Source: an uncultured Anaerolineales bacterium (GTDB taxonomy: Bacteria; Chloroflexota; Anaerolineae; UBA2200). Taken from it: a stretch of DNA of 64,000 nucleotides. Under the pieces are notes generated by a model. It did no database searches. It was not told the origin of the DNA and was given only the letters and a program-made list of their open reading frames with translations. The position numbers and the translations under genes were made by a program. This document shows, piece after piece, positions 1 to 64,000 of this stretch. Numbering within the stretch: the stretch's first letter is position 1; each line of letters starts with the position of its first letter. The stretch lies in the NCBI GenBank assembly GCA_964478075.1, contig CAYZGO010000008.1, forward strand, positions 37,284 through 101,283, given 5' to 3'.

Positions 1-560
1 GGCGCAATGATTTCTGTGATGGCCTGTGTCTGGTAGCCATCAAACTGGTCTTCGCCTACCTCCCGCGTGCGGTCGCTGATGGCAGCGACAAGCAAGCACG
101 GGAAAAGATGCACAACGCGGCCAGCATAGCCGGCCTGGGCTTTGGCAACTCCCTGGCGGCCCTGGCACACGCCATGGGCCATTCGCTGGGTGCCGTGTTT
201 CACATCCCGCATGGCCGCGCCGTTGGCCTCTTCCTGCCCTACACGATCGAGTTCGTGGGCGAGTCAATGGCCGAGCGCTACGCCGACATCGCCCGTTTCC
301 TGGGCATTGGCGCAGCTTCGTCCCCGCAGCCTGCCAGGTTGTTGGCTAACCACATCCGAGACCTGGCCAGGAGTATAGGGCAGCCCCAGTCTCTTCAGGA
401 AGCAGGTATCAGCGCGGAGCAGTTTGAGACCATGCTGCCCAGGCTGGTGGAGAATGCAGAAAGCGACGCTACCCTGGTCGTGAGCGTACGCATACCTGAC
501 AGCACAGAATTGACGCGTCTCTACCGCCACGCCTTCGAAGGCAGGCGGATTGACTTTTGA
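1..560 (+). CDS. Iron-containing alcohol dehydrogenase, C-terminal part (5' end lies outside the window)
   Basis: Open frame from window position 3 with no stop. The GHSLGAVFHIPHGRAVG and AASIAGLGFGNS motifs are typical of the Fe-ADH family. Ends at TGA 558-560. Confidence 0.8.
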   Translation, partial: RNDFCDGLCLVAIKLVFAYLPRAVADGSDKQAREKMHNAASIAGLGFGNSLAALAHAMGHSLGAVFHIPHGRAVGLFLPYTIEFVGESMAERYADIARFLGIGAASSPQPARLLANHIRDLARSIGQPQSLQEAGISAEQFETMLPRLVENAESDATLVVSVRIPDSTELTRLYRHAFEGRRIDF

Positions 561-812
561 ATTGGACTCTGGCGGATTCTGAGCCCTCGTATCTGGTAGA
601 GCTTGCTCCGTCGCTCCCAAGATGTGAGTCCGTAATCACGTCTTCAATCGCCCTTTCCCCGACAGAGGACTGACGTGATCACTACGAGCAAAAGCGCCAA
701 TATCCAGTTTTGAAGCCAGTTGCAGCACGGACTCTCCCGCAGGTTGCCAGATAAAGTCTTGTGTCTGGCGGGTGCCTAACCTGCGGAAGGATCAAGAAGG
801 AAGGAGCACGAT

Positions 813-2642
813 ATGAACGGCTTTATGGGCAAACTGTTAGTCGTGGATTTGACCAGCGGTCAAATCGCGACTGTGCCGCTCAACGAGCAATATGCCAGGC
901 TCTTTGTAGGCGGCGCTGGCCTGGCCTGCCGCTATCTTTATGATCAGGTTGACCGCGATACCGATCCCCTGGGCCCGCAGAATCCGCTTCTGTTCATGAC
1001 TGGCCCCCTGGTTGGGACGATGGCCCCATCCTGCGGGCGCCATGTCGTTTGCGCTCGCTCTCCGCAGACTGGCCTCTGGGCCGAGTCCAACTCTGGTGGC
1101 CGCTTTGGCCCCTATCTACGCTTCTCTGGCTACGATGGTGTCTTGTTCACTGGCAAAGCACCCTACCCCACGTACCTGTCCATCTGGAACGGCAAGGCCG
1201 AACTCAGGGATGCCAGAGGCATTTGGGGTAAGGACACCTATGAAACCCAAGCAGCAATTCGACACGAGTTGGCTGGTGCCAAGGTCAGCATCGCCTGCAT
1301 TGGTCAAGCGGGGGAGAGGCTCATCAAGTATGCAGCGGTCATGAACGACCGTGGACGTGCCGCCGGGCGCACAGGCATGGGCGCAGTCATGGGGGCGAAG
1401 AATCTCAAGGCTATCGCCGCTGGTGGCGAACTCAAGGTGCCGGTGGCCGACGAAGCGCGGCTCAAGGCAGCAGCGAAGGAAGCCATTAGTGCCATAAAAG
1501 AAGACGTACGTGCCCAGTTCCTGCAAGCAGGGGGTACAGCGTGTACCACTGACACGACGATGTGGATGGGTGACGTGCCAGCCAGGTACTTTACGCAGGG
1601 GTTGTGGGAACCAGTCACCAACCTGGGGGGCGCAACGATGGCCGAGACGATCCTCAGCGGCAGGCGGTCTTGCTATCGTTGCCCTATCGGCTGTGGCCGG
1701 GTAACGACCATCAAGGGCAAACACGCCACGGACAGAATAAACGGCCCTGAGTATGAGACTGCCATCGCCTACGGGTCATTGATCCTCTGTGACGACTTAC
1801 AGGGAGTCGCCTACGCTGGCCACTTGTGCGATCTCTACGGCCTCGACACTATCAGCGCTGGTGCGACCATTGCCTTTGCCTATTACCTCTACGACCAGGG
1901 TATCATCTCCAAAGAGGACACGGGTGGTTTGGAGTTGCAGTGGGGTGACATTGAACCGGCTCTGATTCTGACCGAGCAAATCGCTCAGCGCAAGGGCTTT
2001 GGTGCCATCTTGGCAGAAGGCTCGCAGTACCTGGGGCGCAAGTACGGTGTCGAGGATTTGGCCGTGCAGGTCAACGGGTTGGAGGTGCCTATGCATGATC
2101 CGCGCGCCTTTGCTGGCCTGGCTCTGGTCTACGCGACCTCGCCCCGTGGCGCCTGCCATAATCAGGGAGACATGTACTTGGTTGACCTGGGCGCGCCAGT
2201 ATATGAACTGGATATCCAGATTGGGGACCGCTTCGAAAGCTCGGAGGAGAAAGCGCTGATGACCTCACGGTCGCAGAACTGGCGCACGCTCTACAATTCG
2301 ATGATTATGTGCATGTTCTGCAATCCGGAGGTCAGTACCATTGTGGATTTGCTCAATGCGGCGACTGGCTGGGGCTTGCAGATCAGCGACCTCTTGCCGC
2401 TCGGCGAGCGTGCCTTCAACCTCAAACGCCTTTTCAACGGCAAGCTTGGTCTGACAGCAAAGAACGATCGCTTGCCCAAGCTGCTGTTACAGCCGTTGCC
2501 AGAGAGTGAAGCAGAGACGCGGGTGCCGGATATGGACGTACTGCTGCCTGCATTCTACCGTGTGCGCGGCTGGGATTCGAACACAGGCATGCCCACGCCC
2601 GAGAAGCTGCGAGAGCTGGGGCTGGAGGATCTAGCCTTCTAG
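813..2642 (+). CDS. aor: Aldehyde:ferredoxin oxidoreductase (tungsten-containing AOR family)
   Basis: 609 aa. N-terminal MNGFMGKLLVVDLTSG...VGGAGLACRYLYD is the AOR N-domain. RBS GGAAGGAG 6 nt upstream of the ATG. Confidence 0.9.
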   Translation: MNGFMGKLLVVDLTSGQIATVPLNEQYARLFVGGAGLACRYLYDQVDRDTDPLGPQNPLLFMTGPLVGTMAPSCGRHVVCARSPQTGLWAESNSGGRFGPYLRFSGYDGVLFTGKAPYPTYLSIWNGKAELRDARGIWGKDTYETQAAIRHELAGAKVSIACIGQAGERLIKYAAVMNDRGRAAGRTGMGAVMGAKNLKAIAAGGELKVPVADEARLKAAAKEAISAIKEDVRAQFLQAGGTACTTDTTMWMGDVPARYFTQGLWEPVTNLGGATMAETILSGRRSCYRCPIGCGRVTTIKGKHATDRINGPEYETAIAYGSLILCDDLQGVAYAGHLCDLYGLDTISAGATIAFAYYLYDQGIISKEDTGGLELQWGDIEPALILTEQIAQRKGFGAILAEGSQYLGRKYGVEDLAVQVNGLEVPMHDPRAFAGLALVYATSPRGACHNQGDMYLVDLGAPVYELDIQIGDRFESSEEKALMTSRSQNWRTLYNSMIMCMFCNPEVSTIVDLLNAATGWGLQISDLLPLGERAFNLKRLFNGKLGLTAKNDRLPKLLLQPLPESEAETRVPDMDVLLPAFYRVRGWDSNTGMPTPEKLRELGLEDLAF

Positions 2643-4012
2643 CGGAAAGAGAAGGGCTGCCCGGCGATGAATTGTCCGTACCCCACGCGTCCCACGAAGT
2701 CCCCGTTGTCCACGATGACCTGACCTCGCAGCAAGACGAGGCGGGGATAGCCGCGTACAGTGTGCCCTTCGAAAGGGCAGTAGTCTACCCGCTGATGCAG
2801 TGTCTTGTACGACAGCGTCACTTCCTCGTCGCTGTCGTAGATCACCAGGTCGGCGTCGGAGCCCACTGCGATGGTGCCCTTGCGCGGATACAGGCCAAAG
2901 AGGCGTGCTGGGCCAGAGGCACATACGTTGACGAACTGCTGCAACGAGAGACGTCCTTTGCCCACACCTTCGCTGAAAAGCAGCGGCACGCGCGTCTCAA
3001 TACCCGGTGCGCCGTTGGGAATCATGGCGAAAGAATCGCGGGCGCGCACTTTGTGCGTCTCGTAGTACCAGGGGCAGTGGTCGGTGGAAACGGCCTGCAG
3101 TCGCCCATCTGCCAATGCCTGCCACAGCACATCCCAATTGGCTTTGTCGCGAAGCGGTGGGGACAGCACGAACTTTGCTGCTTCGAAGCCAGGCCGCTCG
3201 TAGTCATCCTGACAGAGGAACAAGTACTGCGGGCAGGTTTCCGCGTAGATTTGCTGGCCCCGCCGACGTGCTGCCTGCACTGCTTCCAGGGTCTCACGAC
3301 AAGTCAGGTGTGCAATGTACACCGGGGCATTGACCAACTGCGCCAGAACCGCCACGCGATTGGCAGCTTCAGCTTCGACCAGCGGCGGGCGGCTGAGAGG
3401 ATGGTACCTGGGCGACGTGTTGCCCTGACTCAGGAGCTGGGCCGTTAAGTAAGCAATGGCGTCATGGTTTTCGGTATGAACCATGGGCAAGATGCCGCAA
3501 TCCCGCGTCGCCGCAAGCAAGCGCAGCAGCTCGCCATCCTGCAGACGGAGACCTTCGTAGGTGGTGTATAGCTTGGCGCTGGCATAACCAGCTTTGGCCA
3601 GAGCAGGCAATTGCTCCAGCGTCTTCTCCGTGGCGTCTGCCAAGGTCAGGTGCAGGGTGTAGTCTACGGCTACACGGCCATCAGCTTCCGCACGTCGCGC
3701 AGCAGCGCCTTCGGACAGGTCATCTCCTCGATAGTTGCTGGTAAAGTCAATGACTGTGGTTGTGCCGCCACAAGCGGCTGCGATTGTGCCCGTGGTGAAA
3801 TCATCGCTGGAGGTGATGTCGCCGATGGTCATCTGCAGGTGCACGTGCGCGTCAACGAAGCCCGGGAATACATACTGGCCACTGACGTCAATCACTTTGT
3901 CGCCTTTGAGGCCCTGGCCAATGGCAGCGATCTTTTCATCCTCAATGCCGATGTCAGTCACAACAACACTCTCAGCGGTAACCACCGTCCCATTCTTGAC
4001 AACGCAATCCAT
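2639..4012 (-). CDS. Dihydropyrimidinase / D-hydantoinase (cyclic amidohydrolase)
   Basis: VKNGTVVT...PGFVDAHVHLQM metal-binding motif and SDADLV C-terminus. Start placed at the internal ATG (MDCVVKNG) with a GGAGGA RBS. The track's TTG at 4027 is a 5-codon extension. The stop overlaps the aor stop by 4 nt (convergent). Confidence 0.88.
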   Translation of the reverse strand: MDCVVKNGTVVTAESVVVTDIGIEDEKIAAIGQGLKGDKVIDVSGQYVFPGFVDAHVHLQMTIGDITSSDDFTTGTIAAACGGTTTVIDFTSNYRGDDLSEGAAARRAEADGRVAVDYTLHLTLADATEKTLEQLPALAKAGYASAKLYTTYEGLRLQDGELLRLLAATRDCGILPMVHTENHDAIAYLTAQLLSQGNTSPRYHPLSRPPLVEAEAANRVAVLAQLVNAPVYIAHLTCRETLEAVQAARRRGQQIYAETCPQYLFLCQDDYERPGFEAAKFVLSPPLRDKANWDVLWQALADGRLQAVSTDHCPWYYETHKVRARDSFAMIPNGAPGIETRVPLLFSEGVGKGRLSLQQFVNVCASGPARLFGLYPRKGTIAVGSDADLVIYDSDEEVTLSYKTLHQRVDYCPFEGHTVRGYPRLVLLRGQVIVDNGDFVGRVGYGQFIAGQPFSFR

Positions 4013-4110
4013 TATATCCTCCGGCAAGGATGGTCAGACAAAAGAAGGGTATTGAGGTCGGCACTCCTCAATACCCTCCATCTGGTCTGCAGGGGAAGCC
4101 CCTAGGGGTC

Positions 4111-4494
4111 TCACCAGCCCCACTGATACCACCAGTATGGATAGCCGTAGCAGTACCAATAGCAGCACCAGTAGTTCGGCGGATACCAGTAGCCCGGCGG
4201 GTAGTAGGGGCCTGGCGGTGGCGGCGGTGGCGGCGGTGGAGGTGGGGGTGGGCCAGTGCCCACAGGAATGTATAGGACTTGCCCTATGTAGATGTAATCA
4301 GGATTGGACAGGTCGTTCGCCGCTGCAATGGTGTACGGATTGACGCCATACAGACGGCCGATGGAGTAGAGCGTTTCCCCGGCCCTGACCATGTGGTAGC
4401 CAGGATCGGCTAGGACTGCTGTGGCCCCCACAAGCAATTGCAAGACCAACAGGAACACAATGAGCAGCAAGCCTCTGCGCAAGAGCTTTTTCAC
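4111..4494 (-). CDS. Secreted LysM-domain protein with a P13 polyproline linker and a Trp/Tyr/Cys-rich C-terminal tail
   Basis: Signal peptide MKKLLRRGLLLIVFLLVLQLLVGATAVLA, then a LysM core (YHMVRAGETLYSIGRLYGV...IYIGQVLYIP), then PPPPPPPPPPPPP, then YWYPPNYWCCYWYCYGYPYWWYQWGW. GTG start with a GAAGGAGGA RBS. Confidence 0.8.
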   Translation of the reverse strand: MKKLLRRGLLLIVFLLVLQLLVGATAVLADPGYHMVRAGETLYSIGRLYGVNPYTIAAANDLSNPDYIYIGQVLYIPVGTGPPPPPPPPPPPPPGPYYPPGYWYPPNYWCCYWYCYGYPYWWYQWGW

Positions 4495-4555
4495 AACTTC
4501 CTCCTTCTAGGCTGGTCAGAAATACACGCATTTAGCCTGGTTAAGTCGTGCAGCT

Positions 4556-5020
4556 CTAAGCAATGTACAGCGTCTGTCCGATGTAGATGAAATTGGGGTT
4601 CCAGATGCCGTTAGCCTGGGCAATAGCCCACACCGTGGTGCCGAAGCGCCAGGCGATGCCACTCAAAGTGTCGCCTGGCTGCACGATGTAGATACGCGGC
4701 CCAGGGCTGGGTCCGGATACCGGTATTAATAACCACTGTCCAGCGCGGATGTAGTTGATGTTCCAGATGCCATTCGCCTGGGCTATGGCCCACACCGTGG
4801 TGCCATAGTACCTGGCGATTTTTGTCAGAGTCTCCCCCCACTGCACCAGATGGTACGCAGGATACGGGAACGGTGGCCCTGGCGGTACAGGCGGAGCGGT
4901 GGGCGGCGACGGTGCAGAGGGCAGCGGCGGCGCAGCAAAGACGGGGGATGAACTCAAGCAAAGTAACACGCCAACTGCAAGCACTACCGTTACAATACGA
5001 AGAAACGGCTTCCGGCTCAT
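4556..5020 (-). CDS. Secreted protein with two tandem LysM domains and a Pro/Ser-rich N-terminal linker
   Basis: Signal peptide, then the APPLPSAPSPPTAPPVPPGPP linker, then two LysM repeats (YHLVQWGETLTKIARYYGTTVWAIAQANGI and YIVQPGDTLSGIAWRFGTTVWAIAQANGI). AAGGGAGG RBS before the ATG. Confidence 0.85.
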   Translation of the reverse strand: MSRKPFLRIVTVVLAVGVLLCLSSSPVFAAPPLPSAPSPPTAPPVPPGPPFPYPAYHLVQWGETLTKIARYYGTTVWAIAQANGIWNINYIRAGQWLLIPVSGPSPGPRIYIVQPGDTLSGIAWRFGTTVWAIAQANGIWNPNFIYIGQTLYIA

Positions 5021-5645
5021 CTTTCTAGACCTCCCTTCTTCAGCAAATACTAGAAGACCATACCAGTTGCTTGACTACATCATACACGAAATCTCGAACA
5101 AATTCAAGTACCAAGCGCGAAAGCGCCATCATTCCTGCGCTTGCGCCAGGCAGAAAGCAACGCCGGTGCTGCAGATAGGACACCAGCCAGGAATAGAACT
5201 GTGAGCACCTACTTGAGAATATGTACCTTGCGATGCATTTTCTCGGTTGCGAAATGATAAAAGTGCTCGCCGTCCGTTTCAGATGACGTAACAAATGCGT
5301 GGAAGATACGGCGCTCTTATCAGAGACCCCGGCAATACGTGGACGGACGGCATTCGCATGAACGTTCGACGACGCGCGAGTTAACACACAACTCTGCTGC
5401 AGAATCTGTAGAAACCTGCGTCGGGCTCCAACTAACAGCAGTAGATCAAATCCACACGAAATCGCATGACATTGGCATGCCTTGATATAGACTCCTCGAC
5501 TTTGCCGGGACATCCCAATCCTGCTGCACCTTCTCAGATGGAGCAGGGTCCGGCTCCCCCCTTGCTGTATGCTTCTCTACACACAGGCTGGGCAGCGCTT
5601 CTGCCTTCCTGCTGCCCAGCCTGGTTTATTATTCCGGGATGTCGT

Positions 5646-7913
5646 TTAACGAGTGATGGAGCGCAACCATTGCCAGAATTCTTCCCAAGACCTCAGAAGT
5701 TGTGGGGAAGGAGTGGGGGCGTTCGGGTTTTCAACGTTGCCCGGCTCGACCTGATAGGCTGTGCCGTCCAGCACAACGATGACTCGCTCGCCTACAGCAA
5801 AGTACCTGCCCCATTGTGGATGTTCTGCGAGCAGCCTGAAATAGGTCGGGCTGCCAAACTGAAGACGGGTGACACGCATCTTTTGCGGATCGTAGGTCGT
5901 ATCCGTCCAGATGTTGTCGCGCAGGAGGAAAGTCTTGTTCGCCACCAGCTTGATCTCATCCGCCTTGCTTCCGCCGCCCACTTCAGCCCCCGCCAGGCTG
6001 CTCTGGGCCTGGCTGTCAGCGACAGCTTTAGCACCAAAAGCGGGCATGGCCGTGGGCGCCACAAACCAATTGCTTTCGGCAACCCGCTTTCGGCCCGCAT
6101 CAGTGAGGATTTCCTCCCGTTCGTCCACCAGGAAAGAGGTGTAGGGCGTCATGATTCCATAGCGCACACTGAGGGAGACGATGCTATCCACCAGTTCCTT
6201 GTTCTCCCCATGCAAGCGGATCTGTTTGAGCATGTGCCCAATCTTACGCGTTGCCCATAGACGAGGGATAAAGTCCTGCCCACCCTGGTCATTGAAGCTG
6301 ACACTGGGATAGGAGAAATAACGCTCCTCACCGTTGATTTTGCCTTGCAGCGTCACTTGTGCTTCGCCTCTGACAGAAGGGCTAGAGGCTCCGTCATCTG
6401 TACGATAACGGCCGACCACGAGCAGTTGACTGCCAGCAAAGAGATCCGGCAGGGGATACGGATACATATCTTCCACAACAACGCCATCCACCTGCAGACT
6501 CAAGTCCGACAGGAGCGGCGTGCTGATCTTGGTATAGAAAGCCGCCACTTCTTCCTCAATGCTCTGCCCGGGCTCCACGTAAGCGCTTGCGCCTCGATGT
6601 GCCTGGCTGATGGTATCCAGCAGGATGGTGTTCACGTCGTAGCCAACACCAAAGGTGAACAGGCGGACGTTATCCGCCGCAGCCCGGTCTACGTCAATGA
6701 TGATGCGCTCCAGGTCTGTCACGCCTTCTGTGGGCAAGCCGTCGGTCAAGAAGATGATGAACTGCGGCCGTTCGGCCGTGGCCATGGACAAGGCCTCCAG
6801 CAAGGCACGATCAATGTTGGTCCCACCTCCCGCGTAGAGACTGCGCACGAAGCGGCGCGCCTCCCCACGCTCTGAGGCAGGCCGCAGATGGGGAGCATAC
6901 GCTCTTACAGCAGTGTCGAAGGCGACGATGTTGAAGCGGTCCTCCTGGTGCAGGTGGTTGAGGACGAATTCGACCGCGTCCTGGGCTTGCTGCAGCTTTT
7001 GTCCTTCCATGCTGCCGGAGGTGTCCAGGACAAAGATGACGTCTTTAGCCACGACTGCCCGCTCATCTGCCTCCATCTTTGGCGCGACCAGCAGGAGAAA
7101 GAACCCGGCCTCGCCGCGTTCCCTGTAGGATAGCAGGTTCAAGCCCACGTCATCTTCGGAGATGCTGTAATACAGCTCAAAGTCCTTATCGGGCCTGACG
7201 TCGTTGGCTTCAAAACTCACGCGGGCCGACGTTTCGCTTGTGCGCTCGACGACGGTTTTGTGGCTGGGGGAGTAGATGGCCTTGATCGGGACTCGGGACT
7301 GCAGGTCAACGGTGACCACCACCTCCTCAAGCGGGCGGCTGGAGAAACGTTCTGTGTTCAGGGGGTAGACGTAGTGAACCAGTCCCCTTTCAGCTTTCAG
7401 GATCTCGCTGTAAGCAAGCTGCACCCGCTTTTCACCATAGGCTGGAATCGGGTAAATGCTGGCCTGAAAAGCATTGCGGCCTATGTACTCTAACAGCGCA
7501 GGGTCACGACGGCGACGCACAATGCTCTCGTAGACGAGGCGCGCCTCGTCCTTGTCCAGTATCTTGCCCGAAAGGCGCTGGCCATCCACGAACATGGCAA
7601 AGTCGGAGATAGCTGCCTCCTCGGGCAAGGGGAAGATGTACGTGCCTTCCAGTTCATATGGCGAATCGTTGAGGAAAACCTGGTCAATGCTGGTCTCGGC
7701 TACTTGGTTTTCGATGACGACCTTGACGCGGTGGTATTTGACCGCGAGGTCGGGCACGACATCCACGTGCGGTGGCGGCACAGGAACGATGAACCCATCC
7801 GCGCTGGCCGCCTGCTCAGTAGACATGAACAAGAACATGAAGGCGCAGGCGGCGAGCAGAAAACGCATTGACTTCGGTATATCTGTCCGGCGGGTCAGTA
7901 TCAGAACTCTCAT
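5646..7913 (-). CDS. Secreted VIT (vault/inter-alpha-trypsin) + von Willebrand factor type A domain protein
   Basis: 755 aa. N-terminal signal-like hydrophobic stretch; the VIT-like region sits before the vWA MIDAS motif DTSGSM (FVLDTSGSMEGQKL). AGGAGG RBS at 7913. Confidence 0.8.
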   Translation of the reverse strand: MRVLILTRRTDIPKSMRFLLAACAFMFLFMSTEQAASADGFIVPVPPPHVDVVPDLAVKYHRVKVVIENQVAETSIDQVFLNDSPYELEGTYIFPLPEEAAISDFAMFVDGQRLSGKILDKDEARLVYESIVRRRRDPALLEYIGRNAFQASIYPIPAYGEKRVQLAYSEILKAERGLVHYVYPLNTERFSSRPLEEVVVTVDLQSRVPIKAIYSPSHKTVVERTSETSARVSFEANDVRPDKDFELYYSISEDDVGLNLLSYRERGEAGFFLLLVAPKMEADERAVVAKDVIFVLDTSGSMEGQKLQQAQDAVEFVLNHLHQEDRFNIVAFDTAVRAYAPHLRPASERGEARRFVRSLYAGGGTNIDRALLEALSMATAERPQFIIFLTDGLPTEGVTDLERIIIDVDRAAADNVRLFTFGVGYDVNTILLDTISQAHRGASAYVEPGQSIEEEVAAFYTKISTPLLSDLSLQVDGVVVEDMYPYPLPDLFAGSQLLVVGRYRTDDGASSPSVRGEAQVTLQGKINGEERYFSYPSVSFNDQGGQDFIPRLWATRKIGHMLKQIRLHGENKELVDSIVSLSVRYGIMTPYTSFLVDEREEILTDAGRKRVAESNWFVAPTAMPAFGAKAVADSQAQSSLAGAEVGGGSKADEIKLVANKTFLLRDNIWTDTTYDPQKMRVTRLQFGSPTYFRLLAEHPQWGRYFAVGERVIVVLDGTAYQVEPGNVENPNAPTPSPQLLRSWEEFWQWLRSITR

Positions 7914-8000
7914 TGTGCTCCTCCTTGGGACCTGTGGTCTTGTCTCGCATCACACAAAGCTTGCCACATCCTGGGACGATGCACGATGAGCGAATGTTCC

Positions 8001-8040
8001 ACAAATCAAAGACCGCCTCCATTCACTAATGGAGGCGGTC
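8001..8040 (-). terminator. Rho-independent terminator for minus-strand transcription
   Basis: Hairpin GACCGCCTCCATT-CACTA-ATGGAGGCGGTC (8011-8040). On the minus strand it is followed by TTTGATTTG. Confidence 0.5.
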
Positions 8041-8057
8041 GTAGGGATGAGTTGCCA

Positions 8058-8146
8058 GTGCTCCGTCAAGCTCAAATTGAGGCCTTGTAGTAGCGACTTC
8101 AGTCGTCAGCCAAGCGGGAGAAGCGACTGAAGTCGCCACTACGAAC
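8058..8146. repeat. Palindromic interspersed element, copy 1 (REP/MITE-like family A)
   Basis: GAGGCCTTGTAGTAGCGACTTCAGTCG...CGACTGAAGTCGCCACTACGAAC. About 88% identical to copy 2 at 28506-28594, including a shared 5' flank GTGCT(C/G)CGTCAAGC. Confidence 0.75.
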
Positions 8147-8155
8147 GAATCAGTG

Positions 8156-8404
8156 CTAGACCTTGCGGCCCATGGCTTGCAGCATAGCCTTGCGCACGGC
8201 CTCGCCAATGTTAATGTCATCCAGAAGGACGATCTGGTCACAGCGCAAAGTGGCATTTAGAAGTGGGTGCTTGCGTAGCGTCCGAGACACGACGTAGACA
8301 AGCAGTGCTGTGTACGAAGCTCCGCGCCGGGCTGTTTCTGCCTCGCTCATGTCCACTTCAATCGTCAAGGCAATGTGGGGTGCCTCTCGCACGCTTTGCT
8401 GCAT
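8156..8404 (-). pseudogene. Fragment of a 2-oxoacid dehydrogenase E2 acyltransferase catalytic domain
   Basis: 82 aa. HIALTIEVDMSEA...LRKHPLLNA matches the start of the E2 catalytic domain but terminates after about 70 residues. No lipoyl or E3-binding parts are present. It abuts repeat copy 1. Confidence 0.55.
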
Positions 8405-8491
8405 GCGCTATCTGACTGCGAGCCAGCGGGTGGAAGCAATGTACGAAGTGAGGTTTTCCCCTTTACGTGCGGCTCGCTGCAAGGACAAGAT

Positions 8492-9481
8492 CTACAAGAT
8501 ACAGGGTATGCTTTCCCCGCATGAGGGACACTCGCTCAGAGGCGTCAGAAGATTTCGCCGCATGGTGTACGAGGAACGCTCGATCAGCAGTTGGCCGCAG
8601 GAAGGACAGTATGTGTTCTGGCTGGGGTGACCCTGAACGTTGCCCAGGTAAGGATAGGCCAGCCCTGCCTGTCGTGCGAGGTCATAAGCACGCTCCAACG
8701 TGCTTATCCGGGTGGGAGAAGCACGCATCTGGTGTGCTGGATGGTACCGTGTAAAGTGCAATGGCGTCTCAGAGCCTACAGTTTGCAAGTGACGGGTTAT
8801 CAGATCACGCAGTGCTTCCTGAGAATCATTGACGCCAGTCACCACCAGGTTCACGATCTCCACGTGCAATCCCATCTCTTTGGCCGCAGCCGCCGTCTCC
8901 CAGACCATTTCTCCATGCGAAGCAACACAGTATTCGCGATACACCTGTGCATTACCCTTCACATCAATCTTGATGGCATCCAGGCCTGCAGCTTGCAACT
9001 CCCGCAGGGTATCGAGCGTCATGTAACCATTGGACACATAGCAAGTGTACAACCCAACCGCTTTGGCCAGAGAAAAAGCGGCCAGGTTGTACTCGTGTAG
9101 CAAGGTTGGCTCAGTGAAACTGCAGCAAAGTCCCTGATCGCCAAGATGCAAAGCCATGTCCACCAAATCCTCTGGCGAGACGTACCTGGCCTGGACTTGC
9201 AAAGGGTCTGTGCGGCTCAAGTGCGAGTTCTGGCACCAGCGGCAGCGCAAGTTACATGAGTAGCTGCAGTAGGTAAGGGCAGTGGAGCCGGGGTGAAAGT
9301 GAAAGAAGGGTTTGATCTCTATGGGACGGCTTTCCAGAGCGGCTAACCGCCCGTAGACCACGCTCTGCAGATGCCCATGCACGTTGCGTCTCGTTCGACA
9401 GAAGCCGACATCGCGGGGTTTGATCAAGCAGCCACGGCGGCAGAGAGAGCATTGGAGCACATCCTTAGAAGCGGCACTCAT
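8492..9481 (-). CDS. Radical SAM enzyme (PFL-activase-like; N-terminal Cys-rich motif resembling AmmeMemoRadiSam-type enzymes)
   Basis: CNLRCRWC (CX3CX2C) radical-SAM cluster. N-terminal CSLCRRGCLIKPRDVGFC motif. C-terminal CPSCG...CPSCG zinc-ribbon. Start placed at the ATG (MSAASKD) with a GGAGGT RBS. Confidence 0.75.
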   Translation of the reverse strand: MSAASKDVLQCSLCRRGCLIKPRDVGFCRTRRNVHGHLQSVVYGRLAALESRPIEIKPFFHFHPGSTALTYCSYSCNLRCRWCQNSHLSRTDPLQVQARYVSPEDLVDMALHLGDQGLCCSFTEPTLLHEYNLAAFSLAKAVGLYTCYVSNGYMTLDTLRELQAAGLDAIKIDVKGNAQVYREYCVASHGEMVWETAAAAKEMGLHVEIVNLVVTGVNDSQEALRDLITRHLQTVGSETPLHFTRYHPAHQMRASPTRISTLERAYDLARQAGLAYPYLGNVQGHPSQNTYCPSCGQLLIERSSYTMRRNLLTPLSECPSCGESIPCIL

Positions 9482-9632
9482 GGAGAACCTCCAGAATCGG
9501 CTACAGTATAGTTCATATTCTGACCCTTGTCTATCCACTCAACTATTGCTTGGCGGTTGCGATGTTGCAACTTGACCGGAATGGTGATATAATGTCAGCA
9601 ACGACCTGCAGTTTGAACCGTGAGGAGGGGCC

Positions 9633-10112
9633 GTGGGCGAGCCGGAGAAGCAAGTCATCCGTCAAAAGATTATGGGAGTGCTCTTGCGCCATGCTCGGCT
9701 GAGGGCAGGGAGAAGTCAGGCCGAGTTGGCTGCCGCGCTGCGCATCTCCAGGTATCGCTACGGGCAATACGAGCGCGGACAACGCGACATCTCGCTGCCA
9801 GAGTTGGAGATCGTTGCCGACTTGTGCGGCGTGCCGTTAGGCTACTTCTTTGACGACAGAGCCACAGTGGAGGATGAGGGCACGGATAAGCCCTCCTTGG
9901 TCGCGCTTTGTATCCAGCGCAAGATTGTGGGCACACTACTGCGCCAGGCTCGACGGCAGGCAGGCAAGTCACAGAAAGAGTGTGCCGCTTTGCTGGGCAT
10001 CTCCCAACAACGTGTCTCTCTGTACGAGCGTGGAGAACAGGACATGCCCTCGTCTGAACTCGAGGCCCTGGCCCCCTATCTGAATGTGCAGCCCAGCTAC
10101 TTCGCGGTCTGA
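9633..10112 (+). CDS. Transcriptional regulator with two tandem XRE-type HTH domains
   Basis: Two HTH_3-like repeats (LRHARLRAGRSQAELAAAL... and LRQARRQAGKSQKECAALLGISQQRVSLYERG). GTG start with a GAGGAGGGG RBS. Confidence 0.75.
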   Translation: MGEPEKQVIRQKIMGVLLRHARLRAGRSQAELAAALRISRYRYGQYERGQRDISLPELEIVADLCGVPLGYFFDDRATVEDEGTDKPSLVALCIQRKIVGTLLRQARRQAGKSQKECAALLGISQQRVSLYERGEQDMPSSELEALAPYLNVQPSYFAV

Positions 10113-10175
10113 GCAAGACGGTCAGCGGACTAGGCAGATTGAGCGGATGTCAGTGACTTGTGCACGAAGTAATAG

Positions 10176-10208
10176 AAACGGCCACTGCTGAGGAGCAGTG
10201 GCCGTTTT
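10176..10208. terminator. Bidirectional rho-independent terminator between convergent genes
   Basis: AAACGGCCACTGCTG-AGGAG-CAGTGGCCGTTTT, with an A-tract on one side and a T-tract on the other. Confidence 0.6.
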
Positions 10209-10226
10209 GCTATGGCTGGCAAGTGA

Positions 10227-12293
10227 TCAGCCCTTCTCTTCGTTCTTGCCCTGCTCAATGACGTTCTGTGTGATGTGAGTAGGGACTTCATCGTAACGTT
10301 CGAACTCCATGGTGAAGTAGCCACGGCCCTGTGTCATGGAACGTATGTCGGCAGCGTAGTGCTGCATTTCGGCCAATGGAACCTCGGCGCTGATTATACT
10401 GTTGCCCTTTTGCTGGTCCATGCCCAGGACTCGCGCGCGTTTAGTGTTCAAGTCCCCCAGTATATCGCCCATGAATTGCTCAGGCACAACGATCGTTACT
10501 TTCATGATGGGCTCAAGGAGCACCGGGGCTGCCATCTCCATGCCCTTCTTGAAGGCCAGGTGCGCCGCCAGCTTGAAGGCGATTTCCGAAGAGTCCACCG
10601 AATGGGACGATCCGTCGTAGAGGGCGGCACGCAGGTCGGTAGCGGGGTAGCCAGCCAGCATGCCCTTCGTTATAGCCTCGCGCAGTCCCTTTTCTACAGC
10701 CGGTATAAAGTTCCGTGGCACGTGACCGCCAAAGACCTCGTCCACAAACTCGAAGCCTGCGCCGCGTAGCAGTGGCTCGAATCGTATTCGGACATCACCA
10801 AATTGCCCGCGCCCGCCAGTTTGCTTCTTATGCCGCCCCTGAACCTGGACTGTCTTGGTGATCGTCTCCTTGTACGGCACCTTGGGCACAGAGGTGACAA
10901 CGCCTACACCAAACTTTTGCTGTAGACGCCTGACAGCGATATCAATGTGCGAATCGCCCATGCCCGAAATCACGGTCTCGTTGGTGTCCGCATCGCGGCG
11001 TACAATGAGTGTGGGATCCTCTTCCACCAGTCGTGCCAGGGCGGTGCCCATCTTGTCCAGGTCGGCCTTGGTCTTGGGACTGATAGCAGCGAAGGCTATG
11101 GGATGCGGAAAGACAATACCTGGCAGTACGATAGGATGGTCTTTGTCGCACAGTGTGTTGCCAGTGGTCGTGGCTTGCAGCTTGGCCACCGCACCAATGT
11201 CTCCAGCGATCACGTCCTTGGTTGGTGTCTGCTCCTTTCCAAGCAGGAAGAAAAGCTGGCCGATCCGTTCTTCTTCACCCTTGTTTGCATTTAAAACACG
11301 TGAATCGCTCTGGAGACTACCGGAGTAGACACGGAAGTAGGTGAGCTTGCCTACATAGGGGTCGGCCATGGTCTTGAAGACCAGAGCAGCCAGGGGGCCT
11401 GTCGGTGCGGCCACGACGGCTTCCTCGCTGTTATCCAGCACCTTCCTGGCTTTTGCCTCCGTGGCGGCTGGCGAGGGCAGGTAGCGCACGATGGCATCCT
11501 GCAGAAACGAGACGCCTATATTCTGAGTCGCAGAGCCGCACAGCACCGGCACGACTTTGCCAGAGGCCACGGCCATGGCTAGCCCACGGCAGATTTCATC
11601 CTCGCTGAGCTCTTCACCGTCGAGGTATCTCATGATCAACTCGTCGTCAGCCTCAGCGGCTAGCTCTACCATCTGTAGTCGCAGGGTCTGTGCTTGATCC
11701 TGTAACTCGGCCGGGACTTCGCTTCCCTTCTTTGCATCGCCGAGGTAGGCTTTCATCGTCAAGAGGTCTACCACGCCCTTAAAGTTGGCCTGGGAACCAA
11801 TGGGCAATTGCAAAGGCACAAAGTTGACATCGAATTTGGCTTTCATCTGCTCAAGAGTGCGTTGAAAGCTGGCATTTTCGCGATCCAGCTTGTTGATGAA
11901 AGCCATGCGTGGCAACTCTAGTTCGTCGGCATACTGCCATACCAACTCGGTGCCTACTTCAACACCTGATGCTGCGCACAGGACAACAATCACAGCGTCA
12001 GAAACGCGAATGGCCCCCTTAACTTCGCCTACAAAGTCAGCATAGCCAGGAGTGTCCAACAGGTTCACCTTGTGCCTCTCCCACTCCCAAGGGGTGACCG
12101 ATGCGTTCACCGAAATCTTGCGCCGGACCTCTTCCGGGTCGTAGTCGGAGACAGTGTTGCCTTCCTCAACCCTGCCAAGGCGATTGATTAGGCCAGCATT
12201 GTATAGCATAGCTTCGGTCAGGGAAGTCTTGCCCACCCCACTATGGGCGATGAGGCTGACGTTCCTCAGTTCCTCCACCGTGTAACTTTTCAT
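10227..12293 (-). CDS. Elongation factor G family GTPase (EF-G paralog)
   Basis: AHSGVGKTS G1 motif, EF-G domain order, about 690 aa. Start placed at the ATG (MKSYTVEEL) with an AGGAGGG RBS. The track's TTG at 12338 gives a 15-aa extension. Confidence 0.85.
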   Translation of the reverse strand: MKSYTVEELRNVSLIAHSGVGKTSLTEAMLYNAGLINRLGRVEEGNTVSDYDPEEVRRKISVNASVTPWEWERHKVNLLDTPGYADFVGEVKGAIRVSDAVIVVLCAASGVEVGTELVWQYADELELPRMAFINKLDRENASFQRTLEQMKAKFDVNFVPLQLPIGSQANFKGVVDLLTMKAYLGDAKKGSEVPAELQDQAQTLRLQMVELAAEADDELIMRYLDGEELSEDEICRGLAMAVASGKVVPVLCGSATQNIGVSFLQDAIVRYLPSPAATEAKARKVLDNSEEAVVAAPTGPLAALVFKTMADPYVGKLTYFRVYSGSLQSDSRVLNANKGEEERIGQLFFLLGKEQTPTKDVIAGDIGAVAKLQATTTGNTLCDKDHPIVLPGIVFPHPIAFAAISPKTKADLDKMGTALARLVEEDPTLIVRRDADTNETVISGMGDSHIDIAVRRLQQKFGVGVVTSVPKVPYKETITKTVQVQGRHKKQTGGRGQFGDVRIRFEPLLRGAGFEFVDEVFGGHVPRNFIPAVEKGLREAITKGMLAGYPATDLRAALYDGSSHSVDSSEIAFKLAAHLAFKKGMEMAAPVLLEPIMKVTIVVPEQFMGDILGDLNTKRARVLGMDQQKGNSIISAEVPLAEMQHYAADIRSMTQGRGYFTMEFERYDEVPTHITQNVIEQGKNEEKG

Positions 12294-12817
12294 CTGCCCT
12301 CCTGTGACCGATATAGTGGTTCGTGCATAGATTGCCAAACGTGTCTCACCGGATCATCGTATGAGAGGGGGAGCTTGAGTTTGGCAATCCGGTCGAGCGC
12401 CGTTCGTCGCGAGCGACGCCGTTCGCCCCGCAGGGGGGCGACCTCTCGTCTTTGTCGAGAGACAAAGGAGACACCCTGACGGGGAAGATGCTACGCGCGG
12501 ACGAACGGTTGACGCGGTACCTTGTAAGAACGCCCTGCAGAGTGACACGATGCCAGGGCGCACACTTTCAACGACGAGGCTATTGTATAACAGAACCGCA
12601 CAAATGTCAATTGAATTCCGTTTGCGGGTGCAGTTCACTTCTCGGGCGAACCCCCCTGGAGTCTCAGAAAACATGCTGAACGCCCTCCCGGAAGGCTTGG
12701 AAGGCGTTGTCGGCAGCGTCTGGGAGGGTCTGCTTGCCAAGGTGGCCCTTGTCCGATTGACAAAGGTCAGCGTTGTACGGATAATGTAGCCCAAAGATCA
12801 CTGATGAGGCGAGCCAC

Positions 12818-13924
12818 ATGATTCTTGGAACCCAGGGTAAGGGACAAAGCGAGGGGGGACTGAACCGCAGGGACTTTTTGCGGATGACGGCGGGGATGGC
12901 TATCGCCCTGCTGCTGCCAGGTTGTCGGCGCATTCCGCCATCTCAAGCGCCCTTGCCAACGCATACTGGCTTGCTAGAGACAGAGCGCTACAGAAAGAAG
13001 AGTCCGTGGAGGATCGGGCGCTCTGGCCGCGGTGATGTCACTTCCTGGATGGTCATGTTGAGCGCACACATTGAGTACGGCATCAAGGAGAAGTACAGAG
13101 ACCGCTTCAAAGACTACTTCTGTACCTCGGCCAACTGGGACCCCAACAAGCAGATCGAGGATATCAAGATCCTGCTGGCGGAGGGGATTGATCTGCTCCT
13201 GATTGACCCCATGGATCACGCAGTAGTCGCGGCGGGAGTGGAGGAGGCCATGAACGCCAGTGTCCCTGTCATCCTGGCCTCCACCAGGGTGCAGAGCACT
13301 CAGTATGTCAGTTGGGTGACCACAAACGAAGAAGAGCGCGGCGCTGCTTGTGCAGACTGGCTCTGCCGCTCCATCGCTGGTGGGCGTGTGGTTGTCGTTG
13401 TGAACATGCCTGCTAGTGGCGACAGCAAGGCGTGGTTGGTGGGAGTTCGTGGTCGGCTGGATGCCCAGCCTGAAGTGCAAGAAGTGACGGTGGCACACTG
13501 CCCTTGGTCATCACCTGGTGCCAGGCAGACTATGGCCTCCATGCTCAACGAATCTACGCAAATAGACGGTGTGGTTGTGAACAACGGGGTGCTGGGCCGG
13601 GGAGTAGTCGAGGCTTTCGCGGAACGAGGCAGCAGGATTCCGCCCATTGCCGGAGGCGATGACTGGAACGGTTGGCTGCGTACCGCAAAGGAACACAAGG
13701 TACGCTTCATGGGGCTCAGCGGGGGGGCGAATCTGGGTCTACGCTGCGTTGACCTGGCAATCCGAGTGCTGGCCGGCGACCCCGTTCCGCGCTGTGTGGA
13801 ATTCCCGTACGAGGTATTCGATGAGAGCACGTTAGACCGCTACTATCGCCCCGACTTGAGTGACCATTATTGGGCAGTCAACGACCTGCCTGAGGCATGG
13901 ATTCAAAGGATGTTCAAGTTGTGA
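12818..13924 (+). CDS. Periplasmic sugar-binding protein (PBP type I) with a Tat signal
   Basis: RRDFLRMTAGMAIALLLPGC twin-arginine/lipobox-like N-terminus and a ribose-binding-protein-like fold. Consensus-like promoter TTGACA-N17-GATAAT upstream. Confidence 0.7.
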   Translation: MILGTQGKGQSEGGLNRRDFLRMTAGMAIALLLPGCRRIPPSQAPLPTHTGLLETERYRKKSPWRIGRSGRGDVTSWMVMLSAHIEYGIKEKYRDRFKDYFCTSANWDPNKQIEDIKILLAEGIDLLLIDPMDHAVVAAGVEEAMNASVPVILASTRVQSTQYVSWVTTNEEERGAACADWLCRSIAGGRVVVVVNMPASGDSKAWLVGVRGRLDAQPEVQEVTVAHCPWSSPGARQTMASMLNESTQIDGVVVNNGVLGRGVVEAFAERGSRIPPIAGGDDWNGWLRTAKEHKVRFMGLSGGANLGLRCVDLAIRVLAGDPVPRCVEFPYEVFDESTLDRYYRPDLSDHYWAVNDLPEAWIQRMFKL

Positions 13925-13960
13925 TCAGGTGGATGTTGCCCCTTCGTTCATGTGGAAATC

Positions 13961-14011
13961 GTAGAGACGTAGCCTCACCTTGCGGTGAGATTACACATGC
14001 TACGTCTCTAC
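13961..14011 (+). repeat. 51-nt nested-hairpin element, copy 1 (family B)
   Basis: GTAGAGACGTAGC CTCACCTTGCGGTGAG ATTACACAT GCTACGTCTCTAC. A 13-bp outer stem encloses a 6-bp inner hairpin. Copy 2 is at 30645-30695. Confidence 0.7.
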
Positions 14012-14094
14012 TTGGATACACCCTCTGCCAGGTATATCGTTAGCCGCTTTGGTGAATTAGTGATATAATTGCGAAAAGTTGTGGAGGGGCCAAG

Positions 14095-15804
14095 ATGCTT
14101 CTTGAAGAGCTAATTCAAGCCGCACGAGGCGAGGTAGAGGTTGACCTGCTGCTCAAGAATGCGCGCCTGGTAAACGTATTCTCCGGCGACATCCACCACG
14201 CTGATGTGGCTGTCCACCGCACGCGCGTGGTGGGGTTGGGCAACTATCGTGCACGCAAAGTGATTGACCTGCAGGGACAATACCTGTGCCCCGGCTTCAT
14301 AGATGGGCACGTGCACATTGAAAGTTCCATGCTTCGCGTCTCTGAATTCGCCAGAGTAGTCGTACCCCAGGGTACAACCACTGTGATCTGCGACCCCCAC
14401 GAGATTGCTAACGTGCTTGGGCTGGATGGCATTCGCTACATCTTGGACTCCAGCAAGTACAATCCCCTCAGTGTGCACGTCATGTTGCCTTCCTGCGTCC
14501 CTGCCACAGACATGGAAACGGCGGGCTCTAAACTCGGGGCTGGGGACATAGCTGCCATGTTGCGTAGTGACTGGGTGCTCGGCTTGGGCGAAGTAATGAA
14601 CTACCCCGGCGTGATATTTCGTGATTGGGAAGTGCTGCAAAAGATCAAGGTAGCAGCCGACAGGCCGATTGACGGACATGCGCCTGGCCTGTCGGGGCGG
14701 GATCTGTGCGCCTACGTCGCGGCGGGCATTGGTTCAGATCACGAGTGCACCACAATGGAGGAGGCGAAAGAAAAGCTGCGACTGGGCATGCATGTCATGA
14801 TCCGGGAGGGCACGGTTGCCCGTGATTTGGAGAGCCTTTTGCCCCTGGTCACGCCCAGCAATGCAAGCAATTGCATGTTCGTGACCGATGACCGGCATCT
14901 TCCAGACTTGGTGAACGAAGGACACATAAACTTTGCCGTCCGCAAGGCGATTGGCCTGGGTCTGAATCCAGTGACCGCCATACAGATGGCGACCATCAAT
15001 ACAGCGCGCTATTTTGGCCTCAAGGACAGGGGCGGTATCGGGCCCGGCATGCGCGCCGATTTGGTCGTCTTTGACAATTTTGCCGATTTCAACATCAAAA
15101 TGGTCTTTCGGGGCGGACAGTTGGTGGCGCAAGATGGCAAACTGCTACCTCTGGAGCAGAAGCCGAAAGATGTCCCCTTGCGCAGCTCGATGAATGTCAA
15201 TTGGCAGAATGTGGATGATCTGAGAGTGCCGGCCAAAGGCAGCCGGATGAAGGTTATCGGCCTCATACCAAACCAGCTTGTGACGGATAGCCTCTTGGAA
15301 GAAGTCAAAGTCGAGGATGGCTTCGCCGTGGCGGATGTGGAACGGGACATTCTAAAGATAGCAGTGATCGAACGCCACCTCGCTTCGGGGAACGTAGGAC
15401 TGGGCTTCGTCAAGGGCTTCAAGCTCAAGCGCGGTGCGCTGGGTTCCTCTGTAGCACACGACTCGCACAACCTCATCCTGGTGGGGACCAACGACGAAGA
15501 CATGCTGCTTGCAGCACACGAGATAGAACGCATGCGCGGCGGGCTCGTTGCTGTAGAAGGGGGACGTGTGCTGGCCTCACTTCCGCTGCCCATCGCCGGA
15601 TTAATGTCGGATCGTCCATATGAAGAGGTAAATGAAAGACTAACCACACTACTAGCTGCAGCACACGGATTAGGTTCGGGGTTACACGATCCCTTCATGG
15701 CTCTGTCTTTCCTTGCGCTGCCCGTTATCCCCTCGCTGAAACTTACGGACAAGGGCCTGGTAGACGTCACACAGTTCAAGCTCGTGCCACTGTTCGAGGT
15801 CTGA
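14095..15804 (+). CDS. ade: Adenine deaminase
   Basis: 569 aa. LKNARLVNVFSG...PGFIDGHVHIESSM and overall length are typical of Ade. GGAGGGG RBS. Confidence 0.88.
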   Translation: MLLEELIQAARGEVEVDLLLKNARLVNVFSGDIHHADVAVHRTRVVGLGNYRARKVIDLQGQYLCPGFIDGHVHIESSMLRVSEFARVVVPQGTTTVICDPHEIANVLGLDGIRYILDSSKYNPLSVHVMLPSCVPATDMETAGSKLGAGDIAAMLRSDWVLGLGEVMNYPGVIFRDWEVLQKIKVAADRPIDGHAPGLSGRDLCAYVAAGIGSDHECTTMEEAKEKLRLGMHVMIREGTVARDLESLLPLVTPSNASNCMFVTDDRHLPDLVNEGHINFAVRKAIGLGLNPVTAIQMATINTARYFGLKDRGGIGPGMRADLVVFDNFADFNIKMVFRGGQLVAQDGKLLPLEQKPKDVPLRSSMNVNWQNVDDLRVPAKGSRMKVIGLIPNQLVTDSLLEEVKVEDGFAVADVERDILKIAVIERHLASGNVGLGFVKGFKLKRGALGSSVAHDSHNLILVGTNDEDMLLAAHEIERMRGGLVAVEGGRVLASLPLPIAGLMSDRPYEEVNERLTTLLAAAHGLGSGLHDPFMALSFLALPVIPSLKLTDKGLVDVTQFKLVPLFEV

Positions 15805-15926
15805 GTGGGCTGATGTAGAAGGCCATCCACCTGTCTTGCGATAGGCAAGGCGAATTCTGCACGAATACACAAGTGAGGCAAGGGAGTTCATTCGTGTATT
15901 CGTGGCCTTATTCGTGGACGGCACCA

Positions 15927-16793
15927 CTACCCCCATCGCAGAATCGGCCTCGTCAGACACGTTGGCCCGCCCTCGGTCTTGAGGGAGAGTTCGCTCCCCT
16001 TGTAAGTCAGCACCTGGCAGCCGGCTTCTTCCAGCCGCCGTTTCGTGATCGGATTGCCCTTTAGCATCAGGCACTTGCTGGGTGCCAGGGCCAGCACGTT
16101 GCAACTCATAGTTGGAAACTCTTCATCGGGCACCTCGATGAGCTGGAAGCCGCGATCCTTGAGGTACTGCCAGAACGGAACCGGCAGCAGGGGTAGATAG
16201 ACCACTGCTATCTCGTGGTCAACTAGGCTGATCAGTGACATGAGGTGCAGGCAGGCGTCAGGGCCTCCATAGTAGGGTAACGGCACGGGAATGATCCTCA
16301 CTCCGATTCCCTCCAACGCCTCCTCTAACTGACGCAGCCCTTCAGCGTTGGTGCGGAAGCCTTGTCCAGCCGCCAAGGTATCGTGATCAATCCACAACAG
16401 GTCACCACCCTCTGCCCTGGCTCTGCCGTGCAGGGCATAGTACAGCGGTATACCCAGCTTCTCGAAGCAGCGAGATATTGCCGCCTCCTCGCCCTCGCGC
16501 AGTGCCTTGCCCATTTTCAGGATCACCGCCCCCCGGTCGGTGACGAGGGCCGGGTCGTGGACAAAGACGGCATCGGCGCGATGGGGCTGTAACTCGTCGT
16601 GGTAGATGACCTCGGCCCCAGCCTGGCGCAGGATGGCCACAAGAGCGTCGTGCTCTTGGCGGGCGATCTCCGGACTGGGCCGATCGGTATAGTGCCACTT
16701 TGCAGGGTCATCTACGGCAAAGGCCGGGTCAGGTCGCTTGACCAGTACCTTGCGCAGTGGCTCGACCATGCTTTGGCTGCCGTAGCTTCTCAT
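15927..16793 (-). CDS. Amidinotransferase-superfamily protein (dimethylarginine dimethylaminohydrolase / arginine deiminase-like)
   Basis: MVEPLRKVLVKRPDPAF... fold-typical N-terminus. Start placed at the internal ATG (MRSYG). The track's longer ORF reads through the tandem-repeat array. Confidence 0.6.
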   Translation of the reverse strand: MRSYGSQSMVEPLRKVLVKRPDPAFAVDDPAKWHYTDRPSPEIARQEHDALVAILRQAGAEVIYHDELQPHRADAVFVHDPALVTDRGAVILKMGKALREGEEAAISRCFEKLGIPLYYALHGRARAEGGDLLWIDHDTLAAGQGFRTNAEGLRQLEEALEGIGVRIIPVPLPYYGGPDACLHLMSLISLVDHEIAVVYLPLLPVPFWQYLKDRGFQLIEVPDEEFPTMSCNVLALAPSKCLMLKGNPITKRRLEEAGCQVLTYKGSELSLKTEGGPTCLTRPILRWG

Positions 16794-16825
16794 CCTTGCC
16801 TCCACTCTCTGGGAAGGAGACGTTG

Positions 16826-16960
16826 CCCCGCCAAATAGATGGCGGGACGCTACCGCAGCCCCGCCAAATAGATGGCAGGACGCTACCGCAGCCCCGCCAA
16901 ATAGATGGCGGGACGCTACCGCAGCCCCGCCAGAAGGACGGCGGGACCTCCGGCATGCAA
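16826..16960. repeat. Tandem array of about 4 units of 33 nt (CCCCGCCAAATAGATGGCGGGACGCTACCGCAG)
   Basis: Direct head-to-tail copies seen in the sequence. Each unit contains the palindrome CCGCCA-AATAGA-TGGCGG. The reverse complement is related to the 60-nt units at 18410-18560. Confidence 0.8.
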
Positions 16961-16965
16961 CGTCT

Positions 16966-17655
16966 CTACAGCTTCTCCTGGTAGGCCTGGCCGAGTATCT
17001 GGAATGCAAAGTCACAGGGACGCCGGGTGAAGCGGTCACAGGCATCCAGTGGGGTCTCTGCCGGTGCGAGGCCAATGCCGCGCAGGAGATGGTACAGGTG
17101 ACAGAGGGGCAGCCCCATCACGTTAGCGTAGCAGCCGGCAACACGTGACACCGGGTCAAAGCCACGGTGTTGTATGGCGTAGGCACCAGCCTTGTCCAGT
17201 GGATCGCCGCTGGCCACGTAAGCTGCTATCTCCTCATCGCTGTAGTCCCGCATCCACACGGTGGTCTCGGCCAGTTCCGTGCGTTCCCACCTTGGCTGCA
17301 CAGCGATCAGGGTCACGCCGCTGAAGACGAGGTGAGGTCGTCCGCGCAAACGGCGCAACATGTCTACCGCCTCCTCAGCATGTGCGGGCTTGCCCAGCAC
17401 TTCTCCATCCAGGCAGACCAAGCTATCTGCAGCCACGATGAGGCCGCTCGGTGCATGGGCCAGCGATGCTCGCGCCTTGGCCTGAGAAAGGCGCGTAGCC
17501 ATCTCCTCTGAGCTTTCTGCAGTCCGGTTCACCTCTTCAATATCCGTAGGGCACACCACAAAGCGCAGACCCAAAAGCGCCAGAAGTTGTCTGCGCCTTG
17601 GTGATGCAGAAGCAAGGGTGAGGGTTGGTTGCTCGCTGCTGTCCAGTGCGCACAT
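16966..17655 (-). CDS. maf: Maf-like nucleoside triphosphate pyrophosphatase
   Basis: LTLASASPRRRQLLALLG Maf signature. Start placed at the ATG (MCALDSS). The upstream 66 codons of the track ORF show no homology. Confidence 0.8.
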   Translation of the reverse strand: MCALDSSEQPTLTLASASPRRRQLLALLGLRFVVCPTDIEEVNRTAESSEEMATRLSQAKARASLAHAPSGLIVAADSLVCLDGEVLGKPAHAEEAVDMLRRLRGRPHLVFSGVTLIAVQPRWERTELAETTVWMRDYSDEEIAAYVASGDPLDKAGAYAIQHRGFDPVSRVAGCYANVMGLPLCHLYHLLRGIGLAPAETPLDACDRFTRRPCDFAFQILGQAYQEKL

Positions 17656-17886
17656 CGGCGGGATTATAGCAGAGAAAGCGACGGGTAGAAAACTCGGCCT
17701 ACGTGCTCGCCAGGCTCTAAGCGGACGACGGTCCGTGTCGTGTGCCAGGAGCGTGGCCAACGAAGCATACTGGCTGGAGACGAGGACTATCGCATCTTTG
17801 ACGCCGCAATCTGATGTAGACCCTGTATGTGCTGGGCAGTTGCTTCGCCCCACTTTTCGGGTTAAAATGATAGAGGCGTTGGCTGG

Positions 17887-18759
17887 TCAGTGAGGTCTGA
17901 AAACGTGGCTCACTTGCTGATAGCGCATAGGCCGTGCGTTGCCGCGTGAGCATCGTCGAGCAGCGACGGTTTCTAGCAGACCAAGCAGTCTGGCCAAGGT
18001 TTGCGGCGACAGCACAGTGCGCTCGGGTTTATCGCCACCGTCGGCGCGCAGCCATTGGCTGTAGTCGGCGCAAGCTCGGGCATGATAGTGGAAGATGCAA
18101 CCTTCCACGCCAGAGATGAGAAGCGCTAGGCTCATAGGCTCCACCGAATAGGGGCAGATGGCAAAGAGGACGCGGGTGAAGCGCCGTTCCTCCAGGGCAG
18201 GTAATAGAATGTCGTGGGCGATGTCCAGGGCAGAGGTGAGCACAGCAAAGCTAGCCCCTGCTCTGAGCGCCGCGTGGCCAAGGATACGAATAGAGCAGTC
18301 AGTACAGGCTGGATGGAATTGCACTTCGCTTCTGGAATCGAGTTCCAAACGAGAGAGGTACAGACAGTCGTGGTCAAAGCGCCCTGCCGGACAGTCGTAG
18401 CCGCTGCCGGCTGCGCTAGCGTCCCGCCGTCTGCGGAGTCCCGCCATGTCTTGGGCGGGATTGGGCGGGGCTGCGCTAGCGTCCCGCCGTCTGCGGAGTC
18501 CCGCCATGTCTTGGGCGGGATTGGGCGGGGCTGCGCTAGCGTCCCGCGATCTTTGGCGCGGGACCGCATGCAGCGGCTTTTGACAGAATCCCGTGCCCAC
18601 CAGTAGTCGTCCTCCATTACCAGCAGCACGCCTTACGAATTCATCTTCGCCGCCACGGAAAAGCAAGCGCTCCTCTCGCTGACCTGCTGTCAGAACTTGA
18701 CAGTAGGTCCAGAGGGCACGCAGCGTGCGCAGCGGATGGCGCAGGACGATGTGCCGCAT
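17887..18759 (-). CDS. Hypothetical Cys-rich protein containing in-frame tandem repeats (RDASAAPPNPAQDMAGLRRR, about 2.5 copies)
   Basis: Long ORF. The C-terminal part has several Cys/His motifs (CPAGRFDHDC, ACTDC, CPYS). The N-terminal extent is uncertain because the track ORF overlaps the divergent Rph-like gene. The start chosen leaves a 130-nt divergent promoter region. Confidence 0.4.
   Translation of the reverse strand: MRHIVLRHPLRTLRALWTYCQVLTAGQREERLLFRGGEDEFVRRAAGNGGRLLVGTGFCQKPLHAVPRQRSRDASAAPPNPAQDMAGLRRRRDASAAPPNPAQDMAGLRRRRDASAAGSGYDCPAGRFDHDCLYLSRLELDSRSEVQFHPACTDCSIRILGHAALRAGASFAVLTSALDIAHDILLPALEERRFTRVLFAICPYSVEPMSLALLISGVEGCIFHYHARACADYSQWLRADGGDKPERTVLSPQTLARLLGLLETVAARRCSRGNARPMRYQQVSHVFRPH
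18410..18560. repeat. Tandem array of 60-nt units (about 2.5 copies), related to the 33-nt array in reverse complement
   Basis: GCTGCGCTAGCGTCCCGCCGTCTGCGGAGTCCCGCCATGTCTTGGGCGGGATTGGGCGGG repeated. CTGCGCTAGCGTCCCGCC matches the reverse complement of the 33-nt unit in 20 of 22 positions. Confidence 0.8.
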
Positions 18760-18891
18760 GAACACACGTCCGTAGGCTTGGGACAAGCTCTTGAACGAGA
18801 ATTCAAGAAGAGCCAGAAAACTGTTCGTTTTAAGCTCACGCATTTGGAACATGGACAGGTCATATTGTACCACACCGCATATTGAGGAGCA

Positions 18892-21528
18892 ATGCGCGTC
18901 ATATTGTGGCTTGAAGAGATAGAAGCAGAAGATGGCGCTCAGGTTGGCAGCAAGGCGCTCAATCTGGCTGAAATAGCCCGGGCAGGCTTCTATGTGCCGG
19001 CCGGGTTCTGCATTGCCGCCGCTGCTTACCAAGATCACGTTGCCGCAAATGGACTGGAACCGGTCATCTGTTCGCTGCCGTCGCTGCCAGCCGTTCAAGT
19101 GCGAGCCGCAGCGTCACGCCTGCGGGAAGCGATCAGAGCGGGCCGCATGAGCGCAAAAGTGCGCAACGCCATATTGAGCGCATACCAGGAATTGACGACT
19201 GGCAGGGAAGCAATGCATCTGGCGGTTGCCGTGCGCTCCTCAGCCAGCGCTGAGGACTTGCCAACAGCATCCTTCGCAGGCCAACAGGATACGCTGTTAA
19301 GCGTACGTGACGAACAGCAGTTGCTGCAGGCTATCCGGCAATGCTGGGCTTCGCTCTGGTCGCTGCAAGCAGTGCTCTATCGGGCAAACCGCGGCCTGAC
19401 GGAGCAGCCGCCGGTGATGGCTGTCCTGGTGCAGTTGATGGTAGACGCCGAGGCTGCAGGCGTGGCCTTTTCGCTGCATCCAACCACTGGCGAGGAGAGG
19501 ATTGTCGTAGAGGCGGCCTTTGGCCTGGGTGAGCCAGTAGTTAGTGGCACAGGCGACGTTGACCGCTACCTGGTGAGCCGAGAAACGTGTACTGAGATCG
19601 AGCTGCCTTTGATCGCGCACAAGCTACAGAAACAGGTTATGGCTGCCCAGGGTGGCTTGCGGAGTGTAGAGGTGCCTGTGGACGCACAGGATACCCGCGT
19701 ATTGACCCCCGAACAGGCAGGGCAGATTGCAGAGACCGTGTTGGCTCTGGCGCGACATTTTGGCTGCCCTCAGGACATGGAGTGGGCTTTTGCTGAGGGA
19801 CAGCTGTACGTCTTGCAGTCACGTCCGATAACTACTAGTGCCCGCAGTTTCTTCACCGACATCTTCCCTGGAGACGACAACATCTGGACCTCGGGCTTCC
19901 TTGACGAACGCTTTCCGCTGCCGGTCTCACCGCTTGGCTGGTCGGTAGTCGGGGAGTTGTTGGAGGAGCTTGCCTTTCGTGACCCACTGCGCTATCTGGG
20001 CCTGAAGGGCGTGGAGCAACTGCGCATCACCAAACTGTATCGAGGCCACCCGTACGTTGACATGTTTGTGTTCCAGACGCTCTACAAGGTACTTCCCGAT
20101 TCCCTGCTGCCCGAGGACGCATACCGCTACTTCCCGGATGGGAAAACAGAGCTTCGCCTGCTGGTAGAGTACCCTCGTTCTCCTTTGGACGCGCGTTTCT
20201 TGCTCTCGATAGCTCGGCCCTTTGTGCGGCAACCAGCGTTGTGGTCGCCGTGGCACAGCTATCGAGTGTGGGCCAGCTTCACAGTTCGACACGAGAATTG
20301 CAGCCACCAACTTGAGGCGGAATTCAAGGCCTTGCGCGACAGCGACGCGAAAGAGCAACGCATCTGGGCCACGATAGACAAGGCCCAGCAGCTGAACGCA
20401 GAATTACTGTCCTTACATCGTTGGAGCCTTACCTTTGCTGACCTGACTTACACCCTCTTGCGTCGCCTGGTTCGGACCTGGGCCGAGCAGGAAGAAGCGT
20501 TGAGGCTGTGCACCTGTCTCGTGACTGGCCTGCCGAACAAGTCTCTGGAGATGGACTGTGCGCTGCGTGACCTGGCCCAGATACAGGATGCAACTGCCTT
20601 CGCTGAGGCTTTCGCTGCCTTCTTGACTCGCTATGGTCACCGCTCCTTTAGCTTGGACATCTGCTATCCTTCCTTCGCTGCTGAGCCTACGCAAGTCATG
20701 GATCTGCTGGCGCATCTGAAGCGAGGAATTGACAGGCCATGGGAGGACCGTGCTACAGCCCGCGAGCAGGCCCAGCGTGCAGTGCGCAAGTTGCTCAGCA
20801 CCGGTCCGCTGGGATGGTTGAAACGGGCACTTTTCCATCACGTCCTGCACTTGACGCAGTGCTACATGCCATTGCGGGAAGAACAGCGCTTCTACTGGCA
20901 GAAGGCGCTCTCTCTCACGCGCGGACTTTTCCTGCTTCTAGGCAGGCGTATGGCAGACGCCGGGATCCTGGATCACCATGAGCACGTCTTTTTCCTGACC
21001 AAGGCAGAGATTGAAGCCTATGTGCATGGGCGTGTGAACGGTGATGGCTATGCTGCATTGGCTTTCACAAGGAAGCAGCAGTTTGCACGTTTGTGTCAGG
21101 AATTCGACGTTGCTCCCCACTGGTCCTATCCGCCCTTCCTGCGCGGGAATCGGCCTTTGGAGATTGAGCAGCATAAGCGTGAGCAACAATTCAAAGGACA
21201 TGGTGTGAGTCCTGGCCTGGCACGGGGACGTGCTGTCGTACTGTTCTCTCCTGCTGAGTTCAGCAAAGTCAGGTCTGGCGACGTCCTGGTCACACGCGGT
21301 GTGGATCCGGGATGGACACCCATCTTCAGCTTGTTGAGCGCTCTGGTCCTCGAGCACGGAGGGCAGCTCTCGCATGGAGCGGTGGTTGCCAGAGAGTATG
21401 GGCTACCAGCCGTGGCCGGCATTCCAGGTATCACCCAATTACTGCGCGATGGCGACGCAGTGGTCGTGGATGGTCTAAATGGCATCGTGGCCAGAGAGTC
21501 GGGGAATGAGGAACAGCTGGTTACGTGA
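18892..21528 (+). CDS. PEP-utilizing enzyme family protein with rifampin-phosphotransferase (Rph)-like architecture
   Basis: 878 aa. N-terminal PPDK-type ATP-grasp/pyruvate-binding domain, long central domain, and a C-terminal PEP-utilizer mobile His domain (LEHGGQLSHGAVVAREYGLPAV). No C-terminal TIM-barrel. This matches the domain order I recall for Rph, not PpsA. Confidence 0.7.
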   Translation: MRVILWLEEIEAEDGAQVGSKALNLAEIARAGFYVPAGFCIAAAAYQDHVAANGLEPVICSLPSLPAVQVRAAASRLREAIRAGRMSAKVRNAILSAYQELTTGREAMHLAVAVRSSASAEDLPTASFAGQQDTLLSVRDEQQLLQAIRQCWASLWSLQAVLYRANRGLTEQPPVMAVLVQLMVDAEAAGVAFSLHPTTGEERIVVEAAFGLGEPVVSGTGDVDRYLVSRETCTEIELPLIAHKLQKQVMAAQGGLRSVEVPVDAQDTRVLTPEQAGQIAETVLALARHFGCPQDMEWAFAEGQLYVLQSRPITTSARSFFTDIFPGDDNIWTSGFLDERFPLPVSPLGWSVVGELLEELAFRDPLRYLGLKGVEQLRITKLYRGHPYVDMFVFQTLYKVLPDSLLPEDAYRYFPDGKTELRLLVEYPRSPLDARFLLSIARPFVRQPALWSPWHSYRVWASFTVRHENCSHQLEAEFKALRDSDAKEQRIWATIDKAQQLNAELLSLHRWSLTFADLTYTLLRRLVRTWAEQEEALRLCTCLVTGLPNKSLEMDCALRDLAQIQDATAFAEAFAAFLTRYGHRSFSLDICYPSFAAEPTQVMDLLAHLKRGIDRPWEDRATAREQAQRAVRKLLSTGPLGWLKRALFHHVLHLTQCYMPLREEQRFYWQKALSLTRGLFLLLGRRMADAGILDHHEHVFFLTKAEIEAYVHGRVNGDGYAALAFTRKQQFARLCQEFDVAPHWSYPPFLRGNRPLEIEQHKREQQFKGHGVSPGLARGRAVVLFSPAEFSKVRSGDVLVTRGVDPGWTPIFSLLSALVLEHGGQLSHGAVVAREYGLPAVAGIPGITQLLRDGDAVVVDGLNGIVARESGNEEQLVT

Positions 21529-21639
21529 TTTTCAAACAGCCCACAGGCGCCAATTGGTTCGACACAGATGTGCCTTTGCAGTATAATGTGGTTAGGAGCC
21601 CCTCTACTCTGCCATGCAGTGCCGCGATTGCCTTGCCTA

Positions 21640-21710
21640 GTCGGCAAGACTTTGCCTCGCCCAGTCGGCAAGACTTTGCCCTGCCTGGTCGGCAAGGGGA
21701 CAATGTGCAA
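21640..21710. repeat. Three tandem 24-nt repeats (GCCyrGTCGGCAAGACTTTGCC), each palindromic (CTTGCC...GGCAAG)
   Basis: Seen directly in the sequence, upstream of tsaE. Confidence 0.7.
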
Positions 21711-21759
21711 GGCGATTCTTCGGATAGGTACTCTAGACGGTGCACGAGGGGAGCGCAGG

Positions 21760-22263
21760 GTGATACCAGTTCTGACCTCTAGTAGGCTGGATCTCATTAG
21801 TCACAGCGCAGGGCAAACTCGGCGCCTGGGTGAGCGCCTTGGACGTTTGTTGCAGGCTGGAGACGTGATCTGTCTGGAGGGTGACCTGGGCACAGGCAAG
21901 ACTTGTCTGACCAAAGGCATCGGTTGCGGGTTGGGAGTGACTTCGGCAATCACGAGTCCAACTTTCATTATTGTTAACGAGTACTCACTGCCGGGTGAAG
22001 CGCACAAATTGTACCATATAGACCTCTACCGTGTGCGAACCGCGGCTGAGGCGCGGGCTTTGGGGCTGGAAGACTATTTCTACGGAGACGGCGTCTGTGT
22101 TATCGAGTGGGCCGAGCGAATCCTGGAGATTCTGCCTGACGAAAGGTTGTGGATCACCCTGTACCACCTGGATGACACAAAGAGGGAACTCGAGCTTGAG
22201 GCGCTGGGAGAGCGTTACGAGGGGCTGTTGCAACGTTTTCGCCAGGAGACCTTGAGCCTGTGA
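21760..22263 (+). CDS. tsaE: tRNA threonylcarbamoyladenosine biosynthesis ATPase TsaE
   Basis: GDLGTGKTCLTKG P-loop at the expected position. GTG start chosen to give a protein of about 168 aa. An ATG at 21706 is an alternative. Confidence 0.75.
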   Translation: MIPVLTSSRLDLISHSAGQTRRLGERLGRLLQAGDVICLEGDLGTGKTCLTKGIGCGLGVTSAITSPTFIIVNEYSLPGEAHKLYHIDLYRVRTAAEARALGLEDYFYGDGVCVIEWAERILEILPDERLWITLYHLDDTKRELELEALGERYEGLLQRFRQETLSL

Positions 22264-22937
22264 GGTCAGGGAGCACCAGCTTGCTTTTGGCCATTGACAC
22301 AGCGACGCGTATTGCAGGCATAGCGCTCTACGACCAGGATGGCCTGCGCATAGAGCAGATGTGGCGCACAGGGAACAACCATACAGTGGAGTTGATGCCG
22401 CGTATCGTGCGCGCCTGTGAGCAGCAGGGCCTGGCTCCTTCAGCATTGGGAGCAGTAGCTGTTTCGCTCGGTCCTGGCTCTTTCACTGGCCTGCGCGTTG
22501 GCCTCAGCGTGGCCAAAGGACTGGCACTAGCGCTGAACATTCCTTTGCTGGGCGTACCAACTCTTGATGCCAGTGCCTACGCTCACTCCCGTGAACTTTT
22601 GCCTGTCTGTGCCGTCCTGCAAGCGGGTCGGGGAAGGCTATGTGTCGCCTTTTATCAGAGAATCGGCGGTGACTGGCAACGCCGCAGTGACTATGTTTTG
22701 ATGAGCCCTGACAGCTTGGCAGCCTCCCTGAAGGAGCCGACGTTCATCTGTGGCGAGATTGACCTTCATCTGGCCGAGGCATTGCGTACAGCCGCTCCCG
22801 AGCAAGCCATTGTCGCTAGGCCAGCTTCCGCCCTCCGGCGCGTGGGTTACCTGGCGGAATTAGCCTGGCAGCGATTCGTTGCTGGGGAATACGATGCCCC
22901 GGCCTCGCTGACGCCTATCTACCTGCAGCGTGCGTGA
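22260..22937 (+). CDS. tsaB: tRNA threonylcarbamoyladenosine biosynthesis protein TsaB
   Basis: LLLAIDTATRIAGIALYD N-terminus of YeaZ/TsaB. Its GTG overlaps the tsaE TGA (GTGA). Confidence 0.8.
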   Translation: MRSGSTSLLLAIDTATRIAGIALYDQDGLRIEQMWRTGNNHTVELMPRIVRACEQQGLAPSALGAVAVSLGPGSFTGLRVGLSVAKGLALALNIPLLGVPTLDASAYAHSRELLPVCAVLQAGRGRLCVAFYQRIGGDWQRRSDYVLMSPDSLAASLKEPTFICGEIDLHLAEALRTAAPEQAIVARPASALRRVGYLAELAWQRFVAGEYDAPASLTPIYLQRA

Positions 22938-22941
22938 ACCA

Positions 22942-23607
22942 ATGTCGGGAATGAGCACTAACAAGAATCCCTATATTGTGGAGAAAATGACCCTCGATGA
23001 CGTACCTGCCGTAGCTGCTATTGAGCAGATGGTGTTTCCTTTGCCTTGGTCTGTTCATGCCTTTGAGCATGAACTGCGATACAATTCTACGGGTCACTTC
23101 GTGGTAGTCCGGCTACGACAGCATAGTGCTGTTGGGAAGAAGACGGTCAGCCTGAGAAGAAACCCAAAGAGGGAGCCAAAACAAGGACCGACACCTCGTC
23201 TAGTCCTTGGCTATGGCGGGTTCTGGCTCCTCCTCGATGAGGCACACATTTGTACGCTGGCAGTGCATCCTGGATGGCGGGGCCGTGGCCTTGGCGAGTT
23301 GCTGTTAACTAGCTTGATTGACCACGCCACAGAGCTACATGTAGCGGTCATGACCTTGGAAGTACGTGCATCCAATCTGGGGGCACAGAAGCTGTACCGG
23401 AAATACGGCTTTGTCAGAGTAGGCTTGCACAAAGGGTACTACTCGGACAATCACGAAGATGCTCTAATCATGGGCACTGAACACATATCGTCAGCAGCCT
23501 TTCAAGGGCGCTTTCAGGCGCTCAAGGCTTCACTTTGGCCAAGACTGGCTGCAGGTGGTTTCAGTATGCAAGTAGACTATCAAGTCACGGAGACACGAAG
23601 AAGATAA
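22942..23607 (+). CDS. rimI: Ribosomal-protein-alanine N-acetyltransferase RimI-like GNAT with an internal basic insert and a C-terminal extension
   Basis: MTLDDVPAVAAIEQMVFPLPWS and GRGLGELLL acetyl-CoA motif. There is an unusual roughly 40-aa K/R-rich insert (RLRQHSAVGKKTVSLRRNPKREPKQGPTPR). Start is ambiguous. Confidence 0.65.
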   Translation: MSGMSTNKNPYIVEKMTLDDVPAVAAIEQMVFPLPWSVHAFEHELRYNSTGHFVVVRLRQHSAVGKKTVSLRRNPKREPKQGPTPRLVLGYGGFWLLLDEAHICTLAVHPGWRGRGLGELLLTSLIDHATELHVAVMTLEVRASNLGAQKLYRKYGFVRVGLHKGYYSDNHEDALIMGTEHISSAAFQGRFQALKASLWPRLAAGGFSMQVDYQVTETRRR

Positions 23608-23755
23608 GAACATGGCATGAGGCGCATAGTTCTGTGATCTTGGTGTTTTTGTGTCTTAATGGTAGATTTCGGACAGTTGACTCAGATCGCATCATGGTGT
23701 TAGAATTATGAGTGCCAGTGCTTGACTAGCAGAGAACCTCTTAGGAGATTGCAAG

Positions 23756-25150
23756 ATGCCGCGCAGGACTAACTGGCTCTTGAGCCTTCTTACTGCTGTA
23801 GTAGATGCAGAGATGATCGCCGTGGCATTCTTTGCTGCCTACTTGGTGCGCCGTGTCACTGAATATCCGCGTCCGCTCACTCCGCAGCCATTTAGCCACT
23901 ACAGTGGCATGCTGCTAATCCACGTATGCACTCTATTGGCCACGTTCTTCTTTTACCGGCTATATCATTTCAAGCGCGGCCTCTCGCGTATTGACAAATC
24001 CTACTCTATCGTGGCTGCCGTCTCATTCGGCACCGTGGCTTCAATTGCCTTAACCTCTTTTCTTTACAAGAACGAGTTGGACTATCCTCGGGCTATGGTC
24101 ATCTACGCCTGGATATTGAGCATTATATTTGTGGCGGTGGGACGGCTGCTCACCGATCACTTTCATGCCAGATACCGCAGGGCCAATCCCGCGCGCGTGC
24201 TCGTTGTGGGCGCTGGCGACGTAGGACGAATGATTCTGCAAAAGATAAACCAGTCTCCCAATCTTGGATACCAGCCGGTAGGCTTTGCGGATGACACGCC
24301 AGGACGTAAAGAAGTAGCTGGCCTGCCTATCCTTGGCAATAGCAGCCAGGTTGGGTTTCTCATCCGTGAGCACAATGTGCAGGAAGTGATTATCGGCCTG
24401 CCTGAGGCCAGTCACGAGGAAATCCTGGACCTCATCTCCCAGTGTGAACGGGAGAAGGCTACTGTCCGTGTCTTCCCCGATGTATTTCAGATCATTGCTT
24501 CGGAAGTCAGCATTGATGAACTGAATGGCCTGCCTTTGCTCACCGTTCGCGACGTGGCACTACGAGGCTGGCGTCTGGCGGTGAAACGCACTATGGACTT
24601 GATCGTGAGCGCAGTGATCCTGGTTTTGGTTTCTCCCTTTATACTGCTTACTGCGCTCTTGATCAAGCTGGACTCGCCTGGGCCAGTATTCTTCGCTCAG
24701 GAGCGGATGGGCTTAGACGCCCGGCCTTTTCAGATACTCAAGTTCCGTTCCATGCGCGCTGATGCTGAGAAAGAAACGGGGCCAGTATGGGCCACGCCAG
24801 ACGATCCACGGCGTACCCGGCTGGGGGCCTTCATTCGCCGCCATTCCATAGACGAGTTGCCACAGTTGATCAACGTTCTTGTAGGCGATATGAGCCTTGT
24901 GGGGCCACGACCGGAGCGCCCTGTGTTCGCAGAACAGTTCCGCCAAGTTGTGCCACGTTACATGGAACGTCACAAGGAGAAAGCAGGCATCACCGGTTGG
25001 GCGCAAATCAACGGTCTGCGCGGGGACACGTCCATCGTAGAACGCACCAAGTATGACCTGTGGTACATTGAGAACTGGTCATTGCTTCTGGATCTCAAGA
25101 TTCTCCTCAGAACAGTATTCAACGTGTTCGGCGACAGGAGTGCCTACTAG
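23756..25150 (+). CDS. Undecaprenyl-phosphate sugar phosphotransferase (WbaP/EpsL-type exopolysaccharide priming transferase)
   Basis: Multi-TM N-terminus and a C-terminal bacterial sugar transferase domain ([24 protein letters not shown]). AGGAG RBS. Confidence 0.85.
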
Positions 25151-25159
25151 CGGCTCATT

Positions 25160-26317
25160 ATGCGCATTGTGATCTTTAGCAACGCCTACAAGCCTACCGT
25201 AAGTGGGGTGGTGACGTCTATCGCCCTATTCCGTCGAGGGTTGATTGAGGCCGGCCATGAAGTGCATATCATCGCCCCCGAATACACAGACTTTGAGGAC
25301 GAGGAGCCTTACGTCTTCCGTTTTCCCGCCCTTGACCTGAGTGAGCAGGTAGATATCTCCTTGGTGATGCCGCTCAAGGCGCCGATGACGCCAACGGTGC
25401 GCGGCATCAAGCCGGCCCTCCTCCACAGTCAACATCCTATTTTGATGGGTGACCTCGCGGTTGGCTTTGCGCGCGATTTGAATTTGCCACTGGTCTTCAC
25501 CTTCCACACCCCCTACGACGAGTATGCCCGGCAGTACGTTCCCATCGTGGGCGAGCTGGCCAGCCTAGTTACTGAGCAGATCGTCAGACGCTACCTGGGA
25601 AAGTGCACCCACGTCGTGGCACCCACTTCCAGCGTTCGCGATCTCATATTGCGTGACTATGCAGCCGATGTTCCGGTGACCGTCGTGCCGACGCCGGTGG
25701 ACCTGGGCCAATACCACGACTTGGACCCACAGCGCATTCGCAGCGCCCTCGGGCTGGAGAACGCTGAACTCGTGCTGTACACAGGCCGGTTGGCACCCGA
25801 GAAGAACCTCGATTTCTTGCTGCGCGCATTCGCCAGGGTTGCAGCCACGCGTTCCCAGGCCCGCTTGCTACTGGTGGGCAAAGGACCACACGAACGCCGT
25901 ACGCAACGCACAGTGCGAAAACTCGGCCTCGGCGAGCGGGTTGTCTTCACCGGACCCATTCCCCACAGCGAGGTACCGCACTATGCGGCCGCCGCTGACC
26001 TGTTCGTCTTCCCTTCTCTGATCGATGTGCAGCCCTTAGTGCTGATCGAATCCATGGCCGCAGGCACCCCCGTGGTCGCCATGGAGGCGCCCGGCCCAGC
26101 GGACGTGTTGAGCAGAGGAGGGGGCCTGCTTGTGCCGCCTGAAGAGGATGCCTTCGCTGCAGCGGTGCTGGAGTTGCTCAGCGACGAGCCGCGCCGCCGG
26201 GCGATGGGAGAACAGGCTGCACAGGCGGCGCAGCGATACAACATCCCGTCTGCTACCGCACGCCTGGTCGCCGTCTACGAGGAGGCCATTACTGCTGGCC
26301 CGCGTGCAGGGAAGTAG
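25160..26317 (+). CDS. Glycosyltransferase family 4
   Basis: GT4 fold; E-x7-E-like region near the C-terminus. Confidence 0.75.
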   Translation: MRIVIFSNAYKPTVSGVVTSIALFRRGLIEAGHEVHIIAPEYTDFEDEEPYVFRFPALDLSEQVDISLVMPLKAPMTPTVRGIKPALLHSQHPILMGDLAVGFARDLNLPLVFTFHTPYDEYARQYVPIVGELASLVTEQIVRRYLGKCTHVVAPTSSVRDLILRDYAADVPVTVVPTPVDLGQYHDLDPQRIRSALGLENAELVLYTGRLAPEKNLDFLLRAFARVAATRSQARLLLVGKGPHERRTQRTVRKLGLGERVVFTGPIPHSEVPHYAAAADLFVFPSLIDVQPLVLIESMAAGTPVVAMEAPGPADVLSRGGGLLVPPEEDAFAAAVLELLSDEPRRRAMGEQAAQAAQRYNIPSATARLVAVYEEAITAGPRAGK

Positions 26318-26375
26318 GAGGTGGTCACGCCGGCCACGCTCAGTCGAACGCAGTAGCCTACCACTAAGCCTCGTT

Positions 26376-26410
26376 AAGACTTCCGATGTCTCGCAGACAT
26401 CGGAAGTCTT
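26376..26410 (+). terminator. Perfect 16-bp stem-loop after the GT4 gene
   Basis: AAGACTTCCGATGTCT-CGC-AGACATCGGAAGTCTT. There is no U-tract, so this is a terminator or an RNA-stability hairpin. Confidence 0.45.
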
Positions 26411-26659
26411 GTATCGCCGGCCTCGGAGGGCAATGATGAGCTTGTCCCCCAAGGTTGCCCATCATTACGCGTAAGTGCTTTGTCAAGTGGGGAACGGCCT
26501 TCGCCCTCACCTTCCCCCGCCTCGTTTCCCCCGGCACCCCCTTCCTCTCCCAAATCTGTCGAAGATCCCGCGCGCAGCCGAGGGGGGAGAGGAAGGGGAC
26601 TAGGGGGATGGTGAGGGCCCTTCTTACATTAGACTTTTATATGAGTGGGCTCAACACTA

Positions 26660-26688
26660 TTGACAAGAACGACATATCATGGTATCAT
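26660..26688 (+). promoter_or_regulatory. Sigma-70-type promoter of the hrcA operon
   Basis: TTGACA-N17-TATCAT, located immediately 5' of CIRCE. Confidence 0.6.
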
Positions 26689-26689
26689 C

Positions 26690-26716
26690 TTAGCACTCGA
26701 TCACCAAGAGTGCTAA
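26690..26716 (+). promoter_or_regulatory. CIRCE operator (HrcA binding site)
   Basis: TTAGCACTC-GATCACCAA-GAGTGCTAA is a perfect 9-N9-9 CIRCE consensus. It lies 40 nt upstream of hrcA. Confidence 0.9.
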
Positions 26717-26755
26717 TCAGGCCGGATCTGTCTGCCTGGAAAGCGGGATTGTGAG

Positions 26756-27799
26756 TTGGTGGAGACCCTGACACAAAGACGGCAAGATATCCTGGGGACA
26801 GTGGTGCGCGAGTACATCGCTACGGCCAGGCCAGTAGGCTCGGATACGATCTGCCAAGGCTGTGGTCTGGGTATAAGCGCTGCCACTATTCGCAATGAAT
26901 TTGCGCACCTGACTGAAATGGGCTATCTCATGCAGCCCCACACATCGGCCGGCCGTGTGCCGACTGAACAGGGGTATCGCTATTTCGTAGAGAGGCTCAT
27001 GGAAGAGTCGGAACTGCCTTTGTCGGAGCAGTTGCTGATAGAGCATCAGTTCCACCAGATAGATCTTGACCTTGACCAGTGGATGAAACTCGCTGCTGCG
27101 GTTCTGGCGCGCATTGCGCAGAGTGCATCTCTGATTACTGCGCCTCAGGCCCGCCAAGTCCGCTTTCGGCACGTTGAACTTGTTTCTATTAGCGAACTAG
27201 CGGGCTTGATGATCCTGGTGCTGCAGGATAGCTCGGTGCAGCAGCAGATGATGATGTTTGCACATCCCATTGATCAAGAGGAGCTGAGTCGCATATCCAG
27301 CAAACTCAACGAGCGATTCGCCGATCTCAGCGTAGAGCAGGCACGCGCGAAAGCTCAGAGTGAAGCCAGTCCGGAGCAGAGCACGCTTGAGGCTGAGGTT
27401 ACCAGGCGGATTCTGGCCTTGATGCACTCTTATGAGGTACAGAAAAGCCGTGGGATGTATCGTGATGGGCTTGTGCACATTCTTCGTCAGCCGGAGTTCA
27501 TTGAGATCGAGCGAGCGCGCCAGATTGTGCAGGTACTGGAGCAGACCAGTGCTCTGGAAGCCATTTTCCGCGAAGCGCAACTTGCCAGCGGGGTTCAGGT
27601 TATCATTGGTGATGAGGGCAAGTGGGACGAGATCAGAGGTTACAGTGTGATCTTGTCCCGGTATGGTCTGCCTGGCGAAGCGAACGGCGTACTCGGCGTC
27701 TTGGGGCCTATACGCATGCCCTATGGACGGGCCATTCCTGCCGTACGCTACGTCGCTGCCCTCATGAGCGACTTGCTGCACCGTCTGTATGGGGAATAG
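26756..27799 (+). CDS. hrcA: Heat-inducible transcription repressor HrcA
   Basis: LTQRRQDILGTVVREYIATARPVGSDTI N-terminus and HrcA length. TTG/GTG start. Confidence 0.88.
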   Translation: MVETLTQRRQDILGTVVREYIATARPVGSDTICQGCGLGISAATIRNEFAHLTEMGYLMQPHTSAGRVPTEQGYRYFVERLMEESELPLSEQLLIEHQFHQIDLDLDQWMKLAAAVLARIAQSASLITAPQARQVRFRHVELVSISELAGLMILVLQDSSVQQQMMMFAHPIDQEELSRISSKLNERFADLSVEQARAKAQSEASPEQSTLEAEVTRRILALMHSYEVQKSRGMYRDGLVHILRQPEFIEIERARQIVQVLEQTSALEAIFREAQLASGVQVIIGDEGKWDEIRGYSVILSRYGLPGEANGVLGVLGPIRMPYGRAIPAVRYVAALMSDLLHRLYGE

Positions 27800-27822
27800 C
27801 TTTGCAGGAGGTCGGTACAACG

Positions 27823-28506
27823 ATGTTAGATGAAGACAAGGGTCAAGTAGCAGCAAGTAGCGACGCGCAGAAGGCCCAGCCTGTGCCCGAGCCAGCCGTG
27901 GACGAGAAGGCGGAAAAGAGTGCGGCAAAGCCGGAAGAGAAGCCAGCGGACATCAAAGCTCTTCAGCAAGAGCTCGAGAAGCAAACAGAGTTGTCCAAGC
28001 ATCACCTTGATCAGTGGAAACGCACGGCTGCGGGTCTGGAGAACTATCGCAGGCGCGCGGAGAAGGAACGCGAGGAACTGCTTAGGTTTGGCGATGCAGT
28101 TTTGATCACAAAGCTGCTCCCTGTACTGGATGATTTCGAACGGGCTTTTCAGACTGTGCCGGCAACGCTCAGCGACTTTACCTGGATAGAAGGTGTGGCT
28201 CTCATTGAGCGCAAGCTGCGCTTGCTTCTGGAGCAGCAAGGCCTGAGGGAAGTTGATGCTCTTGGTAAGCCATTTGACCCCAAGTTCCACCAGGCTGTCC
28301 TGCAGGAAGAAAGCACTGCTTATCCCGACGGCTATATAGTCGCTGTCCTGCAAAAGGGCTACACGCTACATGATAGAGTGCTGCGTCCTGCTATGGTGAA
28401 GGTAGCAAGGAACGAACAGGGCGGCAAGACCGTGGGCTCGGCAGAGGCAGAAGGAAACGCCCCTGCCACTGACAAGGAAAAGGAAGATGAATCCAGAACC
28501 GAATAG
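27823..28506 (+). CDS. grpE: Nucleotide exchange factor GrpE
   Basis: LEKQTELSKHHLDQWKRTAAGLENYRRRAEKE... GrpE core. AGGAGG RBS. Start placed at the ATG (MLDEDKG). The track ORF is extended upstream through the hrcA 3' end. Confidence 0.88.
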   Translation: MLDEDKGQVAASSDAQKAQPVPEPAVDEKAEKSAAKPEEKPADIKALQQELEKQTELSKHHLDQWKRTAAGLENYRRRAEKEREELLRFGDAVLITKLLPVLDDFERAFQTVPATLSDFTWIEGVALIERKLRLLLEQQGLREVDALGKPFDPKFHQAVLQEESTAYPDGYIVAVLQKGYTLHDRVLRPAMVKVARNEQGGKTVGSAEAEGNAPATDKEKEDESRTE

Positions 28507-28594
28507 TGCTGCGTCAAGCCTAGCTCGAGGCCTTGTAGTAGCGACTTCGGTCGCCAAACAAGCGGGAAAAGCGACTAAAGTCGCCACTACAAAC
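28506..28594. repeat. Palindromic interspersed element, copy 2 (family A)
   Basis: Begins at the grpE stop codon. GAGGCCTTGTAGTAGCGACTTCGGTCG...CGACTAAAGTCGCCACTACAAAC. Confidence 0.75.
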
Positions 28595-28652
28595 TAGCTA
28601 GACTGATATTGACGGAGCAGCAGTCAAGTAGTCCATTTCTGGGAGGATATGC

Positions 28653-30545
28653 ATGAGCAAGATCATAGGCATTGATTTAGGAACCACGTTCTCTGTGGTT
28701 GCCGTAATGGAAGGTGGCGAGCCGGTGGTTATCCCTACGTCAGAGGGAGAAAGGCTTTGTCCCTCTGTAGTGGCTGTGAATCCCAAGACGGGTGAGCGCA
28801 TGGTGGGCTGGGTAGCCCGTCGCCAGGCTGTTACTAACCCGGAGAATACCGTTTTTTCGATTAAGCGTCTCATGGGCCGCAAGTTCAAAGACCCTGAAGT
28901 GCAAAAAGCCATGAAGCGTTTGCCGTACCGAATCACAGAAGCACCCAATGGAGATGCCTGGGTTGAGTTGGGCGGCAAAAAGCATTCACCGCCCGAGATC
29001 TCGGGGATGATTCTGCAGAAACTCAAGACCGATGCCGAAGCATACCTGGGCGAGCCGGTCAAACAGGCAGTCGTTACCGTGCCCGCCTACTTTAACGATT
29101 CCCAGCGGCAGGCGACGAAGGATGCAGGCAAAATCGCGGGTCTGGAAGTCCTGCGTATCATCAACGAGCCTACGGCATCCTCGTTGGCCTACGGATTGGA
29201 CAAGAAAAAGGACGAACAGATTGCTGTCTATGACCTGGGCGGCGGTACGTTTGACATCTCTATTCTGAGTCTTGGCGAAGGCGTGTTCGAAGTCATCTCT
29301 ACAAATGGTGACACGTTCCTCGGCGGTGATGACTTTGACATGCGTGTCATAGATTGGATCGCTGACGAGTTCAAGAAAGAGCAGGGCATTGATCTGCGCC
29401 AAGACCGCATGGCACTGCAGCGCCTCAAAGAGGCAGCCGAGAAGGCCAAACGGGAGCTGTCCACGGTGATGCAGACTGAGATAAACTTGCCTTTCATCAC
29501 TGCCGATCAAGCAGGTCCCAAGCATCTAGTAATGACACTTACACGCTCCAAGCTGGAGCAGTTGGTGGGCGACCTGGTAGACAAGTCACTCGGCCCGGTC
29601 AAGCAAGCGCTGAAGGACGCGAAGCTCAAGCCGGCGGACATTGATGAGATCGTACTGGTAGGTGGCCAGACACGCATGCCGCTTGTGCAGGAGGCCGTGC
29701 GCAAGGTCTTCGGCAAGGAGCCTAATAAGAGTGTCAACCCTGACGAAGTGGTGGCAGTTGGCGCGGCAATCCAGGCGGCTGTGCTCGCTGGCGAAGTCAC
29801 GGACGTCTTACTCCTCGATGTCACGCCGTTGACGCTGAGTATTGAGACCCTGGGGAGCGTAGCCACACCGATCATTGAGCGCAATACGACTATTCCTACT
29901 AAGAAGAGTCAGATATTCTCAACCGCCGCTGATAGTCAGACCAGCGTGGAGATTCACGTGTTGCAAGGCGAGCGCCCAATGGCCACCGACAATAAAACCT
30001 TGGGGCGCTTCATTCTAGACGGCATTCCACCGGCACCTCGTGGCATCCCGCAGATAGAGGTGACCTTTGACATCGATGCTGATGGCATCCTCCATGTCAG
30101 CGCCCAGGACAAGGCTACTGGCCGCGAGCAGAAAATCACCATCACCGCCTCCAGCGGGCTTGCCAAGGAAGAGGTAGAGAACATGGTGCGCGAAGCTGAG
30201 CGCCATGCCGACGAGGATCGCAAGCGGAAGGGAGAAGTCGAGGCGCGCAATAACGGCGACTCAATGGCCTATTCTGCAGAGAAAACACTGCGTGAATTGG
30301 GCGACAAGGTACCCGCTGACGTCAAAAACGAAGTTGAAGGCAAAGTCGCTGCCGTCCGCTCGGCATTGCAGGGTCAGGATGTAACTCGTATCCGCAGCAC
30401 GACGCAGGAACTGAGCGAGGCTTTGCAGCGTATGGGTGCCACCATGTACCAGCAGGCTGGACCCACCGAGCCTGCACCAGAGAGCCAAGGTGGGCAGGAG
30501 CCACCCGACGAGGGTACTGTCGAGGGCGAGTTCCGCGAGGTGTAA
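28653..30545 (+). CDS. dnaK: Molecular chaperone DnaK (Hsp70)
   Basis: [22 protein letters not shown] and [15 protein letters not shown] signatures. 630 aa. Confidence 0.97.
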
Positions 30546-30565
30546 GAACAGGTTGCTTTGCAGCT

Positions 30566-30610
30566 AACGCAGGGGGATTGTGAGCCAGCAATCCCCCTGC
30601 GTTCTTTTGG
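30566..30610 (+). terminator. Rho-independent terminator after dnaK
   Basis: AACGCAGGGGGATTG-TGAGCCAGC-AATCCCCCTGCGTT, followed by CTTTTGG. Confidence 0.7.
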
Positions 30611-30644
30611 CGCGCCCCAGTTTCCAGATGTTCCTGCGCCAGTT

Positions 30645-30695
30645 GTAGAGACGTAGCCTCAGCTTGTGGTGAGATTACACATGCTATGTCTCTAC
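30645..30695 (+). repeat. 51-nt nested-hairpin element, copy 2 (family B)
   Basis: 48 of 51 positions identical to copy 1. One of the three substitutions converts a G-C pair into a G-U pair, valid only in a plus-strand transcript. Confidence 0.7.
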
Positions 30696-30824
30696 CGTTC
30701 GACCGGTCGTCATTGCGCCGACGCGGCTGCCCGAACTTGTGCTCCCCTTCGTTTGGCTCTCATCTATCATTGGTGTATACTACTGCTTGGATACAAGCTG
30801 AGCGGAGGATGCTGAACGACTCCT

Positions 30825-31937
30825 ATGAGTGTCAAGCGCGACTACTATGAAGTGCTGGGGGTGGGACGGGGAGCAGGTGCGGACGAAATTCGCAAGGCTT
30901 ATCGTCGGCTTGCCCGCCAGTATCACCCTGATGTAAATAAGGGCCCTGATGCTGAGCCTCGCTTCAAGGAAATCAACGAAGCCTACGAGGTGCTGAGCGA
31001 TCAGGAGAAACGCCTGGCCTACGACCGCTTTGGTTTTGCCGGTGTGGAAGGCAGGCTCGGCGGCTTCTCTGGCTTTACCGACCTGAGCGACGTTTTCGAA
31101 AGTTTTTTTGGTGGTTTCGCTCGCACTCGCACACGAAAAGGCCCACGTGCGGGCGAGGACCTTCGCGCCAGCCTTACGCTCTCGTTTGAGGAGGCTGTGT
31201 TCGGCGCTGAGAAAGAGCTGGAAGTAGAGCGGCTTGAACTCTGCCCGATCTGCAGTGGGAGTGGCTCTGAGCCTGGCTCCAGCCCTGTTCGCTGTCCAGA
31301 ATGTGGAGGCACGGGCGAGGTGCGCCGAGTACGGTCCTCCATTTTTGGCTCATTCGTCAATGTCTCAACCTGTCCACGCTGCCGGGGAGAGGGAGTAGTT
31401 ATCTCACGCCCTTGCCATGGGTGTCGAGGACAGCAGAGAGTGCGCGGCAGGAAACGTATCGCCGTGACCATTCCACCTGGTGTGGATGACGGCACACGCA
31501 TTCGCCTCGCTGGCGAGGGCAATGCCGGCATCAACGGAGGCCCGCCTGGACATCTCTATGCCTTTCTTTCCGTCAAGCCACATCGCCACTTCAGACGGAA
31601 GGACAACGACATCTATTTGGACATCACCATCAACTTTGCACAGGCCGCCCTGGGCGATGAGATCGCTGTCCCTACTCTTGATGGAGATGTGAAGCTGGCA
31701 ATCCCGGCGGGTACTCAAACTGGGCAGACTTTCACAATCAAAGGGCAAGGCGTACCATATTTGCGCCGCAACGGCCGGGGAAACCAGTTGGTGAGCGTAT
31801 TTGTTGCTACGCCCACCAAACTGACCGCAGAACAGAAGCGGCTGCTCCGGGAGCTTTCCAAGACTCTGGGCAAAGAGGCCGTTCTGAGGAATGGCCGGAG
31901 CGTGTTTGACAAGCTCAAGGATGCCTTTCGCATGTAG
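30825..31937 (+). CDS. dnaJ: Molecular chaperone DnaJ
   Basis: J-domain (YYEVLGV...HPD), G/F region, and four CxxCxGxG zinc-finger repeats. Confidence 0.95.
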
Positions 31938-31981
31938 ACAGGGGGACGTGAAACAACCCCTCTTTGATCCCAGTCAACAGT

Positions 31982-32911
31982 ATGAAACTGATAGAGATCA
32001 GTGTAGAGACAGATGGCGAGGCAGCGGAGGCTGTGAGCGCCATATTCAATGAATACAGCCAGGGTGGAACTGTCGTTGAGGAAGTGTGGCTTGATGCGTC
32101 TCTGCCTCACGTGGTCAAAGTGAAGGCTTTCCTGTCACCCGAGCGCAGTGCTGCCTTGCCGCAGATTGAAAAGGCTTTGTGGCATCTGGGGCAGATCTAC
32201 CCTATTCTGCCCCCATCCGTGCGCTGGCTTCCTGAAGCTGATTGGACTGAAGCCTGGAAATCTGGTTACAGTGTGCAGCGCATTGGACGCGGCCTTGTGA
32301 TTAAACCATCGTGGCAGTCCTACACTGCTGCTCCTGGTCAGGTGGTAATAGAACTTGATCCTGGTTTGGCCTTTGGAACTGGCTTACATCCCTCCACTCG
32401 ACTCTGCCTGCTGGCTCTAGAGGATCACCTAGAACCAGGCGATCGTGTGCTGGACGTGGGCACTGGATCTGGCATCCTTTCTATCGCAGCCGCCAAGCTG
32501 GGTGCTGATAGCGTCGTTGCCCTGGACACAGATGGGATGGCACTGGAAGTCGCACGGGAAAACATTGCGCGTAACGGCGTGCAGGGAATGGTCTCACTGG
32601 AAAGGGCTTCCTTGAGCCCGCTGTCAACGCTTGACTGCTCAGATGGCCCGGCGGAGACCTTCAACGGTCTTGGTGTCTGGGACGGTGCTTTTGACTTGCT
32701 GTTAATGAATATCTTGCCCGCTGTAATTGCTGGGTCAGCCGAGGCGGTAGCTGAGTGCCTGGCGACGGACGGGCAATTCGTCGTCTCAGGGATTATTCGA
32801 TCACGAGAAGATTTTGTGCGCAGCGCCCTCGCTGCTGCAAGCCTGATAGTCGTGGAGCGTCGTGTGAAGAAAGACTGGGTTGCATTGATCGGCTGTTCGC
32901 CCCGCTCATGA
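31982..32911 (+). CDS. prmA: Ribosomal protein L11 methyltransferase PrmA
   Basis: MKLIEISVETDGEAAEAV N-terminus and SAM motif LDVGTGSGILSIAAAKLGA. Start codon is uncertain (weak RBS). Confidence 0.82.
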   Translation: MKLIEISVETDGEAAEAVSAIFNEYSQGGTVVEEVWLDASLPHVVKVKAFLSPERSAALPQIEKALWHLGQIYPILPPSVRWLPEADWTEAWKSGYSVQRIGRGLVIKPSWQSYTAAPGQVVIELDPGLAFGTGLHPSTRLCLLALEDHLEPGDRVLDVGTGSGILSIAAAKLGADSVVALDTDGMALEVARENIARNGVQGMVSLERASLSPLSTLDCSDGPAETFNGLGVWDGAFDLLLMNILPAVIAGSAEAVAECLATDGQFVVSGIIRSREDFVRSALAAASLIVVERRVKKDWVALIGCSPRS

Positions 32912-33023
32912 CGGGGCCGGTCGCCCCGCTTATGACGGGGTGGAAAGGAGAGCAGGCGAAGCGACACTGCGTGAGCGCCAGAGCTGCATGAAGGCCGCTG
33001 CTCGTGTCTCTCTGCCCTTCGAT

Positions 33024-33803
33024 ATGCATCGCTTTTTTATCCCTCCCGCCTGGTTCAAAGGTGACACCGTAACGCTTAAAGGCACGGTGGTACACCAGAT
33101 CAAGAACGTCCTGCGCCTCAAGTCCGGTGATTCGATCGTGGTGTTGGACGACTCCGGCTGGGAGTACAAAGTGCGGCTTACCACTGTTGGGCATAAACAA
33201 GTGGGGGGCCGGATAGAGCACAAGGTGCTGGCCCGCACCGAGCCCAGGGCCAAGATCACCCTGTACCAGAGCATGCTCAAAGGTCGCAATTTCGAGTGGG
33301 TGCTGCAAAAAGGCACAGAACTGGGTATTGTGGAGTTTGTGCCCATGGTCTCCAGCCGTTGTGTGATTGCCAGTCTGGATGACGTGAGTAAGCCCAAGTT
33401 AGGGCGCTGGCAAAGAATTGTGGTAGAAGCAGCAGAGCAGTCCTCGCGTGGCCGGTTGCCTCGCTTGCACGCACCCTTGTTGTTTCCTCAAGCCTGTGAA
33501 AGAGCGCGTCGCGCGGATCTGGCCTTGCTTCCCTGGGAAGGTGAAAGGATGAGAAGCCTGCGCTCTATGCTGGTGGACTCGGGCTACGTGGTGACCAAAG
33601 TGCAGGGGAAGGCTTCGTTCATCCGCAGGCCATTTTCTATTAGCCTCTTCATTGGCCCCGAAGGTGGCTTTACCATTCGAGAAGTTGACCAGGCTCGTCG
33701 CTATGGCGTTGCGCCAGTCAGCCTGGGACCGCGCATTCTACGCGCCGAGACCGCTGCCCTGGTTGCCACGACCATTGTTCTGTACCAATTGGGAGACATG
33801 TAG
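33024..33803 (+). CDS. rsmE: 16S rRNA (uracil1498-N3)-methyltransferase RsmE
   Basis: MHRFFIP... N-terminus and a SPOUT C-terminal region (GPEGGFT). Track ORF trimmed to the ATG. Confidence 0.85.
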   Translation: MHRFFIPPAWFKGDTVTLKGTVVHQIKNVLRLKSGDSIVVLDDSGWEYKVRLTTVGHKQVGGRIEHKVLARTEPRAKITLYQSMLKGRNFEWVLQKGTELGIVEFVPMVSSRCVIASLDDVSKPKLGRWQRIVVEAAEQSSRGRLPRLHAPLLFPQACERARRADLALLPWEGERMRSLRSMLVDSGYVVTKVQGKASFIRRPFSISLFIGPEGGFTIREVDQARRYGVAPVSLGPRILRAETAALVATTIVLYQLGDM

Positions 33804-33842
33804 CACTGCTCACGGGGCTTTTGCCCCCTAGATTGGAGTTCT

Positions 33843-36692
33843 ATGGGCCGTACCTATGTCGCCCTGGACATCGAGACTACTGGTCTGGATGTAGCGCGGG
33901 ATGCTATCATCGAAGTCGCTGCTGTAAGATTTCGCGATAGCGAAGTACTGGATAGCTGGTCCACTCTGGTTGACCCGAAACGTCCCCTGCCTTACAAGAT
34001 ACAGTTGCTCACAGGCATCAAACCCCAAGATGTGCGGCACGCGCCCGCAATTGCTGCTGTCACTGCCCCACTTGCCAGGTTCGTCCGTGATTGCACTATC
34101 GTCGGGCACACTGTGGGCTTTGACCTGGCCTTCCTCAGGAAACACGGCATCTTGCTAAGGAATGCCAGGATTGATACTTATGCATTGGCCAGCATTCTGC
34201 TGCCAGAAGCCACTCGTTACAGCCTGGCTGCTCTTCTGGACGTCCTGGGTATCGAACTGAAGAATGGCCACCGTGCCCTGGCCGATGCCCTGGCAGCAAA
34301 AGACCTCTTTCTGGCCCTTGTTGATCGCGGGCTGCAGATGGATCTCGCCGTATTGCAAGCGATCAACCGCGTGGCTGCCAATAGCCATTGGCCGCTACGG
34401 CAGTTCTTTCGCGATCTTGAACGCGAGCAGGCGCGCACAGCTTCCATCGGCAACATACGTGAACAACTTCTGGGCAAAGGGGATCTGGATAGTGCCGCGC
34501 TGGGTCTGGTGATGGATCGGAGGGAGCAGCTAGAACCGCTGTGTCCGACAGCTACCATAAACTTGCTCGATGAGCGAACCCTGGTCGCCATGCTATCGCC
34601 TGGAGGATTGTTGGCAGAGCGCTTTGCGGGGTATGAATACCGTCCCCAACAGGTAGATATGCTAAGGGCAGTCACACAGGCCTACAATGAGGGGCAACAG
34701 CTCCTGGTAGAAGCCGGTACGGGCACTGGCAAGTCCATCGCCTACTTGCTGCCCGCTATTCACTTTGCTGTACGCAATGGCCGACCCGTGGTTGTATCCA
34801 CCAACACGATCAACTTGCAGGATCAACTTTTCAACAAAGACATCCCTGACCTGAAGAGAATACTACCCTTTGACTTCAGGGCGACACTGCTCAAGGGACG
34901 CAGTAACTATCTCTGCCTGCGTCGGCTGGCCATCTTCAGGCGCAGGGAATCCCTGGAGGCAGATGAAGTGCAAGTGTTGGCCAAGATTCTGGCCTGGCTT
35001 CCTGTTACCGAGACCGGCGACCGTGCAGAGTTGTCGCTTCGCGAGCGAGAACTTGCCGTGTGGAGCAAGGTACAGGCGGAGCAGGAGACCTGTCTGGGTG
35101 ATCGTTGCCCGCACCGCAGGAAGGGCCGCTGCTTCCTGTATCGGGCGCGCCGCAGTGCACAGGGTGCCCATGTCATCGTGGTGAACCACGCCTTGCTACT
35201 GTCAGATATGTTGGTCTCCAACAGGGTCTTGCCCGAGTACCACCATCTGATCATTGACGAAGCGCACCACCTTGAGGCCCGTGCTACGGAGCAGTCAGGC
35301 TTTGCTGTGAACCGAAGCCAGGCTTATTCTCTCCTGGCGGGCCTCGCTCAGCGGACGGCCACAGGTCAATACAGGGGATTCCTGCCTGGGATCCCACGGC
35401 ATCTCCGCGGCAGCGCAGTGGCGGCAGAAACCCAGAAGCAGGTCAACGTGTACCTGGCCAAACTGCAGACTCAGGTTGAACAGGCCCCAAGGGCCATGGA
35501 CAGCTTCTTCGATGGCCTGTTCCTTTTCGTTAATGAGACCTTGATGTCAGAGTCACGGCGGGTCAACACTGCCTATGATCGCCAGATCGAACTGACCACT
35601 GGCGTGAGGATTCAACCCGGCTGGTCTGAAATCGAGATACTTGCAGATGATCTGGACAGTGCATTGCTCAAAGTCGAGCAGGGTCTGCAGGGCCTGCACG
35701 GCGGCTTCTCTGATCTGGAAGATCAGGACATTCCGAACTATGACGATTTGCTGCAGGGGATTTGGGCTCGTTTAGAGCGTGTGAGGGAGTTACGGGAGCA
35801 GTTGCGAGTTATCATCACTCAGCCGGTGTCAGCCGGCATCTACTGGCTTAGCATAGGGGCTAGAGATAACGAGATTACATTGCATTCCGCACCTCTGCAC
35901 GTGGGACAATTGCTGACGCAGAACCTGTTCTCCAGGTTAGAGATGGTGGTTCTCACTTCGGCAACCCTGCGCACAGCCAACGGCTTTGGCTACATTCGTG
36001 AACGTCTGGGGTTAGAGGATGCTGAGGAATTAGCAGTGGGTTCTCCGTTCGATTACTCTAGTTCTACACTGCTCTACCTGCCCACTGACATTCCGGAGCC
36101 CGCTCGGCCAAACTACCAGAACATAGTATCCAAGGCCACTACTGACTTGTGTCTGGCCACGGGAGGGCGGACACTGATTCTTTTCACTTCCCATAGGCAG
36201 TTGCAAGCAACATACCGCGCCATCACCAGGCCGCTGGAAGAAGCGGGCATCGTTGTTTACGGCCAGGGATTAGATGGATCGCGGCGGCAGTTACTCGAGA
36301 GTTTCAAGACTATTGCCCGTTCAGTGTTGCTAGGCACGAGGAGTTTCTGGGAAGGCATTGACGTTGTCGGCCCCGCTCTCAGTTGCCTGGTCATTGTCCG
36401 CCTGCCTTTCTCCGTGCCGTCTGACCCTGTTTTCGCGGCACGTAGCAGGACCTTCGAGGATCCCTTTGGGCAATATGCGGTGCCTGAGGCGGTGCTACGC
36501 TTTCGGCAAGGATTTGGCCGCTTGATCCGGAGTTGCACTGATCGTGGTGTCGTCGTTGTGCTCGACAAACGCGTCCTTAGCAAAAGCTACGGCTCGTCCT
36601 TCCTTGACTCTCTGCCAGATTGTACGGTATACCGTGGTCCGATCAGTAGTCTACCCGCGAGGGCTGCACGCTGGATTGAGGAAGAGCTCTAG
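33843..36692 (+). CDS. dinG: DinG-family ATP-dependent helicase with an N-terminal DnaQ-like 3'-5' exonuclease domain
   Basis: DIETTGLD (Exo I) at the N-terminus; Walker A GTGKS; DEAHH box; 949 aa. Same architecture as Bacillus DinG. Confidence 0.88.
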   Translation: MGRTYVALDIETTGLDVARDAIIEVAAVRFRDSEVLDSWSTLVDPKRPLPYKIQLLTGIKPQDVRHAPAIAAVTAPLARFVRDCTIVGHTVGFDLAFLRKHGILLRNARIDTYALASILLPEATRYSLAALLDVLGIELKNGHRALADALAAKDLFLALVDRGLQMDLAVLQAINRVAANSHWPLRQFFRDLEREQARTASIGNIREQLLGKGDLDSAALGLVMDRREQLEPLCPTATINLLDERTLVAMLSPGGLLAERFAGYEYRPQQVDMLRAVTQAYNEGQQLLVEAGTGTGKSIAYLLPAIHFAVRNGRPVVVSTNTINLQDQLFNKDIPDLKRILPFDFRATLLKGRSNYLCLRRLAIFRRRESLEADEVQVLAKILAWLPVTETGDRAELSLRERELAVWSKVQAEQETCLGDRCPHRRKGRCFLYRARRSAQGAHVIVVNHALLLSDMLVSNRVLPEYHHLIIDEAHHLEARATEQSGFAVNRSQAYSLLAGLAQRTATGQYRGFLPGIPRHLRGSAVAAETQKQVNVYLAKLQTQVEQAPRAMDSFFDGLFLFVNETLMSESRRVNTAYDRQIELTTGVRIQPGWSEIEILADDLDSALLKVEQGLQGLHGGFSDLEDQDIPNYDDLLQGIWARLERVRELREQLRVIITQPVSAGIYWLSIGARDNEITLHSAPLHVGQLLTQNLFSRLEMVVLTSATLRTANGFGYIRERLGLEDAEELAVGSPFDYSSSTLLYLPTDIPEPARPNYQNIVSKATTDLCLATGGRTLILFTSHRQLQATYRAITRPLEEAGIVVYGQGLDGSRRQLLESFKTIARSVLLGTRSFWEGIDVVGPALSCLVIVRLPFSVPSDPVFAARSRTFEDPFGQYAVPEAVLRFRQGFGRLIRSCTDRGVVVVLDKRVLSKSYGSSFLDSLPDCTVYRGPISSLPARAARWIEEEL

Positions 36693-36705
36693 AAGGAAGC
36701 GCACT

Positions 36706-37167
36706 CTAAAGTGCCGCAACTGGGACTGTGTCAGATTGAACCGGTGGCGGAGGCGGGACTTGGGCTGGGGTACGGTCGTTAGTCAGCTTCCACGAGATGA
36801 GTTCCAGCATGGTAATCAATTGAAACGGTTTGAGGATAACCGGGGCGCCGGTGGCGTTCAAGAAACGTTGCGTCGCCAAATTGGCAATATCCCCGGTGCA
36901 GAAGATAACCCGCTTGCTCAAACCAGGATACGAACTGCACAGTTGACGATAGAATGCCTCCCCACCCATAACTGGCATTCTGATGTTAGTGATAATCAAG
37001 ACATAGTCCTGAAGAGACACTTTCTCCAGGGCCACTTGGCCGTTGCTAGCCATGTCAACATCATACCCTGCGATTCTCAGCACACGAGCCAGGATATCGA
37101 GGATATCCTGCTCATCGTCAACGATAAGGATTTTGCTTGGCACGGATGCACGGCTGGATTCACTCAT
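36706..37167 (-). CDS. Stand-alone response-regulator receiver (REC) domain protein with a Pro-rich C-terminal tail
   Basis: ILIVDDEQDILDIL...DYVLIITNIRMPVMGGEAF CheY-like fold residues. No output domain. Tail PAQVPPPPPVQSDT. GAAGGA RBS. Confidence 0.8.
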   Translation of the reverse strand: MSESSRASVPSKILIVDDEQDILDILARVLRIAGYDVDMASNGQVALEKVSLQDYVLIITNIRMPVMGGEAFYRQLCSSYPGLSKRVIFCTGDIANLATQRFLNATGAPVILKPFQLITMLELISWKLTNDRTPAQVPPPPPVQSDTVPVAAL

Positions 37168-37192
37168 TGATCTGATCCTTCAACGGCCTCGG

Positions 37193-37408
37193 CTAGAACC
37201 ACTCGACTTCGTGTTCGTTCATCCACACAATAAGCTGCTCAGCGAACTGCTCGATGGTCGCAGCCCTTATAGCTGCAATGCCCCCGAGTTCGTTGGCTTC
37301 CAGGTTGAATTGAGCGAGCGCCCTCTTTGGGTTGTTCAAGAGTGTGCTACGGAAGCCATCATCAATGACTGCTGTGCCAATGATCTGAGAGAGAGATGCG
37401 GTCGTCAT
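37193..37408 (-). CDS. Small protein (71 aa) with an NHLP/Nif11-like leader-type N-terminal segment
   Basis: DDGFRSTLLNNPKRALAQ resembles the nitrile-hydratase-leader-peptide family motif (D-AFR-RLLADPKAVLAE) as I recall it. ELGG precedes a 26-aa C-terminal segment with no Cys. AAGGAG RBS. Confidence 0.6.
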   Translation of the reverse strand: MTTASLSQIIGTAVIDDGFRSTLLNNPKRALAQFNLEANELGGIAAIRAATIEQFAEQLIVWMNEHEVEWF

Positions 37409-37422
37409 CGTCCACTCCTTTC

Positions 37423-38037
37423 CTATGAGCTGTGTTTACTTTTGGATATGCTCTCTGTAGGACCAGCAGGTGAATGCTGCCCCAGCATAGCGCTTTGTAT
37501 GAGAAAGAAGGCTCCCAGAGCAACGAGCACGTCGCCAACGCTGAAGACACTAGGCACAGGAAAGGGTCTGGGCAGCACAAAAACATCAGATAAAAGCCAC
37601 AGCTTTGTCTCTTGTGGCGATAGGAGCATGTTTTTGCTGCTGTAGATGCGCATACCGGATGCCAGAGATGGTACGAGACCGGCATGTCCCACTTTGATGA
37701 GGGCCTCCGGTGTAATGGGCATCCAGCCACCATTGGTGACCATCACTACGAGATTCAGCAGCAGGCCCAGCCCGATTAGCCTCACGCCCTCAAGATGGCG
37801 GTTGGCCCACACTGTAACCAACAGGAGCAGGTGGGAGCCCACGAAAATCAACTCTTGCCAGCCCCAGACGCCGATAGCCTTGCGTGAAGGTGTCTGGTAA
37901 ATGAAAAGTGCCTGGGCAGCAAACGCTACCACCGCAAGTGCACCACAACACAGTGGCACCGCTGCCAGTCCGTTGAATCGTCCACCTCGTAGCAATCCAA
38001 TGACGATCGAAACGACAATGGCAGCTACAAGGATCAT
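37423..38037 (-). CDS. Integral membrane protein (4-5 TM; NGGWMPI motif; possibly DUF5317-like)
   Basis: Hydrophobicity pattern; no catalytic motifs recognised. Family assignment is from memory only. Confidence 0.55.
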   Translation of the reverse strand: MILVAAIVVSIVIGLLRGGRFNGLAAVPLCCGALAVVAFAAQALFIYQTPSRKAIGVWGWQELIFVGSHLLLLVTVWANRHLEGVRLIGLGLLLNLVVMVTNGGWMPITPEALIKVGHAGLVPSLASGMRIYSSKNMLLSPQETKLWLLSDVFVLPRPFPVPSVFSVGDVLVALGAFFLIQSAMLGQHSPAGPTESISKSKHSS

Positions 38038-38090
38038 CTTAGATCGAGTCTACCAGATAATCCTATCGGAATACCAAGTGCAGGCAAGGC

Positions 38091-38234
38091 CTAGGGGCCG
38101 GCTGGGCCGCCACCGCCAAAGCACTCAGGAGCACCGCTGCCGAGCACCAGCGCCGTGATGACCAACAGGGCCCAAATCAGACGCACAGTGTTGGCGCTCG
38201 TGAATTTGCAGACTGTAGGTAGCCACTTCTTCAT
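38091..38234 (-). CDS. Unannotated small membrane peptide (47 aa): MKKWLPTVCKFTSANTVRLIWALLVITALVLGSGAPECFGGGGPAGP
   Basis: Not in the ORF track (under 60 aa). ATG preceded by a strong RBS GAGGAGAGG at 4-nt spacing. Single TM helix, Gly-rich tail, two Cys. Lies 53 nt upstream of the membrane-protein gene. Coordinates are hand-indexed. Confidence 0.5.
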   Translation of the reverse strand: MKKWLPTVCKFTSANTVRLIWALLVITALVLGSGAPECFGGGGPAGP

Positions 38235-38432
38235 TTGTCCTCTCCTCTCTTGTTGCTGGCTGCATAGTTACCCACATAGATTGCGCAGCTATCATTTATA
38301 CGTAAATTATAACACAGCCTGCTTTCGGAAGTGCTTACATAGGTGCTTACGAGAGGCCGCTAGAATAGAAAGAGGGCCACCACGTAGGTAAGCCCTCTTT
38401 GCTGCCTAGATGCACGAGCCAAGCACGACGTG

Positions 38433-41400
38433 CTAGCCTGGTGCGATCTTGTCCTGCAGGATTTGCTCATAGAGTGCGGTGGTCTCCAGGGCCGGGTCGG
38501 CTCCGAGTTCCTTTTCCAGGAGTTCGGCAAGCTGATGGTAGCTCCTGAGAGCTGCGTTGCGCTCGCCCAGCAGCGTCTGGCAGAGCATGATTTCTCTGTG
38601 TGCGCTTTCCTGGTAGCTGTCCTTTTCCACCACCTTCTCATAGAAGCGCATCGCTTCCCGGTAATCTCCTTGGGCGACGTAGTATTCCCCTAGGCGCTGC
38701 AAAGCCAAGAGGCACTTCTGGAGCAAGTCCTCCCTCTTAAACAGGCACCACTCAGGACTTGCCGCAGGGGCCTCAAGGAAATCCCCCCGATACAGGACTA
38801 CCGCGTCCTTGTAGTGTTGTATGGTCTTGGAGCGGTCAGTGGTCCAGGCCGATGTCGCCTTATTGATGGCTTCCTCGAACTCCTCCACGTCGAACCAGTA
38901 GTTGATACGACGATTGAAGAAATAGTGATCGTCCTCGTATTCGACACAATCTTGTTGAGCGAGAGCCCGGCGAAGTCGGTAGAGCGCCACGTGGAACGAA
39001 GACCGCAACTTGGCTGGCGATAACTCCGGCCACAGATCGTTGCCAATCTGATCCTTGCGGCGCTGCTTATGGCACAAAAGGTAGAAGAGGAGCTCTTTTG
39101 ACTTGGCCATGCCCCACTCGGCGTTCGTAACCAGCTTATCTCCCCTCAAGACCCTGCTTTCACCGAAGGCATAAACGCGCAAGAGAGGCTGAACGGCGGC
39201 GGGTTCTTGTTGGGCCAAGACTTCTGAACCAGGTGCAGCGGGAGCTGCTACTTTGCGCAAGAGGTGACCGATGAGAGTATCACCCATGCCTCTGGCCGTA
39301 GCGTATTCCATCACCAGCTTCGTCTCCCTGACTGCTGGCAGGAGAAACTGGTCGTAGCCCAGTTCTAGTAGGCAGTCCAGTAGTGCTTGTATGCAGTCGA
39401 GTGCTTCCTGAAACCGGCCAGCGACATAGTAAGCCTGTGCCAGATAGAGGGTCGCTTTGGCTAATTCTCTCTTCGCGTCGCTGCGCACAAAGATATCGCG
39501 GGCCTGCGACAGGTATTGCTCTGCCTGTCTGATATTACCTTGCTGGTAGCTGATGACTCCCAACGAAATCTGATACAGCCCCATTTCATAAGCAGAGTCC
39601 CGTTCTTGCGCCCTCTCGTAGGCTTGACGCACAAAGTCAATCGCCAGAGCATCGTTGCCCATCAGCCGATGTGTATTGCCAATGGCATCCAGTAGATAAC
39701 AGATGATGAAAGCTTCTCTCGACTGTCGCGCTGCCTGTAGTCCTTCTTCGTAGGCTTTGAGGGCTTCTTCGTATGCGCCCTGATCTCTGTGGATATCGCC
39801 AATGCCAGCCAGGATGAAGGCCGTGACGCGATCCAGGCCTGCCTTTCGTGCCTGATTAAGACCATCCTCGTAGAGCTGGAGGGCCTCAGCGTACTCGCCG
39901 CGGTAGTAGTGGCCGACAGCGATGTTGTTGATAATCAATGCCACTAATCCTACGTTTCCTTTCTCTTTCCAGATTTCGAGCGCTTGACGAAAGTGCAGTT
40001 CGGACCCTGCCAGATTGCCGGCAAGTCGAAGGATAACCCCGAGTTGGTTGTGCACGTAACCGATATTGTTTACGTATCCCATCTGCTCGTACATGCTGAG
40101 TGCACGCCGCAATTCCTCCTCGCCTTCGGACAGATTGCCCAGACGCGCCTGGCAGGTACCAATCTGGGTGTGAGCGGATGCAACAACTTGCATAACGTCC
40201 GTCTGTTCCTTGGCACCCTGTACAAGCGAGATAGCCTGCTTGCACGCGTCTATGGCCTCTCTGAACTCGCCCTGAAAGCGTAGGACAGCGCTCTTCTCTA
40301 CCAGTGTTTGGGCCTGTCCCAGATGATCGCCACGGTGAGCAAATTCGGTGTATGCGCGGTCAAAGAGAGCGGCCGCCTGGTCCAACTCGCCAACCTCGGC
40401 ATGTATCTTGGCCCTGAACCACAACAGGCGCGGCCTGACCTGTACCATGTCCGGAGGCAATGCGTCTATCCAATATGCCAGGGTTTCTAGCTTGCCAGTG
40501 TCATAGGTCTCCCGAGCTATCTCCAGTATGGCTTTCACAGCGCTGTCGTAGTCTTTGCCCGTCAGGTAGTGTTGTATGGCTTTCTCAACTGCGCCACTTT
40601 CATGCAGCAGCCTGGCGGCGCGCAGGTGCAATGGGCGAACTTGTTTTGGCTTTCCTTCCTGGAGTTTGGTCAGAAGAAACTCGTGGAACAGATGGTGATA
40701 CCTATACCATCTTTCCTCTTCCCTCTCCAGCCTGCTAACAAACAGGATTTTCTCCTCCAGCAGCTTCAGCGTCTCCCGAGAGTTGCTTACTCCGAGGAGT
40801 TCGTCACACAGCAGAGGGCTCATCTCCTCGAGTATGGAAGTGGACATCAGGAAATCTCGCAAGGTAGGAGGTTGCTGGCTGAACACTTCGTTGGCCAGGT
40901 AGTCATAGACCTTGCTGTCAGAGCCTTGAATACGGATGATGCCCTCGAAGAGGCCCTTCCACATTGTGTGCGTGGTTAGCAAGATGCCGGTGATCCAGCC
41001 TTCTGATTTCTCGGCAAGCTCCTTGGCTGCTTCGTCTGGAAGGCGCTGGCCATAGTTCTGCAGGAGCAGCGCCTGAATCTCCTCAGGGGTGAATCTCAAG
41101 TCCTCAACGCCCAGCCCTGCGATCTCCTGGCGGGCAGTGAGTAACGCCAGTCCACGAGGGGTCAGTGTAGGGACCGTGCGACTGGAGATAATAAAGTGGC
41201 AGTTCTCAGGCAGGTGCTGGACCAAAGCATCCAGCATCAGGTTGACTGCCCGGCTGTTATCAACGAGGTGATAGTCATCAATCACTACGACAAAGTAATC
41301 AGGGATCGTCTCGTAAATCTCATTGACGAGAGAGCCAACGAGCAATGTAGGATCAGATAGTTCTTCGCCAGCCTGAAGCAGCCTTCGAGAGCTCTGCCCG

Positions 41401-41684
41401 AACTTGGGGAAATGCTGGCTGATGGCAGCAATTAGATAGTCCAAGAAGACGCGCGGGTCGCGAGCGGACTCAACAATGGAAAGCCAGCACACGGGCAGGT
41501 CGGTATCGTAGGCATAATCAATGAGCAAAGACGTCTTGCCATAGCCGGCCGCGGCCGAAATGAGCAATAGCTTTCGGTCAATGTGCTCGTGTACAAAGTC
41601 AACGAGCCGTGGCCGATGCAGCAGATTGGCGCGCTTCCTAGGAGTAAGTATTTGAGTTATGATCAACTGGGGAGGGGTGGCCAT
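38433..41684 (-). CDS. Large STAND-type NTPase regulator: N-terminal AAA/NB-ARC-like ATPase, central TPR array, C-terminal SARP-type winged-helix plus BTAD domain
   Basis: ISAAAGYGKTSLL P-loop near the N-terminus. Multiple TPR-like repeats in the middle. The C-terminus (RVYAFGESRVLRGDKLV...ELLFYLL...YRGDFL) is an OmpR-like wHTH plus bacterial transcriptional activator domain. Terminator hairpin AAGAGGGC...GCCCTCTT downstream. Confidence 0.8.
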   Translation of the reverse strand: MATPPQLIITQILTPRKRANLLHRPRLVDFVHEHIDRKLLLISAAAGYGKTSLLIDYAYDTDLPVCWLSIVESARDPRVFLDYLIAAISQHFPKFGQSSRRLLQAGEELSDPTLLVGSLVNEIYETIPDYFVVVIDDYHLVDNSRAVNLMLDALVQHLPENCHFIISSRTVPTLTPRGLALLTARQEIAGLGVEDLRFTPEEIQALLLQNYGQRLPDEAAKELAEKSEGWITGILLTTHTMWKGLFEGIIRIQGSDSKVYDYLANEVFSQQPPTLRDFLMSTSILEEMSPLLCDELLGVSNSRETLKLLEEKILFVSRLEREEERWYRYHHLFHEFLLTKLQEGKPKQVRPLHLRAARLLHESGAVEKAIQHYLTGKDYDSAVKAILEIARETYDTGKLETLAYWIDALPPDMVQVRPRLLWFRAKIHAEVGELDQAAALFDRAYTEFAHRGDHLGQAQTLVEKSAVLRFQGEFREAIDACKQAISLVQGAKEQTDVMQVVASAHTQIGTCQARLGNLSEGEEELRRALSMYEQMGYVNNIGYVHNQLGVILRLAGNLAGSELHFRQALEIWKEKGNVGLVALIINNIAVGHYYRGEYAEALQLYEDGLNQARKAGLDRVTAFILAGIGDIHRDQGAYEEALKAYEEGLQAARQSREAFIICYLLDAIGNTHRLMGNDALAIDFVRQAYERAQERDSAYEMGLYQISLGVISYQQGNIRQAEQYLSQARDIFVRSDAKRELAKATLYLAQAYYVAGRFQEALDCIQALLDCLLELGYDQFLLPAVRETKLVMEYATARGMGDTLIGHLLRKVAAPAAPGSEVLAQQEPAAVQPLLRVYAFGESRVLRGDKLVTNAEWGMAKSKELLFYLLCHKQRRKDQIGNDLWPELSPAKLRSSFHVALYRLRRALAQQDCVEYEDDHYFFNRRINYWFDVEEFEEAINKATSAWTTDRSKTIQHYKDAVVLYRGDFLEAPAASPEWCLFKREDLLQKCLLALQRLGEYYVAQGDYREAMRFYEKVVEKDSYQESAHREIMLCQTLLGERNAALRSYHQLAELLEKELGADPALETTALYEQILQDKIAPG

Positions 41685-41693
41685 ATCCCTTGT

Positions 41694-41710
41694 TTGTCAA
41701 TGTGTGACAA
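41694..41710. promoter_or_regulatory. Palindromic operator-like site TTGTCA-ATGTG-TGACAA between the regulator's -10 region and its start codon
   Basis: Perfect 6-bp inverted arms, 10-26 nt upstream of the regulator ATG. Confidence 0.35.
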
Positions 41711-41790
41711 GTGTTTGATGTTACTCTCCTATGATTATAACACAGTACTTTGGCAAAAGCCAGTGAGCAGGCACTCTAGAAAACGGCAAA

Positions 41791-41818
41791 TTGACATGCC
41801 GCTCCATTGTCTTATAAT
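41791..41818 (+). promoter_or_regulatory. Consensus sigma-70 promoter for the DUF2085 gene (TTGACA-N16-TATAAT)
   Basis: Exact -35 and -10 hexamers. This places the track's alternative start at 41807 inside the promoter. Confidence 0.55.
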
Positions 41819-41827
41819 GCGAACACC

Positions 41828-42565
41828 GTGGAATCCCCCTTCTTGCAGGCACATGGTCTACTTAGATGCATTGGACTGTTTCTGAGCGGCGTCTGCGGTC
41901 AGTTGCCAGAGCACTCGATTTCTCTCGCTGGTGTGCAGACCCCATTATGTGCACGCTGTACGGGGACCTATCTGGGAGCATTGCTGGGGTTGTGTAACTT
42001 CTGGCTAAGAGGTCGTTCCCGTGCTAGCCGGCTGCCGCCAGCGAGAATGCTGGCCGTGCTGGGCCTGTTCTTTGTCTTTTGGGTCATAGATGGTCTAAAT
42101 TCCTATCTACACTTCTTTCCTGGCGCCCCGTGTCTTTATTCCCCTAGCAACTTACTGCGGCTGACAGCGGGTATGCTTAATGGAGTGTCCTTGAGCTTTC
42201 TGGTTTTCCCCATGTTCAATTTCACCCTTTGGCGAGAGCCAAGCAAACAACGTGTCGTAGACAGCTTTGGGGAACTGGGAAGGATCTTGGTGCAGGTCAT
42301 AGGACTCGAGATCCTGTTGCAAGCCCGCATAGGGGCACTGCTCTATCCCTTGTTCCTTGTGGACATTATGAGTGTTCTGTTGGTGCTCACCATAGTGAAC
42401 AGCATGATAGTGGTCATTCTTCTACGTTGGGAGAATCGTACTGAGGGCTGGACGCAGGCGCTGCTTCCTCTCAGTCTGGGGTTCTTGCTCTCAGTTGCCG
42501 AGGTAGGGGGCATTGCCTTGCTCCGGGCCGTGCTAGGGGGTGCCCTTGCGTCACCAAGTGGGTGA
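41828..42565 (+). CDS. DUF2085-family membrane protein (CxxxC...CARCTG motif)
   Basis: GVCGQLPEHS...PLCARCTGTYLG matches the DUF2085 signature. Start uncertain (GTG at 41828 or TTG at 41843) because the track start lies inside the promoter. Confidence 0.6.
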   Translation: MESPFLQAHGLLRCIGLFLSGVCGQLPEHSISLAGVQTPLCARCTGTYLGALLGLCNFWLRGRSRASRLPPARMLAVLGLFFVFWVIDGLNSYLHFFPGAPCLYSPSNLLRLTAGMLNGVSLSFLVFPMFNFTLWREPSKQRVVDSFGELGRILVQVIGLEILLQARIGALLYPLFLVDIMSVLLVLTIVNSMIVVILLRWENRTEGWTQALLPLSLGFLLSVAEVGGIALLRAVLGGALASPSG

Positions 42566-42621
42566 GACGTTAGGCTTGCTTTGTCGGGCCGTGCATCTAG
42601 TCAATGTGAAGGAAGTCATTC

Positions 42622-42679
42622 GTAGTAGCGACTTTAGTCGCTCTTCCACCTGCTTGGTCACTGAAGCCGCTGCTACAAG
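42622..42679. repeat. Palindromic interspersed element, copy 3 (family A), diverged and in inverted orientation
   Basis: GTAGTAGCGACTTTAGTCGC...CACTGAAGCCGCTGCTACAAG. The arms match copies 1 and 2, and the loop matches their reverse complement. Confidence 0.55.
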
Positions 42680-42744
42680 CCTGCAATTTAAATATGACAA
42701 CGCACCAGTACCAGGGTCTCCAGCGGCAGTTGAGTGAGATATGC

Positions 42745-45558
42745 TTAGCCCTTGGCGGCTGATTTCGTCTTAGCTGAGGCCGACTGCAAAGCGGCCAGAA
42801 CCTTCTTCGGTGTGATAGGAAGGTCCTGTATGCGCACACCGACAGCATCGTAGAGCGCATTAGCGATTGCCGGGGCAGTGGCCGAGACTGGCAACTCGGC
42901 CATGCCCTTGGCCCCGAAGGGTCCCAGGGGATGGGGATCCTCTACGATTAGCGGGATGATCTCGGGGGCCTGGGTGATGCGAGGTACCCCGCATTTGCGC
43001 AGCGTGTCCGTCACGACGTACCCCTGATCCACAACGAATTCCTCGTAGAGTCCGTAGCCCACGCCCATGAGCACGCCCCCCTCGATCTGCCCACGAATGT
43101 TTTGCGGGTGTATGGGCTTGCCGACATCATGTGCAGCAATGACCTTCAGCACTCGTACTTCGCCGCTGTCTTCGTCCACGTCCACGACAGCCGCCTGAGC
43201 GCAGAAGCAATAAGCCACGTGTAAACGATATTTCTCTGGATCCTCTCTCAATAGTCTCTCATCCACGATAAAGTTGTGATAGCAGGTGGGCGCTGTGTAG
43301 TATGCCTCAGCGACGAGGCGGTGTTCCTGTTGGGCCGCTTGGTGACTGACTTCGGCAAGGGATACCTTCCGCCCTGTTGACGCGTCTGTGATACATCCAG
43401 CCTCAAGGCGAGCATCGGCCCGGTTCAAATCGAACTGGCTGCACGCATAATCGAGCAGCAGGTCACGAAGCTTTGTCACCGCCATCGTCACCGCATTGCC
43501 CTGGATCAGAGTGGCTCGCGACGCCGTGGTCATGAAGGAATCAGGACAGGTTGCAGTATCGCCGGTTACCACAGTAACGTCGCAGTACGGCACCTGCAGA
43601 AGCTGGGCCGCAATCTGCGCCATGGTCGTGTTCTGTCCCTGGCCCATTTCAATGCAGCCAACACGCAGGATAAGGTGCCCTTCTCCGTCAAGTTCCGCAA
43701 TCGCGCCCGCCCGGTCATCCAGACCAGGCCCCAGCCCAACATTCTTGTACGCCGTGGCAATCCCCACGCCCAGGCGTTTACCCGGTGCAGCAGCCGGGAG
43801 GGGTTCAGCAGCCAGTGCCTCCCGCACGGCCGTCAAGGTTTCCTTGACGGCGATGCTGTCGGTCAGCCGGTGCCCAGTAGACGTCACTTTCCCAACTTGC
43901 AAAGCATTAAGCAGCCTGATTTCAAAGGGGTCCATGCCCAGACGTCGGGCCAGCATGTCCATCTGGCTCTCTGCCGCAAACGCGACTTGAGGACTTCCGT
44001 AGCCGCGCATTGCACCGCAGAGAGGGTTGTTGGTGAAGACGGCGTAGGCATCCACCTTTACGTTAGGGACTACGTATGGTCCGCACGCGAAGGCTGCGGA
44101 ACGGAACAGCACAGCCAGCCCTGCCGAGGCATAAGCACCAGTGTCTCCAATGATATTGGCCTCTACGGCCACCAGCGTGCCATCAGACGTAGCTCCAGTT
44201 CGGTAGTGCAGGTACTGCGCATGACGCTTCGTGCTCACCCGCATTGACTCAGGCCGGGGCAGCACCATCTTGACCGGCCGCCCTGTATGCATCACGCCGA
44301 GAGCCGCTAGAATCTGTACGGTGATGTCCTCTTTGCCCCCAAAGCCGCCGCCTATCATGGTGTGCACGATTCGCACCTTCTCAGGCGGCAAATCCAAGGA
44401 AGCAGCAACCTGGGCACGGTCCACATAGGGCCCCTGGCTTCCCACCCAGATGGCAACGCCGCCTTCGCCGTGCGGACGCGCCAGGCAGGCTTCCGGCTCC
44501 ATGTAGGCGTGCTCAATGAAGGGAGTGTAGTAGGTGCCTTCGACGATCACGTCTGCCCGTTTGAAGCCAGCATCAACGTCTCCCTTGCGCACGTGGTAGT
44601 CCACCATCACGTTTCCGTCTTCGTGAAGCTGTGGAGCATCAGGTTCCATGGCGCGCTGGGGAGTTGAGACCACTTCGAGCTCTCTGTATTCCACCTTGAT
44701 CTTGTCCAAGGCTTCCTCGGCGGCCGCTATGGTCTCCGCGTAGACGACGGCCACGGCATCACCTACGTAACGTACCCGGTCATCGGCCAGCACAGGCTGG
44801 TCAGCCTGGATCAGGCCAAAACGATTGCGCCCAGGGACGTCCTTAGCCGTCAGGACGGCGACGACTCCCGGAACCTGCTTCGCCGCGGTAGCATCAATGG
44901 ACAGTATCTCAGCGTGGGGATAAGCACTGCGCAGTGCCCTGGCGTGCAGCATATCCGGGGCGTACAGGTCGCCCGCATACTTGTATGTTCCAGTGACCTT
45001 GGCCCAAACGTCATTGCGCGTTACGCTCTTGCCGACCACGTCCCATGACGACGGCAGTGTGACGGCGCTCGGACGTGCGGCACTCTCTGCACGCATTCGT
45101 TCTGCCGCCGTCTTGATTGCACGCAAGATGGCAGTGTATCCCGTGCAGCGGCACAAGTTGTTCGTTAACGCCGTGCGTATCTCCTCGTCCGTGGGATCGG
45201 GGTTGCGATCCAACAACGCCTTTGCCGCCATCAGCATCCCGGGCGTGCAGAAGCCACACTGGACTGCCCCCTCTTCAACAAAAGCCTCCTGCAGAGGATG
45301 GAGCTGCCCGTTGGCAGCCAGTCCTTCAACTGTCTCGATGTGGGCTCCTGCGACCCTCTGCAAACGCAACAGGCATGCACGTTGGGCCTTCCCATTGACA
45401 ATGACTGTGCACGTGCCACAGTGCCCCTGGCCGCAGCCGTCCTTGGCCCCTGTCAGGTGCAGCACATCGCGCAAGTAGGAAAGCAGAGTAGTCTTGGGAT
45501 CGACATCCTCTGCCCTCACGTTCTGATCGTTGACTGTGAACTCGATAACTTGTGCCAT
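42745..45558 (-). CDS. Molybdopterin aldehyde oxidoreductase of the xanthine-dehydrogenase family with fused [2Fe-2S] and MoCo subunits and no FAD domain (Mop-like)
   Basis: 937 aa. N-terminal plant-ferredoxin-type and four-helix 2Fe-2S motifs (GCGQGHCGTCTV; CGFCTPGM...CRCTGY) fused to a MoCo-binding large-subunit domain. This architecture is as I recall for Desulfovibrio Mop. GAGGAG RBS. Confidence 0.88.
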   Translation of the reverse strand: MAQVIEFTVNDQNVRAEDVDPKTTLLSYLRDVLHLTGAKDGCGQGHCGTCTVIVNGKAQRACLLRLQRVAGAHIETVEGLAANGQLHPLQEAFVEEGAVQCGFCTPGMLMAAKALLDRNPDPTDEEIRTALTNNLCRCTGYTAILRAIKTAAERMRAESAARPSAVTLPSSWDVVGKSVTRNDVWAKVTGTYKYAGDLYAPDMLHARALRSAYPHAEILSIDATAAKQVPGVVAVLTAKDVPGRNRFGLIQADQPVLADDRVRYVGDAVAVVYAETIAAAEEALDKIKVEYRELEVVSTPQRAMEPDAPQLHEDGNVMVDYHVRKGDVDAGFKRADVIVEGTYYTPFIEHAYMEPEACLARPHGEGGVAIWVGSQGPYVDRAQVAASLDLPPEKVRIVHTMIGGGFGGKEDITVQILAALGVMHTGRPVKMVLPRPESMRVSTKRHAQYLHYRTGATSDGTLVAVEANIIGDTGAYASAGLAVLFRSAAFACGPYVVPNVKVDAYAVFTNNPLCGAMRGYGSPQVAFAAESQMDMLARRLGMDPFEIRLLNALQVGKVTSTGHRLTDSIAVKETLTAVREALAAEPLPAAAPGKRLGVGIATAYKNVGLGPGLDDRAGAIAELDGEGHLILRVGCIEMGQGQNTTMAQIAAQLLQVPYCDVTVVTGDTATCPDSFMTTASRATLIQGNAVTMAVTKLRDLLLDYACSQFDLNRADARLEAGCITDASTGRKVSLAEVSHQAAQQEHRLVAEAYYTAPTCYHNFIVDERLLREDPEKYRLHVAYCFCAQAAVVDVDEDSGEVRVLKVIAAHDVGKPIHPQNIRGQIEGGVLMGVGYGLYEEFVVDQGYVVTDTLRKCGVPRITQAPEIIPLIVEDPHPLGPFGAKGMAELPVSATAPAIANALYDAVGVRIQDLPITPKKVLAALQSASAKTKSAAKG

Positions 45559-45644
45559 TGATCGCTCCTCAAGGTACAGGATGAAACTCGGGCTGTAACA
45601 GCTATGATACCCGCTCTTCGTACGGCGGGCAAACTCGTGTACTT

Positions 45645-45929
45645 CTACAGTGGCCAGCGGAACGGCTGGCGTCGGAGGAATGTGCCTGAGCCCCTCTCCC
45701 CGACAGAATCCCCATCGCGCATGATGATCTGCCCGCGTCTGATGGTCATCACTGGATAGCCCAGCAGCTCTGTGCCCTCGTAAGGGGTATAGTCCACGTT
45801 CTGATGCAAGTCCTCGCTACGCAGGACCACCCTCTTGGTTGGATCAACCAACACCAAATCGGCGTCACTGCCCGGTACGATTGTGCCCTTACGGGGATAC
45901 AATCCAAAGATCCGTGCCGGAAAGCGACT
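45645..45929 (-). pseudogene. 3' remnant (about 95 codons) of a second dihydropyrimidinase/hydantoinase paralog
   Basis: Aligns to the C-terminus of the 2639-4012 protein (ARIFGLYPRKGTIVPGSDADLVLVD...), about 55% identical. Homology stops at an in-frame stop at about 45930, immediately followed by the dnaN promoter. Confidence 0.7.
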
Positions 45930-46002
45930 CTACTTGAGTTTGAACAGATTTGGATTCTGTAGTATACTAAGGGCAGCCAACAGCAGAAGTGAGGAGGTCC
46001 CG

Positions 46003-47136
46003 ATGAAGTTTTCTTGTCTGCAAGAGAATCTGGCCAAAGGGCTGGCGATTGTGGGCCGGGCAGTAGCCACTCGCAGCACGCTGCCCGTGCTTGCCAACAT
46101 CCTTATGGCCACGGACGAAGGCCGGTTAAAGCTATCTGCGACCAATCTGGAAGTGGGCATTAATTGCTGGATCGGGGCCAAAGTCGAGGAGGACGGGGCC
46201 ACTACTATACCAGCACGCCTTCTTACTGACTTTGTGAATTCCCTGCCTCCAGAACGCATTGACGTGCAGTTAGTGACGCGCACACAGACGCTCAATCTCA
46301 AATGCACCAACTATGAAGCCAACATCAAAGGCATTGATGCGCAGGAATTCCCGTTGGTTCTGGCTTTGAGCGAGGACATGGGCATCAGCCTTGAGCCAGA
46401 AACACTGCGGGAGATGATTGGCCACGTTTCATTTGCGGCTGCCGTGGACGAGAGCCGGCCCGTACTGACTGGGGTATTGGCCGAGATCTCTGGCACCCAG
46501 TTGACGATGGCCGCTGCCGACGGTTTCCGGCTTTCCGTACGGAATACTGAATTGCCGGAGACGACTCCAGAGCCGGTCAGCGTGATTATCCCCGCTCGAG
46601 CATTGCAGGAATTGGCGCGCGTGAGCGCCGAGGAAGATAGCCCGATACGCATGACCATAGCTCCCAACCGCAGCCAGGTCTTTTTCCGTATGACCGACAT
46701 TGACCTGGTGTCCCAATTGGTCGAAGGGGCCTTTCCGGACTATAAGCAGATCATACCAAAGAGTCATTCCACGCACACGGTGGTGGGCGTGTCTGAGTTT
46801 CTGCAGGCAGCGAAGATCGCCTCTTTCTTTGCGCGCGACGCAGCCAACATCATAAGGTTGCGGATTGCACCTGCAGAGCAGGAGGGGGGTGGCAGATTGA
46901 CCGTCATGGCAACCAGCGCAGAAGTAGGCGACAACGTGAGCGAGATTGATGCCGCCGTAGAGGGTGAGCCGATTGAGATCGCCTTTAATGCCAAGTACCT
47001 GATTGACGTACTCACCGTGATCAGTACACCGCAAGTGGTGCTGGAGACCTCCAGTCCCTCAAGCCCAGGTGTGATCAAGCCAGTGGGTGACGAGAACTTT
47101 GTGCACGTCATCATGCCCATGCACATTGCGACATAA
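46003..47136 (+). CDS. dnaN: DNA polymerase III beta sliding clamp
   Basis: MKFSCLQENLAKGLAIVGRAV...LPVLANILM N-terminus and typical length (377 aa). GAGGAGG RBS. Promoter TTGAAC...TAGTATACT upstream. Confidence 0.92.
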   Translation: MKFSCLQENLAKGLAIVGRAVATRSTLPVLANILMATDEGRLKLSATNLEVGINCWIGAKVEEDGATTIPARLLTDFVNSLPPERIDVQLVTRTQTLNLKCTNYEANIKGIDAQEFPLVLALSEDMGISLEPETLREMIGHVSFAAAVDESRPVLTGVLAEISGTQLTMAAADGFRLSVRNTELPETTPEPVSVIIPARALQELARVSAEEDSPIRMTIAPNRSQVFFRMTDIDLVSQLVEGAFPDYKQIIPKSHSTHTVVGVSEFLQAAKIASFFARDAANIIRLRIAPAEQEGGGRLTVMATSAEVGDNVSEIDAAVEGEPIEIAFNAKYLIDVLTVISTPQVVLETSSPSSPGVIKPVGDENFVHVIMPMHIAT

Positions 47137-47153
47137 ATTGATCAAGGCATGAA

Positions 47154-47196
47154 GAAAGACGTCCGCAGTCTGCCTGGCGGGCGTCTTTCTTTTTGG
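47154..47196. terminator. Rho-independent terminator after dnaN (possibly bidirectional)
   Basis: GAAAGACGTCCGC...GCGGGCGTCTTTC followed by TTTTTGG; an A-rich tract lies upstream. Confidence 0.7.
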
Positions 47197-47338
47197 ATCA
47201 TTCCGCAGTCAAATGGAGCCCCAGGTGGCGTACCTGGCCTGCTTGGCCAAGTGTCTATCCGAAGAATAGCAGGCCGGGCTCCCACGCCCGGCTACCCGGC
47301 GGCATGGGAGCCGCCTCTGCCGACTTTCCGGATAAGCA

Positions 47339-48673
47339 CTAAGTATGGGGAAAAAGCTGCTCTTTGACCTCTGGGGCGTAGCGTTCCACTATGTCAACTG
47401 TGATGGCCCCTGCCCGGCATATCTCGCTGTATAGCCTGCCACTGCGCTTCAACGTGCGCTGCCCTGTCTCCAGGTCGAGATGGGCCAAGCCAAAGCGTGC
47501 GCTAAACCCCTCTGCCCATTCAAAGTTGTCCACCAACGACCAGAAGTAGAGGCCCTTGACCGGCACGCCCTCCGCCAGCGCGCGGCACACAGCAGCCAGG
47601 TGCGTCAGAATCATACGTGGGCGCTTGGAATCGTCGTTGTCAGGCACGCCAACTTCGGTGATGTAAATAGGCTTGCCATAGCGCTCCAGTCGCTTGAGCA
47701 AGCGGTACATGCCTTCGGGATAGATCTCTCCCCAACCCTCCATGCTGAACTCGGCGCCGGGCATGGGAAAGCGCCGCGTGAAAAGCAGTCCTGGCTGTGT
47801 GATATCGAAGCTTACCACGTCACGGCAATAGTAGTTCAATCCGATAAAATCTTGCGAGTCTACGGCTTCTGGGACCCTGGTGTTCAGGCCGAGAGGGAAG
47901 CGCAGCACGCCATCCACGGGCGGGGTGAGCACAATCTGGTTGAAAAGCCGATCTTGCAGCCACGCTGCCCAGCGATCCAGCGGCGAGTTGGGCTTGAAAG
48001 GGTCAAAGATGCGCAGGTGTTGCGCAAGGCCGGCCCTGCCCATTGGCTGCAGACGGTGAATAGCGCGGTAGGCAAAGGCGTGGGCAAGCAGTTGGTGGCG
48101 CAGCACGCGGAAAGTCGCCAGCATATCGCGCTTCTGCGGCGGCCAGATGCCCAGCAAATAGGACTGCACGGCGTAGATGTTTGGTTCATTGATAGTGCAC
48201 CATAAATCCACAAGGTCGCCACATGCTTCGACGACCTTGGTCACAAAACGTTCAAAGTAGCGCACTACGGCTTCGTTCTCCCAGCCTCCCTTCTTGGCCA
48301 ACCACAACGGGGTAGTGAAGTGGAAGAGCGTCACCATGGGCTCCAGGCCCCGTGCGCGCAATGCGCTCAGCATATCCCGATAACGGGCAAGTGCATCGCC
48401 GTCCCATTCTCCTTCTCTGGGCTCGACGCGGCTCCACTCGATGGAGAGCCGAAGCGCGTTCTGGCCCATGGATTGGGCCAAATCAGAGTCTTCCGCGTAG
48501 CGACCGGCCCACCATTGGCAGGCGCGGCTGGCATCAGTGCCGTCTGCGATATTGCCGGGAATCCCTTCCCATGCCGACCAATCGTTATCGGTCTGCTCAC
48601 CTTCAAACTGGTGGGCAGAAGTAGCTGTGCCCCAGCGAAAATCGGGTGGAAAGCGGAGGGCATCCGTGTTCAC
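47339..48673 (-). CDS. Glycoside hydrolase family 1 (beta-glucosidase)
   Basis: FRWGTATSAHQFEGE N-terminal signature and ITEVG nucleophile region. GTG start overlapping the asnS stop (TAGTG). The track ORF is extended 49 codons into asnS. Confidence 0.82.
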   Translation of the reverse strand: MNTDALRFPPDFRWGTATSAHQFEGEQTDNDWSAWEGIPGNIADGTDASRACQWWAGRYAEDSDLAQSMGQNALRLSIEWSRVEPREGEWDGDALARYRDMLSALRARGLEPMVTLFHFTTPLWLAKKGGWENEAVVRYFERFVTKVVEACGDLVDLWCTINEPNIYAVQSYLLGIWPPQKRDMLATFRVLRHQLLAHAFAYRAIHRLQPMGRAGLAQHLRIFDPFKPNSPLDRWAAWLQDRLFNQIVLTPPVDGVLRFPLGLNTRVPEAVDSQDFIGLNYYCRDVVSFDITQPGLLFTRRFPMPGAEFSMEGWGEIYPEGMYRLLKRLERYGKPIYITEVGVPDNDDSKRPRMILTHLAAVCRALAEGVPVKGLYFWSLVDNFEWAEGFSARFGLAHLDLETGQRTLKRSGRLYSEICRAGAITVDIVERYAPEVKEQLFPHT

Positions 48674-49968
48674 TATGGATACATCCTTTCCAGCATGCGG
48701 GGGAAAGCGATTGTCTCGCGGATGTGTTGAATGCCGCATACCCAGGCAACTGTGCGCTCCAGGCCCAATCCAAAGCCTGAGTGCGGCACAGAGCCATAGC
48801 GGCGCAGATCGAGGTACCACTCATATGCTTCGCGAGGCAGATTGTGCTCCTTGAGGCGTTGCTCTAGCAGTTCGTAGCTGGCCGTGCGCTGCCCACCGCC
48901 AATGATCTCGCCGTAGCCCTCGGGCGCAAGGAGATCCACCGAGAGACACACCTCGGGTCGCGAGGGGTGCGCTTCCATGTAGAAGGCCTTACAGGCTGTC
49001 GGATAGTGGTACACAAACACGGGCTTCTCAAAGTGTTCTCCTAACGCCACTTCGTGTGGCGCACCAAAGTCGTCGCCCCACTTGAACTCCAGACCGTCTT
49101 TGTTCAGTAGTTCCACCGCCTCGTCGTAGCTGATGCGGGGGAAAGGCGCTACCACTTTTTGCAGGCGGGAGGTATCCCGGCCAAGAGTCTCCAACTCTGC
49201 CGCGCGATTGTTGAGAACCATCTGCACAATGTAACTTACGAATTCTTCCTCCACCTGCATGCAACCTTCCAGGTCTACGTAGGCCATCTCTGGCTCGACC
49301 ATCCAGAATTCCGTCAGGTGCCGGCGGGTCTTGGATTTTTCTGCGCGGAATGTGGGCCCAAAGCAGTATACTTTGCCGAACGCGCCAATCGTAGCTTCGC
49401 TATAGAGTTGCCCGCTTTGGGCGAGGTAGGCTTTCTCGCCAAAGTAGTCGGTTTCAAACAACGTGGTGGTGTCTTCGCACGAGGAGGGAGTCAGAATGGG
49501 AGTGTCTACGTTTATGAATCCATGGTCATCCAGCCAACCCCGAATGGCCTTGACCACCTCAGCGCGAACACGCAGAATAGCATGTTGGCGCGAAGAGCGG
49601 ATCCAGAGGTGACGGTGTTGCATCAAGAAGGCAATGCCGTGCTCCTTGGGCGTGATGGGGTAGTCCTGTGTCAACTGTACGATCTGCAGGTCATTTAGCA
49701 GCAGTTCGTAGCCGCCAGGAGCACGCCTGTCGGCTCTCACTTTGCCCGTCACGGTGATAGACGATTCCTGTGTCAGGCTCCGAGCATCGGCAAAGACCTG
49801 CGCGCTCACGCCCTTCTGCGAGGCCACGCACTGCACGAGGCCCGTACCATCACGCACGAGCAGGAATTGCAGCTTGCCTTTGTCAGTGCGGTTATAGAGC
49901 CAACCCTTGATGGTTACTTGCTGGCCCTCATAAGTAGCGATTTCCTTGATATAGACACGCTCAGTCAC
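48673..49968 (-). CDS. asnS: Asparagine--tRNA ligase
   Basis: Class II aaRS. N-terminal OB-fold ([24 protein letters not shown]). Motif 2 [21 protein letters not shown] is typical of AsnRS. Confidence 0.9.
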
Positions 49969-50081
49969 ATCATACCTCCTGGATGTCGCAGCAAGGGGCG
50001 ATCGCGAGAGACAGCTTAGACCAGTCGCCTTCAGAGCCTTGCGCGCCGGTCGCTGGATTCTAGCTACAAAGACTTGTCAGG

Positions 50082-53000
50082 TCAAGAACCTGCTGCCACG
50101 AATGGAAGACGTTTTCTCAATCGGGCTGGCAACAACTCCATGACTAGAGCCACATCAGGCTGGCGAAAAGCGCCCAGAGCGGCAAGTGCAGTGAGATAAA
50201 CCACTGCAGAGACAGGAACTGTCAGCAGGATGGTCTTGCCGCGCAGCAGCCACATCACGGCGGCCATGGCAACAGCAGCCGCGCCTGGACGCCAGAACAG
50301 GTCCAGCCATGGCAAAGTAGTCAGATTCTTGCGCACGCAGTGATAGAACGGGATGAGCAAAGCAACTTCCGACAGTGCGGTTACCACGGCCGCCGCCACA
50401 TAGCCGTATCGTGGGATCAAGAGCAAGTTGCTCAGGATGTTGAAACTGGCGCCGAACAGAAAGGCTCGTGTCAGGAAGCTTTGCTGGTTAATGGCAATCA
50501 GTACGTACTGTGTGACACTGTTAATGAAACCGATGGGCATGTACCAGATGAGGAGCTGAAGCGCAATCATAGACTGTGGTAGGTAGCCTGGACCAGCCAG
50601 GATCAATATGAGCTCACGTGCGATGAATGTCGTGCCGACCGCAATGGGCAGGGCTATCATAACCAACAGCTTGACAGACAGAATGTAGGCACGCACCAAT
50701 GAATCGCGCTGTGATTCGGCGAAGCGCGAGATCAAGGGGAAAATGGCCATGGTGAAATATGAGGGAATGATGTCCAGACCTCGAATGTAGCGGTAGGCTG
50801 CTCCATAGTAACCGACTTCTGCGTCGCCACGTAGGGGCTGGAGCAAGAGCACATCTACCTGGAAGAAGACTTTGGCTAGCAGATTGTTGAGCATCAGCGG
50901 AAGGGAGGTGCGCATCATGGTGCGCCCGAAACCAGTATCGAACTCTGGCTTGGGCCGGAAGAACAGGCGTGTGGCCAGGAAGCCGAGGATTATGGCCGTG
51001 CTGATACTGACCAGCAGCGACGTGGCCGCCAGTCCCACAAACCCATAGCCCAGCAGCAGCACCATCGTGCCCGCAGTGACGCGCATGATGGTCGTCACCG
51101 ACATGATAGCCGCCGGATACTCCATTTTCTCGTTAGCGTAAAAGATGGAACTCAACGAGTTGGCGATCAAGTCTGGAATCAATGCCGCAAAGAAGAAAAT
51201 GATGGCCCACATAGTGTCCGTGGTCAGGCCGGACAGACGCACGTAGGCGTAGATCACAGCGCCCAGCACTGGCAGCGAGGCCAACCACAGGAGGAGACGC
51301 AGAGCCACGCTGTTGCTCAGGTAACGGTTGGCCTGTGCTCTGTGCTTAGCGATTTCCCGTGTGATCAAGGTGCCCAGGCCAAACATGATGAACGTCTCGA
51401 AATAGCCGATAAAGTTGAAGGCAAAGTTGTAGCGCCCAGCGCCCTCAGGAGCCAATATGCGCAGGTAGAGCATGGCGAAAGCCATATCAATGAGGCGGTT
51501 CAGCAGAGACAGCACCATCGGTGTCAGTGCGTTCTTGGCCACGCGCTTTACTGCCGATTCGCTCTCGTCTCTAGGATAGAAGCGACGCCAGAGCCAATAG
51601 CTGATAAGCAACAGAAGGATCACACCGGCCATAAAGCTGACGAATAGACCTAGCTTGAAGGAGAACGGCGTGTACTTGAAGCGCACTGAGTGTTGGCCCG
51701 GTCCAAGGGCCACAGCCCGGAAAGTGCCATTCGCTCGATAGATGGGTATTTCTCGTTCATCGGGACCTGGATGGGTGTCGTAGGCTTTCCATCCTGGGGA
51801 ATAATTGTCAGTCAGCACCAGGTAACCACCGCGTTCTAGATGCACTTCAATGATTACCTCGTTCAGATCATAGCGTACGATGCTGGCTGGTTCCCACTCG
51901 CTAGCCCTGTCCCCAGGCACATCTCCTTCCGGCACTTCCTCCAGTATGACCATCTGTCGGGGATCAAATTGGCGCAAGGCATCGCGCCTGGCCGTTTCAT
52001 CGGGGATGACCTGAGAGAGATGGACGACAAAGGCGCGCGGCAAATAATCCTCGTTGCGATAGACTCGCACTTCGTGGTCATAGACAAGGGTGTAATTGGT
52101 ATTGGCAATGACTTGCGTCGTCAACACGTATTTGACGTTAAGCAAGTCCAGCAGATGGGAGTCAAGAGAGTCACGATCGTTCAGTGGCGAAATACGGTTG
52201 TACAGCAACTGCCGCTGCCGCTCAACGAGTTGCATATAGTCCACGTATTGTTGTGATATGATCGAGTCGTAGCCACGCACATCAGAGAAGTCGTAGAACA
52301 TGCCAGCATTGACATCAAAGGTTTTCTCTTCAGGCAGATTAAAGGTGGTGAAACGCCACAGTTCCTCGTCTTGCTGGAGAAAGGCTACCACAGGCGGCTC
52401 AAATTCCATGATGGCTGAGTCTGCAGCCGGATTAAAGTTCATGCCAATGGTGAACAGTTCAGCAACGACGACTGTCAGTGCCAGCAATTGCCACAATGGC
52501 ACTCTGCCCAGGCGCGGACGAGTGCTGCTCAGTAAGAGGGTCAGGCCAGCGCCGCCCAGTGCCACGAAGAAGATCAGCAGATTGCGAAACTGGTACGAGT
52601 AAAAGGCCCGCCCGTCGGCAAAGGCCTCGGAAGCGTGCGCCAGAGCCAACATGGCGCGTTCTGCCAGTGCGGTTACCGCTGCAGGAAAATGCAGACTGAG
52701 CGCTAGTGCGCCCAGCCCCAGCACTCCCAAGGTAAGGGCAAGCCCGCCAAGCAGGCGAACGGAGCGCATCCCTGCGCGATGCCGATTACTTGCCAGCCAC
52801 GATGCCCCGCATCCAGCGAGAATGGAAACGCTCAGAGTGTAAGGGAATATCCAGCGAAATGGCGAATGCAGTTGCTTGATGCCAGGCAGGAGGTAGTAGA
52901 GGACTGCATACAGCGGTGTGCCGAAGGCAAGCAGTAAAGAGATAATGGCCAAGGCCAGGAATATCCAGACGTATTTCGTCCTCAGTTTCCAGATGGCAAC

Positions 53001-54131
53001 CAGGCTCAATAACAAGGGCAGGATGCCTACATAGCTGGCACCTTCCACGTAATTCTTGACACCCCAGTAAATGGTATGGATAGGCATACCCTGAGCGTTG
53101 TGCAGCGCGGTCACAGTCTGCCGGCTGAAGACGTCAAGGTAGCTGTGGTGGGCCGGGTTGCCGAAAAAGTCGGGCACGAGGAAGGCAACCAGCCGCCGCC
53201 AAGGGTAGGCCCAGCCTATGATCTGTTGGTAGGTGGCCGATTCCTGTCGAAAGCTCTCAGTAACGAGTTCATACAGTGGGATGACCTGGATAGCAGCTAG
53301 GCCAATGCCCAGGACGATCAGCAATGCCACGCTCACGCCCAGTTTGCCCAACTGCGCCCAGCTGCGATTCTGCCACCAAAGGATGCCTAGACGGCAGATG
53401 GCGTAGAAAGTCGTCACCAGCACAACATAGTAGGCAATCTCCACGTGCCCAACGAGAAACTGCAGTCCCAAGGCCACCGATCCGAAGGCAATCCAGGGGA
53501 TGTATGATGCGGGTCGTGGCTTCTGGCCTGCCAGTTGTGCCTCCTGGGTACGGATGAGGCGCTCGACTATGGCCAGCAACAGGGGCAGCCACGAAGCAGC
53601 AGCAATGATCATGGGATGGACCACGCTGACGATCATAAAGCCACTGAACGGGTAGACGATTGCGGCCACAATACTGCCCACTCGCTCCAGGCGTATAGTC
53701 CGGGTGTAAATGTACATGAAGACGCCAGCCAGGAGGAGCTGCAGGATAGTAAAGCAGCCGTAAGCCTTGACCAGGGGCAGTACGTAGAATACCAGGCTTA
53801 GTGGGTATAACGCTGAATGCTGGCCCGCGGCCAGAAAGGGCTGCCCAGACAGGATGTAGGGATTCCAGAGGGGAAGCTGTCTGCTCTTGAGCGCCTGTAC
53901 AATGAAGCGTTTCCAAACATAGTTCTCAAGTACGAGGTCGCTGAGCAGTTCGTTATGGGGAACGTCAATGCCAAACTGAGCAGCGAAGGTCTGCCAGGGT
54001 TGGGCAGTGAAAAGGTTGTCAAAAGGCAACAGCGTCTTGCCCCCCAGGATGACGGGCCAAAAGAAAATGACCAGGAGGGCAAGCAAGCCGAGGACGATAG
54101 ACAGATTTAGCACAAGGGGTCTTCTGGTCAC
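50082..54131 (-). CDS. Giant membrane protein (1349 aa): YfhO-family lipid-linked glycosyltransferase domain fused to a C-terminal Wzx/MOP-superfamily polysaccharide flippase domain
   Basis: N-terminal 850 aa: many TM segments with YfhO-like motifs (LWNPYILSGQPFLAAGQ). C-terminal 480 aa: 12-14 TM with polysaccharide-biosynthesis-protein (Wzx/MviN-like) features (LLAKVFFQVDVLLLQPLRGDAEVGYYGAAYRY). A single uninterrupted ORF. Confidence 0.75.
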   Translation of the reverse strand: MTRRPLVLNLSIVLGLLALLVIFFWPVILGGKTLLPFDNLFTAQPWQTFAAQFGIDVPHNELLSDLVLENYVWKRFIVQALKSRQLPLWNPYILSGQPFLAAGQHSALYPLSLVFYVLPLVKAYGCFTILQLLLAGVFMYIYTRTIRLERVGSIVAAIVYPFSGFMIVSVVHPMIIAAASWLPLLLAIVERLIRTQEAQLAGQKPRPASYIPWIAFGSVALGLQFLVGHVEIAYYVVLVTTFYAICRLGILWWQNRSWAQLGKLGVSVALLIVLGIGLAAIQVIPLYELVTESFRQESATYQQIIGWAYPWRRLVAFLVPDFFGNPAHHSYLDVFSRQTVTALHNAQGMPIHTIYWGVKNYVEGASYVGILPLLLSLVAIWKLRTKYVWIFLALAIISLLLAFGTPLYAVLYYLLPGIKQLHSPFRWIFPYTLSVSILAGCGASWLASNRHRAGMRSVRLLGGLALTLGVLGLGALALSLHFPAAVTALAERAMLALAHASEAFADGRAFYSYQFRNLLIFFVALGGAGLTLLLSSTRPRLGRVPLWQLLALTVVVAELFTIGMNFNPAADSAIMEFEPPVVAFLQQDEELWRFTTFNLPEEKTFDVNAGMFYDFSDVRGYDSIISQQYVDYMQLVERQRQLLYNRISPLNDRDSLDSHLLDLLNVKYVLTTQVIANTNYTLVYDHEVRVYRNEDYLPRAFVVHLSQVIPDETARRDALRQFDPRQMVILEEVPEGDVPGDRASEWEPASIVRYDLNEVIIEVHLERGGYLVLTDNYSPGWKAYDTHPGPDEREIPIYRANGTFRAVALGPGQHSVRFKYTPFSFKLGLFVSFMAGVILLLLISYWLWRRFYPRDESESAVKRVAKNALTPMVLSLLNRLIDMAFAMLYLRILAPEGAGRYNFAFNFIGYFETFIMFGLGTLITREIAKHRAQANRYLSNSVALRLLLWLASLPVLGAVIYAYVRLSGLTTDTMWAIIFFFAALIPDLIANSLSSIFYANEKMEYPAAIMSVTTIMRVTAGTMVLLLGYGFVGLAATSLLVSISTAIILGFLATRLFFRPKPEFDTGFGRTMMRTSLPLMLNNLLAKVFFQVDVLLLQPLRGDAEVGYYGAAYRYIRGLDIIPSYFTMAIFPLISRFAESQRDSLVRAYILSVKLLVMIALPIAVGTTFIARELILILAGPGYLPQSMIALQLLIWYMPIGFINSVTQYVLIAINQQSFLTRAFLFGASFNILSNLLLIPRYGYVAAAVVTALSEVALLIPFYHCVRKNLTTLPWLDLFWRPGAAAVAMAAVMWLLRGKTILLTVPVSAVVYLTALAALGAFRQPDVALVMELLPARLRKRLPFVAAGS

Positions 54132-54282
54132 TGGATAAACTGCCTTTCTGAAAATGGCTGGCCGTGATTATACTGAGAGAACAGGCAGCGGTCAACAGTT
54201 CCTGGCTGACATCGTTACTCTGGAAGAGCAGTGAGCCAGGGGGCATATTTGCTTGAAATACGGGGAAGTGCGCCGCTCATGG

Positions 54283-54311
54283 TTGACAGCCAGCGAGATT
54301 TGTGCTATAAT
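54283..54311 (+). promoter_or_regulatory. Consensus sigma-70 promoter (TTGACA-N17-TATAAT) of the DeoR/PTS amino-sugar operon
   Basis: Exact hexamers, 40 nt upstream of the deoR start. Confidence 0.6.
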
Positions 54312-54351
54312 TGAGCATAGTCAAGCGCCAGAATTGCGCGAAAATTGATGT

Positions 54352-55131
54352 TTGGTGAGGAGAGCCAAGCTGCTGAGAGAAGAGCGCAAGCGAGAGATCT
54401 CACGGTTCATCAATGAGAACAAGAAAGCAACCGTCACCGAGTTGAGCAGACTCTTCAGAGTCAGTGAGTCAACCATTAGACGTGACTTGGGGGAGCTGGA
54501 TGAGCAAGGGGTAATCCAGCGGGCCCATGGCGGGGCTGTCATCGTTGAGCATGCAGCGCCCGAGCCACCCATTATCCAGAGGATGGTAGAAAGCGCAGAA
54601 GAGAAGAGGAGGGTCGGGCGGCCGGCGGCTGAACTAGTCCGAGATGGCGAAACTGTTTTCGTAGGCTCAGGGACCACTACTTTGGAGGTGGCCCGCAACC
54701 TAGTGGACAGAGAGAATCTGACAGTTATAACCAATGCACTCAACATTGCCAGTGTCTTCGCCGGAAAGTCCAATGTGTCGGTGATCGTTGTAGGTGGGCT
54801 TCTGCGCCATTCGGAGTTGTCAATGCTCGGTCACATTGCCGAACAGACTTTGGAAGAATTGAACGCAGCCAGAGTTATTATGGGCATGAGAGCTATTAGC
54901 ATAGAGCATGGGCTGACCAGCGATTACCTGCCTGAAGCGATGACCGATAGGGCTATCATCCGATCTGCTCCTGAGGTGATCCTGGTGGCTGACCACAGCA
55001 AATTTGGGAAGGTGTCCACTGCCCTGGTGGCTCCTATCACTGCCGTTCATAGAATAGTGACTGATTCCGCTACCCCAGCGGATATCTTGGCAGAATTGAG
55101 GGAGCTGGGCATAGAGGTGATCTTGGCTTGA
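54352..55131 (+). CDS. DeoR/GlpR-family transcriptional regulator
   Basis: N-terminal HTH (VTELSRLFRVSESTIRRDLGEL) and a DeoR C-terminal sugar-phosphate sensor domain. Confidence 0.85.
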   Translation: MVRRAKLLREERKREISRFINENKKATVTELSRLFRVSESTIRRDLGELDEQGVIQRAHGGAVIVEHAAPEPPIIQRMVESAEEKRRVGRPAAELVRDGETVFVGSGTTTLEVARNLVDRENLTVITNALNIASVFAGKSNVSVIVVGGLLRHSELSMLGHIAEQTLEELNAARVIMGMRAISIEHGLTSDYLPEAMTDRAIIRSAPEVILVADHSKFGKVSTALVAPITAVHRIVTDSATPADILAELRELGIEVILA

Positions 55132-55200
55132 GGAGAAGAAGCAACCATACGTGAGCTTCGGCAGAATCAGCATTCATAGCAAAGGAGGCACATCGTCCCA

Positions 55201-55482
55201 ATGAGAATCGCTACCCTGTGCGGGATGGGCTTTGGCACTAGTATGATGCTCAAAATGTTCATTGACGAGATCCTGAAAGATATTCGGATGAAAGCTGAGG
55301 TGGTCCCTTGGGACCTGGGGACGTTCAAGGGGCAACAAGCCGACATTGTTGTGGCGCCGACAGATATGGAGATGCACCTTAGAGGCACGTCAGCTAAGGT
55401 GGTGCTCATTAGGAATCTGGTTGATAAGAAGGAATTGCGCGACAAGCTGGTGCCTCTCCTGCAAGAATGGCAGGGTTCATAA
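55201..55482 (+). CDS. PTS EIIB component, L-ascorbate (UlaB/SgaB) family
   Basis: MRIATLCGMGFGTSMMLK with the active-site Cys at position 7. 93 aa. Confidence 0.85.
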   Translation: MRIATLCGMGFGTSMMLKMFIDEILKDIRMKAEVVPWDLGTFKGQQADIVVAPTDMEMHLRGTSAKVVLIRNLVDKKELRDKLVPLLQEWQGS

Positions 55483-55607
55483 TGAAGCATAGTACTCCAT
55501 GAGCGCCAGTGCACGGGGAGGGAGGTGATAGATGAACCATCGCGACTAGCGTCACTATTGCCGTGGAACCGTTTTCTATTTTGAGCAACTTAAGGAGGGA
55601 AAATCCA

Positions 55608-56897
55608 ATGATTGAGCTACTTCTCCAATTGATTCAGACACCAGCAGTAGTACTTGGCCTGATAGCGCTGGTGGGCCTGCTTGTCCAACGCAAGAGCGCA
55701 GGTGAAGTCATCAGTGGCACGCTGAAGACCGTTCTTGGCGTCCTCATCATGAGTGTAGGTGTCGGAGCTCTGATTAACGCCTTGATCCCAATTGAACAGA
55801 TGTTCACCCAGGCGTTCAAGATAGAGGGCTTCGTGACCTTTGATGAGGCTTGCCTGGGCGCAGTGCAGGCGGCTAACGTTGCCGGGGTCGCCGGCGAGAT
55901 TTCGCTGACTATGCTCTTCGGGTATCTCGTCCACATTCTCCTGGCTCGCTTTACGCGCTGGAAGTACATCTACCTGACGGGCCACATGTTCTGGATCCAC
56001 GCCGGTGCTTTCGCGATCCTCTACCACTCCTTCGGGCTGCCGTTCGGCTTGGTGGTAGCCTTGGCCTCCATCACCGACGGACTCTACATGACCTTAGGTC
56101 CGGCACTGGCCCAGCCTTTCATGCGCAAGATCACGGGCTCAGATGACATCGCCTTTGGTCACGGCCAGACGCTGCTGAACGTCATAGGCGGCTGGCTAGG
56201 TGGGCTGGTAGGCAATCCTGAGGACAGCGCAGAGAAGCTCAAGATGCCTGAGGGTCTGGCCTTCTTCCGCGACATGTCCATCTCTATCTCGTTGATCATG
56301 CTGATCGTCGTCATTGTGGCGATGATTTTCGCAGGGCCAGCTTTTGTGACTGAACTCAGCGGGGGGCAGAACTGGATCGTGTTCTCCGTCCTCCAGGCCC
56401 TGGGCTTCACCGCCGGGGTGCTCGTTCTGATCCAAGGCGTACGGATGCTGATTGCCGAGATCGTCCCGGCGTTCAAAGGCATCGCTGACGTGATCGTGCC
56501 TGGCGCCAAGCCAGCCCTGGATTGCCCGGCGATCTATCCCTTTGCACCCGTCTCTCTTATGATTGGGCTGATCACCGGCAGCATCGGACAACTGGTAGCC
56601 ATTGTCATCCTGGGTGCTCTCGGCTGGCCCATCCCCATTCCCAGTATGATTGCTGCCTTCTTTGCCAGTGGATCGGGGGCCATCTTCGGCAACGCTTACG
56701 GTGGCAAATGGGGGGCGGTCATTGGTGGCTTCTTCTGGTGCTTCGCCGGCTGGTTCATGATCAGCCTGGCGTATCAGCTCCGGATCTTTGGCGACTTGGC
56801 AGGCATGGGCGCAGAAGGCTTGTTCTTCACCGTCCCTGATGCCATTCTGCCAGGCTTCGTCATCTGGGGTATCGCCAAGCTCTTCGGACTCGGATAG
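55608..56897 (+). CDS. PTS EIIC component, L-ascorbate (UlaA/SgaT) family
   Basis: MIELLLQLIQTPAVVLGLIALVG...; about 430-aa polytopic membrane protein. AAGGAGGG RBS. Confidence 0.85.
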   Translation: MIELLLQLIQTPAVVLGLIALVGLLVQRKSAGEVISGTLKTVLGVLIMSVGVGALINALIPIEQMFTQAFKIEGFVTFDEACLGAVQAANVAGVAGEISLTMLFGYLVHILLARFTRWKYIYLTGHMFWIHAGAFAILYHSFGLPFGLVVALASITDGLYMTLGPALAQPFMRKITGSDDIAFGHGQTLLNVIGGWLGGLVGNPEDSAEKLKMPEGLAFFRDMSISISLIMLIVVIVAMIFAGPAFVTELSGGQNWIVFSVLQALGFTAGVLVLIQGVRMLIAEIVPAFKGIADVIVPGAKPALDCPAIYPFAPVSLMIGLITGSIGQLVAIVILGALGWPIPIPSMIAAFFASGSGAIFGNAYGGKWGAVIGGFFWCFAGWFMISLAYQLRIFGDLAGMGAEGLFFTVPDAILPGFVIWGIAKLFGLG

Positions 56898-56957
56898 CTG
56901 CCAGAGCGTGTGCCGTCTCTAGCTCGGTGAGAGACTCACGAGCGCTCGGCAAGGCTT

Positions 56958-56993
56958 GGGGGCCAGTATGATGTCCTACTGGCCCCCTTTCGT
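56958..56993 (+). terminator. Intra-operon terminator/attenuator hairpin between the IIC and IIA genes
   Basis: GGGGGCCAGTA-TGATGTCC-TACTGGCCCCC followed by TTTCG. Confidence 0.5.
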
Positions 56994-57038
56994 CTGTACT
57001 GTGCCCCGTCCTCAAGGCAGCTGAAACAGGAAGGTCCA

Positions 57039-57509
57039 TTGACCTTGGCTATTGCTTTACTTGACTTACTGACTGAGAAAACCATCGGACTAGACGTGGA
57101 AGCTGCCGACTGGCGAGAGAGCGTCCGTTTGGCTGGTGCGCTCTTGTTGCACATTGACGCTATCTTGCCCTCCTATATCAATGCTATGGTGAGAGTGCTT
57201 GAGGAACTTGGCCCCTACGTGGTAGTCGCCCCTGGGATTGCTTTGGCCCATGCCAGGCCGGAGGATGGGGTGAAGCGAATGTGCATGAGCTTGGTGAGGC
57301 TGGCTTCCCCGGTGAAGTTTGGCTCCGAGGCCAATGACCCCGTGGATTTGGTATTCGCCTTTGGCGCTGTAGACAAAGAAGGGCATCTCCAAGCCTTAAG
57401 AGAATTAGCCATATTCTTGCAGAAAGAGGAGGCAGTGGCTGCTGTTCGCGAATGCGATAGCCCTGAGAAGGCGCTTCAGGTGATCAGTGAGCACAGCCGC
57501 GAGGCTTAG
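57039..57509 (+). CDS. PTS EIIA component (mannitol/fructose-type EIIA, UlaC-like)
   Basis: PTS_EIIA_2 fold (VVVAPGIALAHARPEDGVK with the active His). TTG start with an AGGAAGG RBS. Confidence 0.8.
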   Translation: MTLAIALLDLLTEKTIGLDVEAADWRESVRLAGALLLHIDAILPSYINAMVRVLEELGPYVVVAPGIALAHARPEDGVKRMCMSLVRLASPVKFGSEANDPVDLVFAFGAVDKEGHLQALRELAIFLQKEEAVAAVRECDSPEKALQVISEHSREA

Positions 57510-57534
57510 AGTGGATCTTATGGGATGGAGTTGA

Positions 57535-58281
57535 GTGGGCAGCAAGAGAGGCTTTGAACTCTACTTGGACAAGATCCAAGCCACGATGGACGAGGTCAGA
57601 GAGAAGCAAGCGACGGATATCCTCAAGGCGGCAGAAATGATCGCCGCGTCGCTGGCCCAAGGAGGTATCCTCCACGTCTTCGGCACTTCTCACTCCCAAC
57701 TGTTGGCCCAGGAGATCTTTTACCGAGCGGGCTGTCTGGCGCCCACTAACGCTATAATCGAGCCAGCGTTGGGGCTACGAAAGGCAAGCGAAAACTGCTA
57801 TTGGTACGAGCGTCAAGAAGCTTACGGTAAAGTGGTCTTTGACTCCTATGGGATGGAGACCGGCGATGTTATCCTCGTCATCTCTACCTCGGGGCGCAAT
57901 GAGGTGCCTGTGGAGGTAGCTCTGCAAGCGAAGAAGCAGGGCCTAAAGGTCATCGCCCTATTGTCGCTGCCCTATTCCACCAGTGTCCAGGCTCGGCACT
58001 CCAGCGGAAAGAAGCTCTCTGACATAGCTGATGTAATCCTGGACAACCGAGCCACGTTGGGAGATGCAGCCATAGAACTGAGGGGCATCCCTTACAAAGT
58101 AGGTCCTACCTCAGGGGTCATTGGCGCTGCTATCCTCCAGTCATTGGTAGTGCAGGTCGTGGAGACTCTGGCTGGAAGACGGGTGGAGCCTCCCATTTGG
58201 GTTTCCATCAACCTGCCGGGGGGAGCTGAAATCAACGCCGAATATCTGGTGAGATATAAGGGTAGGATCAAGAATCTGTGA
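57535..58281 (+). CDS. SIS-domain protein (paralog 1)
   Basis: GGILHVFGTSHSQLLAQEIFYRAG sugar-isomerase-type phosphosugar-binding fold. About 45% identical to the 59589-60332 protein. Confidence 0.7.
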   Translation: MGSKRGFELYLDKIQATMDEVREKQATDILKAAEMIAASLAQGGILHVFGTSHSQLLAQEIFYRAGCLAPTNAIIEPALGLRKASENCYWYERQEAYGKVVFDSYGMETGDVILVISTSGRNEVPVEVALQAKKQGLKVIALLSLPYSTSVQARHSSGKKLSDIADVILDNRATLGDAAIELRGIPYKVGPTSGVIGAAILQSLVVQVVETLAGRRVEPPIWVSINLPGGAEINAEYLVRYKGRIKNL

Positions 58282-58298
58282 AGCTCAGGGAAAAACCT

Positions 58299-59456
58299 AT
58301 GCGTAGGATCATCATCGCCAATGGCCGAGTGATCACCCCATGGCAAGTTCTGGAAAAGGGCCTGGTGATTGTTGAAAATGGAAAGATCGTCGAGCTCAGG
58401 AAGGGCTTTGGGCTGCCCGAGGAGTCACAGGCGACCATCATTGACGCCACAGGGAAGACGGTGGCCCCTGGCTTCGTTGACATCCATGTCCACGGCGGGG
58501 TGGGCCACGACACCATGGATGCCACCCCACAAGCCATCCAGGAGATGGCGCAGTTCTTCGCCAGCCACGGCGTGACGGGCTTCCTTCCCACCACAGTGAC
58601 AGCGCCCAGGGAGGCGATCCTTGCGGCTGTTGAGAACGCGGCCACGTGCCAAAAGGAGCAAATCAGCGGCGCGCAAGTGCTAGGTATACACTTGGAGGGG
58701 CCTTACATCAATCCCAGCAAGCCAGGTGCTCAGCCCGTGCAGTTCATACGGCCCGCCGACCCTGATGAATACCGTGAATTCTTTGCCTGGGATAACGTCA
58801 GGTTGATCAGCCTTGCGCCGGAGATTCCTGAGAACCAGAAGCTCATCACTTATGCACTTCAACGGGGAGCAACGGTAGCAGTGGGCCACTCTGCAGCCAG
58901 CTACGATCAAGTACTGGCGGCCGTAGGGTTGGGTCTGAACCACTCGATACATACGTTTAATGGCATGGTAGGCCTCCACCATCGCAAGCCGGGAACTGTT
59001 GGGGCGGTGCTGACCTGCGACAAGATCACGGCTGAAGTGATCGCCGATTATGTCCATGTCCATCCAGCGGTAATAAAGCTACTGGTGCGAGCCAAGGGCG
59101 TGGAGCGAACGGTGCTGATGACGGATGCTATTCGAGCTGCAGGCATGCCAGACGGAATCTACGACTTGGGAGGGCAGCAGGTGACTGTCAAGCAGAGGGT
59201 GGCCAGGATCGCCACAGGGAGCCTGGCTGGAAGCACTCTGACTATGGATAGAGCAGTGCGCAACGCGATGGCGGCAGCCGACCTCACTTTGAGCGAGACC
59301 TTGCAGATGGCCAGCTACAACCCAGCACAAGTTATTGGAGTGGAGAGGAAGAAAGGCAGCCTGGAGCCAGGCAAGGATGCGGATATCGTCTTACTGGATA
59401 GCGAACTCGAAGTAGTTCTGACTATGGTCGGCGGCAGAGTTGTGTATCAGGCCTGA
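58299..59456 (+). CDS. nagA: N-acetylglucosamine-6-phosphate deacetylase
   Basis: APGFVDIHVHGG...metal ligands; GFLPTTVTAP; NagA length. Confidence 0.9.
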   Translation: MRRIIIANGRVITPWQVLEKGLVIVENGKIVELRKGFGLPEESQATIIDATGKTVAPGFVDIHVHGGVGHDTMDATPQAIQEMAQFFASHGVTGFLPTTVTAPREAILAAVENAATCQKEQISGAQVLGIHLEGPYINPSKPGAQPVQFIRPADPDEYREFFAWDNVRLISLAPEIPENQKLITYALQRGATVAVGHSAASYDQVLAAVGLGLNHSIHTFNGMVGLHHRKPGTVGAVLTCDKITAEVIADYVHVHPAVIKLLVRAKGVERTVLMTDAIRAAGMPDGIYDLGGQQVTVKQRVARIATGSLAGSTLTMDRAVRNAMAAADLTLSETLQMASYNPAQVIGVERKKGSLEPGKDADIVLLDSELEVVLTMVGGRVVYQA

Positions 59457-59588
59457 TGGTGGCTGCGTGGACTGCAGTTCTCCGCGTAGACACAATCAGC
59501 AATCAGACCTCTAGTTCCTTTTTTCTTCTCTCCCCGCAAGTGGGGAGAGGCGGTTCAATTTACAAGTCACAACAGGAGGTAGGCAAGA

Positions 59589-60332
59589 ATGCTAGCTAAG
59601 GAGTATTTGAAGAGGGCTTCGGCTCTTCTCAAGAAGATCGAGGAGAGCGAGCTGGACAAGATCGAGGAAGCTGCTGAAATCATCACCCAGGCCATCATAG
59701 ATGGCCACATGCTCTTCGCCTTTGGCTGTAGCCACTCGGCACTCCCGGTACAGGATATCTTCTACCGAGCAGGGGGCCTGATGTTGGTCAACCCCATCTT
59801 TGGCCCCGGTATGTTACTGGAGGATTATCCCACCACCTTCACGTCTAAGATGGAGCGTCTGGAGGGTTACGGCAAGCTGTTGCTTGATAGGGTAGCTACC
59901 AAGGCGGGTGATGTGTTGATCTTGGTCTCAGTATCAGGGCGCAACGCTGTGCCAGTTGATATGGCCATGGCCGCTAAAGAGAGGGGAATGAAGGTCATCG
60001 GCTTGACCTCTATGGAGTACACTAACGGCGTCAGTTCCCGTCACTCGAGCGGGAAAAAGATGTATCAGCTGGTAGACGTGGTGATTGACAATCCGGTTCC
60101 CCTTGGAGATGCTATCCTAGAGGCCGAGGAAGTGCCGCAGAAGTTCTGTCCTGTCTCAGGGGTCACTAGTTGTGCTATCCTCCATGCCCTCATGGCAGCG
60201 ACAGTGGAGAAGCTTGTGGCTAAGGGATTCACACCTCCGATTTACCTGGCTGCCAATGCGCCAGGTGGAGACGAGTACAACAAGCGATTGTTGGCCGAAT
60301 ACAAAGACCGCATGCTCTATGGTCTCCATTGA
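59589..60332 (+). CDS. SIS-domain protein (paralog 2)
   Basis: MLFAFGCSHSALPVQDIFYRAG; same architecture as paralog 1. Confidence 0.7.
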   Translation: MLAKEYLKRASALLKKIEESELDKIEEAAEIITQAIIDGHMLFAFGCSHSALPVQDIFYRAGGLMLVNPIFGPGMLLEDYPTTFTSKMERLEGYGKLLLDRVATKAGDVLILVSVSGRNAVPVDMAMAAKERGMKVIGLTSMEYTNGVSSRHSSGKKMYQLVDVVIDNPVPLGDAILEAEEVPQKFCPVSGVTSCAILHALMAATVEKLVAKGFTPPIYLAANAPGGDEYNKRLLAEYKDRMLYGLH

Positions 60333-60355
60333 AGGTGAGAAGTAGAGGGAAGTCT

Positions 60356-61414
60356 ATGGCTGAAAAGGGCATTCACACTCTGGCAGAGATACTAGGGCAG
60401 ACGGTGGCCTGGAAGGCTATTGGGGAAGAGGTCTCTGATAAGGCAGCACGCTTTGCCGATGTCTTGGACAAAGGTGCCTTTCGTGAGGTCATCTTCACTG
60501 GCTGCGGATCCACCTACTATGCTTCACTGACAGCAGCACCTATCTTCCAAGAGCTGACGGGCCTCAGGTCCCGCGGCCTGCCTTCTTCGGAGCTGTTCCT
60601 TTTTCCCAGCTCATCTCTGATCAGAGAGGGGCCGACTTTGTTGGTGGCCATTTCCCGCTCCGGTCAGACCACAGAGACGCTGAGAGCAGTAGGCAGCTTC
60701 AAGCAGAACTGGGGTAAGGATGTCATAGTGATCACTTGCCATGAAGACAGCCCGCTATCTGCTGTGGGCTCGCTCAGCCTGATTGCCCGAGAAGCAGAGG
60801 AGAAGAGCATCGCTCAGACCCGCTCTTTCACCAGCATGCTGGTCGCTGCCCAGGCTCTGGCGGGAATAGCTGCTGGACGCACTGATTACCTCGACCAGCT
60901 ACGAGCTCTACCGCCACTGGGCGCGAAGCTGATCGCCAGCGAACAGGCGTTGGCCAAGCGTCTAGGCGAAGATCATCGTATCACCAAGTTCTTCTTCCTT
61001 GGCTCCGGACCCAACTATGGCCTGGCCTGCGAAGCCATGCTGAAGATGAAAGAGATGTCTCTCTCCCACTCAGAGGCTTTCCGCTTCATGGAATTCCGCC
61101 ACGGGCCAAAGTCCATGGTGGACGAGGCTACCCTGGTGATAGGTCTCGTATCCGACTCGGCCTGTGAGCACGAGGTAGCAGTCCTGCGCGAGGTAAAGGA
61201 ACTGGGGGCCAGGATATTTATCCTTGCCGAGGAAGAAGAACCGGCGGGCTGGGGAGACTCCGATTACTCAGTTTGCTTTCGTTCAGGGCTCTCAGACCTA
61301 GCACAAGCCGTACTCTACCTGCCGGTTCTGCAACTCCTGGCCTACTATAGGGCCATAGCCAAAGGACTAAATCCGGACAAGCCGAAAAACCTTGAATACG
61401 TGGTCAAACTGTAG
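60356..61414 (+). CDS. Double-SIS sugar-phosphate isomerase/deaminase (AgaS / GlmS-isomerase-domain-like)
   Basis: Two SIS domains (GCGSTYYASL...SRSGQTTETL; LGSGPNYGLACEAMLKMKEMS). Start placed at the ATG with an AGAGGGA RBS. Confidence 0.75.
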   Translation: MAEKGIHTLAEILGQTVAWKAIGEEVSDKAARFADVLDKGAFREVIFTGCGSTYYASLTAAPIFQELTGLRSRGLPSSELFLFPSSSLIREGPTLLVAISRSGQTTETLRAVGSFKQNWGKDVIVITCHEDSPLSAVGSLSLIAREAEEKSIAQTRSFTSMLVAAQALAGIAAGRTDYLDQLRALPPLGAKLIASEQALAKRLGEDHRITKFFFLGSGPNYGLACEAMLKMKEMSLSHSEAFRFMEFRHGPKSMVDEATLVIGLVSDSACEHEVAVLREVKELGARIFILAEEEEPAGWGDSDYSVCFRSGLSDLAQAVLYLPVLQLLAYYRAIAKGLNPDKPKNLEYVVKL

Positions 61415-61432
61415 CTACAGAGAGAGAGACAG

Positions 61433-62284
61433 ATGATTGATTTCCACACCCATCCCCTATTGGTGCAGGAGATCTTTGAACGGGAACCAGACCTGCATCG
61501 TGTTGCCCGCGAGGTCTTCTATATCCGCAATAGGCCCCAGCCCCTGGAGACTTTTCTCTTGGAGCTGGATGTCTCTGGGCTCGATCGAGCGGTGCTGTTG
61601 CCCATTGATGCCTCGACGACCAAGGGATGCCAGATTTGCTCCAACGAGCTGATCGCAGAGTTGTGCCAGATGAGCGACCGCTTCATCGGCTTTGCCAGCG
61701 TAGACCCCCACAAAGAGAGCGCAGTAGACGATCTCGAGCACGCCGTGAAGGATCTGGGACTGCGAGGGCTCAAGCTGTCACCACCCACCCAGGAATTCTA
61801 TCCCAATGACGCTGAACTGGCCTATCCCATCTATGAGAAGGCCCAAGACTTTGGTCTCCCTGTCGTCTTCCATGCTGGCATGAGCTGGGAACCTCGGGTT
61901 AAGGCTAAGTATGGTCAGCCCATCTATTTGGAGGACGTGGCATATGACTTCCCGGACCTCAACATCGTTATCGCTCACTTTGCCTGGCCCTGGGTCCTTG
62001 AGGCAGTGATGCTGGCTTTGAAGTATCCGAACGTGTACATTGACACGTCTTGCCTGTATTTTGACAATCCAGTCGCTTTCATGCGCTTTGTGATCGGTGG
62101 ACAAGTGCCGGTGAGCGTGATTGAAAAGAGCCTACGCTACAAGGTCGTATTTGGGTCTAACTACCCACGGGTCGAGATCAAGAACATGGTCAAGGCGGTG
62201 AAGAGCCTGGGGCTGAGCGATGGGTGCTTGAAGTTGATCTTTGAAGAGAATGCCAGAAGATTGCTAGGGGAGATATCGGGGTGA
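61433..62284 (+). CDS. Amidohydrolase-2 family metal-dependent hydrolase (TIM barrel)
   Basis: MIDFHTHP... N-terminal HxH and HFAWPW motifs. Confidence 0.7.
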   Translation: MIDFHTHPLLVQEIFEREPDLHRVAREVFYIRNRPQPLETFLLELDVSGLDRAVLLPIDASTTKGCQICSNELIAELCQMSDRFIGFASVDPHKESAVDDLEHAVKDLGLRGLKLSPPTQEFYPNDAELAYPIYEKAQDFGLPVVFHAGMSWEPRVKAKYGQPIYLEDVAYDFPDLNIVIAHFAWPWVLEAVMLALKYPNVYIDTSCLYFDNPVAFMRFVIGGQVPVSVIEKSLRYKVVFGSNYPRVEIKNMVKAVKSLGLSDGCLKLIFEENARRLLGEISG

Positions 62285-62712
62285 AGATCAAGCTGGGAAA
62301 GCTAGAGGTTCAGAGCAGAGGGGATAAAGAACTGATTGATATCACCCCTGAGGTGGAGCGAGTAGTGCGGGATAGTGGGGTTAAAGAAGGTGTAGTCAAT
62401 ATCCTGACTATGCATACGTCTTCTGGCATCATCGTCACCGAGGGCCTACCTTGCTTGGAGATGGATGTGCTGAATCACTTGGAGGTATTGGCTCCCGAGG
62501 AGGGGGACTATTATCATAACCGGTATCTGGATATTGACGGGCGGTTGGGGTTCAATGCCGGTGCCCACTTAAAGAGCATTCTTGGTGGCATAAGCGCTTT
62601 CTTCCCTATTGAAGATGGCCAGATAGTGAAGGGGTCTCGTCAGCGCATCTACTTCGCCGAGTACGATGGTCCTCTGTGCCGTACCTACTGCGTGCAAGTA
62701 ATGGGCGAGTGA
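62281..62712 (+). CDS. yjbQ: YjbQ/UPF0047 family protein
   Basis: ILTMHTSSGIIVTEGLPCLEMDVLNHLEVLAPEE...GAHLKSILGG matches the YjbQ signature. Its GTG overlaps the upstream stop (GTGA). Confidence 0.75.
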   Translation: MKIKLGKLEVQSRGDKELIDITPEVERVVRDSGVKEGVVNILTMHTSSGIIVTEGLPCLEMDVLNHLEVLAPEEGDYYHNRYLDIDGRLGFNAGAHLKSILGGISAFFPIEDGQIVKGSRQRIYFAEYDGPLCRTYCVQVMGE

Positions 62713-62904
62713 GTTAACTGATAACGTCAATCCCTCCTCCTTGCGGGTGGTGAGCGTGACTTCTTGCGCAGCGATCGATTCGCCACAGCGGGAATTACTG
62801 CCCCAACATGGCACGAGATGGCAATAGGAGCAACTGAGGCAGGACGACTGAGAAGAGTGTCAGGCGTCCTATTGGCTGAAAGGTTGCTGCACTACAAAGA
62901 TCCC

Positions 62905-63804
62905 CTACCGTAAGAGCGACATGGACATCGTTCTGTATGTATGCCTTCTACCACGCAAGGCAATAGAGTCTTCCATGATGTTTTGAGGCACCGCAATAGA
63001 TATAGAGAAGCCCCCCTCACCGATTTCGTGAACATCCGCGCCAGTCATCTTGGCCTCAAGCGCGATTCGGCGCATAACATCTGTAGAGCTACCTTCCACG
63101 GAACGAATCATGACTAACCAGGCCAGTGCGCCTTCCTCATGTACCAATGTAACTAGCTCACGAACGGCTTCAGTAGTCCACCCTGGTGAAGCTCCAGGCA
63201 TGGGCAGGGCTATTGCATCACACCTTGCAGCCTGGAATGCTCTGATGTCATCGGGAGTAACCAAGTTCATTCCTGTTTCATTAGGAATGCCGGACCCCAC
63301 CGGCTTCCCTGAAACAGCGAACACTCGATCCCCAAGTTCATCTCTGATAGCAGATGTAGCCTCTGCGATCGCCTTATTAGTCACTGCTGTTCCGGGAGTT
63401 CCTGTTACGAATACAATATCAGCCCCTTGAGCAACAGCTTTCTGGGCATTCTCTGGCGTTGCTAAACGGCCATGATCCCCTGCGGCAAAGTTTCTTGCCG
63501 GTTCTAAGTCTAGCCCTACAGGCCGTCCAACCAGGCGGTTGACCTCCTTGATTGTGACCCCAATTCCACTGGGCGCTTCCCAATCCGACTCAAGATCAGG
63601 TTTCTCGCCAGCCGATGGCAAGCCGGATACTACGGGATGATCCACGTTGTAACGGTTAACGATGACAATATCTGCCGCCATGGCAGCGGCGAGCTCCGCA
63701 TTAGTGACTCCATCAATCAGTGGAGGTACCCTGCATACGACCTGAGCGGCTACAGTCCTTCCCTCCGCTGCCCTGATGCTTTCCACTGGCTCCGTAGGAC
63801 TCAT
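62905..63804 (-). CDS. Hypothetical protein, possibly a TIM-barrel (weak resemblance to BtpA/SgcQ-type proteins)
   Basis: GADIVFVTGTPG and alternating beta/alpha character. No confident family assignment from sequence alone. Confidence 0.4.
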   Translation of the reverse strand: MSPTEPVESIRAAEGRTVAAQVVCRVPPLIDGVTNAELAAAMAADIVIVNRYNVDHPVVSGLPSAGEKPDLESDWEAPSGIGVTIKEVNRLVGRPVGLDLEPARNFAAGDHGRLATPENAQKAVAQGADIVFVTGTPGTAVTNKAIAEATSAIRDELGDRVFAVSGKPVGSGIPNETGMNLVTPDDIRAFQAARCDAIALPMPGASPGWTTEAVRELVTLVHEEGALAWLVMIRSVEGSSTDVMRRIALEAKMTGADVHEIGEGGFSISIAVPQNIMEDSIALRGRRHTYRTMSMSLLR

Positions 63805-63872
63805 TCTTTGGAATTCCGTAGCGGTTACATCTGTTATGCGCTTGACTATCTTAGCCTCTTTGTCGCACCTTA

Positions 63873-64000
63873 GAACGCAAAGGCCCGCTTGGGGTTGTTT
63901 ATCAAAAAGCTGTCAATATCTTCTTCTGCTATCCCTTCCTCTCTTAACCGGGGGATGAATCTTTCCAGAATATATACATATCCAGGCCCTCCACCATATG
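63873..64000 (-). CDS. 3' end of a gene whose C-terminus resembles the amidohydrolase superfamily (phosphotriesterase/TatD-like); the gene continues beyond the window
   Basis: Frame reading ...GYVYILERFIPRLREEGIAEEDIDSFLINNPKRAFAF, then a stop at about 63870. Confidence 0.35.

Follow-up and report, generated by a model that had tools for sequence, protein, structure and literature searches.

The window analysed here, a 64-kb stretch of DNA from an uncultured Anaerolineales bacterium, contains three copies of one repeat, all of them intergenic (Table 1). Copy 1 stands behind a minus-strand ORF of 82 aa that encodes a fragment of the E2 catalytic domain of a 2-oxoacid dehydrogenase; the stop codon of this ORF (8156-8158) falls inside the right arm of the repeat, which lies in the 3' region of the ORF, and a separate intrinsic terminator stands at 8040-8011, after the copy. 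Copy 2 begins at the stop codon of grpE, upstream of dnaK, and copy 3 lies between a DUF2085 gene (end at 42565) and a convergent molybdopterin dehydrogenase gene (end at 42745). These gene calls agree with the positions given in an earlier note on this DNA, which placed the copies after the E2 fragment, at the grpE stop and after the DUF2085 gene. With respect to the local transcripts, copy 1 is antisense, copy 2 is sense and copy 3 sits between convergent genes. Elsewhere in the window an AFOR-domain protein (PF02730/PF01314) is encoded at 813-2642.

Table 1. Repeat units and REP arms in the window
Feature	Position	Strand	Sequence or description
Copy 1, full unit	8056..8180	+	outer left arm CAGTGCTCCGTCAAGC, REP doublet, diverged right arm; nhmmer
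Copy 1, left REP	8087..8106	+	GTAG-TA-GCGAC-TTCA-GTCGT
Copy 1, right REP	8123..8142	-	GTAG-TG-GCGAC-TTCA-GTCGC
Copy 2, full 125-nt unit	28504..28628	+	between grpE stop and ancestral 21-nt spacer; empty-site comparison
Copy 2, left REP	28535..28554	+	GTAG-TA-GCGAC-TTCG-GTCGC
Copy 2, right REP	28571..28590	-	GTAG-TG-GCGAC-TTTA-GTCGC
Copy 3, full unit, inverted	42585..42711	-	between convergent DUF2085 and molybdopterin dehydrogenase genes; nhmmer
Copy 3, intact REP	42622..42641	+	GTAG-TA-GCGAC-TTTA-GTCGC
Copy 3, degenerate REP	42657..42676	-	GTAG-CA-GCGGC-TTCA-GTGAC; fuzzy match, 4 mismatches to family consensus
Possible decayed fourth copy	600..690	+	TGCTCCGTC shared with copy 1 arm; statistically unsupported

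That three related copies are present, as the earlier note had claimed, is borne out by the arm motif GTAGTAGCGACTTCAGTCG, which at up to 3 mismatches has five matches in the window, all within the claimed copies, against 0.00 in dinucleotide shuffles; for the six REP arms, arranged as three doublets, the chance expectation is 0. A gapless alignment of copies 1 and 2 extends over 90 nt (8057-8146 and 28505-28594), and their similarity, put at about 88% before, was measured as 86% identity. Copy 3 matches as a reverse complement (42619-42647 against 28565-28593, 29 nt, 90%) and, read on the minus strand, aligns with both other copies across the spacer and the 5' extension, so that its opposite orientation had been recognised correctly. 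The length of 68-88 nt described at first covers only a part of a unit of about 125 nt, as follows from the extents of a three-copy nhmmer profile in the window (8052-8180, E 3.4e-37; 28501-28629; 42711-42585, E 1.2e-34; all three between 1e-34 and 3e-37) and from the empty-site comparison given below. The candidate fourth copy, with two degenerate inverted REP-like arms at 632-651 (+) and 666-685 (-), is suggestive by eye and not significant (nhmmer E = 0.7). Tandem REP arrays at three related loci (L079, L050, L211) had raised the idea of a CRISPR-like or tandem array, which was rejected since the copies in the window are solitary.

Each copy is built of two inverted 20-nt REPs placed head-to-head, with 56 nt between their outer ends, and this is also the modal doublet length in two independent samples. 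A REP consists of an unpaired GTAG, 2-3 nt, a 5-bp stem (RCGAC/GTCGY) and a 4-nt TTYA loop. All six arms of the window start with GTAG, and neither GTAG nor CTAC varies in any of the 65 aligned elements (62 loci and the window). Often one doublet pairs an A-type REP (ACGAC/GTCGT) with a G-type REP (GCGAC/GTCGC); the stem of the degenerate REP in copy 3 is weakened, and this copy folds weakly. The doublets are embedded in longer, imperfectly palindromic arms that complete the unit of about 125 nt. These outer arms vary between subfamilies, those of the window type being found at few loci (L225, L170 and L085, for instance), whereas the internal REP pair is conserved over hundreds of loci.

Pairing was evaluated by covariation, with the ascertainment effect that each search pattern held one arm constant. 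In the small left hairpin all five pairs were changed on both sides among the 65 sequences, with 96.6% of cells paired, and the covariation score of 0.134 compares with 0.084 +/- 0.006 in shuffled alignments, none of 500 reaching it; G-U pairs also occur in the REP stems of the alignment. The long arm-to-arm helix gave no covariation (0.092 versus 0.098 in shuffles), which is weak evidence because one of its arms was fixed by the search pattern. A second sample, drawn with the opposite arm as anchor, had the partner stems ACGAC/GTCGT (18), GCGAC/GTCGC (13), ACGGC/GCCGT (5) and GCGAA/TTCGC (4), all self-complementary. As judged from these alignments, compensatory change maintains each 5-bp REP hairpin and not the long arm-to-arm pairing, a point that a view of the element as one long palindrome misses. 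As single-stranded DNA the REP arms form hairpins of -2.4 and -4.5 kcal/mol, and the whole unit of copy 2 folds into one hairpin (z -4.6 and -5.4). Folding of the transcript, which had been proposed as a check, gave a divided result: the RNA folds of copies 1 and 2 are stable (z -3.6 to -5.5), but copy 3 on one strand folds no better than shuffles (z -0.10).

The spacer between grpE and dnaK is 146 nt long in the window and 21 nt in two relatives (L230 and L231, DnaK 89-91% identical), and the ancestral 21 nt are intact downstream of copy 2; the comparison thus shows this copy, present or absent as one 125-nt block, to have been inserted at the stop codon of grpE. Its boundaries are uncertain by 0-3 nt because TAG stands at both junctions, the first TAG being the grpE stop codon itself. 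In a check for target-site duplication this repeated TAG was the candidate, but in several members of the family the left TAG lies within the palindromic arm, so that its recurrence does not require a duplication. Copies 2 and 3 are kept in all contigs of relatives at 94-99% identity (copy 3, for example, in contig L229, 98.7% identical); at this distance no insertion polymorphism was found for either copy, and empty sites appear only in more distant relatives. Since both copies are fixed in relatives at 96-99% identity, nothing points to recent activity. A transcript of copy 2 would carry, in the grpE-dnaK spacer, a stable hairpin that has no U-tract and may thus at most contribute to mRNA stabilisation or processing and not to termination.

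A search of relatives for further copies, also advised in the earlier note, found the REP core conserved: among the matches listed it is present in at least 120 stretches of species-representative genomes, nearly all of them Chloroflexota MAGs, with Brocadiaceae, Poribacteria and cyanobacteria in addition, where host taxonomy is that of the MAG labels and some MAGs are possibly mis-binned. About 100 Chloroflexota MAGs of several classes are included among the matches listed, several MAGs having REP matches on 3-6 different contigs, and the core occurs also in 96 metagenome contigs, while only two viral contigs carry the REP pattern. For the core, the claim of an element specific to this lineage was accordingly wrong; the outer arms alone, from the comparison of loci, look subfamily-specific. 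Of the REP arms in the related loci, 30% fall within mechanical ORFs (150 aa or longer); for random positions the share is 80-82%. A literature search for the REP sequence returned only primers and oligonucleotides of ISDra2 ends, and no literature linking REPs with Anaerolineae was found.

When ORFs within 1.5 kb of REP matches were clustered over the 120 genome-scan loci, the sole shared neighbour was a RAYT pair, and no other protein was consistently encoded beside the elements. The REP-adjoining genes of two loci (L007 and L087) reach 87.1 and 91 bits on the NCBIfam model NF047646, 'REP-associated tyrosine transposase', whose curated cut-off is 80 bits; with Pfam Y1_Tnp (IS200-like) they give a weak match or none. 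The match of the L007 protein to E. coli TnpA-REP (PDB 4ER8) has E 7.5e-8, spans about 100 residues and aligns the HUH and Tyr regions, and the motifs NHYH and NYiHyNPvKHG are conserved across 117 homologues. Proteins of this clade are about 200 aa long, share a conserved N-terminal MPYEYR extension and fall into 1357 homologue clusters at E <= 1e-10. In six of six contexts (L007, L087, L122, L123, L124/L125 and L126) GTAGT-hairpin REPs lie some 6-110 nt away on both sides of the gene, as bare REPs without outer arms, and a RAYT gene is present on two more REP-bearing contigs (L217, L220), which gives eight independent loci in all. Many RAYT genes were met on short contigs (1-5 kb), and in one MAG the element forms the start of several contigs. 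With two RAYTs of the clade as tblastn queries, no RAYT was detected in the 64-kb window, and none was found in the 4.7 kb beside it (contig L129).

REPINs and RAYTs were described in Pseudomonas fluorescens SBW25 (Bertels and Rainey 2011, PMC3116915), and the repeats of the window resemble those of SBW25 in having two inverted REPs, a short spacer and a hairpin-capable unit of about 100 nt, in extragenic dispersal and in a cognate Y1 transposase gene flanked by the same REPs, here in relatives. They differ in the REP sequence, in the shorter 5-bp stem, in a host from Chloroflexota and not Gammaproteobacteria, and in the length and N-terminal extension of the RAYT. With the REP/BIME and TnpA-REP (RayT/YafM) system of E. 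coli they share GTAG placed 5' of an imperfect hairpin, the REPtron layout of a REP-flanked RAYT gene, and alignable HUH and Tyr motifs at low identity of the proteins; in E. coli the REP stem is longer and contains bulges. The pairing of A-type and G-type REPs recalls the Y and Z REPs of E. coli BIMEs, which carry IHF or gyrase-binding linkers. A further frame is given by the GTAG-tagged REPs of Di Nocera et al. (2013, PMC3733652), where head-to-head dimers predominate, REPtrons occur and 24 published families with stems of 5-13 bp include representatives in Chloroflexi (Thermomicrobium roseum GTAG-23), cyanobacteria and the PVC group, some dimers lying inside longer palindromes, as those of Anabaena variabilis GTAG-15. 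The window REPs share with this superfamily the unpaired terminal GTAG, a stem length within the range, dimers with GTAG outside and their embedding in longer palindromes, the comparison with the 24 families being one of descriptions and not of consensus sequences. An almost exact match to the REP stem-loop is provided by the hairpin tops GTGAC-TTCA-GTCAT and GCGAC-TTTA-GTCGT of ISDra2 from Deinococcus radiodurans (oligonucleotides LE ...GTGACTTCAGTCAT... and RE ...GCGACTTTAGTCGT..., PMC2806898), and the likeness extends to the IS200/IS605 subterminal hairpins recognised in single-stranded DNA by a Y1 HUH transposase. ISDra2, however, is autonomous, its ends enclosing tnpA and tnpB, and lacks the GTAG tag, whereas the window hairpins form a gene-less doublet whose transposase, in relatives, is of RAYT type.

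From these data we consider it highly probable that the three repeats are REPINs, i.e. non-autonomous head-to-head REP doublets with RAYT-dependent mobility. The family would be one of the GTAG REP superfamily; bacterial elements of this type are already known, and the Chloroflexota lineage that carries them here has been little studied. The initial description of a REP/MITE-like mobile element holds in the form of a REPIN, given RAYT genes in relatives and one empty site, and fails in lineage specificity. As a conventional MITE, the repeat would be a deletion derivative of about 125 nt of a DDE-type insertion sequence, mobilised via outer terminal inverted repeats TAGTGCYCNGTCA...TGAC.GAGCA with a short target-site duplication, its GTAG hairpins being incidental. 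Outer arms are indeed complementary, like terminal inverted repeats, in copy 2, L225, L045 and L088, and the TAG repeated at the junctions of copy 2 would suit such a duplication; yet it is the outer arms that change with the subfamily and the REP pair that persists, the only transposase recurring near the elements is RAYT, its genes are flanked by bare REPs and not by outer arms, and the left TAG may belong to the palindrome, all of which makes this origin very improbable. Somewhat less credible still is a PATE moved by an IS200/IS605-type TnpA, that is, by an insertion sequence that is active and multi-copy, in place of a domesticated, single-copy RAYT. The apical stem-loop CGAC-TTYA-GTCG is the same in the REPs and in the subterminal hairpins of ISDra2, and the chemistry would be the same; against this, the flanked genes pass the RAYT equivalog model, an approximate IS200 TnpA query had no match in the loci, no TnpB partner was seen in the RAYT contexts inspected, and the GTAG tag is a hallmark of RAYT/REP systems (PMC3733652, PMC6006769).

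The least probable of the alternatives, in our estimate, is a structured RNA, either cis-regulatory or a small RNA, in which a GUAGU/ACUAC stem and two hairpins would meet in a three-way junction and which would act at the RNA level, for instance in mRNA stabilisation or termination. The stable folds of copies 1 and 2, the typical positions downstream of genes and the G-U pairs in the stems would speak for it. No Rfam gathering score was reached, however, the best relevant match being CyVA-1 (RF02965) with 15.6 bits against 41.4, and a permissive scan returned sub-threshold generic hairpin models besides this spurious match, so that a known RNA family was rejected; copies 1 and 2 differ in orientation to transcription, and copy 3 folds poorly on one strand. 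An intrinsic terminator was discarded likewise, as no T-run follows the hairpins and copy 1 is followed by a canonical terminator of its own. An RNA function would also leave unexplained the presence/absence insertion and the association with RAYT, while mixed orientation to transcripts is expected of an element that acts at the DNA level. A side-effect of the DNA element at the RNA level is possible.

For the REPIN reading we propose, by homology with E. coli TnpA-REP (PMC6006769) and the IS200/IS605 family, that a single-copy RAYT, an HUH/Y1 tyrosine transposase, is probably encoded elsewhere in the host genome. It would bind each REP hairpin in single-stranded DNA, for instance on the lagging-strand template, read the GTAG at the hairpin foot, and cleave and rejoin the strand, so that the doublet would be excised or copied and inserted in extragenic DNA. 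Both this chemistry and the presence of a RAYT in the host genome are carried over from the better studied systems.

For the window itself this is an ordinary finding of a known class of selfish or domesticated repeat. To our knowledge, work on REPIN-RAYT systems has been confined almost entirely to Proteobacteria, and Anaerolineae-type Chloroflexota are known mostly from MAGs; for the latter we now describe a well-defined family, characterised by its REP consensus and the geometry of the doublet, by a RAYT clade with over 1300 protein clusters and by one insertion documented against empty sites. Such repeats break assemblies, can pass for structured RNAs or CRISPR-like repeats in scans, and can alter operons, as 125 nt with a stable hairpin now stand between grpE and dnaK. 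The prevailing picture is that of strictly vertical, lineage-specific REPIN-RAYT partnerships. It is conceivable, although we hold it rather unlikely, that a nearly invariant GTAGTRRCGAC-TTYA-GTCGY and its RAYT clade are common to several Chloroflexota classes, Brocadiaceae, Poribacteria, cyanobacteria and others. If so, the REP-RAYT recognition pair would have been frozen over very deep divergence or would have moved horizontally between phyla, and either outcome would modify the strictly vertical picture; the hairpin, nearly identical to the ISDra2 ends, would in that case mark a connection of recent date between this RAYT clade and an active lineage of IS200/IS605. The wide range of one REP sequence may thus serve as a test case of whether REPIN-RAYT partnerships are always vertical.

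According to our analysis, the three palindromic copies in the window are REPINs, inverted doublets of a 20-nt hairpin that belongs to the GTAG REP superfamily. Each copy holds two inverted 20-nt arms (REP pattern GTAGTRRCGACTTYRGTCG), spanning 56 nt from the outer GTAG to the outer CTAC. An arm begins with GTAG and two more bases, which lead into a 5-bp stem (GCGAC/GTCGY) with a 4-nt loop (TTYA). An unpaired GTAG at the foot of a small hairpin defines the GTAG-tagged REP, and such a pair is a head-to-head dimer (PMC3733652); the window arms are small hairpins of exactly this kind and are therefore GTAG-tagged REPs paired head to head. The doublet is enclosed by outer arms of ~30 nt, imperfectly complementary to each other (TAGTGCTGCGTCAAGC ... 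TTGACGGAGCAGCA in copy 2), and the 125-nt unit as single-stranded DNA folds into one long hairpin (z -4.6 and -5.4).

The three copies claimed in the earlier note are real, since a search for the 19-nt arm motif GTAGTAGCGACTTCAGTCG that tolerates up to 3 mismatches finds it at five places in the window, always inside these sites, and nowhere in shuffled sequence. Copies 1 and 2 are 86% identical over an ungapped alignment of 90 nt; copy 3 matches as the reverse complement, its minus strand aligning with the other two across the spacer and the 5' extension, in agreement with the opposite orientation proposed for it. The gene contexts also proved to be as described, and the suggested unit of 68-88 nt was too short, as a three-copy profile searched against the window (E 1e-34 to 3e-37) extends the homology to the limits in the table.

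Extent and gene context of the three REPIN copies in the window
Copy	Homology (profile)	Strand	Gene context	Adjacent feature
1	8052-8180	+	3' of an 82-aa E2 acyltransferase catalytic-domain remnant (minus strand)	separate canonical terminator next, 8040-8011
2	28501-28629	+	starts at the grpE stop codon	dnaK lies downstream
3	42585-42711	-	between convergent DUF2085 and molybdopterin dehydrogenase genes	

Of the 232 positions of the 2-oxoacid dehydrogenase catalytic domain, the E2 remnant (minus-strand ORF 8156-8404) covers only 20-103, and its stop codon falls inside the diverged right arm of copy 1, which places this copy at the truncation point of the gene remnant.

Copy 2 provides a case of insertion. 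Copies 2 and 3 are kept in strain-level relatives (L130, 96.4% identical, and L229, 98.7%). Two more distant, fully syntenic relatives (L230 and L231, with DnaK 91% and 89% identical) have a grpE-dnaK spacer of 21 nt against 146 nt in the window, where the 21 nt, TCCATTTCTGGGAGGATATGC, are recognisable and intact beside dnaK; thus copy 2 arose by the insertion of 125 nt precisely where grpE has its stop codon. No REPs of the window family were found in these two relatives within 14 and 22 kb. The grpE stop is TAG in the window (28504-28506), coinciding with the opening bases of the insert, and TAA in both relatives lacking it (9977-9979). The nearest named proteins to the window DnaK come from Chloroflexota and Anaerolineae.

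The earlier note took the element to be specific to its lineage, which does not hold for the core, because the same REP occurs across many Chloroflexota lineages and in other phyla. A genome scan with GCGACTNNAGTCGCYACTAC, in which each of 185,579 species was represented by a single genome, matched at least 120 stretches; about 100 of those listed carry Chloroflexota labels (Anaerolineae, Anaerolineales, Caldilineales, Thermoflexia, Chloroflexia, Herpetosiphon, Promineifilaceae), and other labels among the listed matches include Brocadiaceae, where two different MAGs have one REPIN subfamily in common, Poribacteria, cyanobacteria, Latescibacterota and Acetothermia. Most matches share the architecture GTAGTRACGAC-TTYA-GTCGTY, a spacer of 4-20 nt, then GCGAC-TRAA-GTCGC-YACTAC. 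A metagenome scan anchored on the opposite arm gave 96 contigs, in which a clean inverted partner accompanies about half of the 103 distinct arms, with doublet length modes of 52 and 56 nt; only two viral contigs carried the pattern. REP arms are depleted from mechanically called ORFs (30% inside, versus 80-82% of random positions). Subfamilies are set by the outer arms, and those of the window type were also seen in L225, L170, L216 and L085. In Chloroflexi, GTAG REPs have been reported for Thermomicrobium roseum only, where they are clustered (PMC3733652), and the searchable literature holds no link of REPs or REPINs to Anaerolineae, nor the window REP sequence in such a context.

Some related contigs organise the REP in tandem, unlike the solitary doublets of the window: arrays with a ~181-nt period in 8 copies (L079, 7022-7772) and a 48-nt period (L050, 5539-5656), and closely packed head-to-tail REPs (L211, 1429-1540). 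Several contigs of one MAG, DSDT01 (L018, L058, L098, L118), start exactly at an element, and RAYT homologues lie mostly on contigs of only 1-5 kb; REP repeats appear to break metagenome assemblies.

No gene for a RAYT, the REP-associated tyrosine transposase, is encoded within the 64-kb window. A tblastn search with a RAYT query pointed to ORFs directly beside the repeats in two related loci (L007 and L087), which score 87.1 and 91 bits against NCBIfam NF047646 'REP-associated tyrosine transposase' (curated cut-off 80). For the L007 protein, a match to E. coli TnpA-REP (PDB 4ER8; E 7.5e-8) brings the HUH and catalytic-Tyr regions into alignment, and matches to Pfam Y1_Tnp are weak at best, as reported for RAYTs (PMC6006769). 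The family comprises 1357 clusters at E <= 1e-10, which some sources name 'putative transposase' or 'REP-associated tyrosine transposase', the named organisms being Anaerolineales or Chloroflexota; conservation of the motifs NHYH and NYiHyNPvKHG extends over 117 homologues. Four further homologues (L122, L123, L124/L125, L126) have GTAGT-hairpin REPs on both sides of the gene in every case, ~6-110 nt away; in L123 the stems are altered (AAGGAC/GTCCT, AACCGC/GCGGT) with GTAG and the TTTA loop retained. Among the 96 metagenome contigs, L217 and L220 likewise have a RAYT beside the REPs. A RAYT gene between flanking REPs is the REPtron arrangement known from proteobacterial systems (PMC3733652, PMC6006769). 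By homology, the RAYT would act on single-stranded hairpin DNA and so mobilise REPINs; we infer its presence in the window's genome, and its cleavage chemistry and any regulatory effect of the elements are likewise presumed.

In an alignment of 65 elements the small left hairpin has two-sided changes at all five pairs (for example the stem variants ACGGC/GCCGT, ATGAC/GTCAT, GCGAT/ATCGC and GCCAC/GTGGC), with 96.6% of cells paired and a covariation score above all 500 shuffles. For the long arm-to-arm helix covariation was no higher than in shuffles, a weak negative, as each search pattern fixes one arm; an oppositely anchored second sample left this picture unchanged. Covariation support for the individual hairpins is sound, and the pattern fits a protein recognising each REP hairpin, not an RNA needing the long stem. 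A dedicated RNA is unlikely also because copies 1 and 2 differ in orientation to transcription, none of the hairpins has a T-run behind it and no Rfam family matches.

A DDE-type MITE would be expected to duplicate its target, and TAG does stand at both junctions of copy 2, whose boundaries could each be shifted by up to 3 nt, so that a 3-nt duplication could be accommodated; in several members, however, TAG belongs to the palindromic arm itself, and we consider such a MITE unlikely. Also unlikely is a palindrome-associated element of IS200/IS605, even though the subterminal hairpins of ISDra2 (LE and RE, GTGAC-TTCA-GTCAT and GCGAC-TTTA-GTCGT in the oligonucleotides of PMC2806898) are almost identical to the window REP stem-loop and equal that of its family.

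Other repeats accompany the REPINs. A second palindromic family (13946-14011 and 30630-30695, 66 nt, 86% identical), GTAGAGACGTAGC-CTCACC-TTGC-GGTGAG-ATTACACAT-GCTACGTCTCTAC, has a GTAG-tagged hairpin (GTAG-C-CTCACC/GGTGAG) within a 13-bp inverted repeat. Its two copies are intergenic, one of them between dnaK and dnaJ, and may represent another REP family served by a RAYT of its own. Mutually inverted tandem repeats at 16825-16947 and 18409-18567 (33-nt units GCCCCGCCAAATAGATGGCGGGACGCTACCGCA in at least 3 copies, plus an exact 60-nt duplication) bracket ~1.5 kb. The sequence TTGGACTCTGGCG at 562-585, just upstream of a possible decayed copy (600-690), is identical to the outer-arm start of another subfamily (GGACWCYGGCG... 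in L073, L105, L048) and may be its remnant. At 6722-7793 of L073 two nearly identical inverted REPINs surround ~900 bp with two small ORFs (75 and 117 aa) that resemble a DUF433-type antitoxin and a PIN-like partner; this may be a REPIN-flanked cassette.

The likeness to ISDra2 fits the accepted kinship of RAYTs and REPs with IS200/IS605, and could also be a coincidence; there may be a specific link between the RAYT clade of the window family and an ISDra2-like IS200/IS605 lineage. That a single REP sequence is so widely shared is the one unusual aspect of these elements, and it is relevant to the question of whether inheritance of such systems is invariably vertical.

Follow-up and report, generated by a model that had tools for sequence, protein, structure and literature searches.

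Os1348 from Pseudomonas sp. Os17 is the prototype of a family of small helical proteins, NF038399. Its gene adjoins genes for a GNAT protein, a HEXXH peptidase and a SagB-type dehydrogenase, and Os1348 is a proposed precursor on which these enzymes would act (PMC7726476). It is under Gac/Rsm control and linked to antibiotic activity, and its crystal structure (PDB 6LK7) is a homodimer with six helices per chain. Related helical domains form the leaders of proteusin, TOMM and lanthipeptide precursors (the NHLP and Nif11 types), which are typically encoded in multiple copies. However, LigA-like domains are also present in proteins that are not precursors, such as LigA and TglI (PMC12353581).

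A second described system resembles the locus studied here in its regulation. In Streptomyces, the STAND-SARP regulator AfsR directly activates the small-protein gene afsS, at a promoter where direct repeats overlap the -35 region and lie about 8 bp from the -10 element. The general rule for SARPs is a spacing of 11 or 22 bp between the direct repeats and of 8 bp between the 3' repeat and the -10 element (PMC10936776).

Here, we describe a member of the Os1348 family from the Anaerolineae (Chloroflexota), encoded within a 64-kb stretch of DNA (64,000 nucleotides, hereafter the window). The window protein and Os1348 both belong to NF038399, both are small, the window protein is predicted to be all-helical as Os1348 is, and neither has the classical NHLP motifs. 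They share only about 18% identity, the window protein is shorter (71 vs 85 aa), and it is almost without a tail. Unlike Os1348, it is tied to a STAND-SARP regulator, a micro-ORF, a DUF5317 membrane protein and a receiver gene.

The small gene and its operon

The gene of interest lies at 37193..37408 on the minus strand and consists of 71 codons and a stop, with an ATG start. Its 71-aa product (MTTASLSQIIGTAVIDDGFRSTLLNNPKRALAQFNLEANELGGIAAIRAATIEQFAEQLIVWMNEHEVEWF) is acidic and has no signal peptide. The location and sequence given in a preliminary description of this DNA were exact, and both strings that it quoted (DDGFRSTLLNNPKRALAQ and ELGG) are found in the product. A Shine-Dalgarno sequence, AAGGAG, is situated 7 nt 5' of the ATG. 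The protein has 67 homologue clusters at 68-100% identity, nearly all of them 69-72 aa long, and dN/dS is about 0.07 across the whole gene, with dS saturated.

Since the frame is only 71 aa long and a 200-aa open reading frame (37043..37645, plus strand) overlaps it on the opposite strand, it could be asked whether it is a chance open frame or a decaying, functionless remnant. The strong Shine-Dalgarno sequence, the constant length of the homologues, the low dN/dS and the match to a curated HMM above its cutoff (see below) show instead that this is a real, strongly conserved gene, and its operon position is kept across lineages. The chance of a meaningless frame is negligible, and this reading is effectively refuted by the conservation data. 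The opposite-strand frame, which runs across three conserved genes of the minus strand, two of which encode Pfam domains (DUF5317 and Response_reg), is the spurious one of the two.

The small gene would be the third of a four-gene operon, in the order micro-ORF, DUF5317 membrane protein, 71-aa protein and Asp-less receiver. The first gene (38091..38234, minus strand) is a conserved micro-ORF of 47 aa, recognised from orthologous ORFs of the same architecture. It carries a GAGGAG-type Shine-Dalgarno sequence. In its product, a basic N-terminus is followed by a single hydrophobic helix, a G-S-G-A-P motif, x-x-F and, at the C-terminus, oligo-Gly. Orthologues of about 35-47 aa are found in nearly all related loci, even where the neighbouring genes are only about 35% identical, and two loci (L021 and L035) have two tandem copies. 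It has no Pfam or NCBIfam match.

The second gene (37423..38037, minus strand) encodes a multi-pass membrane protein of 204 aa with a DUF5317 domain (PF17248, E=2.7e-35). Its stop is 14 nt upstream of the ATG of the small gene, and in L006 and L008 the two genes overlap by 4 nt (6001-6004). The DUF5317 gene is directly 5' of the small gene in most lineages, including all 13 of 13 additional metagenome loci, although it is missing from five loci that keep the small gene (L018, L019, L025, L026 and L028). Several polar or charged residues in or near the membrane helices are invariant (N79, R80, N95, NGGxMP, K135, SD151 and GD169). A Foldseek search with the AF2 model (pLDDT 79, pTM 0.76) found no structural analogue in the PDB. 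Given this, and as no weaker Pfam, NCBIfam or PADLOC match was found either, we rejected an identification as a known intramembrane protease or transporter. A GxGD-type aspartyl protease was also considered and had no support beyond the motif itself (the invariant SD151 and GD169). A literature collection was searched for DUF5317 and for Franean1_4349 (one relative carries the name 'Franean1_4349 family RiPP'), and nothing was found in it.

The last gene (36706..37167, minus strand) encodes a receiver-only response-regulator protein of 153 aa (PF00072, E=8.7e-19). A receiver-domain gene is often the next one after the small gene in related loci. In an alignment with CheY, the position of D57, the phospho-acceptor Asp, is occupied by N in the window, L004, L015, L016 and L018, and by D in L006 and L008. 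The micro-ORF, the DUF5317 gene, the receiver gene and the STAND-SARP regulator described below make up an informative context that the preliminary description had overlooked.

Family membership and fold

The protein had been described as NHLP/Nif11-like, and only part of this assignment stands. Residues 6-59 match the NCBIfam model NF038399 ('Os1348 family NHLP clan protein') with 49 bits against a cutoff of 40 (E=4.7e-13). The same model was matched by 36/36 diverse relatives tested, and orthologues already bear its name in NCBI records. The classical NHLP model (TIGR03793) reached only 20.1 bits against a cutoff of 50.9, in an alignment limited to residues 7-34, and the Nif11 models (TIGR03798 in NCBIfam and PF07862 in Pfam) gave no match even at E<=10. 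Strict NHLP or Nif11 membership therefore fails in the HMM comparison that the preliminary description had itself proposed, whereas membership of the wider NHLP clan holds. For PF14407 (Frankia_peptide), hmmscan gave 40.1 bits against a gathering threshold of 48; precomputed protein-database annotation assigns PF14407 to the 71-aa protein and nearly all of its homologues. We place the protein in the NHLP clan (ECOD 'LigA-like'), family NF038399/PF14407. NHLP and Nif11 leaders belong to the same ECOD X-group.

The AF2 model of the protein has five helices (pLDDT 79, pTM 0.60), compared with six in the Os1348 crystal structure, and the last predicted helix comprises residues 52-70. The N-terminal helix-turn-helix motif (xxIIxxAxxDxxFRxxLLxNPxxAL) is like that of the NHLP leader and of the nitrile hydratase alpha N-terminus. 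When the model was compared with the PDB using Foldseek, the top match was Os1348 (6LK7, E=0.63, TM 0.49), and the top matches were all from the NHLP clan (6LK7, SonA, the nitrile hydratase alpha N-terminus and 8TB1), none of them significant. The family profile matches the 6LK7 sequence at E=0.014. Across 719 representatives, the profile matches span residues 1-65. As modelled, the whole length of the protein is one conserved helical domain.

The genome scan for related loci was run with a narrower alignment (A3); a very diverse alignment (A2) was without a conserved stretch. An archaeal 'relative' (L020) was discarded as a wrong-frame match within a thiD-like kinase gene.

No core, conserved cleavage site or nearby tailoring enzyme

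Residues 44-71, which follow the Gly-Gly, contain no Cys, no Ser and a single Thr, in agreement with the earlier remark that a Cys/Ser/Thr-rich core is lacking. This C-terminal region, previously given as 26 aa, is in fact 28 residues long. It had rightly been considered an atypical core, but it is also part of the conserved domain: the family profile covers residues 1-65, the last helix is predicted for residues 52-70, and dN/dS is the same in codons 52-65 as in codons 1-35 (0.07 vs 0.07). The Gly-Gly of ELGG, pointed out in the preliminary description, is rarely kept. GG is present at this position in only 1/67 homologue clusters, while 37/67 have Arg-Asp and the rest KD, RA, RS or SD. Judging from this pattern of substitution, it is not a cleavage motif.

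To look for tailoring enzymes, we scanned all ORFs of 150 aa or more across the 64-kb window against Pfam. No YcaO, LanB/C/M, SagB, ATP-grasp, SPASM radical-SAM or C39 ABC transporter was found in the window, which bears out the earlier statement that no modifying enzymes are nearby. Likewise, none of about 20 independent related loci has a RiPP tailoring enzyme or C39 exporter within +-7 kb. The Os1348-type neighbours (GNAT, HEXXH peptidase and SagB-type dehydrogenase) are absent from the operon and from the window, where the only GNAT gene (22930..23607) adjoins TsaE- and TsaD-family tRNA-modification genes and looks like a housekeeping acetyltransferase. The window also lacks a polyprenyl-synthase-like (ComQ) gene, and ComX (PF05952) gave no match at E<=10.

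Compared with NHLP and Nif11 systems, the window protein is thus without a conserved GG/GA site, a Cys/Ser/Thr core, and a nearby cyclodehydratase, rSAM, LanM or C39 ABC partner. It is also single-copy within the window, in contrast to their multi-copy precursors. The sole paralogue candidate found by tblastn (63876-63935, E=0.028) was rejected as a chance match; it is the C-terminus (...LINNPKRAFAF and a stop) of a different protein, unrelated to this one and truncated where the window ends.

It could nevertheless be that the protein is a genuine RiPP or pheromone-type precursor, in which the NHLP-like domain is the leader and the tail (...NEHEVEWF) is released or modified by enzymes encoded elsewhere in the genome or by an unrecognised activity of DUF5317. 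Os1348, the family prototype, has been proposed as a modified precursor, and beyond residue ~65 the tails of relatives vary in length and sequence while the domain is conserved. However, the protein and its homologues have no conserved cleavage motif. Across the family the tails are short, rich in G/P/S/R, Cys-poor (0.8%), often absent and disorder-like in composition, and within the clade of the 71-aa protein the last six residues are fairly constrained (dN/dS 0.34), with a predicted helix that reaches residue 70. The penultimate Trp is nearly invariant in this clade, and ECOD places PF14407 in one X-group with ComX, a pheromone precursor modified on Trp; on the other hand, no ComQ-like prenyltransferase, known tailoring enzyme or C39 exporter is linked in the ~20 loci, and there are no paralogous precursors in the window. 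Family-wide, Trp makes up 1.8% of tails vs 1.1% of the domain and is present in 35/155 tails, and a ComX- or lanthipeptide-like enrichment of the tails in Trp or Cys was dismissed as unconvincing. As for DUF5317, its invariant membrane residues may be compatible with catalysis and its gene is tightly linked to the small gene, but several lineages keep the small gene without it and its model resembles none of the known enzymes. Overall, we consider such a precursor unlikely. The protein is probably not a precursor of a RiPP or peptide antibiotic with a cleavable leader and modifiable core, and of the two alternatives originally put forward, the evidence favours a stand-alone domain protein over a precursor whose enzymes are encoded elsewhere.

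The STAND-SARP regulator and the operon promoter

Upstream of the operon, at 38433..41684 on the minus strand, is a gene for a 1083-aa regulator. It begins with a MalT-like STAND ATPase (NF003420 MalT, E=1.3e-79, residues 7-552) and ends with a SARP module consisting of an OmpR-type winged helix and a BTAD (PF03704, residues 931-1076; BagI/FevR SARP, residues 866-1081), with TPR sensor repeats between the two. Wherever a locus has enough flank to tell, a regulator of this type (~1080 aa) adjoins the small gene, and this linkage persists when identity falls to 35-45% and the genes on either side are unrelated. We also considered anti-phage defence by an Avs-like STAND protein. This was rejected, as PADLOC reported only generic TPR and the effector is a DNA-binding SARP module.

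A terminator-like hairpin (AAAGAGGGC...GCCCTCTTT and a T-rich stretch; 38369..38400, minus strand) can be read 3' of the regulator gene, and would separate the regulator transcript from the downstream operon. It is absent from the consensus-scan listing; GC-rich hairpins are found at the same position in L006, L008 and L029.

The putative SARP box consists of three direct repeats with a 12-bp period (38319..38350, minus strand), located in place of a -35 element. The first two are identical copies of GTAAGCAC (38350..38343 and 38338..38331), the only two in the 64-kb window, and the third is a degenerate GAAAGCAG (38326..38319). Past the third repeat, a further 7 nt lead to a -10 hexamer, TATAAT (38306..38311, minus strand). 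Such repeats are found ahead of the operon in nearly all lineages: equivalent ones, in 2-3 copies with a period of 11-12 bp, are present at the same place in L004/5/6/8, L024, L026, L027 and L029, and degenerate or variant repeat words in L016, L017, L018, L021 and L028. Related loci also share the arrangement of a last repeat, 7-8 nt and then a -10-like hexamer. A sigma-70 consensus scan found no promoter for the operon, as expected if activator repeats replace the -35 element. The operon leader was also checked for riboswitches and other RNA elements, and Rfam gave no match in 36000-42000.

By analogy, the operon promoter matches a SARP-activated architecture with a predicted SARP box, at a repeat period of 12 bp instead of the canonical 11 bp. 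We apply the SARP rule by analogy because the SARP module is C-terminal in this regulator, unlike in characterised SARPs. The comparison with AfsR-afsS is informative in both directions. In each system a regulator combining SARP, NOD/STAND and TPR parts is linked to a small-protein gene, and the promoters are alike. However, the domain order is reversed here (MalT-like ATPase, TPR, then SARP), the clade has a 12-bp period, four genes make up the target operon, AfsS and the small protein are unrelated, and the host belongs to the Anaerolineae rather than the actinomycetes.

A possible peptide-signalling circuit

In its layout, the locus is reminiscent of RRNPP receptor/propeptide pairs and of the gene orders agrB-agrD-agrC-agrA and comQXPA. 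This raises the idea of cell-cell signalling, in which the micro-ORF peptide would be processed, exported (possibly with DUF5317) and sensed by the TPR part of the regulator, and the operon would be auto-induced. The NHLP-clan protein would then be an accessory, such as one that modulates the receptor or that serves the micro-peptide as chaperone or recognition subunit. The micro-ORF is directly 3' of the TPR-containing regulator in nearly every lineage, and its product has features that could suit a signal: the basic N-terminus, the hydrophobic helix and, at the C-terminus, a short peptide that is strongly conserved (GAPxxF-oligoGly). The micro-ORF is duplicated in tandem in some loci. The repeat promoter would give positive feedback, and LigA-like domains work as peptide-recognition subunits elsewhere, for example TglI.

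This case is purely architectural. No signal-peptidase site could be validated; on reading the sequence, the best -3/-1 site has a Pro directly after it. The loci contain no linked oligopeptide permease or exporter, no homology to RRNPP, Agr or Com components was detected, and the micro-ORF product may be no more than a small membrane subunit belonging to DUF5317. The likeness to comQXPA and agrBDCA is one of order (a membrane or processing protein, a small protein and a two-component element) and remains an analogy only: the window has no ComQ prenyltransferase, AgrB homology or histidine kinase, the receiver is Asp-less, and HMM searches showed no similarity to ComX or AgrD/AgrB. A signalling circuit of this kind seems improbable to us. 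Equally doubtful is the broader proposal that the five-gene cassette (regulator, micro-ORF, DUF5317, NHLP-clan protein and receiver) is a previously unrecognised quorum-sensing-like peptide system of the Anaerolineae/Chloroflexota, with a tiny exported peptide, a STAND-type receptor and SARP-box auto-activation. In such a system, a leader-like domain would have been recruited to work in trans, and the NHLP-clan protein would recognise or modulate other components as a subunit instead of being a precursor.

Proposed role and implications

The explanation that we favour, with moderate confidence, is that the 71-aa protein is a stand-alone cytoplasmic LigA-like/NHLP-clan protein that acts by protein binding in a signalling cassette controlled by the STAND-SARP regulator. 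With the GTAAGCAC direct repeats replacing the -35 element, the SARP module of the regulator encoded next to it upstream would most likely switch the operon on directly through these repeats. The 71-aa protein, as a small subunit or adaptor of the cassette, would most likely bind its partner through the three-helix motif by which RiPP leaders dock their partners. The most parsimonious guess for this partner is the TPR sensor of the regulator, which would provide feedback on the regulator, since no other large protein accompanies the small gene in every lineage. DUF5317 may be ranked second, given that its gene and the small gene are tightly spaced or overlapping. Counter to the stand-alone reading, the prototype of the family is itself a proposed precursor (PMC7726476), and the variable C-terminal tails of relatives are a pattern also seen in RiPP precursors.

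Proteins of PF14407/NF038399 are routinely annotated and mined as RiPP precursors. Here, we find a sizeable Chloroflexota clade of this family that has no core, conserved cleavage site or nearby tailoring enzymes and is fixed in a regulator-controlled operon alongside DUF5317 and a conserved micro-protein, a warning of false positives in precursor-based genome mining. DUF5317 gains its first conserved functional partners. The cassette is probably a conserved regulator-controlled operon of the Anaerolineae, with the 71-aa product as its small partner protein, and it defines, for a phylum that has received little study, a compact regulatory module in which a STAND-SARP regulator is joined by the likely operator and the likely target operon.

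Conservation and family of the small protein

The small protein is encoded on the minus strand (37193..37408) by an ORF of 71 codons with an ATG start and a stop codon, and a Shine-Dalgarno sequence (AAGGAG) lies 7 nt 5' of the ATG. All strings quoted in the preliminary description, a reading of the sequence alone, are present in this ORF; its "26-aa" C-terminal region is in fact 28 residues after ELGG, with a single Thr and neither Cys nor Ser. In a large protein database we found 67 homologue clusters at 68-100% identity, nearly all of 69-72 aa, and pairwise dN/dS among eight orthologues was ~0.07 (an approximate value, as dS is saturated). The Anaerolineae MAG GCA_034430235.1 encodes an identical protein, and all named relatives are from Anaerolineae/Chloroflexota. 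This is a real gene; that the ORF is spurious is excluded by the conservation data, and we give the idea practically no credence. The 200-aa ORF on the opposite strand (37043..37645, plus), which overlaps the receiver, small-protein and DUF5317 genes, is an artefact of these conserved minus-strand genes.

The small protein belongs to an already curated family. Its NHLP/Nif11-like assignment holds at clan level, where NCBIfam NF038399 ("Os1348 family NHLP clan protein") scores 49 bits (cutoff 40), but not in the strict sense: the classical NHLP leader model TIGR03793 scores 20.1 (cutoff 50.9) and no Nif11 model matched in the NCBIfam scan. TIGR04509 also scores below its cutoff (21.5 vs 34). 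NF038399 matched each of the 36 diverse relatives tested, and some orthologues already bear the "Os1348 family NHLP clan" name at NCBI. In Pfam, PF14407 (Frankia_peptide) reaches 40.1 bits, under its gathering score of 48, with faint DurB-like and NHase_alpha matches. The ECOD "LigA-like" X-group unites Frankia_peptide, Nif11, ComX, DurB and NHase_alpha, and its three-helix motif is also found in proteins that are not precursors, among them LigA and TglI, a regulatory subunit (PMC12353581).

Os1348 itself (Pseudomonas sp. Os17) is an 85-aa protein forming a six-helix homodimer (PDB 6LK7); its gene adjoins genes for a GNAT, a HEXXH-peptidase and a SagB-type dehydrogenase, and a role as a modified antibiotic precursor is proposed but unproven (PMC7726476). 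Our family profile matches the 6LK7 sequence (E=0.014). The AlphaFold2 model of the small protein has five helices (pLDDT 79, pTM 0.60), and its best Foldseek matches (6LK7, the borosin precursor SonA, the nitrile hydratase alpha N-terminus and the proteusin precursor 8TB1) are all NHLP-clan proteins, none statistically significant (best E=0.63).

Constraint along the protein and search for maturation enzymes

An exhaustive profile search (E<=0.001) found 719 representatives, with the match covering residues 1-65; the whole small protein is therefore a conserved domain. The supposed core is predicted to be helical and holds the invariant or near-invariant E53, Q54, F55, A56, E57, L59 and W62, with a dN/dS of 0.07 at codons 52-65 and likewise 0.07 at codons 1-35. 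The Gly-Gly highlighted earlier turns out to be peculiar to the window's cluster (1/67), the position being Arg-Asp in 37/67 clusters. Beyond the model, relatives carry variable, short tails (median 11 residues), rich in G/P/S/R with only 0.8% Cys; by composition these are disorder-like, not a lanthipeptide or thiazole core.

Multi-domain relatives were also among the profile matches (P0073, P0096 and P0107), one with 451 aa and two domain copies, and another a 153-aa tandem duplicate. A 406-aa relative has four NHLP-like repeats and, at its end, AGG and then a Gly/Tyr-rich tail; it looks like a real proteusin-type precursor.

We found no paralogues within the 64-kb window. The sole tblastn match, a gene cut by the window end (63876..64000, minus; C-terminus ...EEDIDSFLINNPKRAFAF*), is a chance resemblance from an "NNPKRA" string. 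A Pfam scan of all ORFs of at least 150 aa across the 64 kb detected no YcaO, LanB/C/M, SagB, ATP-grasp or C39 ABC transporter; the gene content is housekeeping and metabolic, including DnaK/DnaJ/GrpE/HrcA, PrmA, RsmE, a DinG-like helicase, DnaN and EF-G, as well as glycosyltransferases, a PTS system and amidohydrolases. A generic 348-aa radical-SAM protein (8492..9538, minus) matches Pfam Radical_SAM only, with no SPASM match; its gene adjoins EF-G, 28 kb from the small-protein gene, and we saw no sign of a link between the two. Inspection of the window and of ±7-10 kb around related loci likewise revealed no recognised RiPP enzymes near any relative; one related locus has a ThiF-family gene ~4.7 kb downstream.

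A conserved regulatory cassette

The minus strand carries, in order, the regulator (38433..41684), micro-ORF (38091..38234), DUF5317 (37423..38037), small-protein and receiver (36706..37167) genes, with gaps of 53, 14 and 25 nt within the operon. The 1083-aa regulator matches MalT over residues 1 to ~550 (NF003420, E=1.3e-79), followed by TPR repeats and a C-terminal SARP module (BTAD at 931-1076, BagI/FevR-type match at 866-1081). Close relatives have an identical layout; the informative loci are distant relatives (35-58% identity) with unrelated outer flanks. Wherever a locus offers sufficient sequence (L015-L019, L021-L029, L031, L032 and L035), the regulator is adjacent, in convergent orientation in L025. 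A DUF2085 membrane protein gene (41807..42565, plus), divergent from the regulator, is kept in place in closer relatives (L004, L005, L006, L010 and L013) but not in distant ones, and its linkage is probably mere synteny.

The gene 3' of the small-protein gene varies, encoding a receiver, a REC-PAS-HD-GYP protein, a GAF-histidine kinase or an MFS transporter. The window's receiver-only response regulator keeps the acidic pocket DD, Thr and Lys-Pro, and no histidine kinase is encoded near it. Its role is suggested to be phosphorylation-independent, because Asn replaces the phospho-acceptor Asp (IITNIRMP; CheY D57 equivalent) here and in L004, L015, L016 and L018; L006 and L008 have Asp.

The first gene to follow the STAND-SARP regulator is always the micro-ORF (47 aa in the window), a conserved gene in its own right with orthologues (L004:5191-5328, L026:6842-6985, L029:6243-6371) and, at two loci, tandem copies (L021:6038-6145 and 6195-6302; L035:~4233-4319 and ~4380-4466). 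In this strongly conserved, unannotated family (35-47 aa; no Pfam or NCBIfam match), a basic N-terminus is followed by a single hydrophobic helix, then by [A/G][A/S]GAPxx[F/W], and the C-terminus is oligo-Gly (...ALVLGSGAPECFGGGGPAGP in the window, ...LVLASGAPVAFSGTGGGG in a distant clade). The product may serve as a small subunit in the membrane or as a pro-peptide for export. The architecture would be attractive for a peptide-signalling circuit with the micro-ORF product as candidate signal, a reading we rate as improbable.

The DUF5317 membrane protein gene lies directly 5' of the small-protein gene in most lineages and in 13/13 additional metagenome loci, with a 4-nt overlap at some. At related loci it has links to HD-GYP (HD_5) proteins as well: in L029 (9898-13205), a second pair of HD-GYP and DUF5317 genes precedes a ThiF-family gene, and a REC-PAS-HD-GYP gene directly follows the small-protein gene in L024 (7387-8784) and L027 (7330-8784). 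These linkages suggest a tie between the cassette and cyclic-di-GMP signalling.

Aligned DUF5317 sequences share polar residues that do not vary, located within or close to the membrane helices (Q42, W77-x-N79-R80, N95, N102-G-G-x-M-P, K135, S150-D151 and G168-D169); these residues hint at a catalytic or transport function. Together with tails that vary, a penultimate Trp that is nearly invariant and the X-group shared with ComX, they would suit a precursor with unlinked or unrecognised maturation. We consider this unlikely: there is no cleavage motif, the tails are Cys-poor and often missing, and DUF5317 is itself lost in several lineages (L018, L019, L025, L026 and L028), its decent AF2 model (pLDDT 79) having no structural analogue in the PDB. 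Of the two alternatives originally offered, full-length constraint and the lack of a core, cleavage site or enzymes favour the stand-alone domain, and we judge it rather likely that the small protein stands alone, as one component of a cassette under the regulator's control and not as a precursor.

Promoter and putative operator

After the regulator's stop codon, a hairpin and T-rich stretch (38369..38400, minus) precede three direct repeats on the minus strand, GTAAGCAC (38350..38343), GTAAGCAC (38338..38331) and GAAAGCAG (38326..38319), with TATAAT (38311..38306) seven nt past the third. GTAAGCAC occurs in the 64-kb window only at these two sites. At the corresponding intergenic site, related loci have 2-3 direct repeats with a period of 11 or 12 bp, ending 7-8 nt 5' of a -10-like hexamer. 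We propose a SARP-box-like operator (consensus GTAAGCAC) at 38306..38350 (minus), with intergenic equivalents in L004-L009, L016-L018, L021, L024 and L026-L029. The repeat word is either GTAAGCAC or lineage-specific (GTGAGTG in L021, GTGTCATA in L028), as would be expected under co-evolution with the regulator.

Promoters of SARP targets carry direct repeats spaced by 11 or 22 bp, the 3' one lying 8 bp from the -10 element (PMC10936776), a rule that the predicted operator matches. AfsR, a SARP-NOD-TPR protein, activates the small-protein gene afsS (PMC10936776); the cassette parallels this arrangement, with a SARP/TPR-type regulator beside a small-protein gene with a repeat promoter. A consensus sigma-70 scan found no -35/-10 pair, as expected of an activator-dependent promoter, and no Rfam families matched in the operon region.

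Proposed mechanism

Family membership, constraint over the full length, and the conservation of both linkage and repeat promoter, together with the lack of a core, cleavage site or tailoring enzymes, are the grounds for the following model. The STAND/TPR-SARP regulator would sense some signal, bind the repeats and turn on the operon. The acidic, helical 71-aa protein, possibly dimeric like Os1348, would then bind another protein via its LigA-like motif. Since the regulator and micro-ORF are the only partners co-occurring with it in essentially all lineages, the most parsimonious target is the regulator's TPR sensor, by feedback. DUF5317 is the next candidate, as the genes are tightly spaced or overlapping. 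We hold any specific partner with much less confidence than the stand-alone role itself. Literature searches for DUF5317 and Franean1_4349 gave no result, and papers on PF14407 are silent on the cassette. The small protein, although of a curated family, is a variant that lacks a core and sits in a conserved regulatory cassette of which we found no published description.
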